A DNA stretch of 63,808 bases, counting the filler, from Trichomonas gallinae (taxonomy: Eukaryota): NCBI GenBank assembly GCA_008369845.1. It is 10 parts of 10 records of this genome, joined end to end, with 100 filler letters (N's around TTAATTAATTAA, not from the genome) between each part and the next. Parts side by side here need not be neighbours in the genome. Positions count along the whole stretch, not along the records: positions 1 to 29,511 come from MRSU01001115.1; 9 more parts are not named here. One strand, written 5' to 3'. A program made the position numbers and the translations under genes. Below, piece by piece: positions 1 to 63,808 of this stretch (its first letter is position 1; each line of letters starts with the position of its first letter). The notes beneath the pieces were generated by a model. It ran no database searches and had not been told where the DNA came from. It saw only the letters and a program-made list of their open reading frames with translations.

Positions 1-120
1 AGCAAAAAATCAGCCGAGGTAGATAGCTTCAGAAACCTAAACCATCCTCACAAAAAGCGCTTACAATACATAATCCTCCCTCTCAATATTTATCGTCTAG
101 GCCTATTTTTTGATTCCACT

Positions 121-150
121 ATACCAAAAAAACCTGGTTTCTACACCTCT
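121..150. repeat. Dispersed ~30-nt repeat, copy 1 (ATACCAAAAAAACCTGGTTTCTACACCTCT); possible terminus of a repeat/transposable element
   Basis: Near-identical copy (one A fewer) at 38240-38268; both lie close to a window or contig start. Confidence 0.6.
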
Positions 151-355
151 GATATAATGGTGTATACATGATTAGGGCTGATTTGGTTCACACAATTCAT
201 AGATACGCGTTTTCGAATAATTTTGAAAAAAAATTTATGATGCAAATTTTCATCATTTTGGAGAAAAACTTTAATATTATTCATCATCTGTTGTTGATGA
301 TTTCGGAGATCTGATCGCAATCAATTCAATTTGAAAGGTGAAGAACGAATATAAA

Positions 356-1468
356 ATGTCTTATATCAATGAATTAACATTTGCTGTAGTCAATCGGTCT
401 ATGGATATGTGTGACTGGGCCAGTAGTGGTAATTTTCCACCTGGTGGATTGATCTACAGTTATACAGACAATAAATTATATTATCCAAATCATTTCGTAT
501 TCAACGATACTGACATATTATACGTTATAACGAGAAGCACATCTTCATCCGTTGATTGGCAGACCGATTTTGACCTAGAAGAAGTAAATGCAACATTTGG
601 AAACAGAACAATCAAAGCACACAGAGGATTCTACTACTCAGCCACCCATATATACCAAAATACTAAAAAATACATAAAGAATTTTACAGGAAAGAAAATA
701 ATTTTCACCGGAACGAGTTTGGGTGGAAGTGTTTCAGCAGTATTATGCCACATAGCGAATACGGATTCAGATATGGAAGGAAAAGAGATAATTGCGATTG
801 GCTCAGCAAGTGCCCCCTGCATGGAATATGTTCCCCCTCAAATACGAGAAAAAATTTTACTTTTTGTAAATCAGGACGATATCATAACAACGGTTTCTAT
901 ACCAAATATATATGACACATATAGGGACTCCATTGAAATTAATAATTTCCAAAACCAATTGCTTGATGATATTAATCAGATTAATTCAACTTCAAGTCTA
1001 TTCAATGCTGTCAAAAAGTTACTGAAACAATATATTAATGTAGTTAATGGTTTAGTGATGAAATATCACCGCGATAAAAATGCGATAAAGGTTAGATATC
1101 TTTGGGGAAACATAATGCATCTTAAAGTTAACAGTACAATTTGCTTCTTCAACCAGACATTGGTTAATGCAACTTCAATAAACAGACTGAATTTGTGGGG
1201 AACAGCCTTCGAAGATCATTCATTGTCCCAGTATCGAGCAAAAGTCAATAAGCTAGAGTTTTGTCACAGCAATGACAATGATGATTCTAATGATAAAAAC
1301 TGCGGAAATATGATCAAGCGCAAGTCACTTTATTTAGTTGTAGGAACTATGGGATTTGTTATTATTTGCCTTCTTTTAATATTAATTGTCGTAATTGTAT
1401 GTAAGAGAAAAAAGAATTTAGCAACCTATGAATTTCAACTTGCTAGTGATGGAAATGGGTTAATTTAA
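356..1468 (+). CDS. Lipase class 3 family protein with C-terminal transmembrane helix
   Basis: WQTDF lid, AHRGFY, GTSLG (GxSxG nucleophile elbow), VNQDDII, EDHSL catalytic His; hydrophobic LYLVVGTMGFVIICLLLILIVVIVC followed by KRKK. First ATG at 356 (ORF track starts at GTG 338); 5' end uncertain. Confidence 0.85.
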   Translation: MSYINELTFAVVNRSMDMCDWASSGNFPPGGLIYSYTDNKLYYPNHFVFNDTDILYVITRSTSSSVDWQTDFDLEEVNATFGNRTIKAHRGFYYSATHIYQNTKKYIKNFTGKKIIFTGTSLGGSVSAVLCHIANTDSDMEGKEIIAIGSASAPCMEYVPPQIREKILLFVNQDDIITTVSIPNIYDTYRDSIEINNFQNQLLDDINQINSTSSLFNAVKKLLKQYINVVNGLVMKYHRDKNAIKVRYLWGNIMHLKVNSTICFFNQTLVNATSINRLNLWGTAFEDHSLSQYRAKVNKLEFCHSNDNDDSNDKNCGNMIKRKSLYLVVGTMGFVIICLLLILIVVIVCKRKKNLATYEFQLASDGNGLI

Positions 1469-1632
1469 TGCAGTTAAGGAATAGAATTATATAATTGCAA
1501 TATTTAAAATATTATATGTTATTTTAAAGTCTTTCACATAACTATTTTGATATGATATTTTTTCTTTTAAAATGTCAATAGACTTGCAATGATAAATAGG
1601 GTGATATTTAAAAAAAAAATAGAAAATAAGCG

Positions 1633-4600
1633 TTAATTATAATTATTGTGATTATCAGACAGAAGCGTCTTCAATAAATTTTCGCATGTCTTTTGATATC
1701 TGTATACTTTGGATCCAAAAACATTCGAAATTATTGAGCCAGTTTTGCTGACTTCAAACATTTCTACACTTTCGAGGTTATCTTGGGATAAACATTTAAT
1801 ATCTTGTCCAGTAATTCTGTAAACTCTAATTGCATATTGGTTCTCATAAGGAATTCCAATAGCGACACATTCAATGCAAGAGAAAAGAACGCATTTTCTC
1901 GCTGAAATGATTTGTTCTGTCTTAATTTCAGAAATAAGTGTTCCAATGCAATCATAAACAACAATCTTAGATTCTCCAACGCAAGCAACACATCCGCTCT
2001 TGTAGACGAACAATCCATTAGTGACATCAACGCCACTGATCATTGTTATAAAATCGCCCTGAATGTTTGCAAAAATTATTGTATTATCGACATCGACACT
2101 GCATATCAAACCGCAATCAACCGACATTGCGAGTTTCTTGACTTCGCAAGTATGATAATTCATCGTTTTGATTTCCTTGCGACCAGGCAATGACCAGATA
2201 TGCACATCACCAACGTTCCCACCTGTTAGCAAAATTCTGTTTCCCGCAACATAAGCAGTTGTAACTAAAGAAGTAACATGGCAAACATAATTGATTGTTT
2301 TCTCATCAATGTCATAAACGATGACGAATGGTTCGTAAGACTCGGAGTCTTTTTCATTCAAATAAACAATCAAATTCAAATTAGGAGAAACGCCAGCAAT
2401 GTTTCTTGTTACCAAACAACCATCGGATATTATACCATTGTATAATATTTCTCCATTGCTAGATATAATTAATTGTTTCTTGAAATAGATAATATCGTGT
2501 CCAGATGATGATAGATCTTTTTGAGATGTTGTATCAATTATTTCATTCTTATGTGTATGTGATTCATCAAACAATTGAGAGATTGGACACCAAACAGTGT
2601 CGTATGAATACTTCATTTCTTCACTTTGTTTGTTGTGCAAAAATTCGCCGCATATTTTATTTCCTCTGTTAATTCCATACATTATATCGATCCATTTGTG
2701 AATGAATTCGCTCGAATCTTTTTCAAGGAACAATTTGTGCAGCTCAATGAAGTTTTTGGCATTGCAGAACCTGTTGGCAGATGGCAAGATTGCCCAATTT
2801 GGCAGCATTACATCACCTACGATATTAGGATCATAATGCTTCCATAGTTGTTTTTTGTATCTGTTTACCAGGAACTGATAAAACGAGAAATATTCGGGCA
2901 CACATTCTGTTTTGTCCGTTTTGATAATTTTAGTGAACATTCTATTTTCATGATCCAAGCCATCCTGGAAATATTTATATGCGCTGTAGATTGGGTCCAA
3001 TCTATAGAAATTCCATAATCCATGATAAAGGTTCATATATCCGTAGAGGTCGGTAATTTTATCCTCTATATATCTCTTTAAATTTTCATCAGTAATGTTT
3101 GCTTTTCCAAAATCGCGTTTTTTCATTTGATCAAAATCGTCGAATATCCATGGGAAGAATGGATATGCTGACATGTTGTTGAATGATCTGCCGCACAAGA
3201 TGTTTAAGTAGCTGAGGTACTCAAACGTTGATAATTTGCCTTCCGCCCACAAGCTTTGAATGTCCAGTTTTTTGACGAGAAGTGGTAAGTTGTTGATCTT
3301 ATATACGATGTGATTCTGGTTTACCTTTCTCAAAGAAGCAAAGAAGTCAAACTTGTTATTGATGACAGGAATTCTCGATTTGTCAGATTCTATCCAAAGT
3401 TTATCAAGTTCATCGACAAATTCGTCTCGTTTTTCTTTATTCGCATGGATCATGAACAAAGGAGGCTTGTAAGCACTGAATATTTCACAAGCGATGTCTT
3501 CTTCTAAATACTTCCTTAAAATGATGAATTCTATTTCGTCGATTCTTAAATCCTCGTAAAAGTGGTTGTTTTTATTAGAAACGCCTTCAAATGTAAGTTT
3601 GTAGTAGCTGCTGCAGCTGTCGGTTGTTTGATTTGGTCGTTCTTGTTTGTAATTTGTAATTGTTTCTTGTCCGGAATAAATTCCTTTGATTGAACAAACC
3701 TTTGTTTGATTTGATTTCGCTTGCTTAAAATCGAGCTCGATGTCACCATTTGTGTTATCAATCTCCATCAGCGATCTTCCGCCTCTTCTGTTGACGAAAG
3801 AAGAAATGATGAAGACTGGTTTTTCATTGATATCATGCATACATGATCCGTTTGTTCTCATTTTTAATAAGATTTCGTTAATTTTATGTTCATGGAATTC
3901 TTCACCCCTTAATGTCAATGATGTGTTGTATGCATCAGAATATTTCTTGTAAGCCAAATTAAGGTTAGACTTTAACAAAGCCTCGAATGGGCTTTGATTT
4001 TGGTTTTGTTTCATTCCATGTTGAATAAACTCAATATATGATTTGAAGTTGTCGCCAATCTTATTGATATTTTTGGCTAATCCTTTCATAAACTTGTTGT
4101 TATCAAGTTTTGTTGTGAAATAATCAACAGCTAAAATGGATTCATTGTGATATCTTGCAATTCTGTCTGGTAATGAGCTTAAAATTCTCGTCAAATTGGA
4201 TATGCATTGCATTTGTATTCCTAAAGGACAATACTGCATGCTTTCGATGATCTTGTTGACATAATAAAGTGTTTCTTCTTCTTTTGCAATTTGAGAGAAT
4301 TCATAAAGAATGTCGATGAACAAGTAAATCATTTCAAAAGATTCGTTGAAAATATTTACCTGTTTTCCATCATAATACTCAATGGTGTCTAAGACTAATT
4401 TGATTAAAGTCTCATCTCTTGCATAATATTCTTCTATCGAAACTTCGGTTCCAATTGTTATGATTTCAATGAATGAACAATCAAGAGTTTTGTTTTGTTT
4501 CGAAGATAGATTATAATTAAGTTTAATGAGTGGAGTAGCGACTGACAACAAACTATCAATGTATCCTTTCATGCATTCAGTTGGAATATTTTTAAGAATA

Positions 4601-7600
4601 TTAATTTCGAATGATTCCCAATTTAACATATTTTGTTTGTTTTCTATAATCGAAAAGTATTCAATTGTTCTGAAAACATCAAAAACTAAATTAAAATGAT
4701 GCTTCAATATCAAGATAAATGGATTTATATCATATGTCATTGATACTTTCATGAAATTCAACAAGAAGAAACACCAATGATTGCATTTGACAAAAATGTC
4801 AACAATAGTTTTGTCATTTAATTTTTCGCAGATCCATTCTATTGCTTCTGTAGGTTTTTCTCTGTTCATAAATGTCTTGAATAACAGAGGAATTGTCAAT
4901 GGCGACATAATTAAATTTTCTTTGTGCTTTTCATCAATGTATTTTCCGTCTGGAGCATATGTCATAATCAAAGCAGTTATTAACGCGATTTTTTGCAACT
5001 TTTCAGCTGACTGTTCCATATTGTTAAATTTCTGGAATAGTTTAATGAAATTATCCAAGCAGATGTTTTGAACTTCAGTGTCTTCGAATGTTATCATGAA
5101 CATCCACGGCAAGAAACAAACTTCAATGTCGTTTTCGCATTTCTTGAACAAAACAAACTGTTCGTTGTCAAGAATTGGCTGAATGTCGCTGAGTTTGATA
5201 CTATCTCTGTACCACATCGGATATGCGATAATGAATGATTTGTCGACGTCGAATTCTGGATTGATAATCAGCATTTTTGCAAATTCAATTGCTTCGGTCA
5301 TATTTTTGACTAAGGCGCCAGCGAAATATGTCATAACCGCTTCTCTATTGTAAAAAAGCTTTTGAACTTTATTGTATGCATTCATAGTATAATCATTAAT
5401 GAAATTTGGGAATTGATTTTGAATGTATTCAACAAAATCGATGTTAAGGAAAAATGCAGCTGCAACTTTATCTGCTATATTTGTATACAGTAACTGTATT
5501 GCTGCATGTAGGAAATCTCCGTCAATGAATTCCAATTTCAGTTTTGTTAAATAGGAAGCTATATAGCTGAAGTAATCTTTTCTGTTGAATTCTGTGCTTA
5601 AATCATCGAAATGGTCTAAAAGAATCTTGAAAATTTTCAGGAAGACAACTGCGATGTTTTCTGTTCCTTTTGTATTGTAAGAAAATTCGCAGTATCTTTG
5701 GACCATAGGAACTAGTGTGAAAAGATTGTCAGCATCCCTTAATATGTCAATGATTGTGTTATGAGCTGCAGAAATTGTTCCATTGAATGTTGCGGTTAAA
5801 TCATAATGTTCGCAATCGATATTATGTATTTTATCGGATTTCACGAAAAATGGTGAATAATTTCTGATAATTTGTTGGTCTTTAGTGATTTTGATTTCTG
5901 ATATCGAGCAATCCAAAGAACTTTCAGTGACTAAATTTGATGCTATTCCAATCTTTTCAATGGAATTGACAAGACTATAATTAGTGGAAAAGCTTTTTTC
6001 TTCAATTGTTAATATAACTTGTGAATCATTGAATTCAATTGATAAACCTGTCCATTTTTTGCTGAAAATTGTTGGCGCATCATTCTGATCATTTATATAA
6101 TTTTCACCAATTTTAACGTGTACTTTAAACTCGTTTTCACCTTGGCCAGATGAAATTTGTTCTAATAAAATTTGCAGATTGTTGTTATCATTATTCGTTT
6201 TAAGGGAAAACAATGGGTAATAGTATTTTAAGCTATGATCATTTAAGTAAATCATGAATTCGATTTTTGTGTTTTCCGTGATTTTAAGTTCCTTTGATTC
6301 ATCAATTAGACATGTTTTATTTTTAGCAAAAACGAAGGACCATTGATCTGTTTGCATCAAGTTTTGCTGTACCAGGTTCTTGAACATGTTGAATATTTTG
6401 TCTGTGAATTTGAAATCAATTTTTTCAAGCGTTCTGTAAAGCTTGTTAAACATTACTGTCGTGAACTCGTTGACGCAAAGAGTTTCCATGAATTCTATTG
6501 TTGGATCTAATAGTTCTTCCTTGCAGCTCATTAAATTCTCGAGAGCGAAAGTGAAGCCGCCTTCAGAGATTAACTTCTCAGCGTTTGCCTTATTCTTGCC
6601 ATATTCAATAAAACTGTTCGTGATTTTTAGTTCATTTTTAGTGTCTTTGGCGAGTTGTATGAGGACTTGAATAGCTGCTGGAACATATATTATTGATGAT
6701 GTATCAGGGCAAAGCAATTTAGTAAAATGTTGAATTAAATCTGATTTTTTGTCACAGTCGATTAAATCGATAATACTGCTTGCTTTGATCTTCCTTATCT
6801 GCGTGAAGTACTTAGAGTTGGATGATGCCCAAATTGCCAATAAATCTACGATTTCAATTTGATTTCCTTTAATTTTGGCTTGTTTTACTGCAATTTTAAC
6901 GATTTCATCAGGATCAAAGTCAATATTTGATTTTGATATGTAGCTATTGATGATAATCTTAATCATGTTATTGGAAATAGTTGAATCATCAGATTGAAAT
7001 CCTTTGATAATTGTGTTGTTCAGGATATTATTGAAAGAATAAGATAATCTAACAATATCATTGAATGTCTTTTGATTGTCAAACATCCTATGCTCGAGTA
7101 ATTGAACAAAAATATATTCATTATTTGATTTCAGTGGAATTATTAGATTTGGATATTTTAACATCAAGTACCTAAGATAATCATAAATGAAATTGTTAGT
7201 CATTGCTAATTTTGCTAGCTTTATCAACAAATTTGTTGATGATTTAACAAATTGTTCGAATTTTTCTTGATCTGGACGAATAAAATCTATAAATATTGGA
7301 TATAAATGATAGAACACGACATCTTCATTCATTATCGAGGAAATTTTTTCTGGGATATCATTTCTCTGGAAGTAATATTTATGAAGCATATAAATCAAGT
7401 AACTTTGTGCATCCTTGTTATAATTAGTAGAGAAGAACTGTTTGGTGATTAAAGATGAAATTCCTTCAGATAAAATTAAATTATCTGTTGGATCTGGATA
7501 AATTAGATAAGAAAATAATAATATGACCTTATTAAGACGTAACAGATCTGTGTTTTCTAGATTTTTGATAAATAATTCAAAATAAATTTGATAATTTGTG

Positions 7601-8649
7601 ATTGAAGAAACAAAATGTCTGAATTCTGTGACAAAATTTGTGGCTAGCTCATTTAATTGTGGTATTTTATAAGTTGGAATACAAATCGTATCTTTTGAAT
7701 TAATATATGAATTGAAATCAGGATTATCTAATGTATATGTTGTAACTGGTATAGAAAGTTTCTGATCTAATTCTATGTCTGGTAGGAACTTTAACCAAAG
7801 CTCAAAAATTGAATTAATCACATCCGCTGATGTAGAATTTCTCTTGAGCTTATTTATGGCAAATACGATTAGTTTCATTCGATTTTGTCGAACTTCCTCT
7901 TGAATTTTAGCCAATTTCAAAATAATCTTTGAATAGACGTCATCGTTTAATTTCGGATAACTAGATGAGCTTATAATACCAAGTAATTTCTCGAGACTTG
8001 CTTCATCTGCTAATTTAGATGGATCCAAATCTAGGAAAAATAAAATGAATCGTGAAGACGCCTCAAACATTTCGGTATATTCATATTTATCACCAATCTG
8101 ATCCAAAAACTTATAAAAAATATCAAAAACTGTTAAAATGTAACTCTGATAAATTTCAATTTCTTCCATTTTTGTAACTAGAAAGTTAATTATTGATACT
8201 ATTGGTTTTAAGTACTTTGTCATGTTTTGTGGACTGATTTGATGTTTTTCTGTTAAAATTGATTGAATAAATTCGAAATATTTCGAGAAAACGTTATCTA
8301 GGCCAAATAATCTGTTAGTAAATTTCTCTTCCTTAAGTATTTGAACAAGGTTTTGATCAATTCGTATTAATTCTCGATTCAAGATAACCAATAAATCGTT
8401 ACCATTGTCATTGGTACGATAATTTGTAACTAAATCGAATATGTTAAGTTCTGATTCGACGAAATCTATCATTAAATTGAAAGCTGTAGAAATATCATCT
8501 TTATCGAGCTTTGAATTTTTGGTTTTTAGAGCATCAGGCAACTGATCTGCCACAGTGCCCAGCTTCTTTAGCTTTTCTGTGAAACAAGAAATGATATAAT
8601 TGCGATATTCGTCATTCATTGATAAAAATTTTGATGGAAATTTTAACAT
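1633..8649 (-). CDS. Beige/BEACH domain protein (helical N-terminus, LamG/ConA-like middle, PH-BEACH-WD40 C-terminus), 2338 aa
   Basis: WAEGKLSTFEYLSYLNILCGRSFNNMSAYPFFPWI, ECVPEYF, LPNWA, IHKWIDIMYG BEACH motifs, then WD40-like repeats. Confidence 0.92.
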   Translation of the reverse strand: MLKFPSKFLSMNDEYRNYIISCFTEKLKKLGTVADQLPDALKTKNSKLDKDDISTAFNLMIDFVESELNIFDLVTNYRTNDNGNDLLVILNRELIRIDQNLVQILKEEKFTNRLFGLDNVFSKYFEFIQSILTEKHQISPQNMTKYLKPIVSIINFLVTKMEEIEIYQSYILTVFDIFYKFLDQIGDKYEYTEMFEASSRFILFFLDLDPSKLADEASLEKLLGIISSSSYPKLNDDVYSKIILKLAKIQEEVRQNRMKLIVFAINKLKRNSTSADVINSIFELWLKFLPDIELDQKLSIPVTTYTLDNPDFNSYINSKDTICIPTYKIPQLNELATNFVTEFRHFVSSITNYQIYFELFIKNLENTDLLRLNKVILLFSYLIYPDPTDNLILSEGISSLITKQFFSTNYNKDAQSYLIYMLHKYYFQRNDIPEKISSIMNEDVVFYHLYPIFIDFIRPDQEKFEQFVKSSTNLLIKLAKLAMTNNFIYDYLRYLMLKYPNLIIPLKSNNEYIFVQLLEHRMFDNQKTFNDIVRLSYSFNNILNNTIIKGFQSDDSTISNNMIKIIINSYISKSNIDFDPDEIVKIAVKQAKIKGNQIEIVDLLAIWASSNSKYFTQIRKIKASSIIDLIDCDKKSDLIQHFTKLLCPDTSSIIYVPAAIQVLIQLAKDTKNELKITNSFIEYGKNKANAEKLISEGGFTFALENLMSCKEELLDPTIEFMETLCVNEFTTVMFNKLYRTLEKIDFKFTDKIFNMFKNLVQQNLMQTDQWSFVFAKNKTCLIDESKELKITENTKIEFMIYLNDHSLKYYYPLFSLKTNNDNNNLQILLEQISSGQGENEFKVHVKIGENYINDQNDAPTIFSKKWTGLSIEFNDSQVILTIEEKSFSTNYSLVNSIEKIGIASNLVTESSLDCSISEIKITKDQQIIRNYSPFFVKSDKIHNIDCEHYDLTATFNGTISAAHNTIIDILRDADNLFTLVPMVQRYCEFSYNTKGTENIAVVFLKIFKILLDHFDDLSTEFNRKDYFSYIASYLTKLKLEFIDGDFLHAAIQLLYTNIADKVAAAFFLNIDFVEYIQNQFPNFINDYTMNAYNKVQKLFYNREAVMTYFAGALVKNMTEAIEFAKMLIINPEFDVDKSFIIAYPMWYRDSIKLSDIQPILDNEQFVLFKKCENDIEVCFLPWMFMITFEDTEVQNICLDNFIKLFQKFNNMEQSAEKLQKIALITALIMTYAPDGKYIDEKHKENLIMSPLTIPLLFKTFMNREKPTEAIEWICEKLNDKTIVDIFVKCNHWCFFLLNFMKVSMTYDINPFILILKHHFNLVFDVFRTIEYFSIIENKQNMLNWESFEINILKNIPTECMKGYIDSLLSVATPLIKLNYNLSSKQNKTLDCSFIEIITIGTEVSIEEYYARDETLIKLVLDTIEYYDGKQVNIFNESFEMIYLFIDILYEFSQIAKEEETLYYVNKIIESMQYCPLGIQMQCISNLTRILSSLPDRIARYHNESILAVDYFTTKLDNNKFMKGLAKNINKIGDNFKSYIEFIQHGMKQNQNQSPFEALLKSNLNLAYKKYSDAYNTSLTLRGEEFHEHKINEILLKMRTNGSCMHDINEKPVFIISSFVNRRGGRSLMEIDNTNGDIELDFKQAKSNQTKVCSIKGIYSGQETITNYKQERPNQTTDSCSSYYKLTFEGVSNKNNHFYEDLRIDEIEFIILRKYLEEDIACEIFSAYKPPLFMIHANKEKRDEFVDELDKLWIESDKSRIPVINNKFDFFASLRKVNQNHIVYKINNLPLLVKKLDIQSLWAEGKLSTFEYLSYLNILCGRSFNNMSAYPFFPWIFDDFDQMKKRDFGKANITDENLKRYIEDKITDLYGYMNLYHGLWNFYRLDPIYSAYKYFQDGLDHENRMFTKIIKTDKTECVPEYFSFYQFLVNRYKKQLWKHYDPNIVGDVMLPNWAILPSANRFCNAKNFIELHKLFLEKDSSEFIHKWIDIMYGINRGNKICGEFLHNKQSEEMKYSYDTVWCPISQLFDESHTHKNEIIDTTSQKDLSSSGHDIIYFKKQLIISSNGEILYNGIISDGCLVTRNIAGVSPNLNLIVYLNEKDSESYEPFVIVYDIDEKTINYVCHVTSLVTTAYVAGNRILLTGGNVGDVHIWSLPGRKEIKTMNYHTCEVKKLAMSVDCGLICSVDVDNTIIFANIQGDFITMISGVDVTNGLFVYKSGCVACVGESKIVVYDCIGTLISEIKTEQIISARKCVLFSCIECVAIGIPYENQYAIRVYRITGQDIKCLSQDNLESVEMFEVSKTGSIISNVFGSKVYRYQKTCENLLKTLLSDNHNNYN

Positions 8650-9471
8650 TTATTTAGTGTCTGTACAATGACCTCATTTCTGACATTAGGGTCTATCGTT
8701 CAATCAGAATAAACATGATTAAAAAACACGTTCTAACTATGTATTGAAAAATTAATCAAATATTAAGATTTTGGCGGACGAATTATATCAACAGTCGTCT
8801 TCTGGCAAATTTTTTAAAAAAATTTGTTTTGGAAAGTTTTCTATTCCGATCAAACTATCACCAGGGAGTCATATAAACGAAAATTTCCATAATCAGTAAC
8901 ATATGGTAAAATGTATGGACCATGATTTTTTTACCAAAAGTATTTACGCAAAAGTATTTACATGACAGATTGTCATATTTAGGGAATGTTTGTATGATAT
9001 ACATGTCAGATTATTTCACTTTTTGTCAAAATTTTTCTAGACGTTTTTGCCACAAACATTGTTAGCAAAAAGTGAAACGAATACAATGTTTAAAATACTC
9101 ATCAAATGTGGCAAAGTAATCATTATATCTGTCATATAATCTTATAAGAGATAATTGCTATCTATCACTTTAATTTGTCATGTAAAGTATTTAATGTCAA
9201 AAAATGTCGCTCCTTTCCATAAACTGGTCTTCCAAACAAAATTCTTCCAAATCAAGAATGTAGATACTGTATGATCATAATGGTCACATACTAGAAAATC
9301 TCAAAAAGCTATATGAGATTCTAGCCAAATAACTGAAAATAATATTTTTTAGTGATAAATCATTATTTTTGAATGATACCATGTTTTCTGCGGATTTCTG
9401 TCATTAGAAAGCCATGTGTCATTGATATTATCTAAAATGTCAAAAATTTATGTACGTTTAGCTAAACAAAA

Positions 9472-11052
9472 ATGAGTTCACGAAAATCACCACTAAAAGT
9501 TAGGAATCCTCGAGAAAATCAGAATCCAAACAACTCTTCTACGCCTACTAAAAAGTCTCCAATGAAAGAAACGAAAGATGAACAAGCGAAAAACAATGAA
9601 CCAAATAAAAATGAATCAGATGATGATAAAATCAAGGTTTACTTGCGCGTAAGACCATTAATCAATGATGAAAATTCCATGGACTTGACATTAGATGATA
9701 ATACAATTACAATTCGTCCACCAAAATCGAAAAACTCCTCCTACTTCTGTGTTGACAAATCTTTCAAGTTTAGAGGCATACTTAACTCACATGCAAATCA
9801 GCAACAAGTGTTTGAACTCGTTGCTGCCGATCTTCTCGAGAATTTCTTGACTGGCTCTGATGTACACATTTTCTGCTATGGAAGCACAAACGCTGGTAAA
9901 ACATATACTGTTAATGGTACTGAAGACGATCCAGGCTTGCTCTATCGCGTATTAAATCAGATTGTTCCTCCAATTTTAGAAAATAATTCGGAAACAGCGA
10001 AACTTTATGCTTCATTCAATGAAATTTACAATGAAAGAATCTATGACTTGCTTTCAGATAAGAAAGACTCATTATCGATCGGATTCAATGTTATGGGCGA
10101 CACAGAGATCAAAGGATGCATCGAAATACCAATAGAAACAGTCGAAGACATCAAAACTGTTGTTCAGAAAGGGATTGAGTGCAGACACAAAGGAACAACA
10201 GAGTTTAATCTTGATTCATCAAGATCTCATTCTATCTTCAGATTAAAGCTTGCAACAGAAACAGGATACTCATGGCTGTCAATTGTCGATCTTGCAGGCT
10301 CTGAACGTCTTTCTGTGATGAATTCTGGAATCGGCTCATTCAAAGAAGCGTGCAACATAAACAAAGGCATGTTGGTTCTTGGAAAGTGCATCAGATGCTT
10401 GAAGGAACAAGGTAAATCATCGCAAAAAATCCCAATTCCATATCGTGAATCAAAATTAACGCATATTTTCAAGAATTTGTTTGAGCCAACAAGGAGACAA
10501 GCTAAGGCTGCAATCATCATCAATGTTTCTCCTAATATAACTCAAATCGAAGATACAATCTTTTCTTTGCAATTCGCAGCAGAAGCTTCTGAGTGTTCCA
10601 TTAGACAGGTCTCTCGTCCCCAAGACATTCCAGGTGCAAACGATCCTAATGCGAACATTCTCAGAGAGTCAAGCACTGTTTTATTCTTTGATGACTCCCC
10701 AGAGACTATTGAGCGCCGAATTAGGCTGGAAATTGGCAAATGCATGGAAGAAACACTCCTTCAGCTCAAAATGCAATATGAATTTGATATCCAACAAAAA
10801 ATCCAATTGATTGCAAGGACGCCGAATAAAGATGCTTTGAACAAAGAAGCACCAGAAGTTATTAATACTTATCTTAACCGTTTGCAAGCGATCACAGATC
10901 AAAATACAAATCTCGAAAAGCAGATTGCCGAGGTATCAAAGGAGCAAGACCAGCTGATGCAGCAGCGCGATAAGCAGCTATCTGAAATCCAAGAAATTGA
11001 AGATCAAATGAAAGAGTTGAAATTAACCTTAGATGTGATGTCAAATTTGTAA
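9472..11052 (+). CDS. Kinesin motor domain protein (kinesin-6-like) with C-terminal coiled coil
   Basis: KVYLRVRP, P-loop GSTNAGKTYT, EIYNERIYDLL, SSRSHSIF, DLAGSER, IPYRESKLT. Confidence 0.95.
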   Translation: MSSRKSPLKVRNPRENQNPNNSSTPTKKSPMKETKDEQAKNNEPNKNESDDDKIKVYLRVRPLINDENSMDLTLDDNTITIRPPKSKNSSYFCVDKSFKFRGILNSHANQQQVFELVAADLLENFLTGSDVHIFCYGSTNAGKTYTVNGTEDDPGLLYRVLNQIVPPILENNSETAKLYASFNEIYNERIYDLLSDKKDSLSIGFNVMGDTEIKGCIEIPIETVEDIKTVVQKGIECRHKGTTEFNLDSSRSHSIFRLKLATETGYSWLSIVDLAGSERLSVMNSGIGSFKEACNINKGMLVLGKCIRCLKEQGKSSQKIPIPYRESKLTHIFKNLFEPTRRQAKAAIIINVSPNITQIEDTIFSLQFAAEASECSIRQVSRPQDIPGANDPNANILRESSTVLFFDDSPETIERRIRLEIGKCMEETLLQLKMQYEFDIQQKIQLIARTPNKDALNKEAPEVINTYLNRLQAITDQNTNLEKQIAEVSKEQDQLMQQRDKQLSEIQEIEDQMKELKLTLDVMSNL

Positions 11053-11135
11053 ATATTTATGTTTATTTTGTAAACCTTTCAATTTTCGATTGTAAACTAT
11101 TGAAAATATTTTTTGTAAATAATTTAGAATTTTTG

Positions 11136-12665
11136 ATGGATTCCCCGCTCTCTGGGGGTCTTAGTAGAGTAGACAGGACCCTTACGACGTCTGTTGCAGA
11201 GCTAAATACAATTCTTGCCATCGAAAATTACGAGCAATTCTTTTTAATTGGAATTCCGCCTGATAAGACACCAAATGACCCTCCGCAGGTTTTAATGGCA
11301 TATCCGGCTTATCAAATAGCAGAATTGAACCCGAAGCAGATCATAGAACACGCTCTTCCGTATGGCACAAATAAACGTAAAACTAGGTCTGGCAATTATG
11401 TCATTCAAGAAGAGTTCTCATTCATGCTGCGTTTCGGAGAGAGCGAAGTGTATGGTATAACAGTAACGTTTTACTCAAATTCATCAGATTTGCCATTTTT
11501 TATGAGCAAAAGTACGAAAAATACTTTATTTTCATTCGTTATATTATCGAGAGTACCAACGCTATCTACTCACTTTTCTTTTCTCACTTATCTCGCATTA
11601 GTTGTTACCGGCGGAATTCCTAAATTTAAATTAAGTAACGATTTAACATTTGTACCTAATCTTCCCGGGATACCAATCCCAGACTTAAAAATAACTAAAT
11701 CGATAGCTCATTACGAAACTTTCGAAGTTCCAGAAAATATTGCAAAATTCATCGAAATATATCATAAATGCTCGCCTGGCATGCCATCAATGAATATCAC
11801 AGATAAATTGCAGCTTAACTTTCAGCCGAACGATGGCTCACAGTCGATTTTAAACACGGCATTAGATACCATTTGTTCGATTTTAGATCCATACATGATT
11901 CTTGACGTTATATCTGCTCTTTATCTTGACTACCAGGTCCTAGTCATCGGATCTTGCCTAGAAGAAGTTTCATTATCTGTTTTGGCATTTGTGCACCTTA
12001 TTGATCCAATGAAATACTCTGGTATAGTAATGCCACTTCTACCTCAGAGCGGCGAGTATTTTGATATCTTACAGGCACCAACACCTTACATAATCGGAAC
12101 GATGCCAAATGACAGATTACTGGATGTCGAGTTTATTAATACGACAGTCTTCGTGAATTTGGATACAAAAACGGTTGAAACCGACAACGAGATGCCACAT
12201 TACCCTGATGCTGAAAATATTGTAAAAGAACTCAAAAAAGTTTTTGCGACAAAAGCTAAATCACCTGGCTCATATATATTCCCTACAGAGTATAAATCGC
12301 ATCTTAAACATAAGTATTCGTTCACTCCAGTAATAATCAATCAAACTCTGTCTACAATTCGGAAACCACTAGAAAATATTACAACAGACTTTATTTTCTC
12401 ATTCTTTGTTACCGATACAGACCATGAAGGATCACAACCAGTTTTTAATAGAGAATTATTCTTAATGGTAATGCCACAGGAAGCTTTCTTCAACGATTTA
12501 CTTAACTCTCAGACGTTCGAACAATGGACTTCCCAGAAGCTGGATGAATTCATGATCTATAAGGGAATCGATATCAAAAAGCGCAGGAAGAGTGTCAGGC
12601 GCAGTACGATGGGCGGAAGGATAAGAAAGATTTCCTCAAAGACACTCGGCGTCAGACTCAATTAA
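11136..12665 (+). CDS. DENN-domain protein (putative Rab GEF)
   Basis: YEQFFLIG, FSFMLRFGESEVYG, MPLLP, ILQAPTPYIIG, SQTFEQW match uDENN/DENN/dDENN; first ATG at 11136. Confidence 0.85.
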   Translation: MDSPLSGGLSRVDRTLTTSVAELNTILAIENYEQFFLIGIPPDKTPNDPPQVLMAYPAYQIAELNPKQIIEHALPYGTNKRKTRSGNYVIQEEFSFMLRFGESEVYGITVTFYSNSSDLPFFMSKSTKNTLFSFVILSRVPTLSTHFSFLTYLALVVTGGIPKFKLSNDLTFVPNLPGIPIPDLKITKSIAHYETFEVPENIAKFIEIYHKCSPGMPSMNITDKLQLNFQPNDGSQSILNTALDTICSILDPYMILDVISALYLDYQVLVIGSCLEEVSLSVLAFVHLIDPMKYSGIVMPLLPQSGEYFDILQAPTPYIIGTMPNDRLLDVEFINTTVFVNLDTKTVETDNEMPHYPDAENIVKELKKVFATKAKSPGSYIFPTEYKSHLKHKYSFTPVIINQTLSTIRKPLENITTDFIFSFFVTDTDHEGSQPVFNRELFLMVMPQEAFFNDLLNSQTFEQWTSQKLDEFMIYKGIDIKKRRKSVRRSTMGGRIRKISSKTLGVRLN

Positions 12666-13353
12666 TTGTTTGTTGTTATATTTTTCGCATTATTTGTAAT
12701 AAAATTTATGTTTTGTTTGTTATAATTCGACTAAGCCTTGTATATGTTTTAAATATTTCGTTAAATAAGTAAAATAGTCAAAATTGAAAATACCAACATT
12801 AATTTTTGTGTTTGTACTATAGCCTATATTAGTAACAACCTTGAAAATAAGCACGTTTTTGGTTTCAATGTCCCATAATTAGATACGTGTGGTTTTCCCT
12901 CAAAAGTCAGTTCAGAACTCTCTCAAAAGTCAAGCACGTTACGACACTAATTTTGGTTCCACTATATAAATTCGATTTCTAATGGAGAATTTATGCGGAA
13001 CTTCTCCAACTAAAAGATTGATTGTAGAATAATGTCTGAAATTCAAAAATATCAAAATCAAAATTCGATATAAAACAAATTTTGATTTAAATATGATCTA
13101 TATAATGAATAGTAATTATATATGAGTTTTTATTATTTGGTTATGATTAATATTATTTGTTTAATGGGAAAATAATTTTTTTATGATAAGTGTTATAAAA
13201 AATAAAATTTTCTATTATTTTAATGTTTATCTTAAGCGTTGAATATTCGATTTTAAAAAACTATAGCCCATTGTAATGATAATTTTTAATTAATTTGAAT
13301 CAAAAAATTAAAATTTAGAATAAAATACAGTGTCACCTTTTTTATATCATCAA

Positions 13354-16300
13354 ATGCTTTTTCATCGTTCAAGTGCTTCTGGCGAAACTTTCACATTTGA
13401 CAATGAAAAGTATATGAAACTACAGAACATTGATGATAAAATCGCCATGTTATCTCAAACAATTTCCAATTTTGTGTCGATTTACAAGAAAAATCCGCCG
13501 AACCCGAAGGTAAAAGACAAACATAACGACACAGGAATGTTTTATAACGCATTAGTCAATGATTATTCCCTCGTTTTACATAATAACTTGAGCAATTTAA
13601 TTATCGCGATTCCAATTTTTCGACAAATTTTAAATGGATTACCAAATTGCGAAAAGATTACAGAACTAACTCAGATAATAATCAATGATCTCAAAACAAA
13701 AGGCCACAATTACGAAAATTCATTTAAAGCTTTTCAATCTCTTTGCACTGTGGAATCATTTTGCATTGATTTTCTCTCCTCAGGAAGATTTACAGAAATA
13801 TTTGTCGGTTTTATAAAAGAATCACACTTTGATGAATTATGCGGAATATTGATTGCATTTCAAACAGATCAGTACATAAATACTATGAAAACAATGAATG
13901 CAATTACCACTCTTTACCCGATATTGAATTATGTTGTAGGAATTCAAGAAACGCAAAAAATTATTCCTGAAGGAAATTTTATTCAAATAATTACTTTCGT
14001 TTTTGATATGTTTCAACTTTGCTATACAGTCAACGACTTGGCCATAATTGATGTTGATAATTATTTAATAAGACAAATCAAATTATTATTACGCTATCCA
14101 TTTTTCAAAATTACAAGAATATACGAATCATTAAGCAAACAGGATCCAACTTATGTTATTCATCCTAATATTTTACGATTATATAAAGAATTATATTCAA
14201 ACTACGGAACAGACTACGAAAAGAAATCAGATTTAATAAATTACATAGCAGGACTGTCAACGGAATATTCTCTCGAGTACGTAAATGAATTTAAGCTCAT
14301 AAATTGGTTTGAACCAGAAATATGTCGAAGATCAGCCTTATTGAGCGGATTCACCCAAATAATACGATCAATAGCACACGTTAAGCCAGATGAAATTACA
14401 GAAACATTAAAATTAATATTCAATGAAATTAAATTACCATTAAAACCAAATGTTTTATTCAGTGATATACTCAGACTATTCCATAGATTGATTACAGAAG
14501 ATAATATTACTCCAAAACAGTTTGGTGATGAAGATTTCATCAATTTAATTGTTTTGAGGTCAGAATCAAAAGATCTCGCCGCTGCTCTTCTTCAAGTACA
14601 AGAATTACAAGTAGTTTTTAAGTTAGTTTTCGATTATAAAAGAATTGAAAGTTATTCTTACGAATTACTTGATAAATTAGTTCGAACAGCAGAAATCAAC
14701 AACAAATACTCATACACAGACTACATAATCCAACTATTACACGAAAACTACAATGAATCGATTTTAACTTATTTTATCAAAAATTTAGACATTCCTTGCG
14801 TCCCAGACATATTCTATCAACTGCTATCGTTTGATCATATATTGGACACAATAAGAATGTTCCATGCAGCAGACTGTTTCTCCATAGTCACACAAAAATT
14901 AAATCTCGGAAATAAGTGGGTTATTCCGTTTCTCACATTCATAAACACAATTGTTATGCACGAAAATGACCATTTCTTCGATGAATGGGTTATTATTCAA
15001 CCAATTTCTTCACCAATTTTCAAATTACAAAAAGAATCAATACAAGAGCTCGTTTTACCACTAATTCCTAACGATCCAATACCTATTCCAAGTTTAGCAC
15101 CACTTTGTGATGAGTTTCTAACAACATCAAATTATAATTTATATCTTCTAGGCGCTTATGCACTTCCTATATATACTAAACTTGGTTTTCAGATAGATAA
15201 GATACCAAATATCAAACTTATAACCAACAGATTCGTAAGATTAACAGACTTTGAAACAATTCTCGAGAAAAACGTACGATGTGTTAGTGAATGCTTGATG
15301 CAGCCGGTCGATAATTTCCCTATATTCGAGTTTTTCCCTGGTCATGGAGCTGGTTGGCTTGAAAATCAAGATTCGATATTATATACTATGGTTACATTCA
15401 ATATTAGATTCGACCAACCTTCTCAAGAAGCTTACGTATTTGTAAATTTCAACTCTTTTAGCGTGGCAATTCAAGGGAATCGCCTTGTAGCGCCAGATTT
15501 TAGAATTGTAGGCGAAATTGAGCTCGAAAAATGGCACAATGTCATGCTATTGTTCACAAAATCGCCAAATACCATCTCATTTTACTTCAATCAGCAGCAA
15601 ATCTTTTCCATTCCAGTAAATGCAAAAGGAATTATGCTCCAAACTATCGGAAACCCAGATTATCCAACAATAGCGATGTCTGTCGTCAACAATGTCAACG
15701 GATTAACGAAGCCAATGACAGAAAATGAAGCTTTGCAATACAAGATGCTGGAAACCTCAAATATCAAACTGAAACCGATGAAATCTGTAGGTTTGGCACT
15801 ATACAATGCAGTTTCAACGCTTTATTCCTCAGATCAAAATATAATGAGATTATTCGAGAAACTCGGAAACTTCAATGAAGAAATGAAAGATGACTACATA
15901 AGAGTTATCGCTATGATCCCGGATATCTGCACAATTGACTATGCTTTGTTCTTCAAACATTTTATCACTGTTCTAAAAGAAATGTCATTGTATTGCACAT
16001 CAGGATGGACAAGAGAATTCGCTTTGTCAATATTCTGGGTGAAAGACATCAACTTACGTAGCGAAATCTTTATGTCAGTATTTAATGATTTTGAATTTTG
16101 GTCATCAATGCCTTCTATTGCCTTAATAGAGTTCATTGACACTGTGCAAACTTTCATAGCTCAGCACAAAGACATTTTGAACTTCGAAAAATTAATTTGC
16201 GCGAATATCTTCAGACAACTGATTTATTTGATATATGCAGTTCAAACAGAGCAGTTATGGAAGACAATGATCGGCTTTTACGTCTTTTTGCTCCAGTTTA

Positions 16301-19300
16301 GTAATAATTCAGCAAATAAACAGACAGCACAAATAGTAAGGTCATCAAATGTTTGGTCATTCAGCAACTCCATGGACTTGGAAGATAATCCATTGGAGCC
16401 ATTTGTCCTCAATTTCAGTCATACTTCAGAAAGACAAAGTTATTTCATTTCCTGTTTATTAGATTACGAGGAGAAAACGAAAATCCGCATTTTCTCATCC
16501 AGAGATTTATTCTCGTGCGCGTTTATTGCTACTCCTGAGTGCACAATGAAAATTATATCAAATGCTTTGTCAAGGAACCTAGATAACATGTTTATGGAGC
16601 AGAATTTGGTATTGTTAAACTGTGCAGTACAAAGATTCCCATTCGAAATTAGTCTTTGGAACTTTTTGTTCTCGAAGATGTGCGATACAGAAGTAAACAT
16701 CAACGAAATCAGCGGAAAACTATCAATCAAGAAGCCATTCTATATATCATCGATAATAGCAATGATAATTTCACTGTTTAAGTACGAAATCACAGACGAA
16801 AACAAAGATTTCTTCGATAAAGCAACAAATGCATTTAAATCTGTTTTCACTTGTGCCTTAAATTACTTCACATCCAACTTTATACATTGCTTTATCGATT
16901 TTATTGCAGGTGGCAGCACGAATATACCTGAATGTCCAGTAGAAGAGGTTAAAATTCCAAAATCGATTAAATTAAATAAAAGTGAAGTAATTTTAGTCAA
17001 ATCGCACATAAACGACGTCTATAAGCGATGGATATTGAATGTCAACAGGATTTTAGAGGAAAGAAGCTTGTCAATTTCAATTCCACAAAAATTTGTCGAA
17101 TTTGTTTCATCTTTCCTTGTAGATCTGATCAAAGAACAATGCGGAGACTGGGCAACGAAGAGTCCAAGAGGTATTGCTATAATAACTGTTTACGCACACA
17201 AATCAATCAAAAAGTCATTCTTCATTAATTATTTAATCGACATCGGTAAATCATCAAAGAAGACAGTAGCAGCAATAGCTGATTCCCTTTATTATCTCGC
17301 CAACCACGAAAATTCTTTATTCGAAGATAAAGAAATTGTCTCGAAAGTCATAGAATTCTGCAAATCGAATGAAAAACTGTCAAATCTATTTGTCAAGTTT
17401 TTAGTAGCAATTTTCCCTTACATAGAAAACAGTCTTTTGGACACCGCAATCGATTTAATTACTCCAACAGTTTCTTCTCTTTCTATGTCAAACGCTATTC
17501 TAATTCTAAGCGATATATTTAGAAGAGAACAAAATGAAAAAGTTGCACAATTCATTAAAGTTGTTGTTAGAAGAGCGAAAAAGGTTGTTAATTTCGGTGG
17601 AAATGCTAGCGAAGAGCAGTCACAAATAGAAAACGCAATAAAGACATCAGAAAACTTCGAAAACATTTCCGATTTGCTCAAGAAGCAAATATCATATGAA
17701 AATGTTGAAATTTACGAAAAAATCGACAGCGATTCACCTGATATTAAGAAATTGATCGCAAACATGTTCAGAATTGCTTCGAGAAATTCTATTATTGTCT
17801 GGTGGAACTTGAGAACTTTTTACATGAACTTGAATTTCTTCCTGAAAGACCAAGAAAAGTTCATCTGTCTAAAAAGAATGAATTCTTGGCCATCAATTTC
17901 ACAGTCAATCAAAATCGAATCATACAGGATGAGTCCATTCATTACGCCAATGCATATACCGACATCAGTCTTCCCATCGCCTTTCCCTATCTATACTCCA
18001 AGCGATGATCCACCAAAAGTCGTTGTTCCTAAGACTACAATGTTTGGCAATTTGGCAGATTATGACGTCAACATTGAATTACTAGAGTATCTGCCACAGA
18101 AATTATTTAGATGCTCTGGCCTGTTTTATACAAGAGAAAGCGACTTATTAGACTTGTTCATGAGTGTTTACGGTGAATATTCAAGCATGACGAATTCCAG
18201 ATTGATAAGATTGGACACAAAAGTACCATGCGTGTTTTTCACTTCATCTAAATCAATCACAATATTAACCGGCGCGCAAATTGTCAATGAAAGCATCCTT
18301 AGACTAGTACAAGTAACTCCGCAAGCTTATACAACATTGCTAGAATCAGCATTTTTGAATGAATACGGAGAATACGGAATGTTTTGCGGTAGGATAGTTT
18401 TGACGATAAATCTTTCGACAGTTTTATACATCAGACCGACAATTTACTGCTGCCATCAGTTCTGCCTTGAGTTCTTCTCAGCATCAGCAGGAAACTTCAT
18501 TATTGAACTTAATTCGAATCAGCTACCAGTTCTTCCTAAACTCAACAACATTGATTTGCCTCCATTAGATGTGTTAATGAATAAGTGGATAGAAGGCTCG
18601 CTTTCCACTTTCGATTATTTGCTCGGCGTGAATTACTACGCTGGAAGAAGTATAGTTGATTTGGCCGCTTATCCTGTTTTCCCGAGAATTGTTCAATCAT
18701 TCAAAGGCTCTAAAACAGAGCCAATTGCCATGAGAGACTTGTCATTGCCTGTACAAATAACAGCAGACAGAGAGAACAGCGAGAACAAGCTAAAGAGCAA
18801 ATACGCGATGCAGAAATTCTACCATGCAGAAAATGTATCAAATCCAATGATCGTTTCTTCACTTTTAGTCAGAATTATTCCATTCTGCAGATATCAATGG
18901 TTCATCAATGACGGATGGGATGCTGGTGATAGAAACTTCTTGTCAATTCCTTTCCATTTGACAATCACTGCAAAAACTATGTACGAATTAATCCCAGATC
19001 ATTTTGTTACACCGGAAGTTTTCATCAATGTCAACAAATTCGAGCTGAAAAACGGAATTAAATTCGACACGCTTTTGCCAGCATGGTGCAACTCCACGAC
19101 AGAATTCGTTGAAAAGCACAGATCACTTTTAGAATCAGCAAGAACAAGATTGGAACTCAATAAATGGCTTGATTTGATTTTCGGAGTCAAGCAGACATCG
19201 AAAGATGACTACAATGTTTTCAATCCACTCTCTTATTCAGAAAACGCACAGACACTTGCTGATCAAAGAGCTCTTGCACAACAGCAGAATTGGACCGAGT

Positions 19301-20091
19301 TATGCGGTCAAGTTCCTAAGCAAGTTTTCTCTGCACTTCACGAAGAATCAAAATTCTTGGCGAAGCAAGATTTTGTTAGTTTGATATTTAACTTGAATCC
19401 AAATCTTGATGTTTTGTTCTCTATAAATACACAAATGTGCAGATTACTTGTTAACGACCAAGTTCTCCTGACATCGCTAGAACTTGCAAATGCAACATCT
19501 GTAAATATGTCCAAGCCAAACGGTTATATTGTTGTCATCACATATTCGATTTCACTTGTAAGATCATATCTTTACGTGAACAACACAATTTATCCTTTAT
19601 CATGCTTAAGGATTTCTTCTCCTCTCAAGACAGTAGTACACGAATCAACAATGGTTTGCATCACTTCATGTGACGATAAAATTGTTTTCTGGTCGGCATC
19701 ATCTGGCTCGATAATCAAGATGATTGAGATGAGCGATATATCTGCCATGTATGTTGATAACTCCGTTGACGCTGTTTTCGTTGCTAGCTCCACAAATATT
19801 TCGCAGTTCACTTTGAGTGGAACATTAATTAGGAAATTCAGCAATCCAAGCCCTGTTTCCTGCATCACTGTGTTCGGATGCGGCTATGGAATTTCAGATA
19901 GAAACATAGCCGTTGGCAGCACTGATGGAATTGTGCGTTTATTTTATATTGATGATTCTACTAACGAAATCGTTGATGCCCGCGAAACAAAGATTTCCAG
20001 ATCACCAATTATGCATATAGTCCCTGATGCAAGCGGATCACAGCTGAATGTTTATGATATAACATCTGATTATACATCACTATCATGTTGA
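13354..20091 (+). CDS. Beige/BEACH domain protein with C-terminal WD40 repeats, ~2245 aa
   Basis: KWIEGSLSTFDYLLGVNYYAGRSIVDLAAYPVFP, YELIPDHF, LPAWC, LNKWLDLIFG, GQVPKQVF; first ATG at 13354. Confidence 0.92.
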   Translation: MLFHRSSASGETFTFDNEKYMKLQNIDDKIAMLSQTISNFVSIYKKNPPNPKVKDKHNDTGMFYNALVNDYSLVLHNNLSNLIIAIPIFRQILNGLPNCEKITELTQIIINDLKTKGHNYENSFKAFQSLCTVESFCIDFLSSGRFTEIFVGFIKESHFDELCGILIAFQTDQYINTMKTMNAITTLYPILNYVVGIQETQKIIPEGNFIQIITFVFDMFQLCYTVNDLAIIDVDNYLIRQIKLLLRYPFFKITRIYESLSKQDPTYVIHPNILRLYKELYSNYGTDYEKKSDLINYIAGLSTEYSLEYVNEFKLINWFEPEICRRSALLSGFTQIIRSIAHVKPDEITETLKLIFNEIKLPLKPNVLFSDILRLFHRLITEDNITPKQFGDEDFINLIVLRSESKDLAAALLQVQELQVVFKLVFDYKRIESYSYELLDKLVRTAEINNKYSYTDYIIQLLHENYNESILTYFIKNLDIPCVPDIFYQLLSFDHILDTIRMFHAADCFSIVTQKLNLGNKWVIPFLTFINTIVMHENDHFFDEWVIIQPISSPIFKLQKESIQELVLPLIPNDPIPIPSLAPLCDEFLTTSNYNLYLLGAYALPIYTKLGFQIDKIPNIKLITNRFVRLTDFETILEKNVRCVSECLMQPVDNFPIFEFFPGHGAGWLENQDSILYTMVTFNIRFDQPSQEAYVFVNFNSFSVAIQGNRLVAPDFRIVGEIELEKWHNVMLLFTKSPNTISFYFNQQQIFSIPVNAKGIMLQTIGNPDYPTIAMSVVNNVNGLTKPMTENEALQYKMLETSNIKLKPMKSVGLALYNAVSTLYSSDQNIMRLFEKLGNFNEEMKDDYIRVIAMIPDICTIDYALFFKHFITVLKEMSLYCTSGWTREFALSIFWVKDINLRSEIFMSVFNDFEFWSSMPSIALIEFIDTVQTFIAQHKDILNFEKLICANIFRQLIYLIYAVQTEQLWKTMIGFYVFLLQFSNNSANKQTAQIVRSSNVWSFSNSMDLEDNPLEPFVLNFSHTSERQSYFISCLLDYEEKTKIRIFSSRDLFSCAFIATPECTMKIISNALSRNLDNMFMEQNLVLLNCAVQRFPFEISLWNFLFSKMCDTEVNINEISGKLSIKKPFYISSIIAMIISLFKYEITDENKDFFDKATNAFKSVFTCALNYFTSNFIHCFIDFIAGGSTNIPECPVEEVKIPKSIKLNKSEVILVKSHINDVYKRWILNVNRILEERSLSISIPQKFVEFVSSFLVDLIKEQCGDWATKSPRGIAIITVYAHKSIKKSFFINYLIDIGKSSKKTVAAIADSLYYLANHENSLFEDKEIVSKVIEFCKSNEKLSNLFVKFLVAIFPYIENSLLDTAIDLITPTVSSLSMSNAILILSDIFRREQNEKVAQFIKVVVRRAKKVVNFGGNASEEQSQIENAIKTSENFENISDLLKKQISYENVEIYEKIDSDSPDIKKLIANMFRIASRNSIIVWWNLRTFYMNLNFFLKDQEKFICLKRMNSWPSISQSIKIESYRMSPFITPMHIPTSVFPSPFPIYTPSDDPPKVVVPKTTMFGNLADYDVNIELLEYLPQKLFRCSGLFYTRESDLLDLFMSVYGEYSSMTNSRLIRLDTKVPCVFFTSSKSITILTGAQIVNESILRLVQVTPQAYTTLLESAFLNEYGEYGMFCGRIVLTINLSTVLYIRPTIYCCHQFCLEFFSASAGNFIIELNSNQLPVLPKLNNIDLPPLDVLMNKWIEGSLSTFDYLLGVNYYAGRSIVDLAAYPVFPRIVQSFKGSKTEPIAMRDLSLPVQITADRENSENKLKSKYAMQKFYHAENVSNPMIVSSLLVRIIPFCRYQWFINDGWDAGDRNFLSIPFHLTITAKTMYELIPDHFVTPEVFINVNKFELKNGIKFDTLLPAWCNSTTEFVEKHRSLLESARTRLELNKWLDLIFGVKQTSKDDYNVFNPLSYSENAQTLADQRALAQQQNWTELCGQVPKQVFSALHEESKFLAKQDFVSLIFNLNPNLDVLFSINTQMCRLLVNDQVLLTSLELANATSVNMSKPNGYIVVITYSISLVRSYLYVNNTIYPLSCLRISSPLKTVVHESTMVCITSCDDKIVFWSASSGSIIKMIEMSDISAMYVDNSVDAVFVASSTNISQFTLSGTLIRKFSNPSPVSCITVFGCGYGISDRNIAVGSTDGIVRLFYIDDSTNEIVDARETKISRSPIMHIVPDASGSQLNVYDITSDYTSLSC

Positions 20092-20288
20092 TTTTGATAT
20101 ATTTTTTGTTTTTTTATGTTTTAAATTTTTGTTTTATTTTATTCATTTTCCAAAACTATCAATTGATAATGATCTTCAGTTGAAAACTAAACATATTTGC
20201 ATATTATAAGCCATTCAACTTTGACAAAAAGAATATTAAATTAAAAATGATGTGATGTCAATTGACACTTTTCGTCACGTTAATAAAG

Positions 20289-20297
20289 AAAAGTGAC
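20289..20297 (+). promoter_or_regulatory. AAAAGTGAC motif (T. vaginalis M2-like element), repeated upstream of each F5/8-like copy
   Basis: AAAAGTG(A/T)C at 20289, 21305, 22188, 22975 and 23792, i.e. 50-67 nt upstream of each conserved ORF start. Confidence 0.6.
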
Positions 20298-20345
20298 GGA
20301 TGTAAAAAAGTGATGTTGAACTAACATATTCAAAATCAATTCTCT

Positions 20346-20933
20346 TTGGAATATAAGCTTCTCAGGTTCGCACCTAATAAAGAGAAAATCCCTCCTGGAA
20401 TTATTAAATATATATATTCCAAAAACCAATCAGCTGTTAACGTTTCAGCAAGTTCAACAGGAAGAGGCAACGTCGCAAATATATTTAATGGACTTACTTC
20501 TTATTGGGAATCAGCAAACATTTCAAACTCTTGGTATTCTATAAATTTTCCAGATTATCTTCTGAAAATAGATTCTTTATCAATGTTTTCATGCTATTCT
20601 TACTCATGTCCAACTGGATTTAATGTTTATGCTATTTCTGCAGCAGGACAAAAAGAATTAATTTGCGAATTTAATGAAACGACAGATGCGCGATTCAGAG
20701 CACAAACTGGTAACATATCATGTTCTTCTTCAACATTTTATTCAAGTTTTTTATTAGAACAAACAAAAATGTCAGGATCGGAAAATCATATTTTCAGCTT
20801 TTATTTTTTTGAATTTTTTGGAGACCTTTACATTCCGAACCTGCCAAAATATTATCCAAAATCATGTGAAATTAACTATTTTAGAAATTTCAATTTTTTG
20901 ATACATGTTTTTATTTTTTTGTCAGATTCATGA
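20346..20933 (+). CDS. F5/8 type C / galactose-binding-like domain protein, array copy A1 (no in-frame ATG at N-terminus; begins at TTG)
   Basis: GII.YI, SASS, F.G..SYWES...NSWYSI.F, FEFFGDL motifs; paralogous to A2-A5; in-frame TAA at 20322. Confidence 0.75.
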   Translation: MEYKLLRFAPNKEKIPPGIIKYIYSKNQSAVNVSASSTGRGNVANIFNGLTSYWESANISNSWYSINFPDYLLKIDSLSMFSCYSYSCPTGFNVYAISAAGQKELICEFNETTDARFRAQTGNISCSSSTFYSSFLLEQTKMSGSENHIFSFYFFEFFGDLYIPNLPKYYPKSCEINYFRNFNFLIHVFIFLSDS

Positions 20934-21354
20934 ATAAAACAAACTTTATACAGCTTTATTTACCATAAAATTCAATATATCATAAATGAAATATATAAGA
21001 GAAAAATTGGATAAAGATTATCCTTATAAACTGGTTTCCCTAAGGTGACCCCATTATCAGACAAAAAGTGAGAAAAATGGGATTGTTCTAGAGATGTATC
21101 AACGAGGATAGATAAGAGAAAATTATTATCGATGGCAGAAAAATCCAGTGACCCGGGAAAATCGCTAATATGGTCAAAAATTAGTTGGCACCATGGTATC
21201 ATGAGAAGGTAGCATTAAAATTGTATCCGAGTCAATACTTTCAATAGTTTACATTCTGAAACGGTTTCCATTCAAAATTTTTTATATAAAATAACCTGAT
21301 CTTGAAAAGTGACAAAAATGTAGGACTGTTTTTCATTAAAATAGATCTGATTCA

Positions 21355-21942
21355 TTGTCATACAGGTTTTACAAATTTGCTCCATATGAATCAAAAACTC
21401 CTAATGGTATAATCAATTATATCCATACCAAAGAGAATTCTGCAGTAAAATTATCAGCGAGTTCAACAAGAGCAGGAAATATAAACACAATATATGATGG
21501 TCTCAACTCATTTTGGGAATCTCAAAATTCCCCAAATTCTTGGTATGCAATAAATTTTTCGAATAATTATCTTGCAAAAATTAATTCGCTTTCCATGTTT
21601 TCTTGTTATTATAATGAATGTCCAACTGGCTTCAAAGTTTACGCGCTTTCGTCTAATGGAAAAAAAGAAATAATTTGTAATTTCGATGAAGAGCGAGTCA
21701 GTCGACGATTTATGTATCAAACGGGAAATTTAGAATGCTCTTCATCTTCATATTACTCAAACTTCCTTTTAATGCAAACGAAATTAACAAATAATTATAC
21801 AAATGTTTTTAGTATTTATTATCTAGAGTTATTTGGTGAACTTTATAATACAAATGAGATATATGAAACATCAAGATTTATCTATTTTGGCTTTGTATCT
21901 ATTGTTTATTTACCTTTATCTGTTTTCATTGAAATTTCTTAA
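21355..21942 (+). CDS. F5/8 type C-like protein, copy A2 (begins at TTG)
   Basis: Same motifs as A1 (SFWESQNSPNSWYAINF, LELFGEL). Confidence 0.75.
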   Translation: MSYRFYKFAPYESKTPNGIINYIHTKENSAVKLSASSTRAGNINTIYDGLNSFWESQNSPNSWYAINFSNNYLAKINSLSMFSCYYNECPTGFKVYALSSNGKKEIICNFDEERVSRRFMYQTGNLECSSSSYYSNFLLMQTKLTNNYTNVFSIYYLELFGELYNTNEIYETSRFIYFGFVSIVYLPLSVFIEIS

Positions 21943-22240
21943 ACTTTTTATAGTAATGTTGATGAATTTATTGGAAAAGAGGAAATAAAAATATCTTATA
22001 TTCTTATTGTAATTTACAATAACCGTATATTCCAGACTATCTTCCAGAAACTAATTTTCGATCTTCCAGAGTCCAAATTATCTTCCAAAGTTGCATCCCT
22101 AACTATACTAAATGCATTTCCTTGATTTGCTTTCATATTATATGTTAGCCTGCAAAATTTTGATTTTTTTTTTGAAAAAGTGGTTATAAAAGTGACATTT
22201 ATGATGTTATATTGCATTTCTTTAGTGAAAAAGATTTTAA

Positions 22241-22837
22241 CTGGAATATAAGATCCATAGATTCAAATTTGATAACACAAATCCTATACAAGGTATTTTT
22301 AACTATATTACTAGAAAAAACGTTTCTGAGATTAATGCTTCTGTTAGCTCAGCCCGTGCAGGAAACGCATATTCTGCTTTTGATGGATTCAAATCTGCAT
22401 GGGAATCTCGACCAATTGAGAATTCATGGTATGCTTTTAATTTCAATAATTATTTAGTTAAAATTGATTTTTTAACGATGTATTCATGCGGGAAAAATGC
22501 ATGCACAATGGGATTTGATTTGTATGCATTTACATCAAATAACAGGACAGAATTAATTTGTAGATTTAATGAATCCGATAGGGCAAAAGCCGTCGGTGTA
22601 ACATTGAAAGTAAAATGTTCATCTACTACATTTTATTCTAGTTTTGTTCTGCAGCAAACAAAATTAAATACAGATTCAAATTACGTTTTTGGATTTTGGT
22701 ATTATGAGATATTTGGTGATTTGTATAATATTAACACGCCTAAAATTCAAGAATGTACTTGCCGCGTCATAGGTTATGGTAGTAATTTGTTTTTATATTT
22801 ATATGTTTTCATCACGATGATTAATGAAACTTCATGA
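22241..22837 (+). CDS. F5/8 type C-like protein, copy A3 (begins at CTG directly after TAA; the ORF track shows only the 3' part)
   Basis: Manual translation LEYKIHRFKFDNTNPIQGIFNYI...SAWESRPIENSWYAFNF runs in frame into track ORF 22478..22837. Confidence 0.75.
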   Translation: MEYKIHRFKFDNTNPIQGIFNYITRKNVSEINASVSSARAGNAYSAFDGFKSAWESRPIENSWYAFNFNNYLVKIDFLTMYSCGKNACTMGFDLYAFTSNNRTELICRFNESDRAKAVGVTLKVKCSSTTFYSSFVLQQTKLNTDSNYVFGFWYYEIFGDLYNINTPKIQECTCRVIGYGSNLFLYLYVFITMINETS

Positions 22838-23028
22838 ATAATGAATGAAATTAAAATTGATATTTTAACTATATAGATTATATTATTTTAAGCAATAATA
22901 TATGAAGATTAATAAATTTTGGGATAATCATTTGACAAAAAATAAAAAAATGTCAAATATATTTTTGACAATTAAAAAGTGTCATTTTTATTTTGACATC
23001 TCAATGATGTTGAAAAAGGCAATTTTCC

Positions 23029-23625
23029 TTGGAATATAAGATTCATCGATTTGTATATAAAGAAGCAAATCCAACCAATGGCATTATAAGCTATGTTCAT
23101 GCAAAAAATTCTTCTGAATTAAATGTATCTGTCAGTTCTGCGAGAAAAGGCAATGCAGAGATAATTTTTGATGGGAAGAACCATGATTGGGAGTCAAATC
23201 CTATTCCAAATCAATGGTTTTCAATTAAATTTAATAATTTTTTAGTTAAAGTTGATTTTTTGTCAATGTATGGGTGTCATACCGGTAATTGTCCGATGGG
23301 ATTTGATGTTTATGCATTAAATTCCAAAGGTGAAAGAGAATTGATTTGTAAACTGAATGAAACTGATAAAAAGAATGTCATCGACAAAACGATTAAACTA
23401 AATTGCTCATCTACAACATTTTATTCAGATTTCCTTTTACAACAAACAAAACTAAATACTCATAATAATGACATTTTTGGATTTTATTATTTTGAATTAT
23501 TCGGTGATCTATATAATATGAATACACCCAAATACCACATTTGTTCGAATAACGCTGCAAACTATGAATTTAGATTCTCCTGGTTCTATTCAGTTTTTTA
23601 TCTAATTTATAGTGACAATACATAA
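23029..23625 (+). CDS. F5/8 type C-like protein, copy A4 (begins at TTG)
   Basis: LEYKIHRF...DWESNPIPNQWFSIKF...FELFGDL; in-frame TGA at 23011. Confidence 0.75.
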   Translation: MEYKIHRFVYKEANPTNGIISYVHAKNSSELNVSVSSARKGNAEIIFDGKNHDWESNPIPNQWFSIKFNNFLVKVDFLSMYGCHTGNCPMGFDVYALNSKGERELICKLNETDKKNVIDKTIKLNCSSTTFYSDFLLQQTKLNTHNNDIFGFYYFELFGDLYNMNTPKYHICSNNAANYEFRFSWFYSVFYLIYSDNT

Positions 23626-23855
23626 ATATTTTTAATTAAATGCATGACAAAAAAAAATGTCCACGTTTATTGTTCCATGCCGCAAATTCCCAAAAATAAC
23701 TTAAAACCTAATAAAATTAATATAAAAACCTGGTGCAATTACATAAGCGAATTGAGACTCAATACGCTAAGGCTAAACGTGACTTGGGGTTAAAAGTGTC
23801 ATTGTGTCCTCATAAAATATGCTTATTATGATAAAATGATGATTTTAATAGATAT

Positions 23856-24452
23856 ATGCTACCATACAAGTTTTACAGATTCAGCCCTGATTCTTCAAAA
23901 GAGCCGCCAGGCATTATTAAGAAAATTTATGCAAAAGATCCAGCATTAATTTCTTTATCTGCGAGTTCGACAAGTCATGGGAGATTAACTGATATATTTG
24001 ATGGTTACAAATCATATTGGGAATCGAATAATGTTTCAAATTCCTGGTATTCGATTAAATTTAAATATTATTTAATAAAATTAAATTCATTTTCGATGTT
24101 CGCATGTTATAATAAAAATTGTCCGACTGGATTTAATGTATTTGGAATTTCACAGAATGGAGTAAGAGAATTGATTTGTGCTTTTAGTCATTCTGATGAT
24201 ACTTATTTTAGAAATCATATTGCCAACTGGCCTTGCGTATCTAATACATTCTATTCTAACATTACTTTTGAACAGAATAAGTTGACAGGTCAAAATACAA
24301 ATATATTTGGATTTTATTTCTTTGAATTTTTTGGAGACCTATATGATATTAACGCTCCAAGAGTATATCCATGTTCCTGCCCTATAAATGTTTACTTAAA
24401 ATATATCCAAGGCTCATATTTAATGACCGTATTGCCATTCCTAGATATGTGA
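23856..24452 (+). CDS. F5/8 type C-like protein, copy A5 (the only copy with ATG, directly before the conserved Leu)
   Basis: MLPYKFYRF...SYWESNNVSNSWYSIKF...FEFFGDL. Confidence 0.78.
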   Translation: MLPYKFYRFSPDSSKEPPGIIKKIYAKDPALISLSASSTSHGRLTDIFDGYKSYWESNNVSNSWYSIKFKYYLIKLNSFSMFACYNKNCPTGFNVFGISQNGVRELICAFSHSDDTYFRNHIANWPCVSNTFYSNITFEQNKLTGQNTNIFGFYFFEFFGDLYDINAPRVYPCSCPINVYLKYIQGSYLMTVLPFLDM

Positions 24453-24821
24453 GATACATGTTATTCTTAGATTTAAAAATAAAAACATTATCAATATGAA
24501 TTTCTTTATGGTCTTGTTATATGATATATGTATACATTATTCAATTTCTAATTATACCAAAGTTTTGAGGAAATTGTTTAATATTGAAACAAAAAGGTGT
24601 AAAAGATATTTATTGGATATTCAATATAAAAACTGCGTTTCGACATCAAAAAATTCGAGTGCTCACGCATGCGTATTTAAAAAAAATAACTCTAAAATTA
24701 TCTTTAAAAAATGTAACTTCAATTAAGAATACAAAGTTTACTATATACATTTTAAAATACGGTTGCTATTTGAATTAATGAATTATCGTTGAGAAAAATA
24801 ACATTTTATTTTGATAGTTGA

Positions 24822-27800
24822 TTATGGAAGAATAAAATGAAGCAAATCTTCATATTCACGGCGCGAAAGTTTAATAAATGCCGAATAAAGTTCATCGTTA
24901 TTAATAATGCTTCGTACTTCCTCAATGGATTTAACAAATTTATCAACAAACTCTGGTTTGCAAGTTCGAATAAAGTGAGCCAAGAAGACGACACTGAATA
25001 TATCGATATCAGGGTTGATGCAGATCTGCCCAACAACAATGAACATTGGGTCAAATGTAGCTGGAGACATGCGAAGCGCATTAGATAATATAAGGCAAGT
25101 CTCGACATTTCTAAAACGACGGAAAATAGTCTCAGAAGCTTTGATGTAGTCAACAACGAAGTCAATGTTATCACGTGATGTACGTGTTAAATATTCATAA
25201 TAAGATGAAAGTATGCGAGAAACTCCACTGCTGAATACAACACTGAAAGAGTTGATCATTAGTTGAGTGTCTAGTTTGATGTTGCCACTCTTGCGAAGAA
25301 GAAGACAGTTGGCTTCAATGAATGTTGAAAATCTTGGATCGGAAGATCTGACCATTGTAGTCTTGGATAATTTAGGAAGGAACTCGCTTCTGATGTTGTC
25401 GAATTTCATGTAGTTGCAGAGTGAAATTGTGAAGTCGCTGATGATTTTTGTTGCAGCTGGATTTGTGCGAAGGAAAGTAATAGCTGACTCTGATTTCCAA
25501 AGGCAATCATATATAGCTTCCCATATATATACTTTGTATGGGCATCTGAGAAGAAATGTTACGCATTCTAATCCGTGAATCTTCGATGATGGAAGCTCGA
25601 GCGATAAAATATTAGATATGTAGCCTCTCTTAACCATGTTTCCTGAATTAGCGAACGAGAAAACTTCGCATAGACACATGCTGAATGTTTCTATGCGACT
25701 GTTAGATCGTTCGTGTTCATCTATATCAGAGAGAAGCCTGTCACCTGGTCCGCGAGCTCTGAAGAAGTAAGCGAATATTCCTGAAAGTTCCCTGCGAGCT
25801 GTATCATTTGCGCGCATGAATGGATGAAGGAGACCGATGTATTCGGCTCTGAACATTGAAGCATCATTGGACTGAAGATTTGGATTGATAGATGAAAAAT
25901 GGCATCTTATCATTCTCAATAGAGAAGTAATCTTTTTAGAAGAATAATCTTTGTCGACTTTTTTAATCTGAGCGAAATTGAATTCTGTGATAACTTCTGG
26001 AGAATTATTGAATTTAGAAAGGAAAATTGTGAGTTTGATGAAATTCTTGCTTTTTGCAACGAAACTTGACAAAAATATCTTCAAATAGTGCGAAATATTA
26101 TTCTTGATGATTATATCTGTGATTGTGTATTTGCTTGTTAACTCATTTATTAGATTTGAGTCTTTGTGATCATTCAATGTTTTTTCGTTTAATTTCAGGA
26201 GTCTCAAGACATTTTCGTTTGATGACTTAATGAATTTGTTATATATTTCTTCTTTGATAATTAGATTGTGGCGTTCACAATATGATGCCATTGCGATGAA
26301 CAAATCTTCGTCAATTTTATCGATAGTAATTGATTCAATAAGATTGTCCAATAATGTTTGTGTGATTTTTTGTGTTGAGAATCTGAAGAATGATTTGATG
26401 AGAGAAATTTCACTGCATATTTCTCCTTTAGGAAGTGTATTTGATATTGTTGCTTTCTTGCTGCAGTTTGTCGTGATTTTTTCATGGAATTCTTTTGTTT
26501 CGATATTCTGGATAAATCTTGAGAATCTCTTTGGATATTTCTTGCTAAACTCGTCAAGATTTGTTATTTTTATGTTATCATATTTAAGAGCAAACATTAT
26601 ATGTTTGTCATCTGTTGATTCCGAAATATTAACATTATAATTTTGTAATGATTTGACGTATGAAGCAAAATCTGTGTCAAGAATTGGCCAATCGTCAAAT
26701 TTGATTGTTTCTGGGATAGTTTGTGGTTGTTGATTTGTTTTGATATTAAGAAGGAAAAGTTCTAATTCATCATTAATTGATGATTTGATTTGTTCGAATC
26801 TGCTTTGAGCTTGATTTTCATCAACTGTTTTTGCAATTTGATAAAATAATTTTAATTCGGTTGCATTGAGAGAAGATTCATTCATTACTCCTAAGAAATG
26901 GTTAGAAATGTTTGCTATAAAATCTTGTCCACAATTGCAAAAGAAATCAGCACAGATAGAAAGGGTGTGAAGGGAGCTGCTGCATGTGACAATGTTTAAG
27001 ACAGATTTTGCGAAATTAACGAATGATTCTGTTTTTGAATTTTCGAATACCTTTGTGCAACATGGAATTATTTCGTCTGGGAATATTTTGACGAGATTGG
27101 ACATGAATGATGTGCAAATTATTGGATTAATTTCCATCAAGAAAAGGAATGAACTCAAAAGTGCAGAATATGATGATGATTTATCTAATAATGAAAGATC
27201 TGATGCAACTATATCAGTTTCTAAAGTACTTATCAAAGCAGGAAGGTCATCATACTTAAGTAATGATTGTATTGGTGGATCATTTTGTGTGACAGATTTG
27301 TACAATCGACAAACCCAATCTAGTGTAAAGTCTCTTAAATTCTGCGATGATTTAATTTTGAATTTCGAAATAAATTTGAAACCCAAATCAGCAACTTGTG
27401 GAGTTGTTGTGTGGAATTCAACTAACTCACAAACAACGTAAACGTGCTTAATGAGTTTGTCGAATGGAATAATGCATGAAACAGCATTCAAAACACTTAA
27501 ATATCTGACGCATGAATCCGAATCAAAAATGTCTGTTTTTGAAATTATTTCGTCAATCAAACCAAAATTATCCAATGTTATGAAGTTTTTAACGACTTTA
27601 GTTGCTGTCCTTGATAACTCATCCTGTTGTGCAAAAGCATAATTGACTATAATTTTAACGACGAGTTTTTCGAGATTCTGATCCAATGAAAATATTCCGT
27701 CTATTGTGATTTTATCCAATAATTTCACTAAAGCGTTTTGCTGGACCCATGTCATGTTTTCTATTGCAATGAGATGATATATGATATGCTTGACACCTTC

Positions 27801-28967
27801 TTTGTCATATTTGATCATTTTATCCACAGATTCTGAAATTGAAATAATTAATGCAGTTAAAGGATCTCCATTTGAGTTTAGATTGGCCTTAAACTCATTT
27901 ATGACTAATTTAATTGTGCCTAAGTTCTGTGTTTGCTGCAAAAGATATGATAAAGCTTTAAATTTAGTGCATCTCAGACTTCCTGGGTCTTCTTCGTTGA
28001 TTTTGAGGTCATCGAATGATGTTGGTAACATAAGAAGTAATTTCACAAAATGCTTTGGATATTCTCTTGATTTTGTTACAGAATTAATTTTTTGCGAGAA
28101 TTTTTCAAAATCTTCGCCAGAAAGTCTAAGAGCATATGCTGATAACAATCCTGTTGCTTGTTCAAACTCAGATAGATTTGTGTTTTCTTTCTGTAGTGTA
28201 TCAAATCCGAGATCTAGAATTAAATTTCGATATTCATCCGTCAAAACTGGATAAATCTGATCATTACCTATTAACTGTGGTCCAAATGCCAATATTGACT
28301 GATCGAGCTTGTTTCCAATGCAAAAAGACATTAAATCGCTGATTAAAATTTGCGGATTAAGGAGAATAAGTTCTATTGTAGAATTCACGTAGTAATGATT
28401 TGGATTGCGACCAAAAGAGATCAATAAACTGCGTAAAAAGTTCTGATGGAACTGTATAGGCAATTTTTTCATCAATTTAACTAAATGTGGCACATGTTGA
28501 ATGAAATCGCTAACATCAACGCTGAAATGATGCAATACTGGTGTATTGATAATGAATTTGTCTAAATCTAAAGGATTTACGAATTTCAGTAAATATAGAA
28601 AACTCGAAATTATTGCAATTGATGTTGAGGGAGAATCAGCTTTCGCTGACTGAATAGCTACAGAAAGTCCACGTAATGTTTGTATTGGCGCAAATGGCGT
28701 AATTGTCAATATAAATGCGCCCAAAGCTGAATAAACGTTGATTTTGACATTAGGATCGTTTGTGTTTGCTAATGTAAACAATGTGAGTAATATACTTGAA
28801 ATACAAGCCTCTGGATTCTCTTTTAGCAATGGCTCAATCCAATGTAACGAGAATTTCGCGCGCAAAGCTTGAAGAACAGACACGAGTTCAGATGCCTTGG
28901 CCGGTGGATTCTGAATGAAGTCGACAAGTTTGTAAAAATGATAATCATGCTGAGTAACTTTCAGCAT
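24822..28967 (-). CDS. Large hypothetical protein, probably ARM/HEAT-repeat alpha-solenoid, 1381 aa
   Basis: Long intact ORF, amphipathic helical composition, HEAT-like segment NDPNVKINVYSALGAF. Confidence 0.75.
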   Translation of the reverse strand: MLKVTQHDYHFYKLVDFIQNPPAKASELVSVLQALRAKFSLHWIEPLLKENPEACISSILLTLFTLANTNDPNVKINVYSALGAFILTITPFAPIQTLRGLSVAIQSAKADSPSTSIAIISSFLYLLKFVNPLDLDKFIINTPVLHHFSVDVSDFIQHVPHLVKLMKKLPIQFHQNFLRSLLISFGRNPNHYYVNSTIELILLNPQILISDLMSFCIGNKLDQSILAFGPQLIGNDQIYPVLTDEYRNLILDLGFDTLQKENTNLSEFEQATGLLSAYALRLSGEDFEKFSQKINSVTKSREYPKHFVKLLLMLPTSFDDLKINEEDPGSLRCTKFKALSYLLQQTQNLGTIKLVINEFKANLNSNGDPLTALIISISESVDKMIKYDKEGVKHIIYHLIAIENMTWVQQNALVKLLDKITIDGIFSLDQNLEKLVVKIIVNYAFAQQDELSRTATKVVKNFITLDNFGLIDEIISKTDIFDSDSCVRYLSVLNAVSCIIPFDKLIKHVYVVCELVEFHTTTPQVADLGFKFISKFKIKSSQNLRDFTLDWVCRLYKSVTQNDPPIQSLLKYDDLPALISTLETDIVASDLSLLDKSSSYSALLSSFLFLMEINPIICTSFMSNLVKIFPDEIIPCCTKVFENSKTESFVNFAKSVLNIVTCSSSLHTLSICADFFCNCGQDFIANISNHFLGVMNESSLNATELKLFYQIAKTVDENQAQSRFEQIKSSINDELELFLLNIKTNQQPQTIPETIKFDDWPILDTDFASYVKSLQNYNVNISESTDDKHIMFALKYDNIKITNLDEFSKKYPKRFSRFIQNIETKEFHEKITTNCSKKATISNTLPKGEICSEISLIKSFFRFSTQKITQTLLDNLIESITIDKIDEDLFIAMASYCERHNLIIKEEIYNKFIKSSNENVLRLLKLNEKTLNDHKDSNLINELTSKYTITDIIIKNNISHYLKIFLSSFVAKSKNFIKLTIFLSKFNNSPEVITEFNFAQIKKVDKDYSSKKITSLLRMIRCHFSSINPNLQSNDASMFRAEYIGLLHPFMRANDTARRELSGIFAYFFRARGPGDRLLSDIDEHERSNSRIETFSMCLCEVFSFANSGNMVKRGYISNILSLELPSSKIHGLECVTFLLRCPYKVYIWEAIYDCLWKSESAITFLRTNPAATKIISDFTISLCNYMKFDNIRSEFLPKLSKTTMVRSSDPRFSTFIEANCLLLRKSGNIKLDTQLMINSFSVVFSSGVSRILSSYYEYLTRTSRDNIDFVVDYIKASETIFRRFRNVETCLILSNALRMSPATFDPMFIVVGQICINPDIDIFSVVFLAHFIRTCKPEFVDKFVKSIEEVRSIINNDELYSAFIKLSRREYEDLLHFILP

Positions 28968-29434
28968 TTTTTTGCTAAAACTGGCAATTTTTGTAATATT
29001 TGTTTCCTTATATTCTCAATAAAATAAATCAAGTTTGTCATTTTGTTGTGAAAAATATCGATATTTTTTGAGAAAAAGCTATTTGAGTGTTATTACTATC
29101 ATTGAACTCTTCTGTAGCATATTGATATATAATATATTTTATGAAATCGTATTGTTGTGCATTTGATTTTTGAAAATATTGAAAGATAAAAATTTTTGAT
29201 CTATATTCAACTCGGCTAACTATTAATAGTATAGAATTAAGGTTTATTATCATATCCATCAATCTACAACTTAGAAAACGAGGCAAAAATAATACAAGAT
29301 AATATCTCCAAATTATAGGATTTTGTCTTGAGCAAAAATATAATATATATATATGGAAACAATGTATTGATAAAAAAAATTATAAAAACTAAATATTTTT
29401 ATCATAGAAGCTTCTAAATGACAAAAACTCGAAA

Positions 29435-29506
29435 GGGTGCATAGCTCAGTGGTAGAGCGCAACATTTGCATTGTTGAGGCCGAGGATTCGATCTCCCCTG
29501 CATCCA
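29435..29506 (+). tRNA. tRNA-Ala(TGC)
   Basis: Cloverleaf: acceptor GGGTGCA/TGCATCC with G3:U70, D arm GCTC/GAGC, anticodon stem CAACA/TGTTG with loop TTTGCAT, T loop TTCGATC, discriminator A, downstream T run. Confidence 0.9.
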
Positions 29507-29511
29507 ATTTT

Positions 29512-29611
29512 NNNNNNNNNNNNNNNNNNNNNNNNNNNNNNNNNNNNNNNNNNNNTTAATTAATTAANNNNNNNNNNNNNNNNNNNNNNNNNNNNNNNNN
29601 NNNNNNNNNNN
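29512..29611. other. Artificial contig linker (N44-TTAATTAATTAA-N44)
   Basis: Six-frame-stop spacer; the same linker occurs at 31006-31105, 38093-38192, 40845-40944, 44602-44701, 51392-51491, 55769-55868, 56881-56980 and 62400-62499. Confidence 0.97.
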
Positions 29612-31105
29612 ATTTTTGCTGTTACAGGTTTGTAGTTAATCTATTAAACAATCTAATAGATTAACTTGAAGTAACTCGGGGTCGAAATTTTGGAATAAGG
29701 TTATGAGTCGGAAACCCTTTATATTTTACCAAATTACAGTCGATATGAAATATATGATTATTTCTTTGGTTATATACTATACAGAACTTATATTCTCATT
29801 TTGTGTTATTTCTGGATTCATTTAATGAATCTAATGAATAAATTTGAATTCGATTTTAGTGATAAAATAGATTTCATCTGTTTTATCAATAAATATTGCA
29901 TTAAGAATCATGTAGATATTTCAAGCGAATAGCATGAAACTATCCTAATTGAACACCCATTATAATTTGACATATAAAGTAATGATTTTTTTCATAATGT
30001 CAAATTACCATCTTGCTGACTCTTACATGGGTCATTAGTCAGCCACGTTTAAAATTTCCATTTCATTGATTAACACTGGGATTGCTAAATATGCATTCCT
30101 ATATTGCATTATGGAGCTCCTTAGGCACAAAATAAATGTCCACATTTTTTTTGTCAAAAATGTAAATATAAGGTTAATTTTAATGTAAAAAATGTGTATT
30201 TTCATTGAGAAATTTCCAGATTTAGGGATAATCATTTGAAAGAAATTTGCGATTTCCGCCTCCTAGAATAATTATTCAATGAGTTCTTACAAAAAAGTCA
30301 TGTAAAATGAACCTACCTTTTGAAACAACAAAAGAATTTAAGCTACAAAGCAAAAGGAAAAAATCGACGCGGATAGGGTAAGATCATGGCCAAAATGACC
30401 ATATCCTATCACTTCAGATTTAAAAAATATTTAAAATTCATGGAATTTTCGATTTGATATCCAAAATATCCATTGAAAACAATAAACTCTTTTCATAACA
30501 ATAGCAACTATATCATTGCTTATTTTCTTGGCATCTTGGATGACATAATTGATTCATTGAGTACTTGAGGTGATTTTTTGTGGTCCAAAGCAAGCTTTCA
30601 TTAATATAAAAATCTCAGTAATAGTAACTGATATAGTTCAAATATCAGTCTTTTTATTGCTGTTTTGACTATCTGGGAATCCAGTTCCAAATTAGACGTC
30701 TGTAGTTGATATTACATATAGATGTTTGTAATATTAATGGAGGCGATGTTAGCCCTGAGAATTAATACGTTTTGGAGTAGAGCACAGATTACGAAAATTC
30801 AAATTTTCTTGAAAGGAGCTGAAAACGTATAGGAATCGCATTCAGATAGAAGTAGAATGAAGCATGCTAGATTCGTGATGAACTTTTTTGGAAATGATTT
30901 TAAGAGCGATTTGACGTATAAAATAAGTTTACAAGCCAATATTTAAATTGTTTGACAAATAAAATTAATTTACATGCCAATAATATATTCTTCAATGTTT
31001 TGATCNNNNNNNNNNNNNNNNNNNNNNNNNNNNNNNNNNNNNNNNNNNNTTAATTAATTAANNNNNNNNNNNNNNNNNNNNNNNNNNNNNNNNNNNNNNN
31101 NNNNN

Positions 31106-31933
31106 AAATTCAGCGAAAACAAAGAAACAACCGATTTACTTATTGAATCCACCATTTTTGATAGTTGTTCATCGACATCACATGGGGGATCTCTTCATTT
31201 TGAAAAAGGTGAATGCATCCAAGAACGTGTTTGCTACTACAACTCTACTTCAACTCAATGGGGACATGCATATTCATCTGTTGTCACCATACGACAAAGA
31301 AATTATGCAAAAATGTCGAGCTTTTGTTCATGTGGCAATTTTGACAAATCAATTTGTATTAATCCAGATTATGGAATTGTTCAAATTGATAATGTTAATA
31401 TGTCTAATAATATAGGAATTAATAGACCGTTATATGATATTGATAGTGCTGAATCAAATAGTTTCATCCAATACACAGAATTCATAAATAATATCGAAAA
31501 AAGCCCATCAGCCTATACTTATTATGCAGGAGCAGATTTCAAAGTCATGAACTGTAATTTTTTGAAAAATCATGGACAAACAAATCCAATTGATAAATTA
31601 TTGTATTGTTATTCATCTACAACAGTTGAAAATTGCTGTTTCAAAGAAAATAATTGTCAATATGCATTTTATGTTGTATCCGGAAAAACAATGATAGTTC
31701 AAAATTGTTATTATGATATATCAACAACTTCAGGAGGTGCAGTTCAGTTTGTCTCCCCAAAAGGTGACAGCAATCCCGTTTCATTGACGCAATTCTTTAT
31801 AGAGAATTGCTTTGGTGCCCAGCAAAAACGAAACAATTATATCTGCTCATGCAATGATATATATCAATATCAAAGCCTAATAAATTTACTTACAAAATCA
31901 TTTCATATCTCAATATTAATAGAAATTTATTAA
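31106..31933 (+). CDS. Right-handed beta-helix / Pmp-like Cys-Asn-rich protein, copy B1, 3' part (5' part at 37860-38092)
   Basis: Open frame from the contig start KFSENKETTDLLIESTIFDSCSSTSHGGSLHFEKGECIQERVCY into track ORF 31313..31933. Confidence 0.75.
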   Translation, partial: KFSENKETTDLLIESTIFDSCSSTSHGGSLHFEKGECIQERVCYYNSTSTQWGHAYSSVVTIRQRNYAKMSSFCSCGNFDKSICINPDYGIVQIDNVNMSNNIGINRPLYDIDSAESNSFIQYTEFINNIEKSPSAYTYYAGADFKVMNCNFLKNHGQTNPIDKLLYCYSSTTVENCCFKENNCQYAFYVVSGKTMIVQNCYYDISTTSGGAVQFVSPKGDSNPVSLTQFFIENCFGAQQKRNNYICSCNDIYQYQSLINLLTKSFHISILIEIY

Positions 31934-32103
31934 CAGAATCAACAATTGCATTAAATCATTTTAACACATTAGATTAATTCAACAAATAAATATTACTATA
32001 ACAAATACAATATAAAATTTCCAAATCATGATTGATTTGAGTTTGAGTTTCTTTATTATTCTTAGTAGGTAATAGTTTTCCCAATGAAATTTATGATTAA
32101 TTG

Positions 32104-33141
32104 ATGCGAGGAATGTCAAATTTCATATCGGATGGAATTAAGGATAAAAATTTAGCAAAGATTTTTCTTATACTTAAGGATTGGAATTCATATTACGGTA
32201 ATACAGACCATGAATCAATTCAAAACAAAATACCACAAAAAAACTTATTTGTTACATATGGAGCATCATATTATATTTTCCTATGTAACTTTATCTTACA
32301 AAGAACAAATGGAGCCATCAGGTTTACAAAGAATACAGAATCCACGAATCTGCTAGTTGAATTCAGCATATTTGATAGCTGTTCATCGATATTTGATGGT
32401 GGATCCCTTTATTTTAAAGATGGAGAATGCATCCAGGAAAGAATTTGTTATATTAATTCAACATCTGATAACTATGCTCATGCAATATGGACTCAAAGCT
32501 CTACAGGCCGCAAGAACTTCCTTAAATTATCAAGTGTTTTCTCTTGTGGTACATTTGAAAAAAGTACCAGTATTACATTAGGGAGAGGCTTTATTCAAGT
32601 GGAAAATTTCAACATGTCAAACAATATTGGAAGAAGTGCAGGATATTATTTGTATACAGAAGATATATGGAATTTTATTCAATTTTCAGATGTAATAAAT
32701 AATACCGACAAATCACAGACAAATCCTTATTTTCAAAATTGCAATAATTTTAAAATAATGAACTGCAACTATCTAGAAAATCATGCGCAAACTGCAAAAA
32801 TTAATGCATTGTTGTTTTTTTACAAGCAAGCAACTATTGAGAATTCATGTTTCAAGAAAAATAAATGTATTTATATTTTCCAAGCAGATGAAAATTATAA
32901 AGTAACGGTTATTAACTGTTATTATGATATGTCAGCAGTATCAGGAAGTGTTCAATTTAGTTCATCCAAGAGTGATAATAATACGATCTCAATAACTCTC
33001 TTGGATCTTGAAGAATGCTTCAATTTTATAAATATTCAAGCAGCAAAGAAAATTTCAAGTTCATGCAACGATAATTCAAAGCATCACAGCTTGATTAATT
33101 ACCTATCCAAAACAGTCTATACATCAGTTCATAGCGAATGA
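32104..33141 (+). CDS. Beta-helix / Pmp-like protein, copy B2 (has an upstream in-frame ATG)
   Basis: DWNSYYG, NGAIRF, FDSCSS...GGSLYF, CNY..N, NCYYD motifs shared across the array. Confidence 0.78.
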   Translation: MRGMSNFISDGIKDKNLAKIFLILKDWNSYYGNTDHESIQNKIPQKNLFVTYGASYYIFLCNFILQRTNGAIRFTKNTESTNLLVEFSIFDSCSSIFDGGSLYFKDGECIQERICYINSTSDNYAHAIWTQSSTGRKNFLKLSSVFSCGTFEKSTSITLGRGFIQVENFNMSNNIGRSAGYYLYTEDIWNFIQFSDVINNTDKSQTNPYFQNCNNFKIMNCNYLENHAQTAKINALLFFYKQATIENSCFKKNKCIYIFQADENYKVTVINCYYDMSAVSGSVQFSSSKSDNNTISITLLDLEECFNFINIQAAKKISSSCNDNSKHHSLINYLSKTVYTSVHSE

Positions 33142-33499
33142 TATATAATTCAAACATGAAATTTAAAAGTTTTACCTTCCCAAAGATTAACGTGTTAAAA
33201 AATACAATTGGAAAATTATTCTTCGAGTTTAATTCAATTATTATGAAATCCAAATTAATAATTCTACTATGCTTATGAAAATTAAATCCTTCAAAAAATG
33301 AACAAAAATAGAAATAAATTTTCAGATCACAGAAACTCAATATAATGATGAGTATAACCATACTCAAATGCTTTAGTTCAAAGCACAGCATTCAATTCTT
33401 TTGTCATATTTCATATCGGATAATGATAATCATGATGACAATGTAATTAATAATAATTTTCGAGGATTGGATTGATCAAATCCGAAATACAAACAATGA

Positions 33500-33773
33500 T
33501 ACTGTTCGAATATTTTTCAATTCAAGGATCTGCTTTGAATATTATTAATTGTTGTTATGACAATTCAGCAGCAACAGGAAGCATTCATTTATATCATTCA
33601 ATAACAGCAAAAGTACAATTTCTATTACTAAATTGAATGATGAAGAATGTTTCAGTTATTTTTCAATCAGAAAAGACATTAAAAATATCTATTCATACAA
33701 CAATCCGAAACAAAATAGTTTGATAAAATTTCTAGAATTGTGTATTTCAATTTATGTTAAAAAAATAATATAG
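33500..33773 (+). pseudogene. Decayed 3' remnant of a family B gene
   Basis: LNIINCCYDNSAATGSI, a frameshift, then STISITKLNDEECFSYF...NSLIKFLELCISIYVKKII*; matches the B2 C-terminus. Confidence 0.65.
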
Positions 33774-34112
33774 AATTAGTTAAAATTGTGATGAAAGAAA
33801 ATTAGCAAAGCCTGAAACTAACTTAATGGACATGATAACAATGATTATTGCAATAATACTTTTAGAAAAAAGGTTGATGTAAAATAGCAAATTAAATAGA
33901 ATTCGCTTTTATAATAAAATCTGTTACATCATGATAGTTTCTTAATCAAAGAAGTATTCGATAGTTCTGTTTTAGCTTATTCCTGAATTAAATTGCAGCA
34001 TACATACATAAATAACTAAGACTAAATTTACAGATACTTCACAGTAAATTAAAAAATTGAATCATAATGTCACATTTCTTATTCATGAAGTAGTGCTGGA
34101 AAAATATGATAA

Positions 34113-35090
34113 AAATTTATTCTCAGAGATTGGTCTTCATATTATGAAAATACAAATCATATCTCTATTGAAAAGAAAGCGCCACAAAATAGTATTGTAG
34201 TCACCAATGGATCTTCTTATTTTATTTTCGTTTGTTGTTTCATTGAACAAAAAGTCAATTGAGCTATAAAGTTCAGCGCAAATACAGAATTAACAAATTT
34301 ATTATTAGATTCCATAATTTTTTATTGCTGTTCATCCACAACTAGTGGATGATCTCTATTTATTAGATACGGTGAGTGCATCCAAGAACGAGTAAATTAC
34401 GTAGATTCGAAATCTCAGTCTACTTCTAGTGCCTATTTTTCAAGCGTTAGTATAGGGAAACGAAATTATGCGAAGTTATCAAGCATTAGTTCATGTGGCG
34501 ATTATGGGCATTCCTATTGCATTGATCCAAATTTTGGAAATGCACAAATTGATAATGTTAACATATCAAATAATGTAGCTTCTGGTAGATCCGGCTTTGA
34601 TATTGATAATGGTGAAAATAATAGCTTCTTGAAGTTCACTTCTGTTGTGAATAACTCAGATAAAGACGCAGAATCTATTTTAAACTTTTATGGTGGAACA
34701 AATTTAAGCATTATAAAGTGCAATTTTTTAAAGAATTATGGGAAAACAATTCAGATTGGCCAATTATTGAATCTTAATTCAAATACAAGGATAGAAAATT
34801 GTTGTTTCAAAGAAAATGATTGCAGCTATGTATTTTCGATCAGTCCAGGCCTTTCAATAATTGTTCTCAATTGTTATTATGATAAATCCACGACATCAGG
34901 CGATTCAATTCAATTCATCTCTCCTGAAGCTGAAAACAGCATAATATCATTGAGTCATTATTATGCCGAAAATTGTTATGAAATTCAACAGTATAAAAAT
35001 AGGATTGATTACACATGTCATAATATTCATCTTCAAAACATGATTAATTTTGATATTAGATCCATTTATATATTGATTATAATTCGTTAA
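34113..35090 (+). pseudogene. Family B copy B3 with two in-frame TGA stops and no ATG
   Basis: FILRDWSSYY...; TGA at 34260 and 34350 replace conserved Gly codons (NGAI, GGSL); frame otherwise intact. Confidence 0.75.
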
Positions 35091-35553
35091 TTATTGATAA
35101 TATAACAATTTCATCGTGATTATTTTACAGTTTGGATACTTTATTGGATATGGCGCTGTTTAATTAATGATTATGGCTGCAAAAAGAAAAAAAAATGTCA
35201 TTGATGTTATAATGGAAAATCATGATCCCAATATATATATATGGACTGATCCATATATTATGGAAATACAAATAGTTGTTACTGAAGGATCCTCTTATGA
35301 ATAATATCCCAACTAACAGATTAGTAATGATGAGAAAATAAAGTTGGTAGCCAGTATCTTTAAAAATATTCTCAAAAATCAAATATGCAAAATTAATTTT
35401 CACAGATCATTCACCTCACAGCAATATTATAATACTGAAAATATTTTTAACATAGTATATTTTAATAATCATTGTCATTGAATGAAGCTATCTTGATGCA
35501 GCCTTCCAATTTGTCAAATTTCCTATGAAATGAAAATAGTTGATGAAATTTAA

Positions 35554-36525
35554 AGAAATTCAATATTCCACGATTGGAGTACATATTATGGAAATACAAA
35601 TCATCAATCCTTAAAAGGGAAAGAACCAGAAAATAGTTTAATTGTTACAAATGGACTTTCTTATTTAATTTCATTTTGTAGTTTTATTTTATTGAAATCT
35701 AATGGAGCAGTTCAATTTAATTCGGAAATCACAACAACTAAATTACTAGTCGACTCCACGGATTTTAAGCTCTGTTCATCAGTAATACAAGGAGGATCAC
35801 TTTACTTTAAAACTGGAGAATGCATACAAGAGAAAGTTTGTTATTATAATTCGACATCACAGAGCGAAGGTCATGCCTATTATTCTATTATTGCTGTTAA
35901 TCAAAGATGTTTTATGAAATCATGCAGTGCATCTTAATGCGGCAAATATGAAAATAATCGCTGCGTTTATACTAATAATGGAATTGCTCAACTCGATAAT
36001 TTTAATATGTCAAATAATATTGGAAATGGAAATCCGACATATGGTATTGGAAAAGAGGAATTGGGAAGTTTTATTAAATATTTAAATTTGGTGAATAACA
36101 TTGCAAAAGTTCAAACAAATTTTGATTACTGCGATGGTGCTGATTTCAGAATCATAAGTTGTAATTTTTATAAGAATCATGGTATAACTGATCCTATAGG
36201 ACAATTGTTATATTGTATGACATCTACAAATGTAGAAAATAGCTGCTTCAAAGAAAACAAATGTATAACAGTTTTCTGTGTTGCTTCGGAGAAGACAATG
36301 ATTGTTAAAAACTGTTTCTATGACCAATCTGCCACATCATTAGGGACAGTTCAGTTTGAATCTTCAAATATTGACAGTAACACAATCATTTTCAAGATAG
36401 AAAGATGCTTTGCTTATTTCAATATTAATAATTGCACATGTTATGATAATCAAGAATTTAGAAATTTGATCATTTTGCTTCCTAAGTCAATATATATTTC
36501 ATGTTTAATTCAGACATTTGAATAA
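35554..36525 (+). pseudogene. Family B copy B4 with one in-frame TAA and no N-terminal ATG
   Basis: IFHDWSTYYG...; TAA at 35935 replaces the Ser of conserved SCG; continues in frame into track ORF 36007..36525. Confidence 0.75.
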
Positions 36526-36601
36526 GTTTATACATGTTTCTGATGCATTATGTGTCACATTTTATTGAAAATTGATAGAAATAAAATATATTCTATGATA
36601 A

Positions 36602-37573
36602 AAATTTATTTTAAAAGATTGGGTAACATTTTATGGTAATTCATATCACAAATCAGTTGAAAACAAAGCATCACAAAGCTATTTATTTGTTAGTGATGGT
36701 TCATCTTATCACATTCTGCTATGCAGTTTCATTTCTCAAAACTCGAATGGTGCCATACGATATAGTGGAAATACAGCATCTACTGATTTCTTGATAGAAT
36801 CGACAATTTTTGACAGTTGCTCATCAACATCAGAAGGAGGTTCTCTCTATTTTAATCAAGGAGAATGCATACAAAAACAAGTGTGTTATTACAACTCTAG
36901 ATCATCTTCATCCTCTCATGTATATCATTCGACTGTCACTGCCGGACAAAGAAATTTTATACTTTTGGCAAGTATTCAATCTTGTGGAGAATACGAGCAT
37001 AAGTATGGACTAAATTTAAACACTGGATTTATTAAAATTGATAATGTTAATATTTCAAATAATCTAGGGATATCATATCCTATTTACAGTATTAATAATG
37101 CCGAATCTGGCAGTTTTTTCCAATTTACAACTTTTATGAGTAATATACAAAAAAATCAAGGCGCATTTGCTCATTATGCAGGAATCGATTTGAAAATCAT
37201 TAGTTGCAATTACATCAAAAACTCTGGTTTATCAAATCCGATTTCAATTTTGCTTGATATTCATCCCACTTCAAATTTGGAAAACTGTTGCTTTCTGTTA
37301 AATAATTGTAACACAATATTTTATGTTGATACCGGTAAAACTCTATATGTAAAATATTGTTATTATGATAAATCTACAACATCTGGAGGAAATATTCAAT
37401 TTATATCTCCAAAAAGCAGTAGTAATACCATTGAATTGTCTCATATTAATCTTGGAAAATGTTTTGGGAAAACCAAACAAATGAAATGTTACTATAGTTG
37501 CAATGAAAATCAACCATATAATAGTTTGAATGGTATTTTTAAATCTATTTGCGTGACAATTTATGTTTATTGA
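36602..37573 (+). CDS. Family B copy B5, intact frame but no N-terminal ATG
   Basis: TAA at 36599, then KFILKDWVTFYGNSYH...NGAIRY in frame with track ORF 36791..37573. Confidence 0.72.
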   Translation, partial: KFILKDWVTFYGNSYHKSVENKASQSYLFVSDGSSYHILLCSFISQNSNGAIRYSGNTASTDFLIESTIFDSCSSTSEGGSLYFNQGECIQKQVCYYNSRSSSSSHVYHSTVTAGQRNFILLASIQSCGEYEHKYGLNLNTGFIKIDNVNISNNLGISYPIYSINNAESGSFFQFTTFMSNIQKNQGAFAHYAGIDLKIISCNYIKNSGLSNPISILLDIHPTSNLENCCFLLNNCNTIFYVDTGKTLYVKYCYYDKSTTSGGNIQFISPKSSSNTIELSHINLGKCFGKTKQMKCYYSCNENQPYNSLNGIFKSICVTIYVY

Positions 37574-37859
37574 ATTAATAGACTTTTTGATGATTTTAAT
37601 TTGTATTTGTATTCAATTTAGACAAAAATTGACATTATTTTCAAAAAGAAAAAATATTAATAAAACGCAATGAGATTTATTTTAAAACATATTTATAATA
37701 TTAATATCTTATTTTCGAAAATAATATTTTTAAGTCAATAAGATTATTTTGAACCTGAACGGAAAGATGATTTGTCACATGGGAATGATTCATAATTGAG
37801 AATTTCGGAATTATTTGTCAAATATTTGATTTAAACAAATCGGTTTTGAAATTGTATGA

Positions 37860-38092
37860 TTTAATCCTATACTCCAGGATTGGTCAGCGTATTATGGAAA
37901 TGTATATCATATTCCTCTTGAAAAGAAAACACCGGAGAATAGTTTAATTGTTACTGATGGATCTTCATATTTCATTCTCCTATGCAGATTCATCAGACAA
38001 AATGATAATGGGGCAATAAAATTCAGCGAAAACAAAGAAACAACCGATTTACTTATTGAATCCACCATTTTTGATAGTTGTTCATCGACATC
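37860..38092 (+). CDS. Family B copy B1, 5' part (no ATG), truncated by the contig end
   Basis: TGA at 37857, then FNPILQDWSAYYGNVYH...NGAIKFSENKETTDLL; last 74 nt identical to 31106-31179. Confidence 0.72.
38019..38092 (+). repeat. 74-nt terminal direct repeat identical to contig start 31106-31179
   Basis: Base-by-base identity AAATTCAGCGAAAAC...GTTCATCGACATC. Confidence 0.93.
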
Positions 38093-38239
38093 NNNNNNNN
38101 NNNNNNNNNNNNNNNNNNNNNNNNNNNNNNNNNNNNTTAATTAATTAANNNNNNNNNNNNNNNNNNNNNNNNNNNNNNNNNNNNNNNNNNNNAATATGGT
38201 GTATGTACATATAGTATATAGACAAAGTTTGGAGCAAAA

Positions 38240-38268
38240 ATACCAAAAAACCTGGTTTCTACACCTCT
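38240..38268. repeat. Dispersed ~30-nt repeat, copy 2
   Basis: ATACCAAAAAACCTGGTTTCTACACCTCT matches 121-150. Confidence 0.6.
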
Positions 38269-38373
38269 TTTTTGTTTAAAAATTACTCTAAGTTTAGGCA
38301 TTTTTTTTTTTTTTTTTGATGCGACTTTATATATCATGGATTTATATATTTTATTTAAAATTAATGTTAACAT

Positions 38374-38430
38374 TGACTAAATTGTAAAAGTGATAATTTT
38401 TTTTTTTATGACTAAATTGTAAAAGTGATA
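38374..38430. repeat. 22-nt direct repeat TGACTAAATTGTAAAAGTGATA x2
   Basis: Copies at 38374-38395 and 38409-38430, separated by a T run; abuts the sulfatase stop codon. Confidence 0.8.
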
Positions 38431-40209
38431 TTATTTTACCACTTTAAGTGTTCCAAACACATTAGGTTCATTGATTGTATGTAATGAATTCAAGTATTGA
38501 GACTGGTACCACATGGTAACGCCTGAGCATTCTTTTTCGAGTTTTTCAAATCCATACTTTTCGAGCTTAGTTTGCTGATCAGAAAACAGATTAACACCGA
38601 TGCCAAGAGTGTCACCTACGATATTAAATCCAGCTGCAGAGAGAATAGAAGGATAAATATCATAGTTAGAAAACTGTCTATTAAATGTTTTGACATCTTG
38701 GTGATTGAATGCTTTGTTTTTAGGATTGATAAAAGCATTATAAACTCGACGATCATATCCATGGTATTCAGGTTGCATCATTAAATCATAATATCGAGAG
38801 TGATGATCACCAACTATTACTATAAGTGTATCATTAAACCAAGGCTGCGATTTACACCAATGATAAAATTGCCGGAATTTGGTATCGGCGCACCGATAAG
38901 CACGATAAAACGAATTTTCATCTTCTGGACAATCATCACAGACAATTCCTGGATGATGAGTATCTAATGTTGCAAAGAATGCAAAAAATGGCTTGCCTGA
39001 ATGAGCGGATCTATTGATGTTATCAAGGAATTGCGGAATCATAACTCTGTCGCGTTGCCATTTATAAACGCTTGATGCAGTTATATTAGGTGCATTGTGA
39101 TAATCAAAAAGAAATCCAATACCCCAGTCTTTCTTCGTTGTTCCATATGTTATTGTTATATCATATCCGTAGTGATGTAGAACATCAGTTATGCATGGGT
39201 ATTTGCTGTAGAATTGATTTAATAAGGAAGAGTTCTCAATATGTACTGCAATGTTTTCACCAATGAAAGGAATCCCACAAAAACTAGCTAGGGTTGCATG
39301 TGTTGTAAATCGAGTAAATTTGTTCTGCAAAAGTCCACCAACTGTTCCATTTTGTAGATGCGTGAAGTGATAAACATTAGGCCAAAATGTTAGATTTTCT
39401 AAGAATGGAATTTTAGAAACAGGCTGAGCACCACTAACTTTCTTAGAAATTAATACATTATCCATGCTTTCCATTTGATAGAAGATAATATTTGGCAATT
39501 TCTTAGGTGGGATAATGTTATCAAATTCAGGCGATACAGCATTATTCCGGAACCATTCGTAGTTTGCAATTGAATCAGGCAGAACTACACTATGAGCAAT
39601 GATCAAAAAAGGGACCAAAAAAACTAAAATAGCATAGTTCTTTGGAAATTTTGGAAATCTTTTCAAGACTTGCAAAATAATGTAATTAAAAATGAGGGGT
39701 GTGATAATTGTTGTTACCAAATGCCTTTGAATGAAGTCAAATATGATATCTGTATTTCCTTTATATTCTCCTGCCTGACTAAGCATTAATATAAGTTCAC
39801 TGATCTCAATTTTCCCAGACAAAATATAAACCTCTTTACAGAAGGAAAGTCCAAGACTCAATAGGAAGCAAAACACATAAGTTTGTAAAGTATCGAAAAA
39901 ATTTATACGTTTTTGCTGAGCTGAATGCGCTTCAATTTTTCGAATCTTATATTTCTTCTGTATATAGAACAAAATAATTAGTAATAAGTCTCCAATAATG
40001 CAGTAATATATCTTGAAGAGTGCTCTAGAAAACATTTTACTAAAAAGATGCACAGAAAAGTTTGAAATAAGCCAAGTTAAAGTAATCACGATTATGAAAA
40101 TGGATTGAATGAGCTCACGTTTCGATTTGGATGCAAATTTCATAAAATATATCAAATAAATGACTAATGGACTGCCATAATAAACAATGACGTTGAATTG
40201 TGGGCGCAT
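38431..40209 (-). CDS. Membrane-anchored sulfatase / alkaline-phosphatase-fold enzyme (LtaS / MdoB phosphoglycerol transferase-like)
   Basis: Several N-terminal TM helices; PNIIFYQMESM, Thr nucleophile region FTTHATLASFCG, TLDTHHPG, TLIVIVGDHH, DIYPSIL, GVNLF. Confidence 0.85.
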   Translation of the reverse strand: MRPQFNVIVYYGSPLVIYLIYFMKFASKSKRELIQSIFIIVITLTWLISNFSVHLFSKMFSRALFKIYYCIIGDLLLIILFYIQKKYKIRKIEAHSAQQKRINFFDTLQTYVFCFLLSLGLSFCKEVYILSGKIEISELILMLSQAGEYKGNTDIIFDFIQRHLVTTIITPLIFNYIILQVLKRFPKFPKNYAILVFLVPFLIIAHSVVLPDSIANYEWFRNNAVSPEFDNIIPPKKLPNIIFYQMESMDNVLISKKVSGAQPVSKIPFLENLTFWPNVYHFTHLQNGTVGGLLQNKFTRFTTHATLASFCGIPFIGENIAVHIENSSLLNQFYSKYPCITDVLHHYGYDITITYGTTKKDWGIGFLFDYHNAPNITASSVYKWQRDRVMIPQFLDNINRSAHSGKPFFAFFATLDTHHPGIVCDDCPEDENSFYRAYRCADTKFRQFYHWCKSQPWFNDTLIVIVGDHHSRYYDLMMQPEYHGYDRRVYNAFINPKNKAFNHQDVKTFNRQFSNYDIYPSILSAAGFNIVGDTLGIGVNLFSDQQTKLEKYGFEKLEKECSGVTMWYQSQYLNSLHTINEPNVFGTLKVVK

Positions 40210-41133
40210 AAAATTAACCCTTTATGTTTTCACTTTTCCGATTCATTTTCCTGAGAAAAAAAGCTAAATTATACAAATTAATATTCATCCATTAGGATAT
40301 GATTCTTTTCATTCAACAATAAAATGCAACCACTCAAAAATTCTCGATCTAAATACAAATTCAAACCATCAATTTTTAATGCAATTCGTGTCTCAATAAT
40401 GGTTTACTGCTTTTGTGAATTAATGCAGCGACCGATATTGTTTTGAAACAAATCATCAATTTCATAGATTCATTAGAATATAATAATCTCCAATTGCATT
40501 AAAAAATTAGCATAAACTATGGAAAATATAATTGTCATTGGATAATACTATACATACCAATTTACCAAAATAGAGTCCTGGCGTTACATGTCAATTTATA
40601 TATTTACAAATCATAGTGCTTTAATTTTAATATTAATTAATAATTTCTAACAATAGTTGATTTTTTGACAATTTTTTTAGAATACATGTTACGAAAAATT
40701 GAAAGCTATTCGTGGCTTTTCATTCTATCTTTAGTCTTGAATAATTATTTCCGAATACTTAAGCTATTAATGAATATATTTATTTGCAAATAAACATAAT
40801 TCTATTTCCGAATAACTTTTTGCTCGCATTGTCTTTAGTTATTANNNNNNNNNNNNNNNNNNNNNNNNNNNNNNNNNNNNNNNNNNNNTTAATTAATTAA
40901 NNNNNNNNNNNNNNNNNNNNNNNNNNNNNNNNNNNNNNNNNNNNTGTTATTATTAGATTTCTCATATATATTTTTCATCTAAATCTCATTTCATTTGCTC
41001 ATTTTCTTTGATCTTTGAAATTTTATCATATTGTTTATCATAAACTATAGGTATGAACTCTATTTGACACAAATATGCTATGTGCTAGTATATTATTTTG
41101 TAGATTTATCTCCTTATTGATATAATATGAAAC

Positions 41134-41220
41134 GAATAAATATGACAAGTAAACAATTATTTGACATATTTATGAATGAATATGACAAGTAAATAATTAT
41201 ATGTCAAATTTATGAATGAA
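41134..41220 (+). repeat. 40-nt tandem repeat (~2.2 copies) overlapping the bromodomain gene start
   Basis: GAAT(A/G)AATATGACAAGTAAA(C/T)AATTAT units at 41134, 41174 and partial 41214. Confidence 0.75.
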
Positions 41221-42036
41221 TTTCAGCATGTAGCATGCAAAATGATATTTGATGTGCTAATGCATCGTCCAATTTCACGAATATTCTGGGAATGCAAGAA
41301 TGGAATCGAGAATTGTTTGATAGAGAAGCCTATTTCACTAAATTTGATTTCTCAAAAGTTGGAAAATCACATTTACAAATCACCAATAGAATTTTCGAAT
41401 GACATTTATACTATGCTATCTAATGCTAAACAGTGGAATAGCGAATTATCAATCAAACCTGCTGCTGCCGATTTATTATACTCAGATTTTCAAAAAGCTT
41501 ATTCTATTTTTAACCCAGCGGATATACCATTATCAATCAAGATAAGAATGAACATGAATGATTTAAATCATTTAATGGAAACATCTGTTTCAAGCACATC
41601 AGATAATTTAACTTCATCATCAGATCCTATAAATTATGTTATAAATCATAGAATAGAAAATCAAGACTTAATAGAAATATTCGATATATTAAAATTATTA
41701 GAGTTGTTAAAATCAACAGAATACATGCTTAAAGTATTAAGATACATATATCACATACAACCAGATGCGATTATTGTCGAAAATGGCATAACATTCCTCT
41801 ATGAAAACGTTCAAAAGCAAAATTATAAAGAAATCTACGACTATGCAATGAAACAAATAACAATTTTTGCATCATCAAGCAAATTACGTCATAATTCATT
41901 CACAGGAAGCTTATACAACGAAATTTTCATTTCAAATAAACAAAACATACAGGAACAGAACAAAGAAATACAACAAACTAATGAAAACAAAGCTCCAAAA
42001 GAGAATCAAGAAAAGAAAACAGAAAATCCAGCGTAA
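41212..42036 (+). CDS. Bromodomain-containing protein (divergent)
   Basis: HRPISRIF, IEKPISLNLISQKLENHIYKSPIEFSNDIYTMLSNAKQWN bromodomain signature. Confidence 0.8.
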   Translation: MNEFQHVACKMIFDVLMHRPISRIFWECKNGIENCLIEKPISLNLISQKLENHIYKSPIEFSNDIYTMLSNAKQWNSELSIKPAAADLLYSDFQKAYSIFNPADIPLSIKIRMNMNDLNHLMETSVSSTSDNLTSSSDPINYVINHRIENQDLIEIFDILKLLELLKSTEYMLKVLRYIYHIQPDAIIVENGITFLYENVQKQNYKEIYDYAMKQITIFASSSKLRHNSFTGSLYNEIFISNKQNIQEQNKEIQQTNENKAPKENQEKKTENPA

Positions 42037-42277
42037 TTTTCTAGAAATTGTTTATTATATTATTTATTATCAAAAAATCATGAGAAGTAGATGGACATTT
42101 CACATATTCGAATCAGATTTTGATAATATTATATTTTACCAAAATATTTTTTAAAGTTATTCTTCATAGAGTTTCATATATTAATAGTTTACATATTTTA
42201 TGTATTTTATTGTTTGTAAATATTTAGGATTTCAAAATTTAATTTTTTAATATAACAAACAAACATAATTATTATAA

Positions 42278-43552
42278 TCACAATTTTTGAGGGGCATCAC
42301 TAACCTGATTAATAACCTTTTTACGCGCAATAGACGACATGGCTTTCTTTATTGCCTTCATTTCTGCATCATCTGCCTTATGACGAGATAATACAAGTGT
42401 TGTATTCTTGGAATCCGATCCACTTTCCTTTGGCGCTCCTCCAAGAATAGGAAGCTTTGTTGACTGTGAACTCATCTTCTTATCGATCTGTATCAAGTAT
42501 TGCTTCAGCATATTCTGCTCATCAAGGTGCTCTTGGATAGTTCTTTCCAGTTCTTTGTTCCTTTTCACTTGGCTTTCGTATCTCATTTTATCATTTGCTC
42601 TTTCGCTTTCGATATAAGCTCTAAGCTCTTTATTGACACGCTGCGCATTCTCGAGTTCTTGTCTATCAAGAGCTCTCATGTGTTTTTTGATATGTTCTTT
42701 TCCGCGATTTATTTCTTCCATGACATGCTCATATTCTTTGTATGTATTTTCGTAGTTTTGGGATTCCATGTCATAGCGCTTTGCGAGAGTTGTTATTTCA
42801 CGTTGTAAAATTGAATCTTCAACTCTTGTATCTGATGTGAACCTTGCAGGCGGCTTGCTTAGCTTTTTCTCGAATTTCTTGTTAACTTGCTCTGCTTCGA
42901 GCTTGAATTCGCGCGTTTCTTGATGAACTTTTTTGTATTCGAGCTTGAAATTCTCGTTATCGAGTTGTGCATATGAATCGATTTGAGATTTTTGTGCATT
43001 TAGCTGTTCTACCATAGTTTGAAGTGATTGTCTTTCTCTTTCGTTGATTTGATATAATCTTCTGAGATGCTGTGTGTTTTGTAACACTTCTTCCTTTCTT
43101 TTACGCACAGCTAGGAATTCATCGCGGATTGCAATAAGTCTATCCGAGACATTTTCAGCATAGCGTGCAAAATCAGCTGTAAATTGATCTTGGAGCGCGT
43201 TATGCTGCTTTATTATTGTGTTAATACATGATGTGAGGATTCTAGTGTATTCCATATGCGTGATAAATGCCAATTTCGTAGCTTGTTCAGGTGTAAAAAA
43301 TTTTTGATCAGCAATTGCTTCGAAATCTCTTATCAAAGCATGCATATCTGATAACGATTGGGTAAATTCAGCCACTTTTTCTGATAATGCGCGGATTTGG
43401 GCATCTTTTTCTGCAATATCACGTTTCATTAAGTCATTTTCTGCTTTTTGATGCGCAATTTCCGAGTGCTGCTGAGTTCTAAACTTTCTAGTCGATGTTT
43501 TGAGAACAGGATCAAGCCCCCACATTGGAGGCCCGAAGATATCCTCAGACAT
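42278..43552 (-). CDS. Coiled-coil hypothetical protein
   Basis: Intact ORF with E/K/Q/R-rich heptads; likely start MSEDIFGPP at 43552 (track starts at 43621). Confidence 0.75.
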   Translation of the reverse strand: MSEDIFGPPMWGLDPVLKTSTRKFRTQQHSEIAHQKAENDLMKRDIAEKDAQIRALSEKVAEFTQSLSDMHALIRDFEAIADQKFFTPEQATKLAFITHMEYTRILTSCINTIIKQHNALQDQFTADFARYAENVSDRLIAIRDEFLAVRKRKEEVLQNTQHLRRLYQINERERQSLQTMVEQLNAQKSQIDSYAQLDNENFKLEYKKVHQETREFKLEAEQVNKKFEKKLSKPPARFTSDTRVEDSILQREITTLAKRYDMESQNYENTYKEYEHVMEEINRGKEHIKKHMRALDRQELENAQRVNKELRAYIESERANDKMRYESQVKRNKELERTIQEHLDEQNMLKQYLIQIDKKMSSQSTKLPILGGAPKESGSDSKNTTLVLSRHKADDAEMKAIKKAMSSIARKKVINQVSDAPQKL

Positions 43553-44701
43553 AGAAGAATAACGTGTTTTATAAAAAGTGTCATTGATAATTTTCATTTT
43601 TGATTTTTTTTCCACAATCATGAAAATCTGCCCAGAAACAAATATTGCACACGTTTCTTTGTCACCATTTGCATAGTTTAATCAACCAAATTCTCATCTT
43701 AACACAATTATTTTATATCGACTAATTGCGGCTAGAGTTTGCGCAAAAAAATTGATAAATGGACCATTAAATGTGTTTTAGGCACTCATATTTTGCAAGT
43801 CGTCATAATTAAGCGAAAAATATCATTAAAATGTATAAAATTACATAATCAGATAAGAATCTCAACTTACAAATCAAGGCATAATTGTTCGCATATGGGA
43901 AGAAGTCATATTGTAAATTCTAACTTTAAAGATTTTATTTCATATTCTGATATCTTAGCACTTGATTAAAGTAATATAGTACTAAGCTACACCAATATTT
44001 CTGTTATTATTGTTAGATCCACAGTGATGTTACTTTATTGATTAAAAAATAAGAATTTTCTGTTGCATGGTAAATTAGATTCATAGCTAATCAGCTTCGA
44101 ACAGTTTACTTTTTGAGATTCTATTTTGATAATAGAGAAATAGTTATATTTTGATAATGCATTATTCGATTTTTTGTAACGAAATAGAGATATAAGATTT
44201 GTATAATAGAATCGCTCAAATTTCCAATGACCATAAAGTCCATATCCTTATAATTTCAAAATTGATATTGTTTGGTATGACATTTTGACAATTTTAACTT
44301 CGAATTTAAATATGAAATGACTACAAAATAAGAATTCTCACAGAAAAGACAAAAGTAAGGTTCCAAAAATTTTGAGAAAACTAATCAATTTTGTATAAAT
44401 ATTAATATATTGTCATTGCACATAATTCTACATCTATTTATCAACATTTTAAAATAAATTGATACTTTTGAGAGTGTTTTCTGAAATAAATGAAGTATAA
44501 TTTTAACACTAAAAATATAATATTATAAAATTTTCTTAAATATAAATTTAAATTAAAAAAACATTCTCATATATCAACAAGATCCAAATATCACATTTTT
44601 ANNNNNNNNNNNNNNNNNNNNNNNNNNNNNNNNNNNNNNNNNNNNTTAATTAATTAANNNNNNNNNNNNNNNNNNNNNNNNNNNNNNNNNNNNNNNNNNN
44701 N

Positions 44702-44754
44702 AACCCGGACCCCCACCTTGGCAAGGTGAAATTCTACCATTAGACCAGCGGTGC
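44702..44754 (-). tRNA. tRNA-Gly(GCC), 3'-truncated by the assembly gap
   Basis: Reverse complement GCACCGCTGGTCTAATGGTAGAATTTCACCTTGCCAAGGTGGGGGTCCGGGTT: anticodon stem TCACC/GGTGG, loop TTGCCAA. Confidence 0.85.
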
Positions 44755-45176
44755 TACACATTCTCTCTTGAAATTTATTATTACTGATGATAATATTTTC
44801 TATATATTTCATATTACCACCTGCTGTAGGTAATGGTGGGCGAGTCACCCATTATTACAAAATGCACAAAGCTTAGCAAAAAATTTAGCTAAGCTTTTTA
44901 TTTTGAGCAAGATCCGCCCAGAAAATCGATCAACATTACAAATATAAATTGTTCGTTAAGGCCAAGAGATTCCACTGGAGTATCATCCAGGAGCATTATG
45001 TCATCGGAAATAAATTTAAGCTGGTTAGAAAGAATACCATTCTCTTTATCAAACACAACTTTTATTTCATAGTTACTTATACTTGTTTTTCTTCAATAGC
45101 TTTTTCAAAAATATATAGATAGTTACATTTATAAGATTCTCAATTAATCTAAATTTTATTCATTTTTTTCTTGTGA

Positions 45177-45773
45177 ATTAGCCAATACCCAGCGGGTAAT
45201 GGCGGATTAGTAACAAAATACTATAACAGGTATAAGGATGCCACGAAATATATATCCTATAATGGTTCAAATCTTAAGATTGATGATAAATGCGATATTG
45301 ATCAAATTTATTTTTGGAATGTTGTCAAATCATATCATACACAGTTTATTTCTACACCTACTGAAAATAAAATATATTTTAACTTTAAACTGAAATCAAT
45401 TATTCAGATTATTCAAATCATAACTTATGAAGAATTTCGATTTCCATTGAAATACAACATATACGGCGTTAGTCATCAAGGTGATACATTTCTAATGTAT
45501 CATCAAACTCAACCAGTTTGTTCAAAATATACTCAAGGCGTTAATTGTGACAAAACAGAAATATACACAATAAATATTCCATTTAACAGCCAAAGGCCTA
45601 TAACTAACATCATTATTTCGAATGATGGACCTGATTCATGTGGAACGTATTGTAATACAATCGGATCCATCGAATTTTTCGGCTATGAATATATTGTCTG
45701 TCCAACAATAAGATATAATAGTCAGAATCGATTGTTATATTTATATCCTTTAATTGATTTTTCAGTTTCTTAA
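45177..45773 (+). CDS. F5/8-type-C-like / galactose-binding-like protein, 198 aa open frame without an N-terminal ATG
   Basis: TGA at 45174, then ISQYPAGNGGLVTKYY...FPLKYNIYG...NDGPDSCG...IGSIEFFG; first Met only ~107 codons in. Confidence 0.65.
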   Translation: MSQYPAGNGGLVTKYYNRYKDATKYISYNGSNLKIDDKCDIDQIYFWNVVKSYHTQFISTPTENKIYFNFKLKSIIQIIQIITYEEFRFPLKYNIYGVSHQGDTFLMYHQTQPVCSKYTQGVNCDKTEIYTINIPFNSQRPITNIIISNDGPDSCGTYCNTIGSIEFFGYEYIVCPTIRYNSQNRLLYLYPLIDFSVS

Positions 45774-45854
45774 TTATATTAAAAATACTTTGTTAATGAA
45801 ATACAATATCAAATACATGCTTAATCATTTAATAAAACCTTTTAAAATACATGA

Positions 45855-46790
45855 TCAATTTGATTGATTTGTAATATCAACTAATTGCTGCTTTGATTTA
45901 ATACCACCTGTTGCTCCTATTGATCTAACAGCTATGGAGCCTGCAGCACAGCCTCTTTTTGCAGAGTTGACAATATCTAAACCATCGAAGAGTCCGCTGA
46001 TGAATCCAGAAACCATTGCATCGCCTGCACCTGTAGTATCGACAGCTTCTGCAATGTAAGCTGGAACTTTCGTGCTGATTTCTTTGTTCTTAATGAAAAC
46101 ACCTTCTTTTCCAAGTTTTATTATAACATTTTTAACACCAAATGATAGGAGATCATCGGCAATTTCGTTAATGTCCTTTTTACCAGTAAGCTGTGATGCC
46201 TCCTGGAAATTTGGTAAAAAGTAGTCAATGTACGGTAAACATTTCTTAGCATCATCTAATGTGTGTCTATCTGCGTGCATCATGTCTGCAACTGTGATGC
46301 AATTTTCATTTTTAGCATGCTCAAGAATATATTTAGCAGCTTCTCCATCAAGTGAAAGGCTACCATATAAGCTACCCAATGATACAATTTTTGCGCCTTT
46401 AAATGCAGTAACATCAATATCTTTTGATGTAATCGAGCTGTTTGTTCCTTCTGCGTTACCGATAAAGTTTCTTTCTCCATTTTTATTTATGAGTACGATA
46501 GTAATTGATGTCGGAAACTCAGTTGTGGTAGTGACCGAACTCATATCGATGCCGCGGCTTTGTCCTTCCGCTAAAAGATATGTACCAACACCATCTACGC
46601 CAACCTTACCGCACATTTTTATTTTGTAGCCCATTGAAGAGAGATTTACAGCTTGATTGAAAGCATCTCCACCTGTAGAGAGCTTTACCATTGAAACACG
46701 TGTTATATCACGGTCAAATATACCATTATCTACGCCATCAGCCAGCACATCTGCGACCATTACTCCGACGCAAACGATATCTGCAGACAT
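45855..46790 (-). CDS. PfkB/ribokinase-family carbohydrate kinase
   Basis: GGDAFNQA, GKVGVDGVG, PNFQEA, IKLGKEG, VDTTGAGDAMVSGF; likely start MSADIV at 46790. Confidence 0.95.
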   Translation of the reverse strand: MSADIVCVGVMVADVLADGVDNGIFDRDITRVSMVKLSTGGDAFNQAVNLSSMGYKIKMCGKVGVDGVGTYLLAEGQSRGIDMSSVTTTTEFPTSITIVLINKNGERNFIGNAEGTNSSITSKDIDVTAFKGAKIVSLGSLYGSLSLDGEAAKYILEHAKNENCITVADMMHADRHTLDDAKKCLPYIDYFLPNFQEASQLTGKKDINEIADDLLSFGVKNVIIKLGKEGVFIKNKEISTKVPAYIAEAVDTTGAGDAMVSGFISGLFDGLDIVNSAKRGCAAGSIAVRSIGATGGIKSKQQLVDITNQSN

Positions 46791-47010
46791 TGACAACTTA
46801 TGACTATATCTCGTATATAACATGATAAAATTTGTGGTATGTATTAATATGTGCTGCTAATATACACTCAATTTAACTCATTTCAATTTTCAAAAATTAA
46901 ATTTCGAACAAAAGCAGTCTAATAACTCTCAAACCACCTAAAATAAATAAAATAGATATTTTCATTATTATTTGAGCAAATATTCATAAATTTGAAATTC
47001 ATATTTAATT

Positions 47011-48027
47011 TTAAAGTAAGATGAAAACTTGAATAAGAAATACTTTTAGATCGATGCATAGAGTTGATATAGGACAAGTTGAATCAGGCTGGAAGGCAGT
47101 TGCAGGAATTCCAGCATTGATATAATCATATTTCTTATTTTGATCTATAATAAAAGCCTTTTTAACATAAAAATTGTTGAATGCGTTTGGTGCAATTGTT
47201 ACATTAGATGGTAAAGTAATATGATTTAAATTACGGATTGAATAGAAACATGAAGCAGAGATAGTTTCTACACCTTCTGGAATAATAATTTCTTTCAGTT
47301 TTGGCATAGCGCCAAAAGTATATTTGTCAAGTATTTTAACATTTGGAGAAAGTATCAAAATTTCTAGGAACTTTATATTTACAAGTCCCCATTTTCCAAT
47401 TTTTGTAATACTATCAGGCAATTTAATGTATTTTAAAATAGAAGTTGAAAATGCGCCATTTTCTATAGAATTAACATTAGGATGATATTCGATTTCAGTA
47501 ACATTTGATGAAACAGCAAGAAGGGCATTGAAATTACTATTATAAATAACATCTTTATACATTTTATATTTTGGATGATTTGTATCTACAGAATAATAAA
47601 CTAAACTTGATCCAAAAGCATTAAAATAAACATATTCAATATTAAGAGATACAAAAAATGAAATGTTAAAATTATTATGCGTGAAAGCATTAGAATGTAT
47701 TGTAGTTATAGAAGGAGAAAGTTTAAGTATTTCAATACTACATAGTCTAAATGCTTCTTGTTCAATTATTTTTAATTTTGAACAATTCGATAAATCAACT
47801 GTTCTTAAATTCGAACAATATGCGAATGCAAAGCTTCCAATTGTCACTAAACCTCTAGGAAATGTAACTGTTTGAAGCGTATCTCTAGATAATATAAATG
47901 CATAATTATTTTCATCGCCGGATTTAATTGTTTGGCATGTATCATCAATCTTTATATCAACTGCATTTTCAACACTGACTAATGTTGTTTTAGTTGTATC
48001 ATCTTCCCAATGAAAAACAGCTCCCAA
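47011..48027 (-). CDS. BspA-like (TpLRR/LRR_5) surface protein, no in-frame ATG at N-terminus
   Basis: LVTIGSFAFAYCSNLRTVDL, VNSIENGAFS, IPEGVETISASCF repeats; TAA-CAC-TTG at the 5' end; first Met ~155 codons in. Confidence 0.85.
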   Translation of the reverse strand: MGAVFHWEDDTTKTTLVSVENAVDIKIDDTCQTIKSGDENNYAFILSRDTLQTVTFPRGLVTIGSFAFAYCSNLRTVDLSNCSKLKIIEQEAFRLCSIEILKLSPSITTIHSNAFTHNNFNISFFVSLNIEYVYFNAFGSSLVYYSVDTNHPKYKMYKDVIYNSNFNALLAVSSNVTEIEYHPNVNSIENGAFSTSILKYIKLPDSITKIGKWGLVNIKFLEILILSPNVKILDKYTFGAMPKLKEIIIPEGVETISASCFYSIRNLNHITLPSNVTIAPNAFNNFYVKKAFIIDQNKKYDYINAGIPATAFQPDSTCPISTLCIDLKVFLIQVFILL

Positions 48028-48327
48028 GTGTTAAATATAATCCGAAGCATCAATTACTAAATTTCATTTGTCACCTTTTAGATTGAAAAATTTTGACACT
48101 TTTAATATTTACAAACGTCATTTTTGTAAAATTGATATTATAACTCACTTTTTAGGGAAAAAATACCACAATTAATATGCCATGTAAACAATCAAAATTT
48201 GATGGATTTTGTTTTGTAAACCATCAAATCTGACGAATAAATAATGTCATTTTTGAAGAATTGCTAACCATTGTCACTTTTCTATTGAAATGTCACTTTT
48301 GCTAGTTGTCACTTTTCAGGTTTCTCT

Positions 48328-51036
48328 ATGCAGACAGGGAATATTACTAAAGAACTCTCTGTTTTGCTCTGCCACTATTTAAAGGACAGATTCCCGGACA
48401 CTTACGCAGAACTTGTTAAATACGTTGAGAAAAATAAATTACTACCCGACGATTGCTATGATATCACACAAGCATTATCAGTTCGATATCCAAATTTCCC
48501 AACTGACCATTTCTTTCAATTTATAAAGACACTCCGCCCAGAAGATGACTACCCGAGTATCTTTCGGAGAATAACACCTTTCCCTAAAATAGTTGATGAT
48601 TATGTTCGTTTTATTTCGCACGAATGCAAGATTGCGTGCCACAAAGACTCAATTTACTGCATGTATATCGACCCTCTTTCAAGAGTTCTCATAACTGGCT
48701 CTGATGATTATTCAATAAAAGTTTTCAAACTGCCAGAATTGCAATTTGTTAAGCGTTTAGTCGGCCATGAAGGATGTATAACAAATATATCGTGCAATCC
48801 TTTGTGTACAATGCTTTTATCTTCATCTCATGATAAAACAATACGTTTATGGTCGTTAGTTACAGGAAAATGCATTTCCGTTCTTGCCAACTTTTCATAT
48901 GACGTCGTCCACTCTGCAATTTTCTCACCATCTGGCTCAATGATCGCTGCTGCCTGCGAAGATGGCACTGTTCCACTCTGGACGACGCCAGATGCCATAC
49001 AAGGCAAACCTCCATGCAGAATATTGAGATCTCCTGGGAAAGGACCAGTTGCTTGGGTTACATTTTCACCCGGTGGTGAATTTTTAGCATATTCATCAGA
49101 ACCATCACACGTCACAGTTGTACCCCTCAAAACAATGACGCAGACAATCTTAGACCTCCACCAGAGCCTTGTAGACATAGTTTTGTTTACTCACGGATTT
49201 TTCGGAAATGGCGAATACGGACCCCGCCTTCTGACTGTCTCCGGAGAAGACGGCGCTGTAGCCTGCTGGCAGATGGAGTCGGGCAGCTGGAAAACGAAGT
49301 ACACGATAAAGCACGGCGTCGGACGTCAAAAGTCAAAAATTTTAAAGGTAGTTCCTGACATGAATGAGCACGTTTTCCTTCTTTCCCGCACAAACCACCT
49401 CTATGCGTGCGACATGCTGACGGGCGAGACCCTCGGGCACTTCCCTGAAGTCCCAATTTGCGAGGACGTCACATGCATAGCGGCACATCCTTTCAGACCT
49501 GAAATATTCTTCATTGGAAACACAAGCGGCGACGCAGCTCTTGTTGACACAAACAAACTTGAAGTTATATCGAGTATAGCGCATGCCATGGGCACACTGA
49601 ATGAGGCCTGCTGGTCGCAGGACGGCAGCGCGGTCTACGCGGCTGACAATGAAGGAAATGTTGGAATATTCAGAATCACGCCGACAAAAGTTGACAGGAA
49701 ACCTGTCAAAGACATTGAACTGTTCGAAGGCCATGAATTCGGATACAAAGAGAATTACTTGTGTGACAAGAAGGGCAACAAGCTCGTCCCACAGCCAGTC
49801 CCCATAGATATTAGATCATTGGAGTTGCCGATCAATATGCTGCAGAGCACTTTCTTGAGAGATTGCGCAAACGAGCTCGCATTAGTTCAGAGGATCATTA
49901 CAAACGATCACCCGGAGCCAGTGGCACCTGAGAACCACGTGGACATCGCACCGCCAACGCACATTCCAGTCACAATAGATATAATCAACAACCCGCGCGG
50001 CCCGAATGTTGTCTTCGAAGAGGAAACAATACAGGAAGAAGAGGACGGTGATCTGAATATTGAGATAGAATCAACGAGTGATGAATGGGATCTGGACGCT
50101 GGATTGGCTGGAGATGATGATGACAACGATTTCACGATGATGGAACAGTCCTCTGAGCAAATTCCAGGCAAATGGCCAGCATGGCAAACAGCCACTGTCG
50201 CCGATGAACTTTTCTATCTGCCGCAAGTTGGTGATGAGGTTGTCATTGCTGCTGATGCTTACGCCAAAGTTGGCGAAGAGCACAACTGTCCGCTCCCAGA
50301 TGACAGAACGTTTAACGCGGGTCCAGCAAGAGGAACTATCACCGAAATGGCATCGCATGAAGCCGGAATTCTTCTGACGATACAAGTTAAGGGATCGAAT
50401 GTAAATGTTGTTTATCCTGTTCCAGGTCCATCCAGCAGATTCTTGGACACTGTCACTAGGTTCCGCTCAGTGTCTGAGTCCATCTCAAGATTTTCCCCTC
50501 AAGCGAGAGTCTCTGTTGCAAGACTCGAAGGTGCTGGCGTCAAAATACAAAGAGGAGTAATAGCTAAAGTCGCGAAGGACATAGCGGAGCACCCACACAA
50601 CTCTGTGACAGTCAGATGGGATGGATCTGGAAATGAGAGCACGATATCGCCGTGGGATGCTTTCTCCGTCGGAAGGAAGAGAATATACGCGACTCTCCCT
50701 CAGCTCACTCCTGCTGTCGAGAAAACTGCTCTGTCCGTCATCGACTCTGCTGGAGGAAAAGAGCCCGCCATTGTCTCTCTCAAGAAGCTAGACGAAGAGG
50801 CCGTAGATAGGATAACGTATCCGATGTCACTTGTGTTGATCAGGGAGAGAGTCAAAGGCGGATGGTATAGATCATCTAAGGCGCTGATTTACGATGTCGA
50901 AAAACTGAACTCGGTCGTTGAAGAGGTCTTCGGAAAGGAGTCTCCTGTCACTGAAAACACAAAATCAGCTGTTCAGCACATGATAACGTCAATCAACAAG
51001 GCCTCAAAATCATCGAGCAAGAAGAAATCACATTAA
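48328..51036 (+). CDS. BRWD/PHIP-like WD40-repeat protein with C-terminal bromodomain-like region
   Basis: LisH-like ELSVLLCHYL, WD40 repeats (LITGSDDYSIKVF, GHEGCI, SHDKTIRLW), YLPQVGDEV, ISPWD, YPMSLVLIRERVKGGWYRS. Confidence 0.85.
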   Translation: MQTGNITKELSVLLCHYLKDRFPDTYAELVKYVEKNKLLPDDCYDITQALSVRYPNFPTDHFFQFIKTLRPEDDYPSIFRRITPFPKIVDDYVRFISHECKIACHKDSIYCMYIDPLSRVLITGSDDYSIKVFKLPELQFVKRLVGHEGCITNISCNPLCTMLLSSSHDKTIRLWSLVTGKCISVLANFSYDVVHSAIFSPSGSMIAAACEDGTVPLWTTPDAIQGKPPCRILRSPGKGPVAWVTFSPGGEFLAYSSEPSHVTVVPLKTMTQTILDLHQSLVDIVLFTHGFFGNGEYGPRLLTVSGEDGAVACWQMESGSWKTKYTIKHGVGRQKSKILKVVPDMNEHVFLLSRTNHLYACDMLTGETLGHFPEVPICEDVTCIAAHPFRPEIFFIGNTSGDAALVDTNKLEVISSIAHAMGTLNEACWSQDGSAVYAADNEGNVGIFRITPTKVDRKPVKDIELFEGHEFGYKENYLCDKKGNKLVPQPVPIDIRSLELPINMLQSTFLRDCANELALVQRIITNDHPEPVAPENHVDIAPPTHIPVTIDIINNPRGPNVVFEEETIQEEEDGDLNIEIESTSDEWDLDAGLAGDDDDNDFTMMEQSSEQIPGKWPAWQTATVADELFYLPQVGDEVVIAADAYAKVGEEHNCPLPDDRTFNAGPARGTITEMASHEAGILLTIQVKGSNVNVVYPVPGPSSRFLDTVTRFRSVSESISRFSPQARVSVARLEGAGVKIQRGVIAKVAKDIAEHPHNSVTVRWDGSGNESTISPWDAFSVGRKRIYATLPQLTPAVEKTALSVIDSAGGKEPAIVSLKKLDEEAVDRITYPMSLVLIRERVKGGWYRSSKALIYDVEKLNSVVEEVFGKESPVTENTKSAVQHMITSINKASKSSSKKKSH

Positions 51037-51952
51037 TGATTTCATATTATTTCTTTGTTTTAAATAAATTGTTATTATTATCTTCAAATTTTACTCAAAA
51101 TCACATTCATATTTTATTAATGGTTAAAAAATTGCTCAAATTAAATATTTATATCAATAATTAATGTTATATTATCATTTGCATATGTTTCATTTAATAT
51201 ATTATCAGAAGTTTTCTATGTTAAACAGTTATGATTCATGTATATAGTTATGCCTTTTCTCAACCCAAATTATTATGATAATTTTTCAAATCGACAAAAT
51301 GTCAATTTAATAAGACTTTACATAGCAAATCATGTCAAAAAGTTTTCAAAATATATTTTACATTGTCAAAAAAAACTTTACAAAGCAAAATNNNNNNNNN
51401 NNNNNNNNNNNNNNNNNNNNNNNNNNNNNNNNNNNTTAATTAATTAANNNNNNNNNNNNNNNNNNNNNNNNNNNNNNNNNNNNNNNNNNNNCACTCTGAA
51501 TCATAAAGAATTGAATTTGCAAAATTAGTTTTCTGAGCTCAGATCAATTTGATGACTTTACGCTGTCAATTGTAAAACTTTACATGTCAGACATGGTTAA
51601 TTTTTCAATGCCCTCAGAAATCAATTTTATGAGCACTATAATTTTTTTATCTTGTCTTTTAATTGAATCAATTCACTTATTAATATACCAAATCCCTCCA
51701 GTAAATATTAATATTGCCTGTAATATGAAATAACAATCATTTGCCACGTAAAACTGAGAATAAATCAAAATTTGGTCGCATACGATTATTTTCAATTCAA
51801 ATTTCCATGCAATTTAAAGTGAAAATAATCATAAGCTGCCGAATTAAAATTTTACTACATTTTTAGTAGCCATCTCGCCCGTAAAAACGTCACAAAATTT
51901 TAAATTTTATGACAAAAATTTTTAAATTTTTTTTTCTGACACATTATTATTA

Positions 51953-52729
51953 ATGTTCAAAGAACAACATGTTGTTCTCGAACATGTTGAGTTTGCAGAA
52001 ATTACCGTCTATAGATGCTTAGAAGGTTACCCTCCAAGAAAGCACATCATATCTCTCTGCAAAACAACAGAAGAAAGGGGTAACAGACTCCTAGGTCAGT
52101 ATTGTTATATTAGTAATTACATTGAAAAGAATGATATCCATGTTCCCGGCTATACTCATTATCTTTATGAACCTGTACGTAACTTCTTAAACAGCTTCAA
52201 AAATACACCCAAAAATTATGATTTATATGTAAGCCAATATCCTGAATCTTGTTATCTCCTCAAACAAGTCGACACGGATAAAATATACTCAGAATTTGCG
52301 AAAAATTTTGATCATTTTTTCGACCTTCTTGAGGAAAAGTTACCAAGCATCCTCTATCTAGTTGAGCGTCACAAGAAATACAGTACTCGCGGGTGGCTTG
52401 ATATCTTCGACAGTCAAAAAGTCAAAGTTTTGAAACAAAACAGCGAAAGTCTTTCTTTACAAATTGGCAATAAATGCCGGGATCTTTTAACATTCATTCT
52501 TCCTATTGCACGAATCTCATTAGAAACATATTATGATTCTGTTAAGTTTGGGTTCAAAAATCATATTCCTCTATATACTGAATGGGGCTATAGATTTGAT
52601 TTTCCCGAGTTTTTATTTATGGAGGAACCCAATAATATTGCATACATTCCCGAAATTGAAGAACTTCATGAAGACAAAAGATTCACTTTGAAAGATCGAA
52701 TTTGTATGACACAAGAAGATTATGTATAG
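51953..52729 (+). CDS. Hypothetical protein, 258 aa
   Basis: ATG-initiated ORF; no motif recognised; flanked by degenerate direct repeats. Confidence 0.6.
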   Translation: MFKEQHVVLEHVEFAEITVYRCLEGYPPRKHIISLCKTTEERGNRLLGQYCYISNYIEKNDIHVPGYTHYLYEPVRNFLNSFKNTPKNYDLYVSQYPESCYLLKQVDTDKIYSEFAKNFDHFFDLLEEKLPSILYLVERHKKYSTRGWLDIFDSQKVKVLKQNSESLSLQIGNKCRDLLTFILPIARISLETYYDSVKFGFKNHIPLYTEWGYRFDFPEFLFMEEPNNIAYIPEIEELHEDKRFTLKDRICMTQEDYV

Positions 52730-53130
52730 ATAGCATACTAACTAACCATGTTTTGATTGATCATATTGCAATTATCAAATTCGAAAATTTTTAGAGTCTT
52801 GATCTATTACACACTCTCACTGGTTTGAGCAATCTTCATATCAATCCTCCAGGCTTCTGTTGCTCTCACTGCTCAAATTTGCAATCATTTAAGTTCACTT
52901 GAACTGCTTGAAATTCTCAATATTTACGACAATAAAAACCACACAGAAAATATTTATACTATAAAACTACACGACGATGAAAATTTGTCTGCGAAGTGCA
53001 ATGATGATGTGCTTAGAATAAAGATTATTTTTTTTTTTATCTTGTAATTTATTTGAACCAATTCACTGATAGATATGCAAAATCCTCTTACCAGTCTTCT
53101 TCAAAAGACGAGATAGTTTCAAATTGCTTC

Positions 53131-53333
53131 AGACACCATATCTGAGGTATTCACAGTCTTATGAGAGTCTCAGAGACTGTGTATGCCTCAGATATGGTGC
53201 CTTCTGTTGATCTCACTTAGATCTAAACTTCGATGAAATTAGATTTAGAGCGAGATCAACATAAATTGATGCCACTTGTCTGCAGCAAAGTTTTATGCTG
53301 TAACATGATGCTTTGCTGAAGAAAAGTGGCATT
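53131..53333 (+). other. Three consecutive long stem-loops (candidate structured RNA or palindromic element)
   Basis: Inverted repeats at 53131-53202, 53205-53261 and 53268-53333. Confidence 0.7.
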
Positions 53334-53522
53334 CGCTCTTACCAGTTTCTAGAAAAAGATGAAATCTTCATCATATGTCACTTTTTAGACATTTTACATG
53401 TCAAAATATGACATGTAAAGTATCACTTTTCGTGACGAATTTCTGTTGAAAAAAAAATGAAATTACATATATATCTATAGACATAAATCGATACTGTGAT
53501 TAAATTATTTAAAAAAACGTTT

Positions 53523-55768
53523 ATGAATTCCGCCCTATTTCGTCCTCCCAAGGCAGAAAATCGAAAACAAGGGCGGAGAGCCTCGAATACAGATAAACGG
53601 AAGAAGTTGCATATGATCATTGAAGATTTAACAAACGAGAAGAATGAATACGTGAATTATTCAAATCATCTCTCTCAAACTGAGGAATCTGTTAAAAATG
53701 ATAACGAAAAACTTCTTCAAGCAATACAAAAGCACCAAAACTTGTATAAATCACTTCGAGAAACGCTGAAAAAGTATCCATCGATCATGAAAAAATCATT
53801 CAGACAACACCACGAAGCGAAGCACAGATATAACAAATACCACGTCCAAGTCCAAGGCCAAAAAGATGGGACTTGTAATGATAACATGCAGAAAGAGATT
53901 AGAAACGTTCTTTTTGATCTGCATAATATCAAGAATGACTTTAACGATACTATTCAGACTAAGCAGAAGTTCGAATCTATGATACAACAAATCAACCAAA
54001 TGCAAGATATTCAAAATGGATTGGCAAAAACTAACGCGCAGTTGATAGAAGAGCTTAATAAGTATCGAAATGAGCCTACTCTTAAAGACATATTGCAAAG
54101 AATCGACAAAAAAGCAGAAAAAACAAAGCAATTACAATCTGAGCTTGAGAAAAAAACGTTAGAACAAAATATCACTCCAACAGATGCATGTAACCAGGCA
54201 TGTAATGCTTTAAATGATATAGATCCATTAGTTAGCAAGCTTAATGAAATATTAAGCCCGAATAATTTATCGACATCAAAATCTTTCAATAATACGACAC
54301 AAAAAAGTACAATGATATCGAATATGTGCTCTGGACTTTATCAATCCGATGGACAAACATCATTAACACCTGGAAATACATTAGATCAAATTAATAACTC
54401 AAAATATCAGTCAGAATCGAATATACAACAAATTCTGGATCAGCCACAACTCAAAAATACTAGACATAACAATCTTTCAAGTTCAATGCGAAATTTGCGA
54501 TTAAATACCATGAGTACTCACAATAACAAAGGCAGAATCTCAAGTGTCGACATTTTCGTGCCATTCTCCAAGAAGCCGATAACTAAACAATCGTATGCCC
54601 ATCAAAATAGCCTTCAACTTCTCGATGAAATGAACAACACTTCCGCGCAAGTTTCCGAAGCATTAAGCGAAGCAGAGAGAAGGAAGAAGAAATACAAAGA
54701 CGTGGGATCAAGCGAGTTCCCGTCCGATTTACTAGGCTTAAGCGACTTAGATAATGAATCCTCTCACAAGACTCCAACTGAAGTCGAAATGAGATCATCT
54801 CACAACAACTCTGAAGACGAAAGTGAGCCTTCAATATTTGACGACGGTCCGATTAAAATGGTCCGCGACTCAGATGGAAAACTGAAGTTCGACAACGACC
54901 CGCAGGTAGATAAGTTCATTGCACCAGACGGAAAAGAAATTCAAAAAGAAAATGACGCATATTTAGACGAGAACGGAAATTTTGTTGAAATCCAACGAGA
55001 TCCAAAGGGTTATTATTTCTTGGACGACAAAAACACAAGGGTCGACTTGAAGCCTGTGTATAACAACGACGAATCCTACAGCACGAGACTGTCGGATGGA
55101 ACAATGAGAAGGACGGAACATAGCAGTGAAACTCGGCCGATAAAATCAAAAACAATAAAGGCTCATTACGCGGACAGTGAAGGAAGCGTGAAAGAAAAGG
55201 CAGACGAGTTCGATAGCACTGGAACTTGGGATTCCAACGCTGAAAAGCCTAAAGAAGAAAACATGTCATTAAAAACAATGGTTGTCGAAAAAATCATCGG
55301 CGAAAAGAAAGTCGTTAAAGATGGTAAACCGTTGATAAGGAAACGCATAATACACAAAGATAATGACAATGAGCCAGACTACGAATACTTCACCGATGAT
55401 GAAGCATTGCACGCAACACACATGAAGAAAGACGACAAGTCTGTTGTTAGAAGAAGAAAATATCCAGGCTACGAAAAATCAGACTGCGAATATGAATATT
55501 TCACTGATGACGAAGCTCTACACAAAACTAAAGTCAATAAAGATGGAAAGCCAATGATCAGAAGAAGAAAATCGCTGGAAAAGAATGCAGATAATGAATA
55601 TGACTACGAATATTTCACAGATGACGAAGCTCTTCATGCGACTAAAGTCACAAAAGATAAAATGCCTAAAATCAGAAGAAGGAAATATCCTAATTACAAA
55701 GATCCAGACTGCGAATATGAATATGTCACAGACGATGAAGCTCTTCATGCGAGTAAATTCAACATCGA
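53523..55768 (+). CDS. Coiled-coil / low-complexity protein with C-terminal 37-38 aa tandem repeats; 3'-truncated by gap
   Basis: N-terminal coiled coil; EY(F/V)TDDEALH repeats at 55383, 55494, 55608 and 55719; first ATG at 53523. Confidence 0.8.
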
Positions 55769-56754
55769 NNNNNNNNNNNNNNNNNNNNNNNNNNNNNNNN
55801 NNNNNNNNNNNNTTAATTAATTAANNNNNNNNNNNNNNNNNNNNNNNNNNNNNNNNNNNNNNNNNNNNAATGTATTCAAAACAAATGATAAATGAAGTAA
55901 AATCGTTATATGTTATATTGATTATGATAAAATCTGCGAAAACAGGCGCTTAAAACAGATAAACAAATATATGTCATAATGATAAATAACATATACTCTA
56001 AAATTTGTAATTTTTAGGAATTTAATATGGACTTCATACAATTTTTAGGAAAATTGTTGGTTTCTATATTGTCATTATATGCCAAACATGTTATTTGCCA
56101 TTATAGTAAACAAAGCCATTCAAAGTGAAACATTTTTGTATTTTCCAAATTTTATCTGCAATAAATATGCTTGATTCGTAAAGATTTCGAAGTGAATGGC
56201 CGAATCTCTGGTTTTACTGCTTTTTGTAGATGCTTTTTGGGTTTTGGAAATTGCATCGAGATAAGATGTCGCTCATCTTTTGTTGGAATTTAATACGAAA
56301 GAGCTAGTTTTCGGACTCGCAAGCATCTGCCAAAACATGAGTCCGAGAAAGCATATTTTCGAGAGCGAGCAAAGGTGATAAGGTTATTCCTCTCGATTTT
56401 TTTGAAGGTGCGTTTTTTGTTCCATTGTAAAGAACTCATAAAACAGATTGTATTTATCGATGTATCGCTCGAAAATTTTGAGATTTTTAATATAAAAATT
56501 CCAAAATTGAGACAAAAAACAGAAAATTTTATTACTTTAAGTTTCTACCTTAAGAGAATGCGAGACTCAATTTCATACTCGGCTTTTTTCCTCGACTCAA
56601 ATTAGTCTATCGTTTACATCTATACTTATATATATATCAATAAATTGCATTATAAATACATGTGCCTGATGAATATTGAGTTGTCAGGTATTTGATATTA
56701 GAAATAGGTTGAAAAAAGGAAAATAAGGTAATATAACATAATCTATAAAACATT

Positions 56755-56880
56755 TTAGTTGCGCTCACCACGGATGCGCTGAGCAAGCTGAACATCACGC
56801 TCCATGATTGTAACACGGTTAGCATGGATAGCGCAAAGGTTTGTATCCTCGAAGAGGCCGACGAGGTAAGCTTCAGAAGC
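56755..56880 (-). CDS. H3: Histone H3, C-terminal fragment (5' part lost in gap)
   Basis: Manual translation [41 protein letters not shown]; absent from the ORF track. Confidence 0.95.
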
Positions 56881-57436
56881 NNNNNNNNNNNNNNNNNNNN
56901 NNNNNNNNNNNNNNNNNNNNNNNNTTAATTAATTAANNNNNNNNNNNNNNNNNNNNNNNNNNNNNNNNNNNNNNNNNNNNCCCCATGGACGTCGCTCTGA
57001 CTGGCTGATATGAAGCACTTTTTCAAATTTTGTAAACCATTCAAACCTACCCCCTTAAAACTACCTGCAATTAAAAAAAAAAATTTACAACTATATTCAA
57101 TTCAATTATATTAGTGCAATTACACAAATATTTTGATGTGCTGATCAACGATGACAGTTGTTTTTTCCAATTTTCTTCTCAAAAAATATTTTACTTCTCA
57201 AATCAATGAAAACTCAGTATATTGCTCAATTAATCTCATTATCAATGATAACCAGAACAAACATGAAATTGAAGTTTAAATAATTCAAAAGAAAGATATT
57301 CTCAATTGTTTTTTTTTTTTGCTTTAATAACTACCTACATTGATGTATATCAATAAAAACATGTTAAATCTTTAATTGAATACCAACGTAAAAGTAGAGA
57401 AAAAATTAGCAGTTTTCAATACCATTCAATATTAAT

Positions 57437-57946
57437 ATGCAAATCAACATTTTGCCCAAACGCCCTCTCCGCAGCGTCGGCAAACCGCATCCCAAATCAC
57501 AGTTTTCAGTACGGGAAGATACTATGCTAAAAACCTTGGTCGATCATTATGGAGAGAGATCTTGGGAATTAGTATCACAACTCATGGTTACACGCAATGT
57601 TAGGCAATGCAGGGAAAGATATACAAAGTACTTATCACCAGATATCAATAAATCTCCTTGGACAAAAGCAGAAGATAAATTATTGATGGCAAAGTACAAT
57701 GAACTTGGACCAAAATGGATGAAAATATCCAAGTTTTTCAATAGTAGAACAGATGCCGCCATCAAAAATCGCTGGCATATTCTTGTGCGACAACGTTCAA
57801 ATGGATTCAATTCTTTTATTGTTGATATAGACGATGAAACTCCAACAGATGAAGAAATTGATCCAATAGAGAAAATTTATCAAGGATTTGAAGCCTGTTC
57901 GAAACTTTTAGAAGAAATGGATGGAGATCCTTTCGCAATATGGTAA
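57437..57946 (+). CDS. R2R3 Myb-like DNA-binding protein
   Basis: FSVREDTMLKTLV..YG..SW..VS, RNVRQCRERY..YLSP, PWTKAEDKLL, GPKW..IS, RTDAAIKNRW. Confidence 0.95.
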   Translation: MQINILPKRPLRSVGKPHPKSQFSVREDTMLKTLVDHYGERSWELVSQLMVTRNVRQCRERYTKYLSPDINKSPWTKAEDKLLMAKYNELGPKWMKISKFFNSRTDAAIKNRWHILVRQRSNGFNSFIVDIDDETPTDEEIDPIEKIYQGFEACSKLLEEMDGDPFAIW

Positions 57947-58715
57947 GATTATTTCTTACAAAGAAGATAAATTGTTTGTTTTCTTTAATGCTCTTACTAT
58001 ACATATCTCCAATAATCTATAGTATATTACTGGACTAAATCAATTAACACTATGGTAATCACGCTACCAAGCTTACATTAGATGTGATTTATGCATTAAA
58101 TTTATGCTTTTTTTTTTGAATTTTCATTAATTTCATATAGAATATTGCTAAAAATAATGATAAGTCTATTGCATATGTTGCATTCTCACATACTATGCAT
58201 AATCCCTAAAGAATTGAAAAAGAATTTTGCATTTTATAATTTCGATTTTGTTCCTCAAAGAATTTCATTAACAACTTCTATGTGTTAACAATAATCAAAT
58301 TAATATAGGAAAATGCTATACTTTTGCAACTTCAGTTAGAATCATCATCTTCATATTTGGTGAATCTGACGAATTCACCGGCAGGGATCATTTATAGAGT
58401 CACAGCATCAAAATAATAGAATTTTTGCTGTTTTGATGTAGAAATTGGCGTTAATATAAAATTATGTCATCGTAGATGATGTTTTTGACTAATTGTTTAA
58501 ATAGCTAAAGGTCCACCAGCTTCTTGGCTAAGAAAATGAAATCGATGATTGAGAATAAAAAATTCGAAATATCGGCACGTAAACAAGCAAAATCTCAATA
58601 TATGTGTGAATAATATGACTTCAGCTCTCGTATACAAGTGATAAACGTAATAGTGTCATTGCATAAACTGCCACTGATAAATCTTTGAAAAGTTGTATAG
58701 AGAACATAAGAACTC

Positions 58716-59159
58716 ATGGCGGAGTATCAACAGAGCAGAATCCTGATTCGCGTGATCTCGAATAAAGATAAAGAAAGAATGTACGCAGTCGATCCTAACG
58801 CGTGCATTTACACTTTGAAACAGTCTCAGGTTGAAGCTATGCAATTTTTACTTAACAATAGTGTGCTTGATCAAAACAAGACATTCAATGACTATGAAAT
58901 TAAGGAAGGAGATACAATATATTGTTATATTGCAATCCCCAAAACGAGGGAAAATGCTCTTTGGCAAGAAATGAAAATTCAACAAAATGATTTCATAATG
59001 GCCAAGGCGTTTGCTAATCACAATTCAACCATGAGAGCACTCAAAGCATTTAAAGAGATGCAGGAAATATTGCCTAAAGCTCAAGAAAGTAAGATCGAAA
59101 TACTCAAACCTAAAAAACCAAATGGCCCATGCACAAGTCCCATTGAATGGGCTAGTTAA
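58716..59159 (+). CDS. Ubiquitin-like domain protein
   Basis: QFLLNNSVLDQNKTFNDYEIKEGDTIY resembles the ubiquitin-fold C-terminal half. Confidence 0.7.
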   Translation: MAEYQQSRILIRVISNKDKERMYAVDPNACIYTLKQSQVEAMQFLLNNSVLDQNKTFNDYEIKEGDTIYCYIAIPKTRENALWQEMKIQQNDFIMAKAFANHNSTMRALKAFKEMQEILPKAQESKIEILKPKKPNGPCTSPIEWAS

Positions 59160-59837
59160 TAAATTTTGAAATAAATTATTGCATCTTGAATTATAATAAT
59201 AAAATATTTGATTTGTCATGGAATAGAGCAATCACAACTGATTTAGTTATAGCTTGTCCTTGTGTATATGATTTGAATGTTATAATGTATTATTATCGAC
59301 ATCTTTACAAAGAATCTGATATTTAAAGTCAAATTCATGATTTGAAGCATAGAACTCGTATATATTATATATTATATGCATATAAATGGCATTACACTGT
59401 TTGTTAAACTCAGATACGTGCAAACATGATAAGCAACGTAAAACATCGCATATGTTCATCTACTTGGCTTTATACATATAGCATGATAATATGCAGATCG
59501 AATAGTATCTACATATAGTGATGTTTCCTGTTTTGCTCAAATAATTTACAAGATTATTTTATATCACACAGTTACACAAAAGAGCTTTAGTTTATATCAA
59601 ATAAGGATTGTGTGCATTGTAATTATCGAATTAAAAATATATTCTGAGAAAGTAAAAAATTTTGAAAATACGAATAGTGATAGATATTGCATTATCTCTG
59701 GTTTAAGCAATCTTCAGATAGCGTAGAATGATTGCATCGGTCACCAACCATATATTTTCAATCATTTTAGCATTTTGAGCATTACAATAACTTTTAAGAG
59801 CAACATATAGCAACACGAGTCTTATGTATGAATAAAT

Positions 59838-60102
59838 ATCGACCTGCAAGTTGTTTCTTGCTCTTGCAGGTCAGATTCGATGAATGAGATTATTGTGAGT
59901 CGTGAAAATGGCTTTCTTGAACTGCAAGATCCACAAATAGCGCTCAAACCAAGAAATCTGCAGTAAAAAAAAAAAACATTCTAGCGGAATGCGAATAATA
60001 CGTTATTCCTCATGTCATCGTAATGAAGCATCATATAGGTTTTTGACACGTAAGGGGATCGACTTGCAAGTAGTTTCTGGCTCTCGCAGGTCAAATTCGA
60101 GA
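59838..60102. repeat. Degenerate duplication (220-nt spacing) of a ~45-nt hairpin unit
   Basis: ATCGACCTGCAAG...CTTGCAGGTCAGATTCGA at 59838 and ATCGACTTGCAAG...CTCGCAGGTCAAATTCGA at 60058. Confidence 0.7.
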
Positions 60103-60502
60103 TCAATGAATAAAGCGTCTGAAATTCGTCGCTTTCTATCTCTGGAAAGAGCATTAATGTATATGTGGCATTGAACGTCACTCAAAACAGGCACAAAACG
60201 GAGAAATTTTGTAAATCGCGAAGATGTAAAAGTTTCAATTAGAATGTTCGGATATAATCATCCAAGTGCACTCTCCAAGAATATAATACAAATAGATCTA
60301 TAAAATCATTTATTTTTTTACACTTTCAAATAATCATTTTTTAAAAGCACTAGTTGGTGCATAACAAGACTAAACAGAAATAATTTCGAAATTTACAAAA
60401 TTTTAGTCATGTCAAAAAAAAAAAAAACGAAAAGTCTCAATTTTTATGTAAAACAGATTAAATATTCATTCGTTTTGGAAATTAAATTAAGGTTTGTCAT
60501 CA

Positions 60503-61434
60503 ATGACAACTGTATCTACCAACATTTCTTTAGTTGATTATCTCAGACTTGTTAAAGGGTCAGAAAAATGCAAGATTAGCTTTCACTATGGCGATTGCGA
60601 TGATCCAATGCTCCTATCTATATTCACAATAGGTGTTATTTTGCTCATTCCATTTTTTTATGAAGCTGCAAAGTTGATACGAAACGGAATATCAATCAGA
60701 AGAACGAAGCTAAATCCTGGTACATCTTATTGCGTTCTATTTTCAATAGAAAATATTTTTATTTTGATAGGCAATTTCTTATATACTTCCCATTATCAAG
60801 CAAATCAAAGCGTGAATATTATGCTTACTATGATGATCTCATCAATACTAATATTTCGTGTTTAAACTATAATTAGTTTTATCAATAGCTTTGCTGACGT
60901 ATTAGCTTCTTTAGACTCTCAGACATTATATGGCATTTTATCCATTAGTTCCAAAACAATTTATTATATCTTATTATATTATATTTGGGTATTTTTACTC
61001 GGTTGCTCACTAACTAGTGTTCCAAATAATTTTTATCGATATATAGGTTTCACTCAAATCATTTCGATAATTACAATTTTATCAAGTATTTTTCATCACA
61101 CTTGGTGTTGTTCTTTTATTCGAATGCTTTATTGTTTCAAAAGCTTCATATTGGATACATAAAACATAATAAAAGAAAAATGAAGATTTCGATTTTCATA
61201 TTATGCATGAGTTATTGCTTAATGATTACCTGTCATTATTTCTTATCGTCGAAAACATTTAAGTATAAATTTATCATTAATATCTTTAAAGATATTATAC
61301 ATTCCTGGTTACATAATTTACAAATATCCTGTTGGTTGGTCTTTGCTTGCTATAATATCTTTTGTTTCTCGGCCAAACTACATGGAATCAAAAGATGACC
61401 GCCGTAGTACCGAAGCCATGGCATCACTGATATA
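60503..61434 (+). pseudogene. Disrupted multi-pass membrane protein gene (~7 TM)
   Basis: Hydrophobic helices continue in frame past TAA 60863; a frameshift near the T run at ~61090 joins track ORF 61102..61398; a further shift gives the tail PNYMESKDDRRSTEAMASLI*. Confidence 0.55.
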
Positions 61435-62499
61435 ATATTAATTTATGTTTTGTAAAACATATTGTAGACTTTCATTATATTAACGGCTTATACTTAAAGT
61501 TCAATATTATTAAATAATAATATTGAAGACTATTTTTAGACATAAATAACTAGTTTATTATTTGTATTTATGGTCTTGTATTGATGATATGATAGTTGAA
61601 GATCCAAATTAGTTTAATTTCGAATCTTTTCTTTATAAAAATTATAGTTGTTTAGGAGCATTTCAGCAGTATGATGCCTTATAAATTTAAACTTACTGTT
61701 TTACACAAGAAATCCACAGGAAACGACGGTATTCTAGTATATGAATTCATTTCAGAAGAATATTGGAGTTGATGATTTGATTGATTAAACGATTAAGGCA
61801 TCTCACGCTATATAATCGAGAAATAAATTCTAAGATATGGAGCTTTCTAGTTACAAGCATGTGGGGAACTTCAGGACGCGTTCGAAATTGGAAAGAGTGC
61901 AATCAATGAATGACATAAAGTTCACCGACTATGCAGTCCAAAATGATACCGTATATGCCAAGTATAGATAGAGGATATCAATATTATCCGAATGAAAAAA
62001 GATTTTTGTAATGTAAATTATTCAAATTCTTTAATCGTGAACAAAATATTATCCGATTCAAATTGTGAATGATCTGACTAAAAATTAAATGATTTTGTAA
62101 AATTTTACGAAAACGACATGTATACTAAAGAATTGAGTTGTTTTGTCACGTAAATATAAAAATGCATTCACAATTTGAATCGGAATTTTATTCCACGAAC
62201 TTGGGGGTCCCGGTTAGACTATTCAATTCGGATCGGAATTTAGCCTTTAAATGGCATTTTCCCGCTGATTTCTCTCCACGGCAGACGTTCTTTGTCTCGG
62301 AAACAGCGAGATTTTGGAATTTCCATTTCATTCATGACTCGACATCCCCTCATTCCTCTCATTAAACATTCAATTTTTACCGAAACCAATTAATCAAATN
62401 NNNNNNNNNNNNNNNNNNNNNNNNNNNNNNNNNNNNNNNNNNNTTAATTAATTAANNNNNNNNNNNNNNNNNNNNNNNNNNNNNNNNNNNNNNNNNNNN

Positions 62500-63808
62500 G
62501 CTGATGAACTGAAAAGCACATACAATGCTGGTGATGAGCTTTCAGTTAATGTTTTCCTTGGTGATTATCAAAGTGGATCAAGATTTGCAATAGGATATCA
62601 TTTCGGTGACGAAGATTGGAATCCAGAAGGATTGGACTTCAGCATATCAAACTACTATACAATAGGAGATAATTGGAGAACAGATGATTTTCAAATCAAG
62701 CTGAAACTGCCTAATACATCGAGATGGTATTATCTATATATTTTCGCTGTTGATGACTTTCTCGATATCGATATCCAAAACATGCGCGTAGAAAAGATTT
62801 GGATCAACGAGAAACCAGTTGTTACTGATTGGAAGCCTATCAATGATACATACTACGCGAATGGCTACATTGATGTCGAAGCTAAAGTTTATGATGATTC
62901 CACTGTCTTCTTGAAATATATTTTCGACAACGATATTCAAACATCAGATCTGATCGGGTGGGTCACCGCAAACAGAGATCAGTCGACAGTTTTTGCAGAA
63001 ATTCCAATCCCAGATTCTTTGAGAGTAGGAAATCATAAGCTAGTTGTCTTTGCTCAAGACATATATAACGCAACATCAGAAAAGAAAGAATATAGCTTTT
63101 ATTTGACTTCAGGACATGCACCAATTATTAATATCGTGAGCAGTTCACCAAACAATTTATACGGATACAATGACGCAATCGAATTTAATGGCACAGTATA
63201 TGATGTTGATTCTACTGATACTATAACAGTTTATGTTCAATATGAAGATAAGAAAGAAACAATTTTATCGGAGCCATCTCAAAACAAAACTCACACAGTC
63301 TCTTATAGAATTCAAAACCCACTCCAGGATAAGGATTTCATAGTCACATTCAGAGCACACGACAATAAAGGCTCGTATTCCAAGACAATTACTTTCCCTG
63401 TCATCATTAGACGAAAGAGAGAATGCATTATTACTTCCTCATTCGAAAATACTTATCTTCCAAATACAAACATCACAGTTACAGGATATGTTACAGACTT
63501 CGATCCTAATGAAATTGTCACAGTCTTTTGTATGATCGATGGTGTTATTAAACGGTTTAAAGATTCACAACTTAATATAGGACCAAAGAATGTGATGCAA
63601 AAATTTACACTTCAACTTCAATTGCCATCGAAAACTGGTTCGTATATTCTATCTTTTTGGGCAGAGTCCTCTAAAGGCAAGACATATCATACAGATCACA
63701 CTATTATAATTGATTCTCCTCCAAAAATTTTAGAATGGTTAGATTTTAATTCAGAGATCTATCAAAACGAATTGGTTGAAATCAAACTTAAAGTCAGTGC
63801 AAATTCTG
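62500..63808 (+). CDS. Bap-like / cadherin-like Ig-fold repeat surface protein, internal fragment open at both ends
   Basis: 436 stop-free codons from 62500 (ADELKSTYNAGD...); ~100-aa beta-rich repeats NEKPVV, GHAPII, GTVYDVDSTD, GYVTDFDPNE, VFAQD, FRAHD; absent from the ORF track. Confidence 0.8.

What the first reader, a model, noticed from the sequence alone, without database searches (positions are those of the whole stretch)
20340..23870. F5/8-like array: conservation starts exactly at a Leu codon in all five copies
Seen: the N-termini align as L-E-Y-K-L-L-R-F (TTG), L-S-Y-R-F-Y-K-F (TTG), L-E-Y-K-I-H-R-F (CTG), L-E-Y-K-I-H-R-F (TTG) and M-L-P-Y-K-F-Y-R-F (ATG-CTA). The preceding codon is TCT, TCA, TAA, TCC, ATG. 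In A3 a stop directly precedes the CTG, so the frame cannot extend upstream. All four ATG-less copies use an NTG Leu codon; the only copy with an ATG uses the non-NTG codon CTA. Inference: this is the pattern expected if TTG/CTG is the initiator.
Basis: partly seen in the sequence, partly recalled or inferred. Interest (0 to 1): 0.85.

Follow-up and report, generated by a model that had tools for sequence, protein, structure and literature searches.

The report
Parasite surface genes without ATG start
Four of five neighbouring copies of a predicted surface-protein gene in a Trichomonas-type parasite have no ATG start codon yet are conserved like working genes, so they are likely translated from TTG or CTG, which would mean that ATG-only annotation truncates or discards such genes.

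Summary
In detail: five tandem paralogues of about 195 codons (A1-A5) with a predicted CBM32/F5-8-like fold and a hydrophobic C-terminal tail, in a trichomonad genome. A1-A4 have no in-frame ATG before codon 80-81 and open with TTG, TTG, CTG, TTG; A5 opens ATG-CTA. New here: A1-A4 evolve like working genes. Paralogue dN/dS is 0.17-0.36 at saturated dS. Against orthologues from a related assembly, 3 of 48 substitutions hit conserved columns (11.2 expected, p=0.001). The 78 codons before the internal Met are the best conserved part. Distant homologues begin at the same place, without a signal peptide. So the internal-Met and pseudogene readings fit poorly, and TTG/CTG initiation is the best explanation (about 0.6). 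It is not shown: no RNA, ribosome or relative's DNA was obtainable. The codon argument alone is modest (tree-aware p 0.01-0.05, up to 0.18). Conservation does not start exactly at the Leu: TC precedes it in 3 of 4, codon 4 ends in G in 5 of 5, and each copy has an upstream out-of-frame ATG. In the window, 9 of 11 tail-bearing ORFs lack a start ATG against 0 of 15 others; two of the nine carry stops.

The parts
20346..20933 (+). A1: 195-codon ORF from TTG; no in-frame ATG until codon 80; in-frame TAA 8 codons upstream
   Evidence: orthologue P0002, 94% identical, called from the same codon
21355..21942 (+). A2: 195-codon ORF from TTG; first Met at codon 81; Inr-like TCATT 22 and 3 nt upstream
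   Evidence: full-length orthologue P0181
22241..22837 (+). A3: 198-codon ORF from CTG directly after a TAA stop; first Met at codon 80
   Evidence: orthologue P0005 called from the internal Met on a contig of 8,927 nt
23029..23625 (+). A4: 198-codon ORF from TTG; an in-frame AGG lies 4 codons upstream; first Met at codon 80
   Evidence: orthologue P0001, 92% identical; model used for the fold search
23856..24452 (+). A5: the only copy with ATG, followed by CTA (Leu)
   Evidence: orthologues P0003 and P0052
20290..20297 (+). M2-type promoter motif AAAGTGAC, 56 nt before the A1 TTG
   Evidence: motif named in PMC4223856
21306..21313 (+). M2-type motif, 49 nt before the A2 TTG
22189..22196 (+). 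M2-type motif, 52 nt before the A3 CTG
22976..22983 (+). M2-type motif AAAGTGTC, 53 nt before the A4 TTG
   Evidence: variant named M2 in PMC9222396
23793..23800 (+). M2-type motif, 63 nt before the A5 ATG
20346..20357 (+). Codons 1-4 (example A1; same stretch at 21355, 22241, 23029, 23859): nucleotide-level constraint, codon 4 always AAG or AGG; function unexplained
22201..22251 (+). Example of an upstream out-of-frame ATG (A3, 16-codon uORF overlapping codons 1-4). Each of A1-A5 has its first ATG after M2 in this same frame; in A1 and A2 it is followed at once by a stop
47011..48027 (-). BspA-like LRR ORF elsewhere in the window with the same layout: M2-like motif 49 nt upstream, out-of-frame ATG at -40, TTG two codons after an in-frame stop, first Met more than 150 codons in

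Best explanation
A1-A4 lack an ATG start but are conserved like working genes, and are likely translated from the TTG or CTG codon that opens their conserved reading frame. Shown: each copy has its own M2-type promoter motif 49-66 nt before that codon, an intact frame, and protein-level constraint that begins well upstream of the first Met. Inferred: transcription starts about 8-27 nt before the codon at an Inr-like site, so the mRNA leader holds no AUG. The 40S subunit loaded on this very short leader would start at the near-cognate UUG/CUG, probably with Met-tRNAi, giving Met-Glu/Ser-Tyr-Lys/Arg, the same N-terminal position as in A5 and in distant homologues. Inferred history: the ATG was lost, perhaps once, in the ancestor of A1-A4; the neighbouring NTG codon took over and has been kept through saturating synonymous change, while A5, which has an ATG, was free to use CTA. 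Speculative: the weak start keeps most members of a surface-protein repertoire at low output. The product is predicted to be one galactose-binding-like (CBM32/F5-8) beta-sandwich with a hydrophobic C-terminal helix and no signal peptide.
For: Long-term selection: paralogue dS 1.3-2.6, dN/dS 0.17-0.36. Recent selection: 3 of 48 substitutions against orthologues fall in conserved columns, 11.2 expected, p=0.0014. Mean BLOSUM of substitutions +0.38 against -0.42 under neutral simulation, and divergence 7.2% like the 8.1% of ATG-bearing A5. Residues 2-79 of A1, A2, A4 differ by 8 of 235 against 27 of 350 downstream, and hold three predicted beta-strands plus the N-terminal strand of the model. N-terminus in the right place: 17 residues before the invariant Gly from the Leu, 18 in A5, 14-22 in 30 of 34 distant homologues. 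In the related assembly A1, A2, A4 were called from this codon, and A3 (CTG is not a start that bacterial gene callers use; own knowledge) from the internal Met. Only columns 1 and 4 (and one unconserved column) are G/C-ending in at least 4 of 5 copies; column 1 loses this in A5, column 4 does not. UUG and CUG are known eukaryotic starts (PMC5666671, passages).
Against: No direct evidence of transcription start or translation. The NTG statistic is post hoc and modest (0.012-0.18), and a general G/C excess over the first 8 codons could produce part of it. Context is poor by Kozak rules: T at -3 in all four, and no stable fold around the start (z -0.4 to -1.1). If transcription starts further upstream, out-of-frame ATGs enter the leader. 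[quoted passage not shown] Two of the window's nine ATG-less tail-bearing ORFs have in-frame stops, so ATG loss also goes with decay here. A single origin of the ATG-less state is weakly supported (48/89).
Confidence: 0.6

Rival explanations
1. Translation starts at an upstream out-of-frame ATG and reaches the main frame by recoding: a +1 shift, an unusual splice or edit, or reinitiation after a tiny uORF.
For: The first ATG after M2 lies in the same frame (main frame = +1) in A1-A5 and the BspA-like gene. Three beta-helix paralogues have an ATG exactly 13 nt before their conserved Ile, again in that frame. ATGT occurs upstream of all four ATG-less copies and not of A5. In A3 and A4 the uORF overlaps codons 1-4 and ends there.
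Against: In A1 and A2 that ATG is followed at once by a stop, and the main frame is closed by a further stop before the Leu, so one frameshift cannot join them. No trichomonad type A or B intron motif lies in 20200-24000 (consensus from PMC13548475 section 21). The 15 GT/GC-AG pairs that would give an in-frame ATG differ in place and length between copies, and most would remove the conserved codons 1-4. Upstream ATGs of 12 ordinary genes fall in that frame 4 times of 9, so the coincidence is weaker than it looks.
Confidence: 0.15
2. A1-A4 are pseudogenes or silent donor cassettes; only A5 is expressed.
For: T. vaginalis has thousands of pseudogenes, many transcribed with promoter motifs but no start motif (PMC4223856, passages). 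Neighbouring beta-helix copies with no ATG carry 2 and 1 in-frame stops. I could not see the DNA of the orthologues.
Against: Substitutions avoid conserved columns (p=0.0014). Only 3.5% of 400 neutral simulations left all four frames free of stops, and divergence equals that of A5. No conversion tracts: the longest identical stretch between copies is 9-20 nt, and only isolated differences between A5 and its orthologue match paralogue residues. Each copy keeps its own M2 motif and stop.
Confidence: 0.12
3. Initiation is non-AUG but at another codon, most simply AAG/AGG at codon 4, and TTG/CTG is kept as part of a DNA or RNA element over the start region.
For: Codon 4 is AAG or AGG, both one base from ATG, in 5 of 5 copies (simulated p 0.005). 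A start there leaves 14 residues before the invariant Gly, as in 2 of 34 homologues. A4 has an in-frame AGG at -4 and A1 an ATT at -6.
Against: A5 keeps AAG although it has an ATG, so the codon-4 G is not specific to initiation. Leu1 and Tyr3 vary only synonymously. The review passages list CUG as generally the most efficient near-cognate codon; that AAG and AGG are the weakest is my own knowledge.
Confidence: 0.1
4. Translation starts at the conserved internal Met (residue 80 or 81).
For: The Met is present in all five copies, and two database orthologues are called from it.
Against: Codons 2-79 are stop-free (2-7 of 5,000 shuffles are), have pN well below pS, and are better conserved than the rest. 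They hold part of the predicted beta-sandwich. One of the two short calls has a full-length cluster mate (P0181).
Confidence: 0.03

Closest known systems
Non-AUG-initiated eukaryotic genes: yeast GRS1 (UUG) and ALA1 (ACG), mammalian DAP5/eIF4G2 (solely GUG) (PMC5666671, passages)
   Same: A near-cognate codon opens a conserved reading frame upstream of the first AUG.
   Different: Those are single genes with direct evidence (that GRS1 and ALA1 use it to add an N-terminal extension is my own knowledge). Here it would be the only usable start of most members of a paralogous array, in a lineage where I found no report, and it is inferred only.
F5/8 type C / CBM32 galactose-binding-like domain proteins (PF00754, PF22633)
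   Same: Predicted jelly-roll fold matches CBM32, fucolectin and APC10 structures (Foldseek probability 1.0, E about 3e-7, TM about 0.5). An F5/8 cluster is second in the ESM Atlas at 0.95, and a mostly parabasalian cluster scores 0.94.
   Different: No Pfam hit reaches the cut-off (best 13.4 bits against 27.8). Identity to solved structures is 9-18%. Ligand unknown.
Transcribed pseudogenes of Trichomonas vaginalis (PMC4223856, passages)
   Same: Promoter motifs (M2, Inr) present, ATG start motif absent.
   Different: A1-A4 have intact frames and show purifying selection, old and recent.
Trichomonad spliceosomal introns, types A and B (PMC13548475, section 21)
   Same: Short introns near 5' ends could in principle supply a missing ATG.
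   Different: Their fixed branch-point/3' motif is absent from the array.

Membership tests
Non-AUG-initiated gene | No in-frame AUG upstream of the conserved N-terminus | tested here: met
   A1-A4: in-frame stops 1-8 codons before the Leu, first Met at 80-81
Non-AUG-initiated gene | Coding constraint between the candidate codon and the first AUG | tested here: met
   8 of 235 changes, all conservative, against orthologues; pN 0.27-0.34 against pS 0.59-0.79 between paralogues
Non-AUG-initiated gene | Near-cognate codon kept beyond synonymous expectation | tested here: inconclusive
   4 of 4 NTG; tree-aware p 0.012-0.18; confounded by G/C excess in codons 1-8; orthologue DNA not seen
Non-AUG-initiated gene | Favourable context (purine at -3, downstream hairpin) | tested here: not met
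   T at -3 in 4 of 4; G at +4 in 3 of 4; no significant fold. ATG genes of the window have A at -3 in only 4 of 12, so the rule may be loose here
Non-AUG-initiated gene | mRNA 5' end upstream of the codon; initiation shown by footprints, peptides or reporter | not testable with these tools
   No RNA run could be laid on the array
F5/8 type C domain (PF00754/PF22633) | Profile score above the curated cut-off | tested here: not met
   1 of 5 copies gives a weak PF22633 match, 13.4 against 27.8 bits
F5/8 type C domain (PF00754/PF22633) | Galactose-binding-like beta-sandwich fold | tested here: met
   Model of A4, mean pLDDT 74.8; top Foldseek hits CBM32 and fucolectin
F5/8 type C domain (PF00754/PF22633) | Carbohydrate or lipid binding | not testable with these tools
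   No assay
Pseudogene | Neutral evolution, stops or frameshifts | tested here: not met
Trichomonad type A/B intron | GTAYGT or GTWYWD donor with a CTAAC...YAG acceptor | tested here: not met
   No strict motif in the window or in 20200-24000
Silent gene-conversion cassette array | Shared identity tracts or mosaic expressed copy; donors without own promoter | tested here: not met
   Longest identical tract 9-20 nt; no mosaic in A5 against one orthologue; M2 motif before every copy

The most novel reading that the evidence does not exclude
Trichomonads start a whole class of tail-bearing surface-protein genes (F5/8-like, BspA-like, beta-helix) at near-cognate codons, marked by a dedicated nucleotide element over the first codons, as a way to set or switch the output of their surface repertoire; many loci now counted as pseudogenes, lncRNAs or signal-less fragments are then full-length genes.
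Probability: 0.3. Interest if true: 0.88.

Novelty: new variant of a known kind. Interest (0 to 1): 0.66.

Why it matters
Trichomonas genomes are annotated on the assumption that genes start with ATG, and the one published test I found argued against alternative starts. If A1-A4 are translated from TTG/CTG, that assumption fails for a surface-protein family. Gene counts, pseudogene and lncRNA counts and predicted N-termini would need revision, and the long-standing question of why this parasite keeps and transcribes so many apparent pseudogenes becomes directly testable. The array also offers a natural control: four ATG-less copies and one ATG copy side by side.

Tried and rejected
No whole genome is held, so the genome-wide codon test could not be run. 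No RNA holder was listed for the array; this is no evidence either way. Scans for DNA of relatives found none: metagenome contigs, viral contigs, prokaryote genomes. A scan with the PfkB gene returned one bacterial locus, of no use. Broad alignments had no stretch conserved enough to scan with. Exact look-up of 10 window proteins: 0 of 10 in the collection. A profile search with 40 family members gave 8 proteins, none named. Earlier findings of the scan: none in three look-ups. RNA structure at the starts: no significant fold in 6 regions. GAATATAAG occurs 6 times in the window against 1.3 expected, 3 of them being the paralogues themselves; not pursued. A lost signal peptide ending Phe-Ser was considered and rejected: homologues have no room for one and A3 has a stop there. 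Assembly error was rejected because the related assembly shows the same pattern of calls and the long neighbouring ORFs are intact. The primary paper on the M1-M5 motifs was not held, so the usual M2-to-start distance was not checked against it.
Full report
Setting. The window is trichomonad DNA: BEACH, kinesin, Myb and BspA-type LRR genes without introns, and a PfkB kinase 81% identical to a T. vaginalis G3 protein and 56% to one of Tritrichomonas foetus. It is a chain of contigs joined by N linkers; the array lies inside the first contig, between intact ORFs of 2,255 and 1,397 codons. No whole genome is held.

The observation. Five paralogues lie head to tail at 20346, 21355, 22241, 23029 and 23856, 38-56% identical. 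A1-A4 have an in-frame stop 1-8 codons upstream and no Met until residue 80 or 81. Each copy has an AAAGTG(A/T)C motif 49-66 nt before the Leu; the motif occurs 13 times in the window against 4.2 expected and is the M2 promoter motif named for T. vaginalis (PMC4223856 and PMC9222396, passages).

What the protein is. Pfam gives nothing above cut-off for the 5 copies. An AlphaFold2 model of A4 (mean pLDDT 74.8) is a beta-sandwich with a C-terminal helix, and its best structural matches are CBM32 and fucolectin domains; the ESM Atlas agrees. So it is built like an F5/8 type C domain but is not a scored member. The tail is hydrophobic; surface location is a prediction. Trichomonad BspA and Pmp proteins are also described as often lacking detectable signal peptides (PMC6701047, passages).

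Are the ATG-less copies alive? Between paralogues dS is 1.3-2.6 and dN/dS 0.17-0.36. Protein searches found orthologues of all five copies in unnamed Logan assemblies. Four of them are listed on contigs of the same length, 8,927 nt, which suggests one contig. Against these, 48 substitutions in 704 positions of A1-A4 hit columns invariant in the other four paralogues 3 times, 11.2 expected (p=0.0014). With the shorter A2 orthologue the count was 3 of 45 (p=0.0027). The substitutions were conservative (mean BLOSUM +0.38; neutral simulation mean -0.42, 95th percentile -0.03, highest of 400 runs 0.40). Only 3.5% of simulations left all four frames without a stop, though intact frames are also what a database would hold. 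Divergence (7.2%) did not differ from A5's (8.1%, p=0.64). Taken singly only A3 reached p below 0.05, and A5 itself showed no significant avoidance.

Where must translation start? Residues 2-79 of A1, A2 and A4 differ from the orthologues at 8 of 235 positions, against 27 of 350 downstream; paralogue pN is below pS there too. This excludes the internal Met for practical purposes. I aligned 34 of the 46 distant hits (partial and fused ones left out): 30 of 34 have 14-22 residues before the invariant Gly, against 17 from the Leu and 18 in A5. Their initial M may stand for ATG, GTG or TTG; I could not see their DNA. The start therefore lies within a few codons of the Leu, and no signal peptide is missing. 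In A3 it cannot lie upstream. The orthologues of A1, A2 and A4 were called from the Leu position and that of A3 from the internal Met, as expected if TTG, TTG, TTG and CTG are shared; this is inference from gene calls.

How strong is the codon argument? TTG+CTG make 24-28% of Leu codons, and only 1 of 57 internal Leu pairs is NTG in both copies. On a tree the chance of four NTG tips is 0.012-0.046, or 0.044-0.18 with halved distances. A tree with outgroups puts A5 outside A1-A4, but weakly (SH-aLRT 89 in a quick tree; 48/89 in a careful one on 20 rows). Conservation extends upstream: TC precedes the Leu in 3 of 4, which may be an Inr-like context, since 2 of 12 ATG genes of the window also have TCA or TCT before the ATG. 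And codon 4 is AAG or AGG in all five although internal conserved Lys columns are AAA in 14 of 15 cells; the first 8 codons are G/C-ending in 19 of 40. Some nucleotide element covers the start region.

Rivals. The first ATG after M2 is in the same out-of-frame register in A1-A5 and the BspA-like gene, and in three beta-helix genes at exactly -13. But in A1 and A2 it is an ATG-stop with further stops in the main frame. No trichomonad intron motif is present (consensus in PMC13548475 section 21). In 12 ordinary genes 4 of 9 upstream ATGs share that register. By the Inr spacing reported for T. vaginalis genes (about 9-20 nt, PMC9222396 and PMC13515687, passages) most of these ATGs would lie outside the mRNA; A4 is the doubtful case. 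Cassette conversion finds no support. No stimulatory hairpin was found.

Wider pattern. Among stop-to-stop ORFs of 145 codons or more with a readable 5' end, 9 of 11 with a hydrophobic tail lack an ATG at their conserved N-terminus, against 0 of 15 others (Fisher p 2e-5). The classes were assigned by hand after seeing the data. I left out four ORFs lying on the opposite strand of longer genes and two that begin in N runs, and counted the split beta-helix genes once each. The nine belong to four families, and two carry in-frame stops. Either ATG-less starts are a class feature, or surface families decay from the 5' end; for A1-A4 the selection data favour the first.

Literature. Five searches (listings only) returned no paper whose title or abstract start reports non-AUG initiation in Trichomonas; the library lacks most subscription journals. 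Woehle et al. 2014 (PMC4223856; passages and the text layer of supplementary file 2, figure not seen) state that alternative starts do not appear to be used; the labels show one lncRNA locus. Kearse and Wilusz 2017 (PMC5666671, passages) give UUG, ACG and GUG starts for GRS1, ALA1 and DAP5. PMC12316389 was seen as abstract and outline, PMC12289875 as passages, PMC13548475 as abstract and sections 21 and 23; their supplements were not read and might list non-ATG gene models.

Verdict. The mechanism is a known kind; its use as the only start of most members of a paralogous array in a trichomonad is, as far as my searches reach, unreported. The nucleotide constraint on codons 1-8 and the register of the upstream ATGs remain unexplained. 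Interest 0.66.

Noticed in passing
window 31058-38093 (+): Tandem array of parabasalian beta-helix (Pmp-like) genes with hydrophobic tails (ESM Atlas 0.97). Copies at 34116, 36605 and 37869 have an out-of-frame ATG exactly 13 nt before the conserved Ile codon (ATT/ATA); 34116 has 2 in-frame stops, 35560 has 1, 36605 is intact with first Met at 178; 32101 has in-frame ATGs upstream.
   Followed up: partly
window 47011-48027 (-): Intact BspA-like LRR ORF with no early Met; TTG two codons after an in-frame stop, M2-like motif at -49, out-of-frame ATGs at -40 and -23.
   Followed up: partly
window 45177-45773 (+): 198-codon ORF with hydrophobic tail, opening with ATT directly after TGA, first Met at 107; aligns loosely with the F5/8-like family and may be a decayed member.
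   Followed up: partly
window 20346-20369, 21355-21378, 22241-22264, 23029-23052, 23859-23882: First 8 codons end in G/C in 19 of 40 cases against about 18% elsewhere (p 3e-5); codon 4-5 read AAG/AGG then a pyrimidine-ending hydrophobic codon in all five. Possibly a downstream promoter or initiation element; unexplained.
   Followed up: partly
window 48273-48315: Three M2-type motifs in reverse orientation within 45 nt, between the divergent BspA-like and WD40 genes.
   Followed up: no
window 29435-29506 (+); about 44702-44753 (-): tRNA-Ala(TGC) at a contig end; a partial tRNA-like sequence at the start of another contig (seen, not called by ARAGORN).
   Followed up: no
window 29512, 31006, 38093, 40845, 44602, 51392, 55769, 56881, 62400: The window is a concatenation of contigs joined by N44-TTAATTAATTAA-N44 linkers; the array lies inside the first contig, far from a joint.
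   Followed up: yes
window 45855-46790 (-): PfkB kinase, 81% identical to a T. vaginalis G3 protein and about 40-48% to bacterial ones; probably an old lateral transfer.
   Followed up: no

Follow-up and report, generated by a model that had tools for sequence, protein, structure and literature searches.

Eukaryotic ribosomes can initiate translation at the near-cognate codons CUG, UUG, AUU and AUA, mostly to produce N-terminal extensions or in single genes, and the usual genomic sign of such non-AUG initiation is a coding conservation that extends upstream of the first AUG. Silent variant cassettes of the VSG, vls or VSP-array type are characterized by a truncated 5' coding region and the lack of a promoter. 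Trichomonad genomes are noted for very many 'pseudogenes' and truncated family members, the expression of which is disputed between PMC4223856 and a 2026 read-through preprint (bioRxiv 10.64898/2026.08.31.748405). The open-licence literature, subscription papers lying outside the search, yielded no report of a class of ATG-less genes such as the one described below, or of a non-AUG route, in trichomonads.

The DNA analysed here, hereafter the window, is a 63,808-nt sequence of Trichomonas gallinae (GCA_008369845.1) in which 10 parts of 10 records are joined with filler, neighbours being not necessarily adjacent in the genome. A stop-to-stop ORF census combined with a codon scan of the window confirms three claims of the first-pass annotation: ten frames are devoid of ATG for 79-176 codons, each is closed by an in-frame stop 0-7 codons upstream, and the housekeeping-type genes possess an ordinary in-frame ATG (16/16 examined). 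The class of ten comprises F1-F4, B1-B4, the BspA gene and ORF X (45177), which are given below with their neighbours.

20290..20297, + strand, AAAGTGAC (M2-type) motif, 56 nt upstream of the F1 candidate start
20346..20933, + strand, F1, F5/8-like ORF, open, candidate start TTG
21306..21313, + strand, AAAGTGAC motif, 49 nt upstream of F2
21355..21942, + strand, F2, F5/8-like ORF, open, candidate start TTG
22189..22196, + strand, AAAGTGAC motif, 52 nt upstream of F3
22241..22837, + strand, F3, F5/8-like ORF, open, candidate start CTG with an in-frame TAA directly before
22975..22984, + strand, AAAAGTGTCA motif upstream of F4, with TGTCA at -49
23029..23625, + strand, F4, F5/8-like ORF, open, candidate start TTG, CBM32-like fold predicted
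23856..24452, + strand, F5, ATG-bearing F5/8-like copy (internal control), upstream motif as in F1-F4
31106..31933, + strand, 3' part of a beta-helix copy, 5' end missing at the contig edge, first 74 nt identical to 38019-38092
32170..33141, + strand, B0, beta-helix copy, open, ATA at the family's first conserved column
33457..33760, + strand, relic, decayed beta-helix copy, 3' end only
34119..35090, + strand, B1, beta-helix copy, candidate start ATT, TGTCA at -51, internal TGA at 34260 and 34350
35563..36525, + strand, B2, beta-helix copy, candidate start ATA, TGTCA at -51, internal TAA at 35935
36608..37573, + strand, B3, beta-helix copy, open, candidate start ATT, TGTCA at -55
37869..38092, + strand, B4, 5' part of a beta-helix copy that stops at the contig end, candidate start ATA, TGTCA at -53
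45177..45773, + strand, X, distant F5/8-like ORF, open, candidate start ATT with TGA directly before, first ATG at codon 107
47011..48027, - strand, BspA-type LRR gene, open, candidate start TTG, TGACA at -46

The first ATG is found at codon 80-81 in F1-F4, at codon 156 in the BspA gene, and at codons 308, 118 and 177 in the beta-helix copies at 34113, 35554 and 36602, respectively; the copy near 37860 has none in the 75 codons present before the contig end. The length of these ATG-free runs, which had been taken as evidence, carries no weight: runs of 79-176 codons have a chance probability of 0.17-0.45 and are ordinary because the proteins are Met-poor (ATG is 1.0% of codons in these families versus 2.2% in housekeeping genes). 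The signal is the missing start. Other parts of the first-pass description have to be narrowed. The families number three, and not possibly four, since ORF X is a distant member of the F5/8-like family (hhalign probability 96.9). The absence of ATG near the first conserved residues stands for four beta-helix copies, but the full length attributed to the contig-end copy B4 is unsupported, since its only link to the 31106 fragment is the 74-nt identity between the opposite ends of a single contig. Eight of the ten frames are open in the part present, and inactivating stops or frameshifts are confined to B1, B2 and the relic; B1 is a pseudogene in this genome. The 'surface protein' label is putative: no N-terminal hydrophobic stretch is present, and 11/12 family ORFs carry a hydrophobic C-terminal tail, mostly behind a Cys. 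Sequencing error is ruled out as a cause, the same genes being found in independent assemblies and the housekeeping frames being intact.

The codons that precede the first Met encode core parts of the domains, as had been claimed. In the predicted model of F4 (pLDDT 92), 4/9 strands lie within residues 1-81, that is before the first Met, and the match to CBM32 (Foldseek E 1.8e-7) extends over 166 columns; together with the PF00754 clusters of the atlas, this model supports a galactose-binding-like beta-sandwich (F5/8 type C or CBM32 fold). The F copies resemble the F5/8 type C (CBM32-like) family of Parabasalia by their fold and by atlas clusters of similar length (168-220 aa, mostly Parabasalia), but differ from it in that Pfam (F5_F8_type_C) returned no family for any of the five copies or for X. 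The BspA gene matches LRR_5 at 124 bits (cut-off 27.7), as does the BspA (LRR_5) family of Parabasalia, and an LRR match at residues 73-118 precedes its first Met. The beta-helix copies may resemble the right-handed beta-helix family of Parabasalia, in view of atlas clusters of similar length (304-351 aa, mostly Parabasalia), the clusters so named matching at a score of 0.97 with low recognition value; they differ from it by the absence of any Pfam match, and their structure model (pLDDT 49, unreliable in residues 1-102) is too poor to use. Translation from the inner Met only was considered and rejected: it would lose 4/9 strands and leaves the upstream constraint unexplained.

This constraint emerges from relatives at ~93% DNA identity, which carry the same genes. 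The residue differences between orthologues of F1, F4, B2 and B3 amount to 11/343 before the first Met versus 56/583 after it, the latter count including a fast-changing C-terminal tail; gene by gene, the pre-Met differences are 2/78 (F1), 2/78 (F4), 2/73 (B2) and 5/114 (B3). A neutral simulation at 6.5% DNA divergence predicts ~11 per gene, with P(<=2) = 0.0003 for F1 and 0.0007 for F4, the constraint in B2 and B3 being judged by counts. The pieces carrying F1-F5 diverge by 6.4-7.9% in DNA, and a housekeeping neighbour by 6.8%. Between F1 and its counterpart in the relative X1, 4/6 pre-Met differences are synonymous (P 0.034), the differences rise from 1/67 nt inside the frame to 7/56 nt just upstream, and the TTG is unaffected by the 31 displayed of 36 contig differences. 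The paralogues give a pS/pN of 0.60/0.33 before the Met and 0.61/0.33 after it, and X, compared with a distant 68% homologue, has changed more before the Met (34/94) than after (24/92). The F2 and F3 orthologues were called from an inner Met, and the X1 piece that covers F2 contains one gap letter of uncertain position; P0001, P0002, P0143 and the distant homologues were compared as protein only, and the F4 orthologue could start with ATG. These comparisons place the pre-Met codons of the F1, F4, B2 and B3 orthologue pairs under constraint and, with the predicted fold, support the earlier argument that random loss of the start codon is unlikely.

They also bear on the explanation according to which these loci are pseudogenes that have lost their starts, with frames decaying or transcribed as non-coding RNA. 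It accounts for the internal stops of two of the ten genes and for the relic inside the array, and it agrees with the many transcribed T. vaginalis pseudogenes described as being without translation-start motifs (PMC4223856, in part) and with the 8 BspA entries without starting Met and 98 annotated pseudogenes given in the part of PMC2843621 used here. We nevertheless consider it unlikely: a relative ~7% diverged is ATG-less as well (F1 as judged by DNA, B2 and B3 by the genes called), yet the protein encoded before the Met is far more conserved than neutrality predicts, and the starts would need to have been lost very recently and in many genes in parallel. Furthermore, the internal stop of B2 is absent from its orthologue P0005.

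If the frames are live, the site where their proteins begin is indicated by the distant homologues. Of the 49 best single-domain matches, 41, including the two orthologues P0002/P0003, start no later than profile position 8, and 33 of these 41 fall within -4..+4; the distant homologues share their start column, and most have no signal peptide. A cluster-based look-up of thirty homologues included none from an NCBI record and gave no name or accession beyond one 'hypothetical protein', and scans of metagenome contigs and genome contigs found no related loci. A near-cognate codon is located at this column: it is an NTG Leu codon in 4/4 ATG-less F copies, for an NTG share of 0.25 among the Leu codons of the family. 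The case is weaker for the ATT/ATA of the beta-helix copies, which may just be a conserved Ile, other near-cognate codons being nearby. In favour of a non-ATG start in this family, 0/6 beta-helix homologues are called from the family N-terminus. From these sequence comparisons, near-cognate initiation set by position, in live ATG-less genes, would be the best reading, to which we give an even chance. A T. vaginalis case study counts against it: Woehle et al. 2014 (PMC4223856) report that alternative start codons were unused there.

The candidate starts have no common sequence context that we could find, and no downstream hairpin (mean z -0.6 vs -0.4). What they share lies further upstream: TG[AT]C[AG] occurs at -44 to -58 in 10/11 genes versus 3/16 housekeeping genes (background 0.08), an interval picked after the data were seen and a count that rests on three independent families. 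ORF X has no exact motif in this interval. The name M2 is taken from PMC4223856 (in part). An Inr (HCAHW, the consensus given in the part of PMC7370421 used) occurs within 30 nt in 6/11 genes versus 13/16 housekeeping genes and is too degenerate to locate the start site. B0 possesses in-frame ATGs at 32104 and 32113, 66 and 57 nt upstream of the family's first conserved codon; they lie at or before the shared TGTCA (32114), a motif that is non-coding in the other four beta-helix copies. These ATGs may be chance occurrences, and B0 may also be a member of the ATG-less class, making 11 genes.

Upstream ATGs are not depleted (17 observed versus ~12 expected), and F5 itself has four out-of-frame ATGs within the 40 nt before its ATG start. 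They raise the possibility of an upstream ATG start from which the main frame would be reached by a +1 frameshift or by read-through of a stop codon. Of the 22 ATGs located between the motif and the start column, 13 are in +1 phase; B1, B3 and B4 share one of these at -13, and an in-frame ATG at -33, behind a single stop, is present in F1 and B2; read-through and 'split genes' have been proposed for Trichomonas, on RNA evidence only in the part of bioRxiv 10.64898/2026.08.31.748405 consulted. This explanation seems distinctly unlikely to us. X has no upstream ATG, while F1, F2, F3 and the BspA gene need at least two recoding events, and a single conserved recoding site joining ATG to frame, possible for B1, B3 and B4, is not found in X, F1-F3, BspA or F4. 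In X1, the +1-phase ATG of F1 is changed, its in-frame ATG (20313) is separated from the frame by a different stop, and both F4 ATGs appear to be lost through a 6-nt deletion at 23002 (adjoining substitutions not displayed). The segment between upstream ATG and start column evolves fast, and Woehle et al. (PMC4223856), in the part considered, report no protein from read-through candidates.

An AUG supplied in the RNA, whether through a cis intron of non-canonical type or through trans addition of a leader exon, appears improbable. By exhaustive enumeration, an upstream ATG can be joined to the frame through one or more GT..AG pairs in 8/11 genes, but through none in B0, B4 and X; donors, acceptors and phases differ among paralogues, none being shared, most joins would lose residues conserved in F5 and in distant homologues, and the first donor of F1 is changed in X1. 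The 3' intron motif of trichomonads, in which the branch point is fused to the 3' site (RCTAACACAYAG or TCTAACH1-2AACAG, type A/type B; PMC12316389 and PMC13548475, in part), has 0 matches on both strands of the window. A conventional cis intron, the check named beforehand in the first-pass annotation, is therefore not borne out by motif scan or enumeration, and since the distant homologues share the start column and for the most part have no signal peptide, no exon encoding such a peptide appears to be missing.

Equally improbable is a role as silent donors, which would be maintained intact through recombination or gene conversion with an ATG-bearing locus that is expressed and lies elsewhere. 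Such a role is suggested by the tandem arrays of variant surface-type genes, by the B4 contig break, which points to a near-identical second copy, and by the reservoir proposed for BspA pseudogenes (PMC2843621, in part), but at odds with genes that are whole rather than headless, only 38-58% identical to each other, each endowed with a one-to-one syntenic orthologue, its own upstream motif and its own stop, with one even-depth X1 contig spanning F1(3')-F5 into a housekeeping gene, and with three unrelated folds that would need three expression sites.

Of the three mechanisms offered in the first-pass annotation, near-cognate initiation thus agrees best with the data, there is no support for a 5' exon, whether in cis or in trans, and silent cassettes fit poorly. 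The mechanism by which near-cognate initiation would operate is as follows. The TG[AT]C[AG] motif ~50 nt upstream would be a class-specific promoter element, and transcription would start at the motif or, in the simpler variant, just a few bases short of the start codon, placing the 5' end of the transcript below the last upstream ATG (13-37 nt from the start codon). The start would thereby be set by distance from the cap and not by AUG scanning. The near-cognate codon (TTG/CTG for the F5/8-like genes and BspA, ATT/ATA for the beta-helix genes and ORF X) would be read by initiator tRNA with low efficiency, so that these tail-anchored proteins, lectin-like or repeat-bearing, would remain scarce. 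In this genome, B1 and B2 are broken copies of the ordinary kind. More tentatively, and as a possibility against which we still lean, trichomonads might possess a second, position-ruled initiation mode, in which the ~50-nt upstream promoter motif sets the ribosome start and the codon is largely irrelevant; entire gene classes (tail-anchored lectin-like, beta-helix and BspA) would make use of this mode. If so, current annotations as pseudogenes, as lncRNAs or as proteins truncated to an inner Met would conceal a real and large proteome.

These loci constitute a sharp test set, in which ATG-less genes are conserved as protein between relatives and an ATG-bearing paralogue stands alongside as control. 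If they are translated, parabasalid gene counts, N-termini and surface-proteome catalogues would need revision, and eukaryotic initiation would gain a case in which non-AUG starts are the rule for whole gene families.

In conclusion, the ATG-less genes are comparable to known eukaryotic near-cognate initiation in that one-base variants of AUG are found where the protein must begin, as judged here from sequence. They would differ from it in that several expanded families would rely, in most of their members, on the near-cognate codon as sole start, with codons that vary and a promoter spacing in common. The features of silent cassettes are absent, the domain being whole from the family's first column and the upstream motif shared. 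Like the transcribed pseudogenes and lncRNAs of T. vaginalis (Woehle et al. 2014, PMC4223856, in part), they are gene-family loci with promoter motifs (Inr, M2) and no ATG start motif, but the former have short broken ORFs, whereas 8/10 here are without internal stop in the part present and four are conserved as protein. Finally, they share with the 'split' or read-through genes of Trichomonas (bioRxiv 10.64898/2026.08.31.748405, in part) their membership of gene families including BspA, a broken appearance and a possible expression; the 'split' genes consist of two ATG-bearing ORFs on one transcript, whereas here only the start is missing, and no upstream ORF half is present.

The feature that calls for explanation is a class of putative surface-protein genes whose frames have no ATG where the protein begins. 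All ten such frames reported by the first-pass annotation were found, preceded at 0-7 codons by an in-frame stop and free of ATG for at least 79-176 codons, and the normal starts that it ascribed to housekeeping genes were likewise present (an in-frame ATG in 16 of 16 housekeeping-type genes examined). It had allowed for four families; there are three, the ORF at 45177 (X) being a distant F5/8-like protein. The beta-helix copies lack an ATG as it described, but they are not all full-length and open: two have internal stops and one is cut at the contig end. Because just 1.0% of the codons of these families are ATG, a long run free of it is nothing unusual (chance P 0.17-0.45), and it is the absent start, rather than the length of the run, that has to be explained. 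The genes appear to be under protein-level selection and have a common upstream architecture; the feature is real, with stronger support than it had at first.

The fifth beta-helix copy (B0) may, from its sequence, be an eleventh member, because its in-frame ATGs lie at and before a TGTCA motif that is non-coding in four paralogues. The contig bearing the beta-helix array ends with the same 74 nt (38019-38092) with which it begins (31106-31179), inside a beta-helix gene: either a near-identical copy was collapsed or the 7-kb array is duplicated in tandem. A short 5'-end relic of an X-like gene (I-L-P-P-A-V-G-N-G-G...) can be read at 44811-44866, with ATA in the position that ATT occupies in X.

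The window is gene-dense, has a GC content of 31% and consists of contigs linked by N spacers; it encodes BEACH, kinesin, DENN, Myb, PfkB and BspA genes and contains the AAAGTGAC motif, and Parabasalia dominate the atlas clusters matched by its families, all of which suggests a trichomonad-like parabasalid. Two tRNA features and four other elements lie in it:
29435-29506, tRNA-Ala(TGC), at a contig end
44702-44755, minus strand, probable partial tRNA-Gly at the end of another contig, recognized by eye without an ARAGORN call
53131-53202, intergenic imperfect palindrome of 72 nt, 85% self-complementary
55308-55761, tandem repeat of about 111 nt within the coiled-coil-like ORF 53523, extending to the contig end
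60503-61436, membrane-protein-like gene that starts at a regular ATG and is interrupted by a stop and frame changes, either an ordinary pseudogene or an assembly error
62500-63808, partial ORF with a weak Big_13 (bacterial Ig-like) match, its 5' end missing in a gap

One public DNA run from a bird metagenome (X1) contains a relative with identical gene order and about 7% DNA divergence (6.4-7.9% across the pieces that contain the F5/8-like genes F1-F5, 6.8% across the housekeeping neighbour), and protein searches found orthologues in its assembly and in others. Before the first Met, i.e. the first ATG inside the frame, the residue differences were 2/78 for F1, 2/78 for F4, 2/73 for the beta-helix copy B2 and 5/114 for B3, which sum to 11/343 before and 56/583 after; this sum leaves out F2 and F3 (orthologues called from an inner Met), a second B3 orthologue, P0137 (4/115 and 17/145), and X, whose 68% homologue shows the opposite trend (34/94 and 24/92). 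The ATG-bearing F5 gave 6/79 and 10/118. Neutral change simulated from the substitution spectrum of the X1 comparison at 6.5% divergence, the DNA distance to the lineage of the orthologue P0002 being assumed, would give about 11 changes in 78 codons (P of two or fewer 0.0003 for F1 and 0.0007 for F4). Four of the six listed differences in the covered pre-Met DNA of F1 are synonymous (P 0.034). Between paralogues, pS/pN is equal on the two sides of the Met (0.60/0.33 in front of it, 0.61/0.33 behind it). None of the listed differences (31 of the 36 of that contig) falls at the TTG of F1, and the upstream in-frame ATG of this gene (20313-20339) is separated from it by one stop here and by a different one in X1, a turnover of stops that may be accidental or may reflect pressure to keep this ATG out of use. 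Of six beta-helix homologues, including two paralogues missing from the window and one fragment on a short contig, not one had been called from the N-terminus of the family, by a caller that we infer accepts ATG/GTG/TTG. The ATG-less state thus appears common to the window and the relative and, taken with the pre-Met conservation, argues that protein-level selection likely acted while the genes were ATG-less. That they are pseudogenes whose starts were lost is improbable: this holds for B1, B2 and one relic in this genome, but is contradicted for F1, F4 and B3.

In the F4 model (pLDDT 92), residues 1-81 hold four of the nine strands, so that a product from the inner Met would lack much of the predicted fold; the match to CBM32 lectin modules spans 166 columns. 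A hydrophobic C-terminal tail is present in 11 of 12 family ORFs and an N-terminal one in none; passages of PMC2843621 describe similar tails in BspA proteins.

In the case of F1, constraint appears to start at the candidate TTG, with 7 differences from X1 in the 56 nt above it and 1 in the 67 nt below. A stop directly precedes the CTG of F3 and the ATT of X. Among the best 49 single-domain hits, 41 start no later than profile position 8, 33 of these no more than four positions away from the TTG column, and no signal peptide was seen in them by eye. Of 30 proteins looked up, none traced to an annotated NCBI entry. All four ATG-less F copies, which are not independent, have NTG rather than another Leu codon at the start (NTG share of the family's Leu codons 0.25). 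In each of the five beta-helix copies the codon three places ahead of the first conserved DW is ATT or ATA, which could alternatively be a conserved Ile. At a distance of 44-58 nt upstream of the candidate start, TG[AT]C[AG] is present in 10/11 genes versus 3/16 housekeeping genes (background 0.08), this interval having been picked after looking and the independent families being only three. Since ATGs are not depleted in the 50 nt from motif to start (17 versus about 12 expected, with four out of frame in F5 despite its own ATG), this stretch would be either outside the mRNA or unscanned, and on both readings the start depends on position. The near-cognate codon at the family start position would then serve as translation start, selected by position; we infer each step from promoter to ribosome, and give this mechanism, the one we favour, an even chance.

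That an upstream ATG reaches the frame by frameshift or read-through is still less probable than start loss: 13 of 22 upstream ATGs are in +1 phase, which keeps frameshift viable for B1, B3 and B4, and the available part of a 2026 preprint (bioRxiv 10.64898/2026.08.31.748405) argues for read-through in Trichomonas from RNA data, but X has no upstream ATG, F1-F3 and BspA would each require several recoding events, and the upstream ATGs of F1 and F4 are altered or apparently deleted in X1. An AUG supplied by an intron or RNA-level addition is very unlikely. Loose GT..AG joins are possible in 8/11 genes, but have neither donor, acceptor nor phase in common, and the conserved trichomonad 3' motifs (PMC12316389; PMC13548475, in part) are absent from the entire window; the conventional cis intron, named in the first-pass annotation as a ground against its own view, is unsupported by either. 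No sign of introns was seen in the housekeeping frames of the window. Silent cassettes with a partner copy elsewhere in the genome deserve equally little credence, the copies being whole, 38-58% identical to one another and each conserved individually.

As regards position-set near-cognate initiation, the open-licence literature yielded no report of trichomonads with non-AUG starts or with classes of genes that lack a start. Leaders in T. vaginalis are typically short, according to portions of PMC7370421, which bears on the reading that the stretch below the motif lies outside the mRNA. The motif of F1-F3 is M2, termed non-functional in the portions seen of Woehle et al. 2014 (PMC4223856), where alternative start codons were unused in a T. 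vaginalis case study; that negative is the chief result opposing the near-cognate reading.
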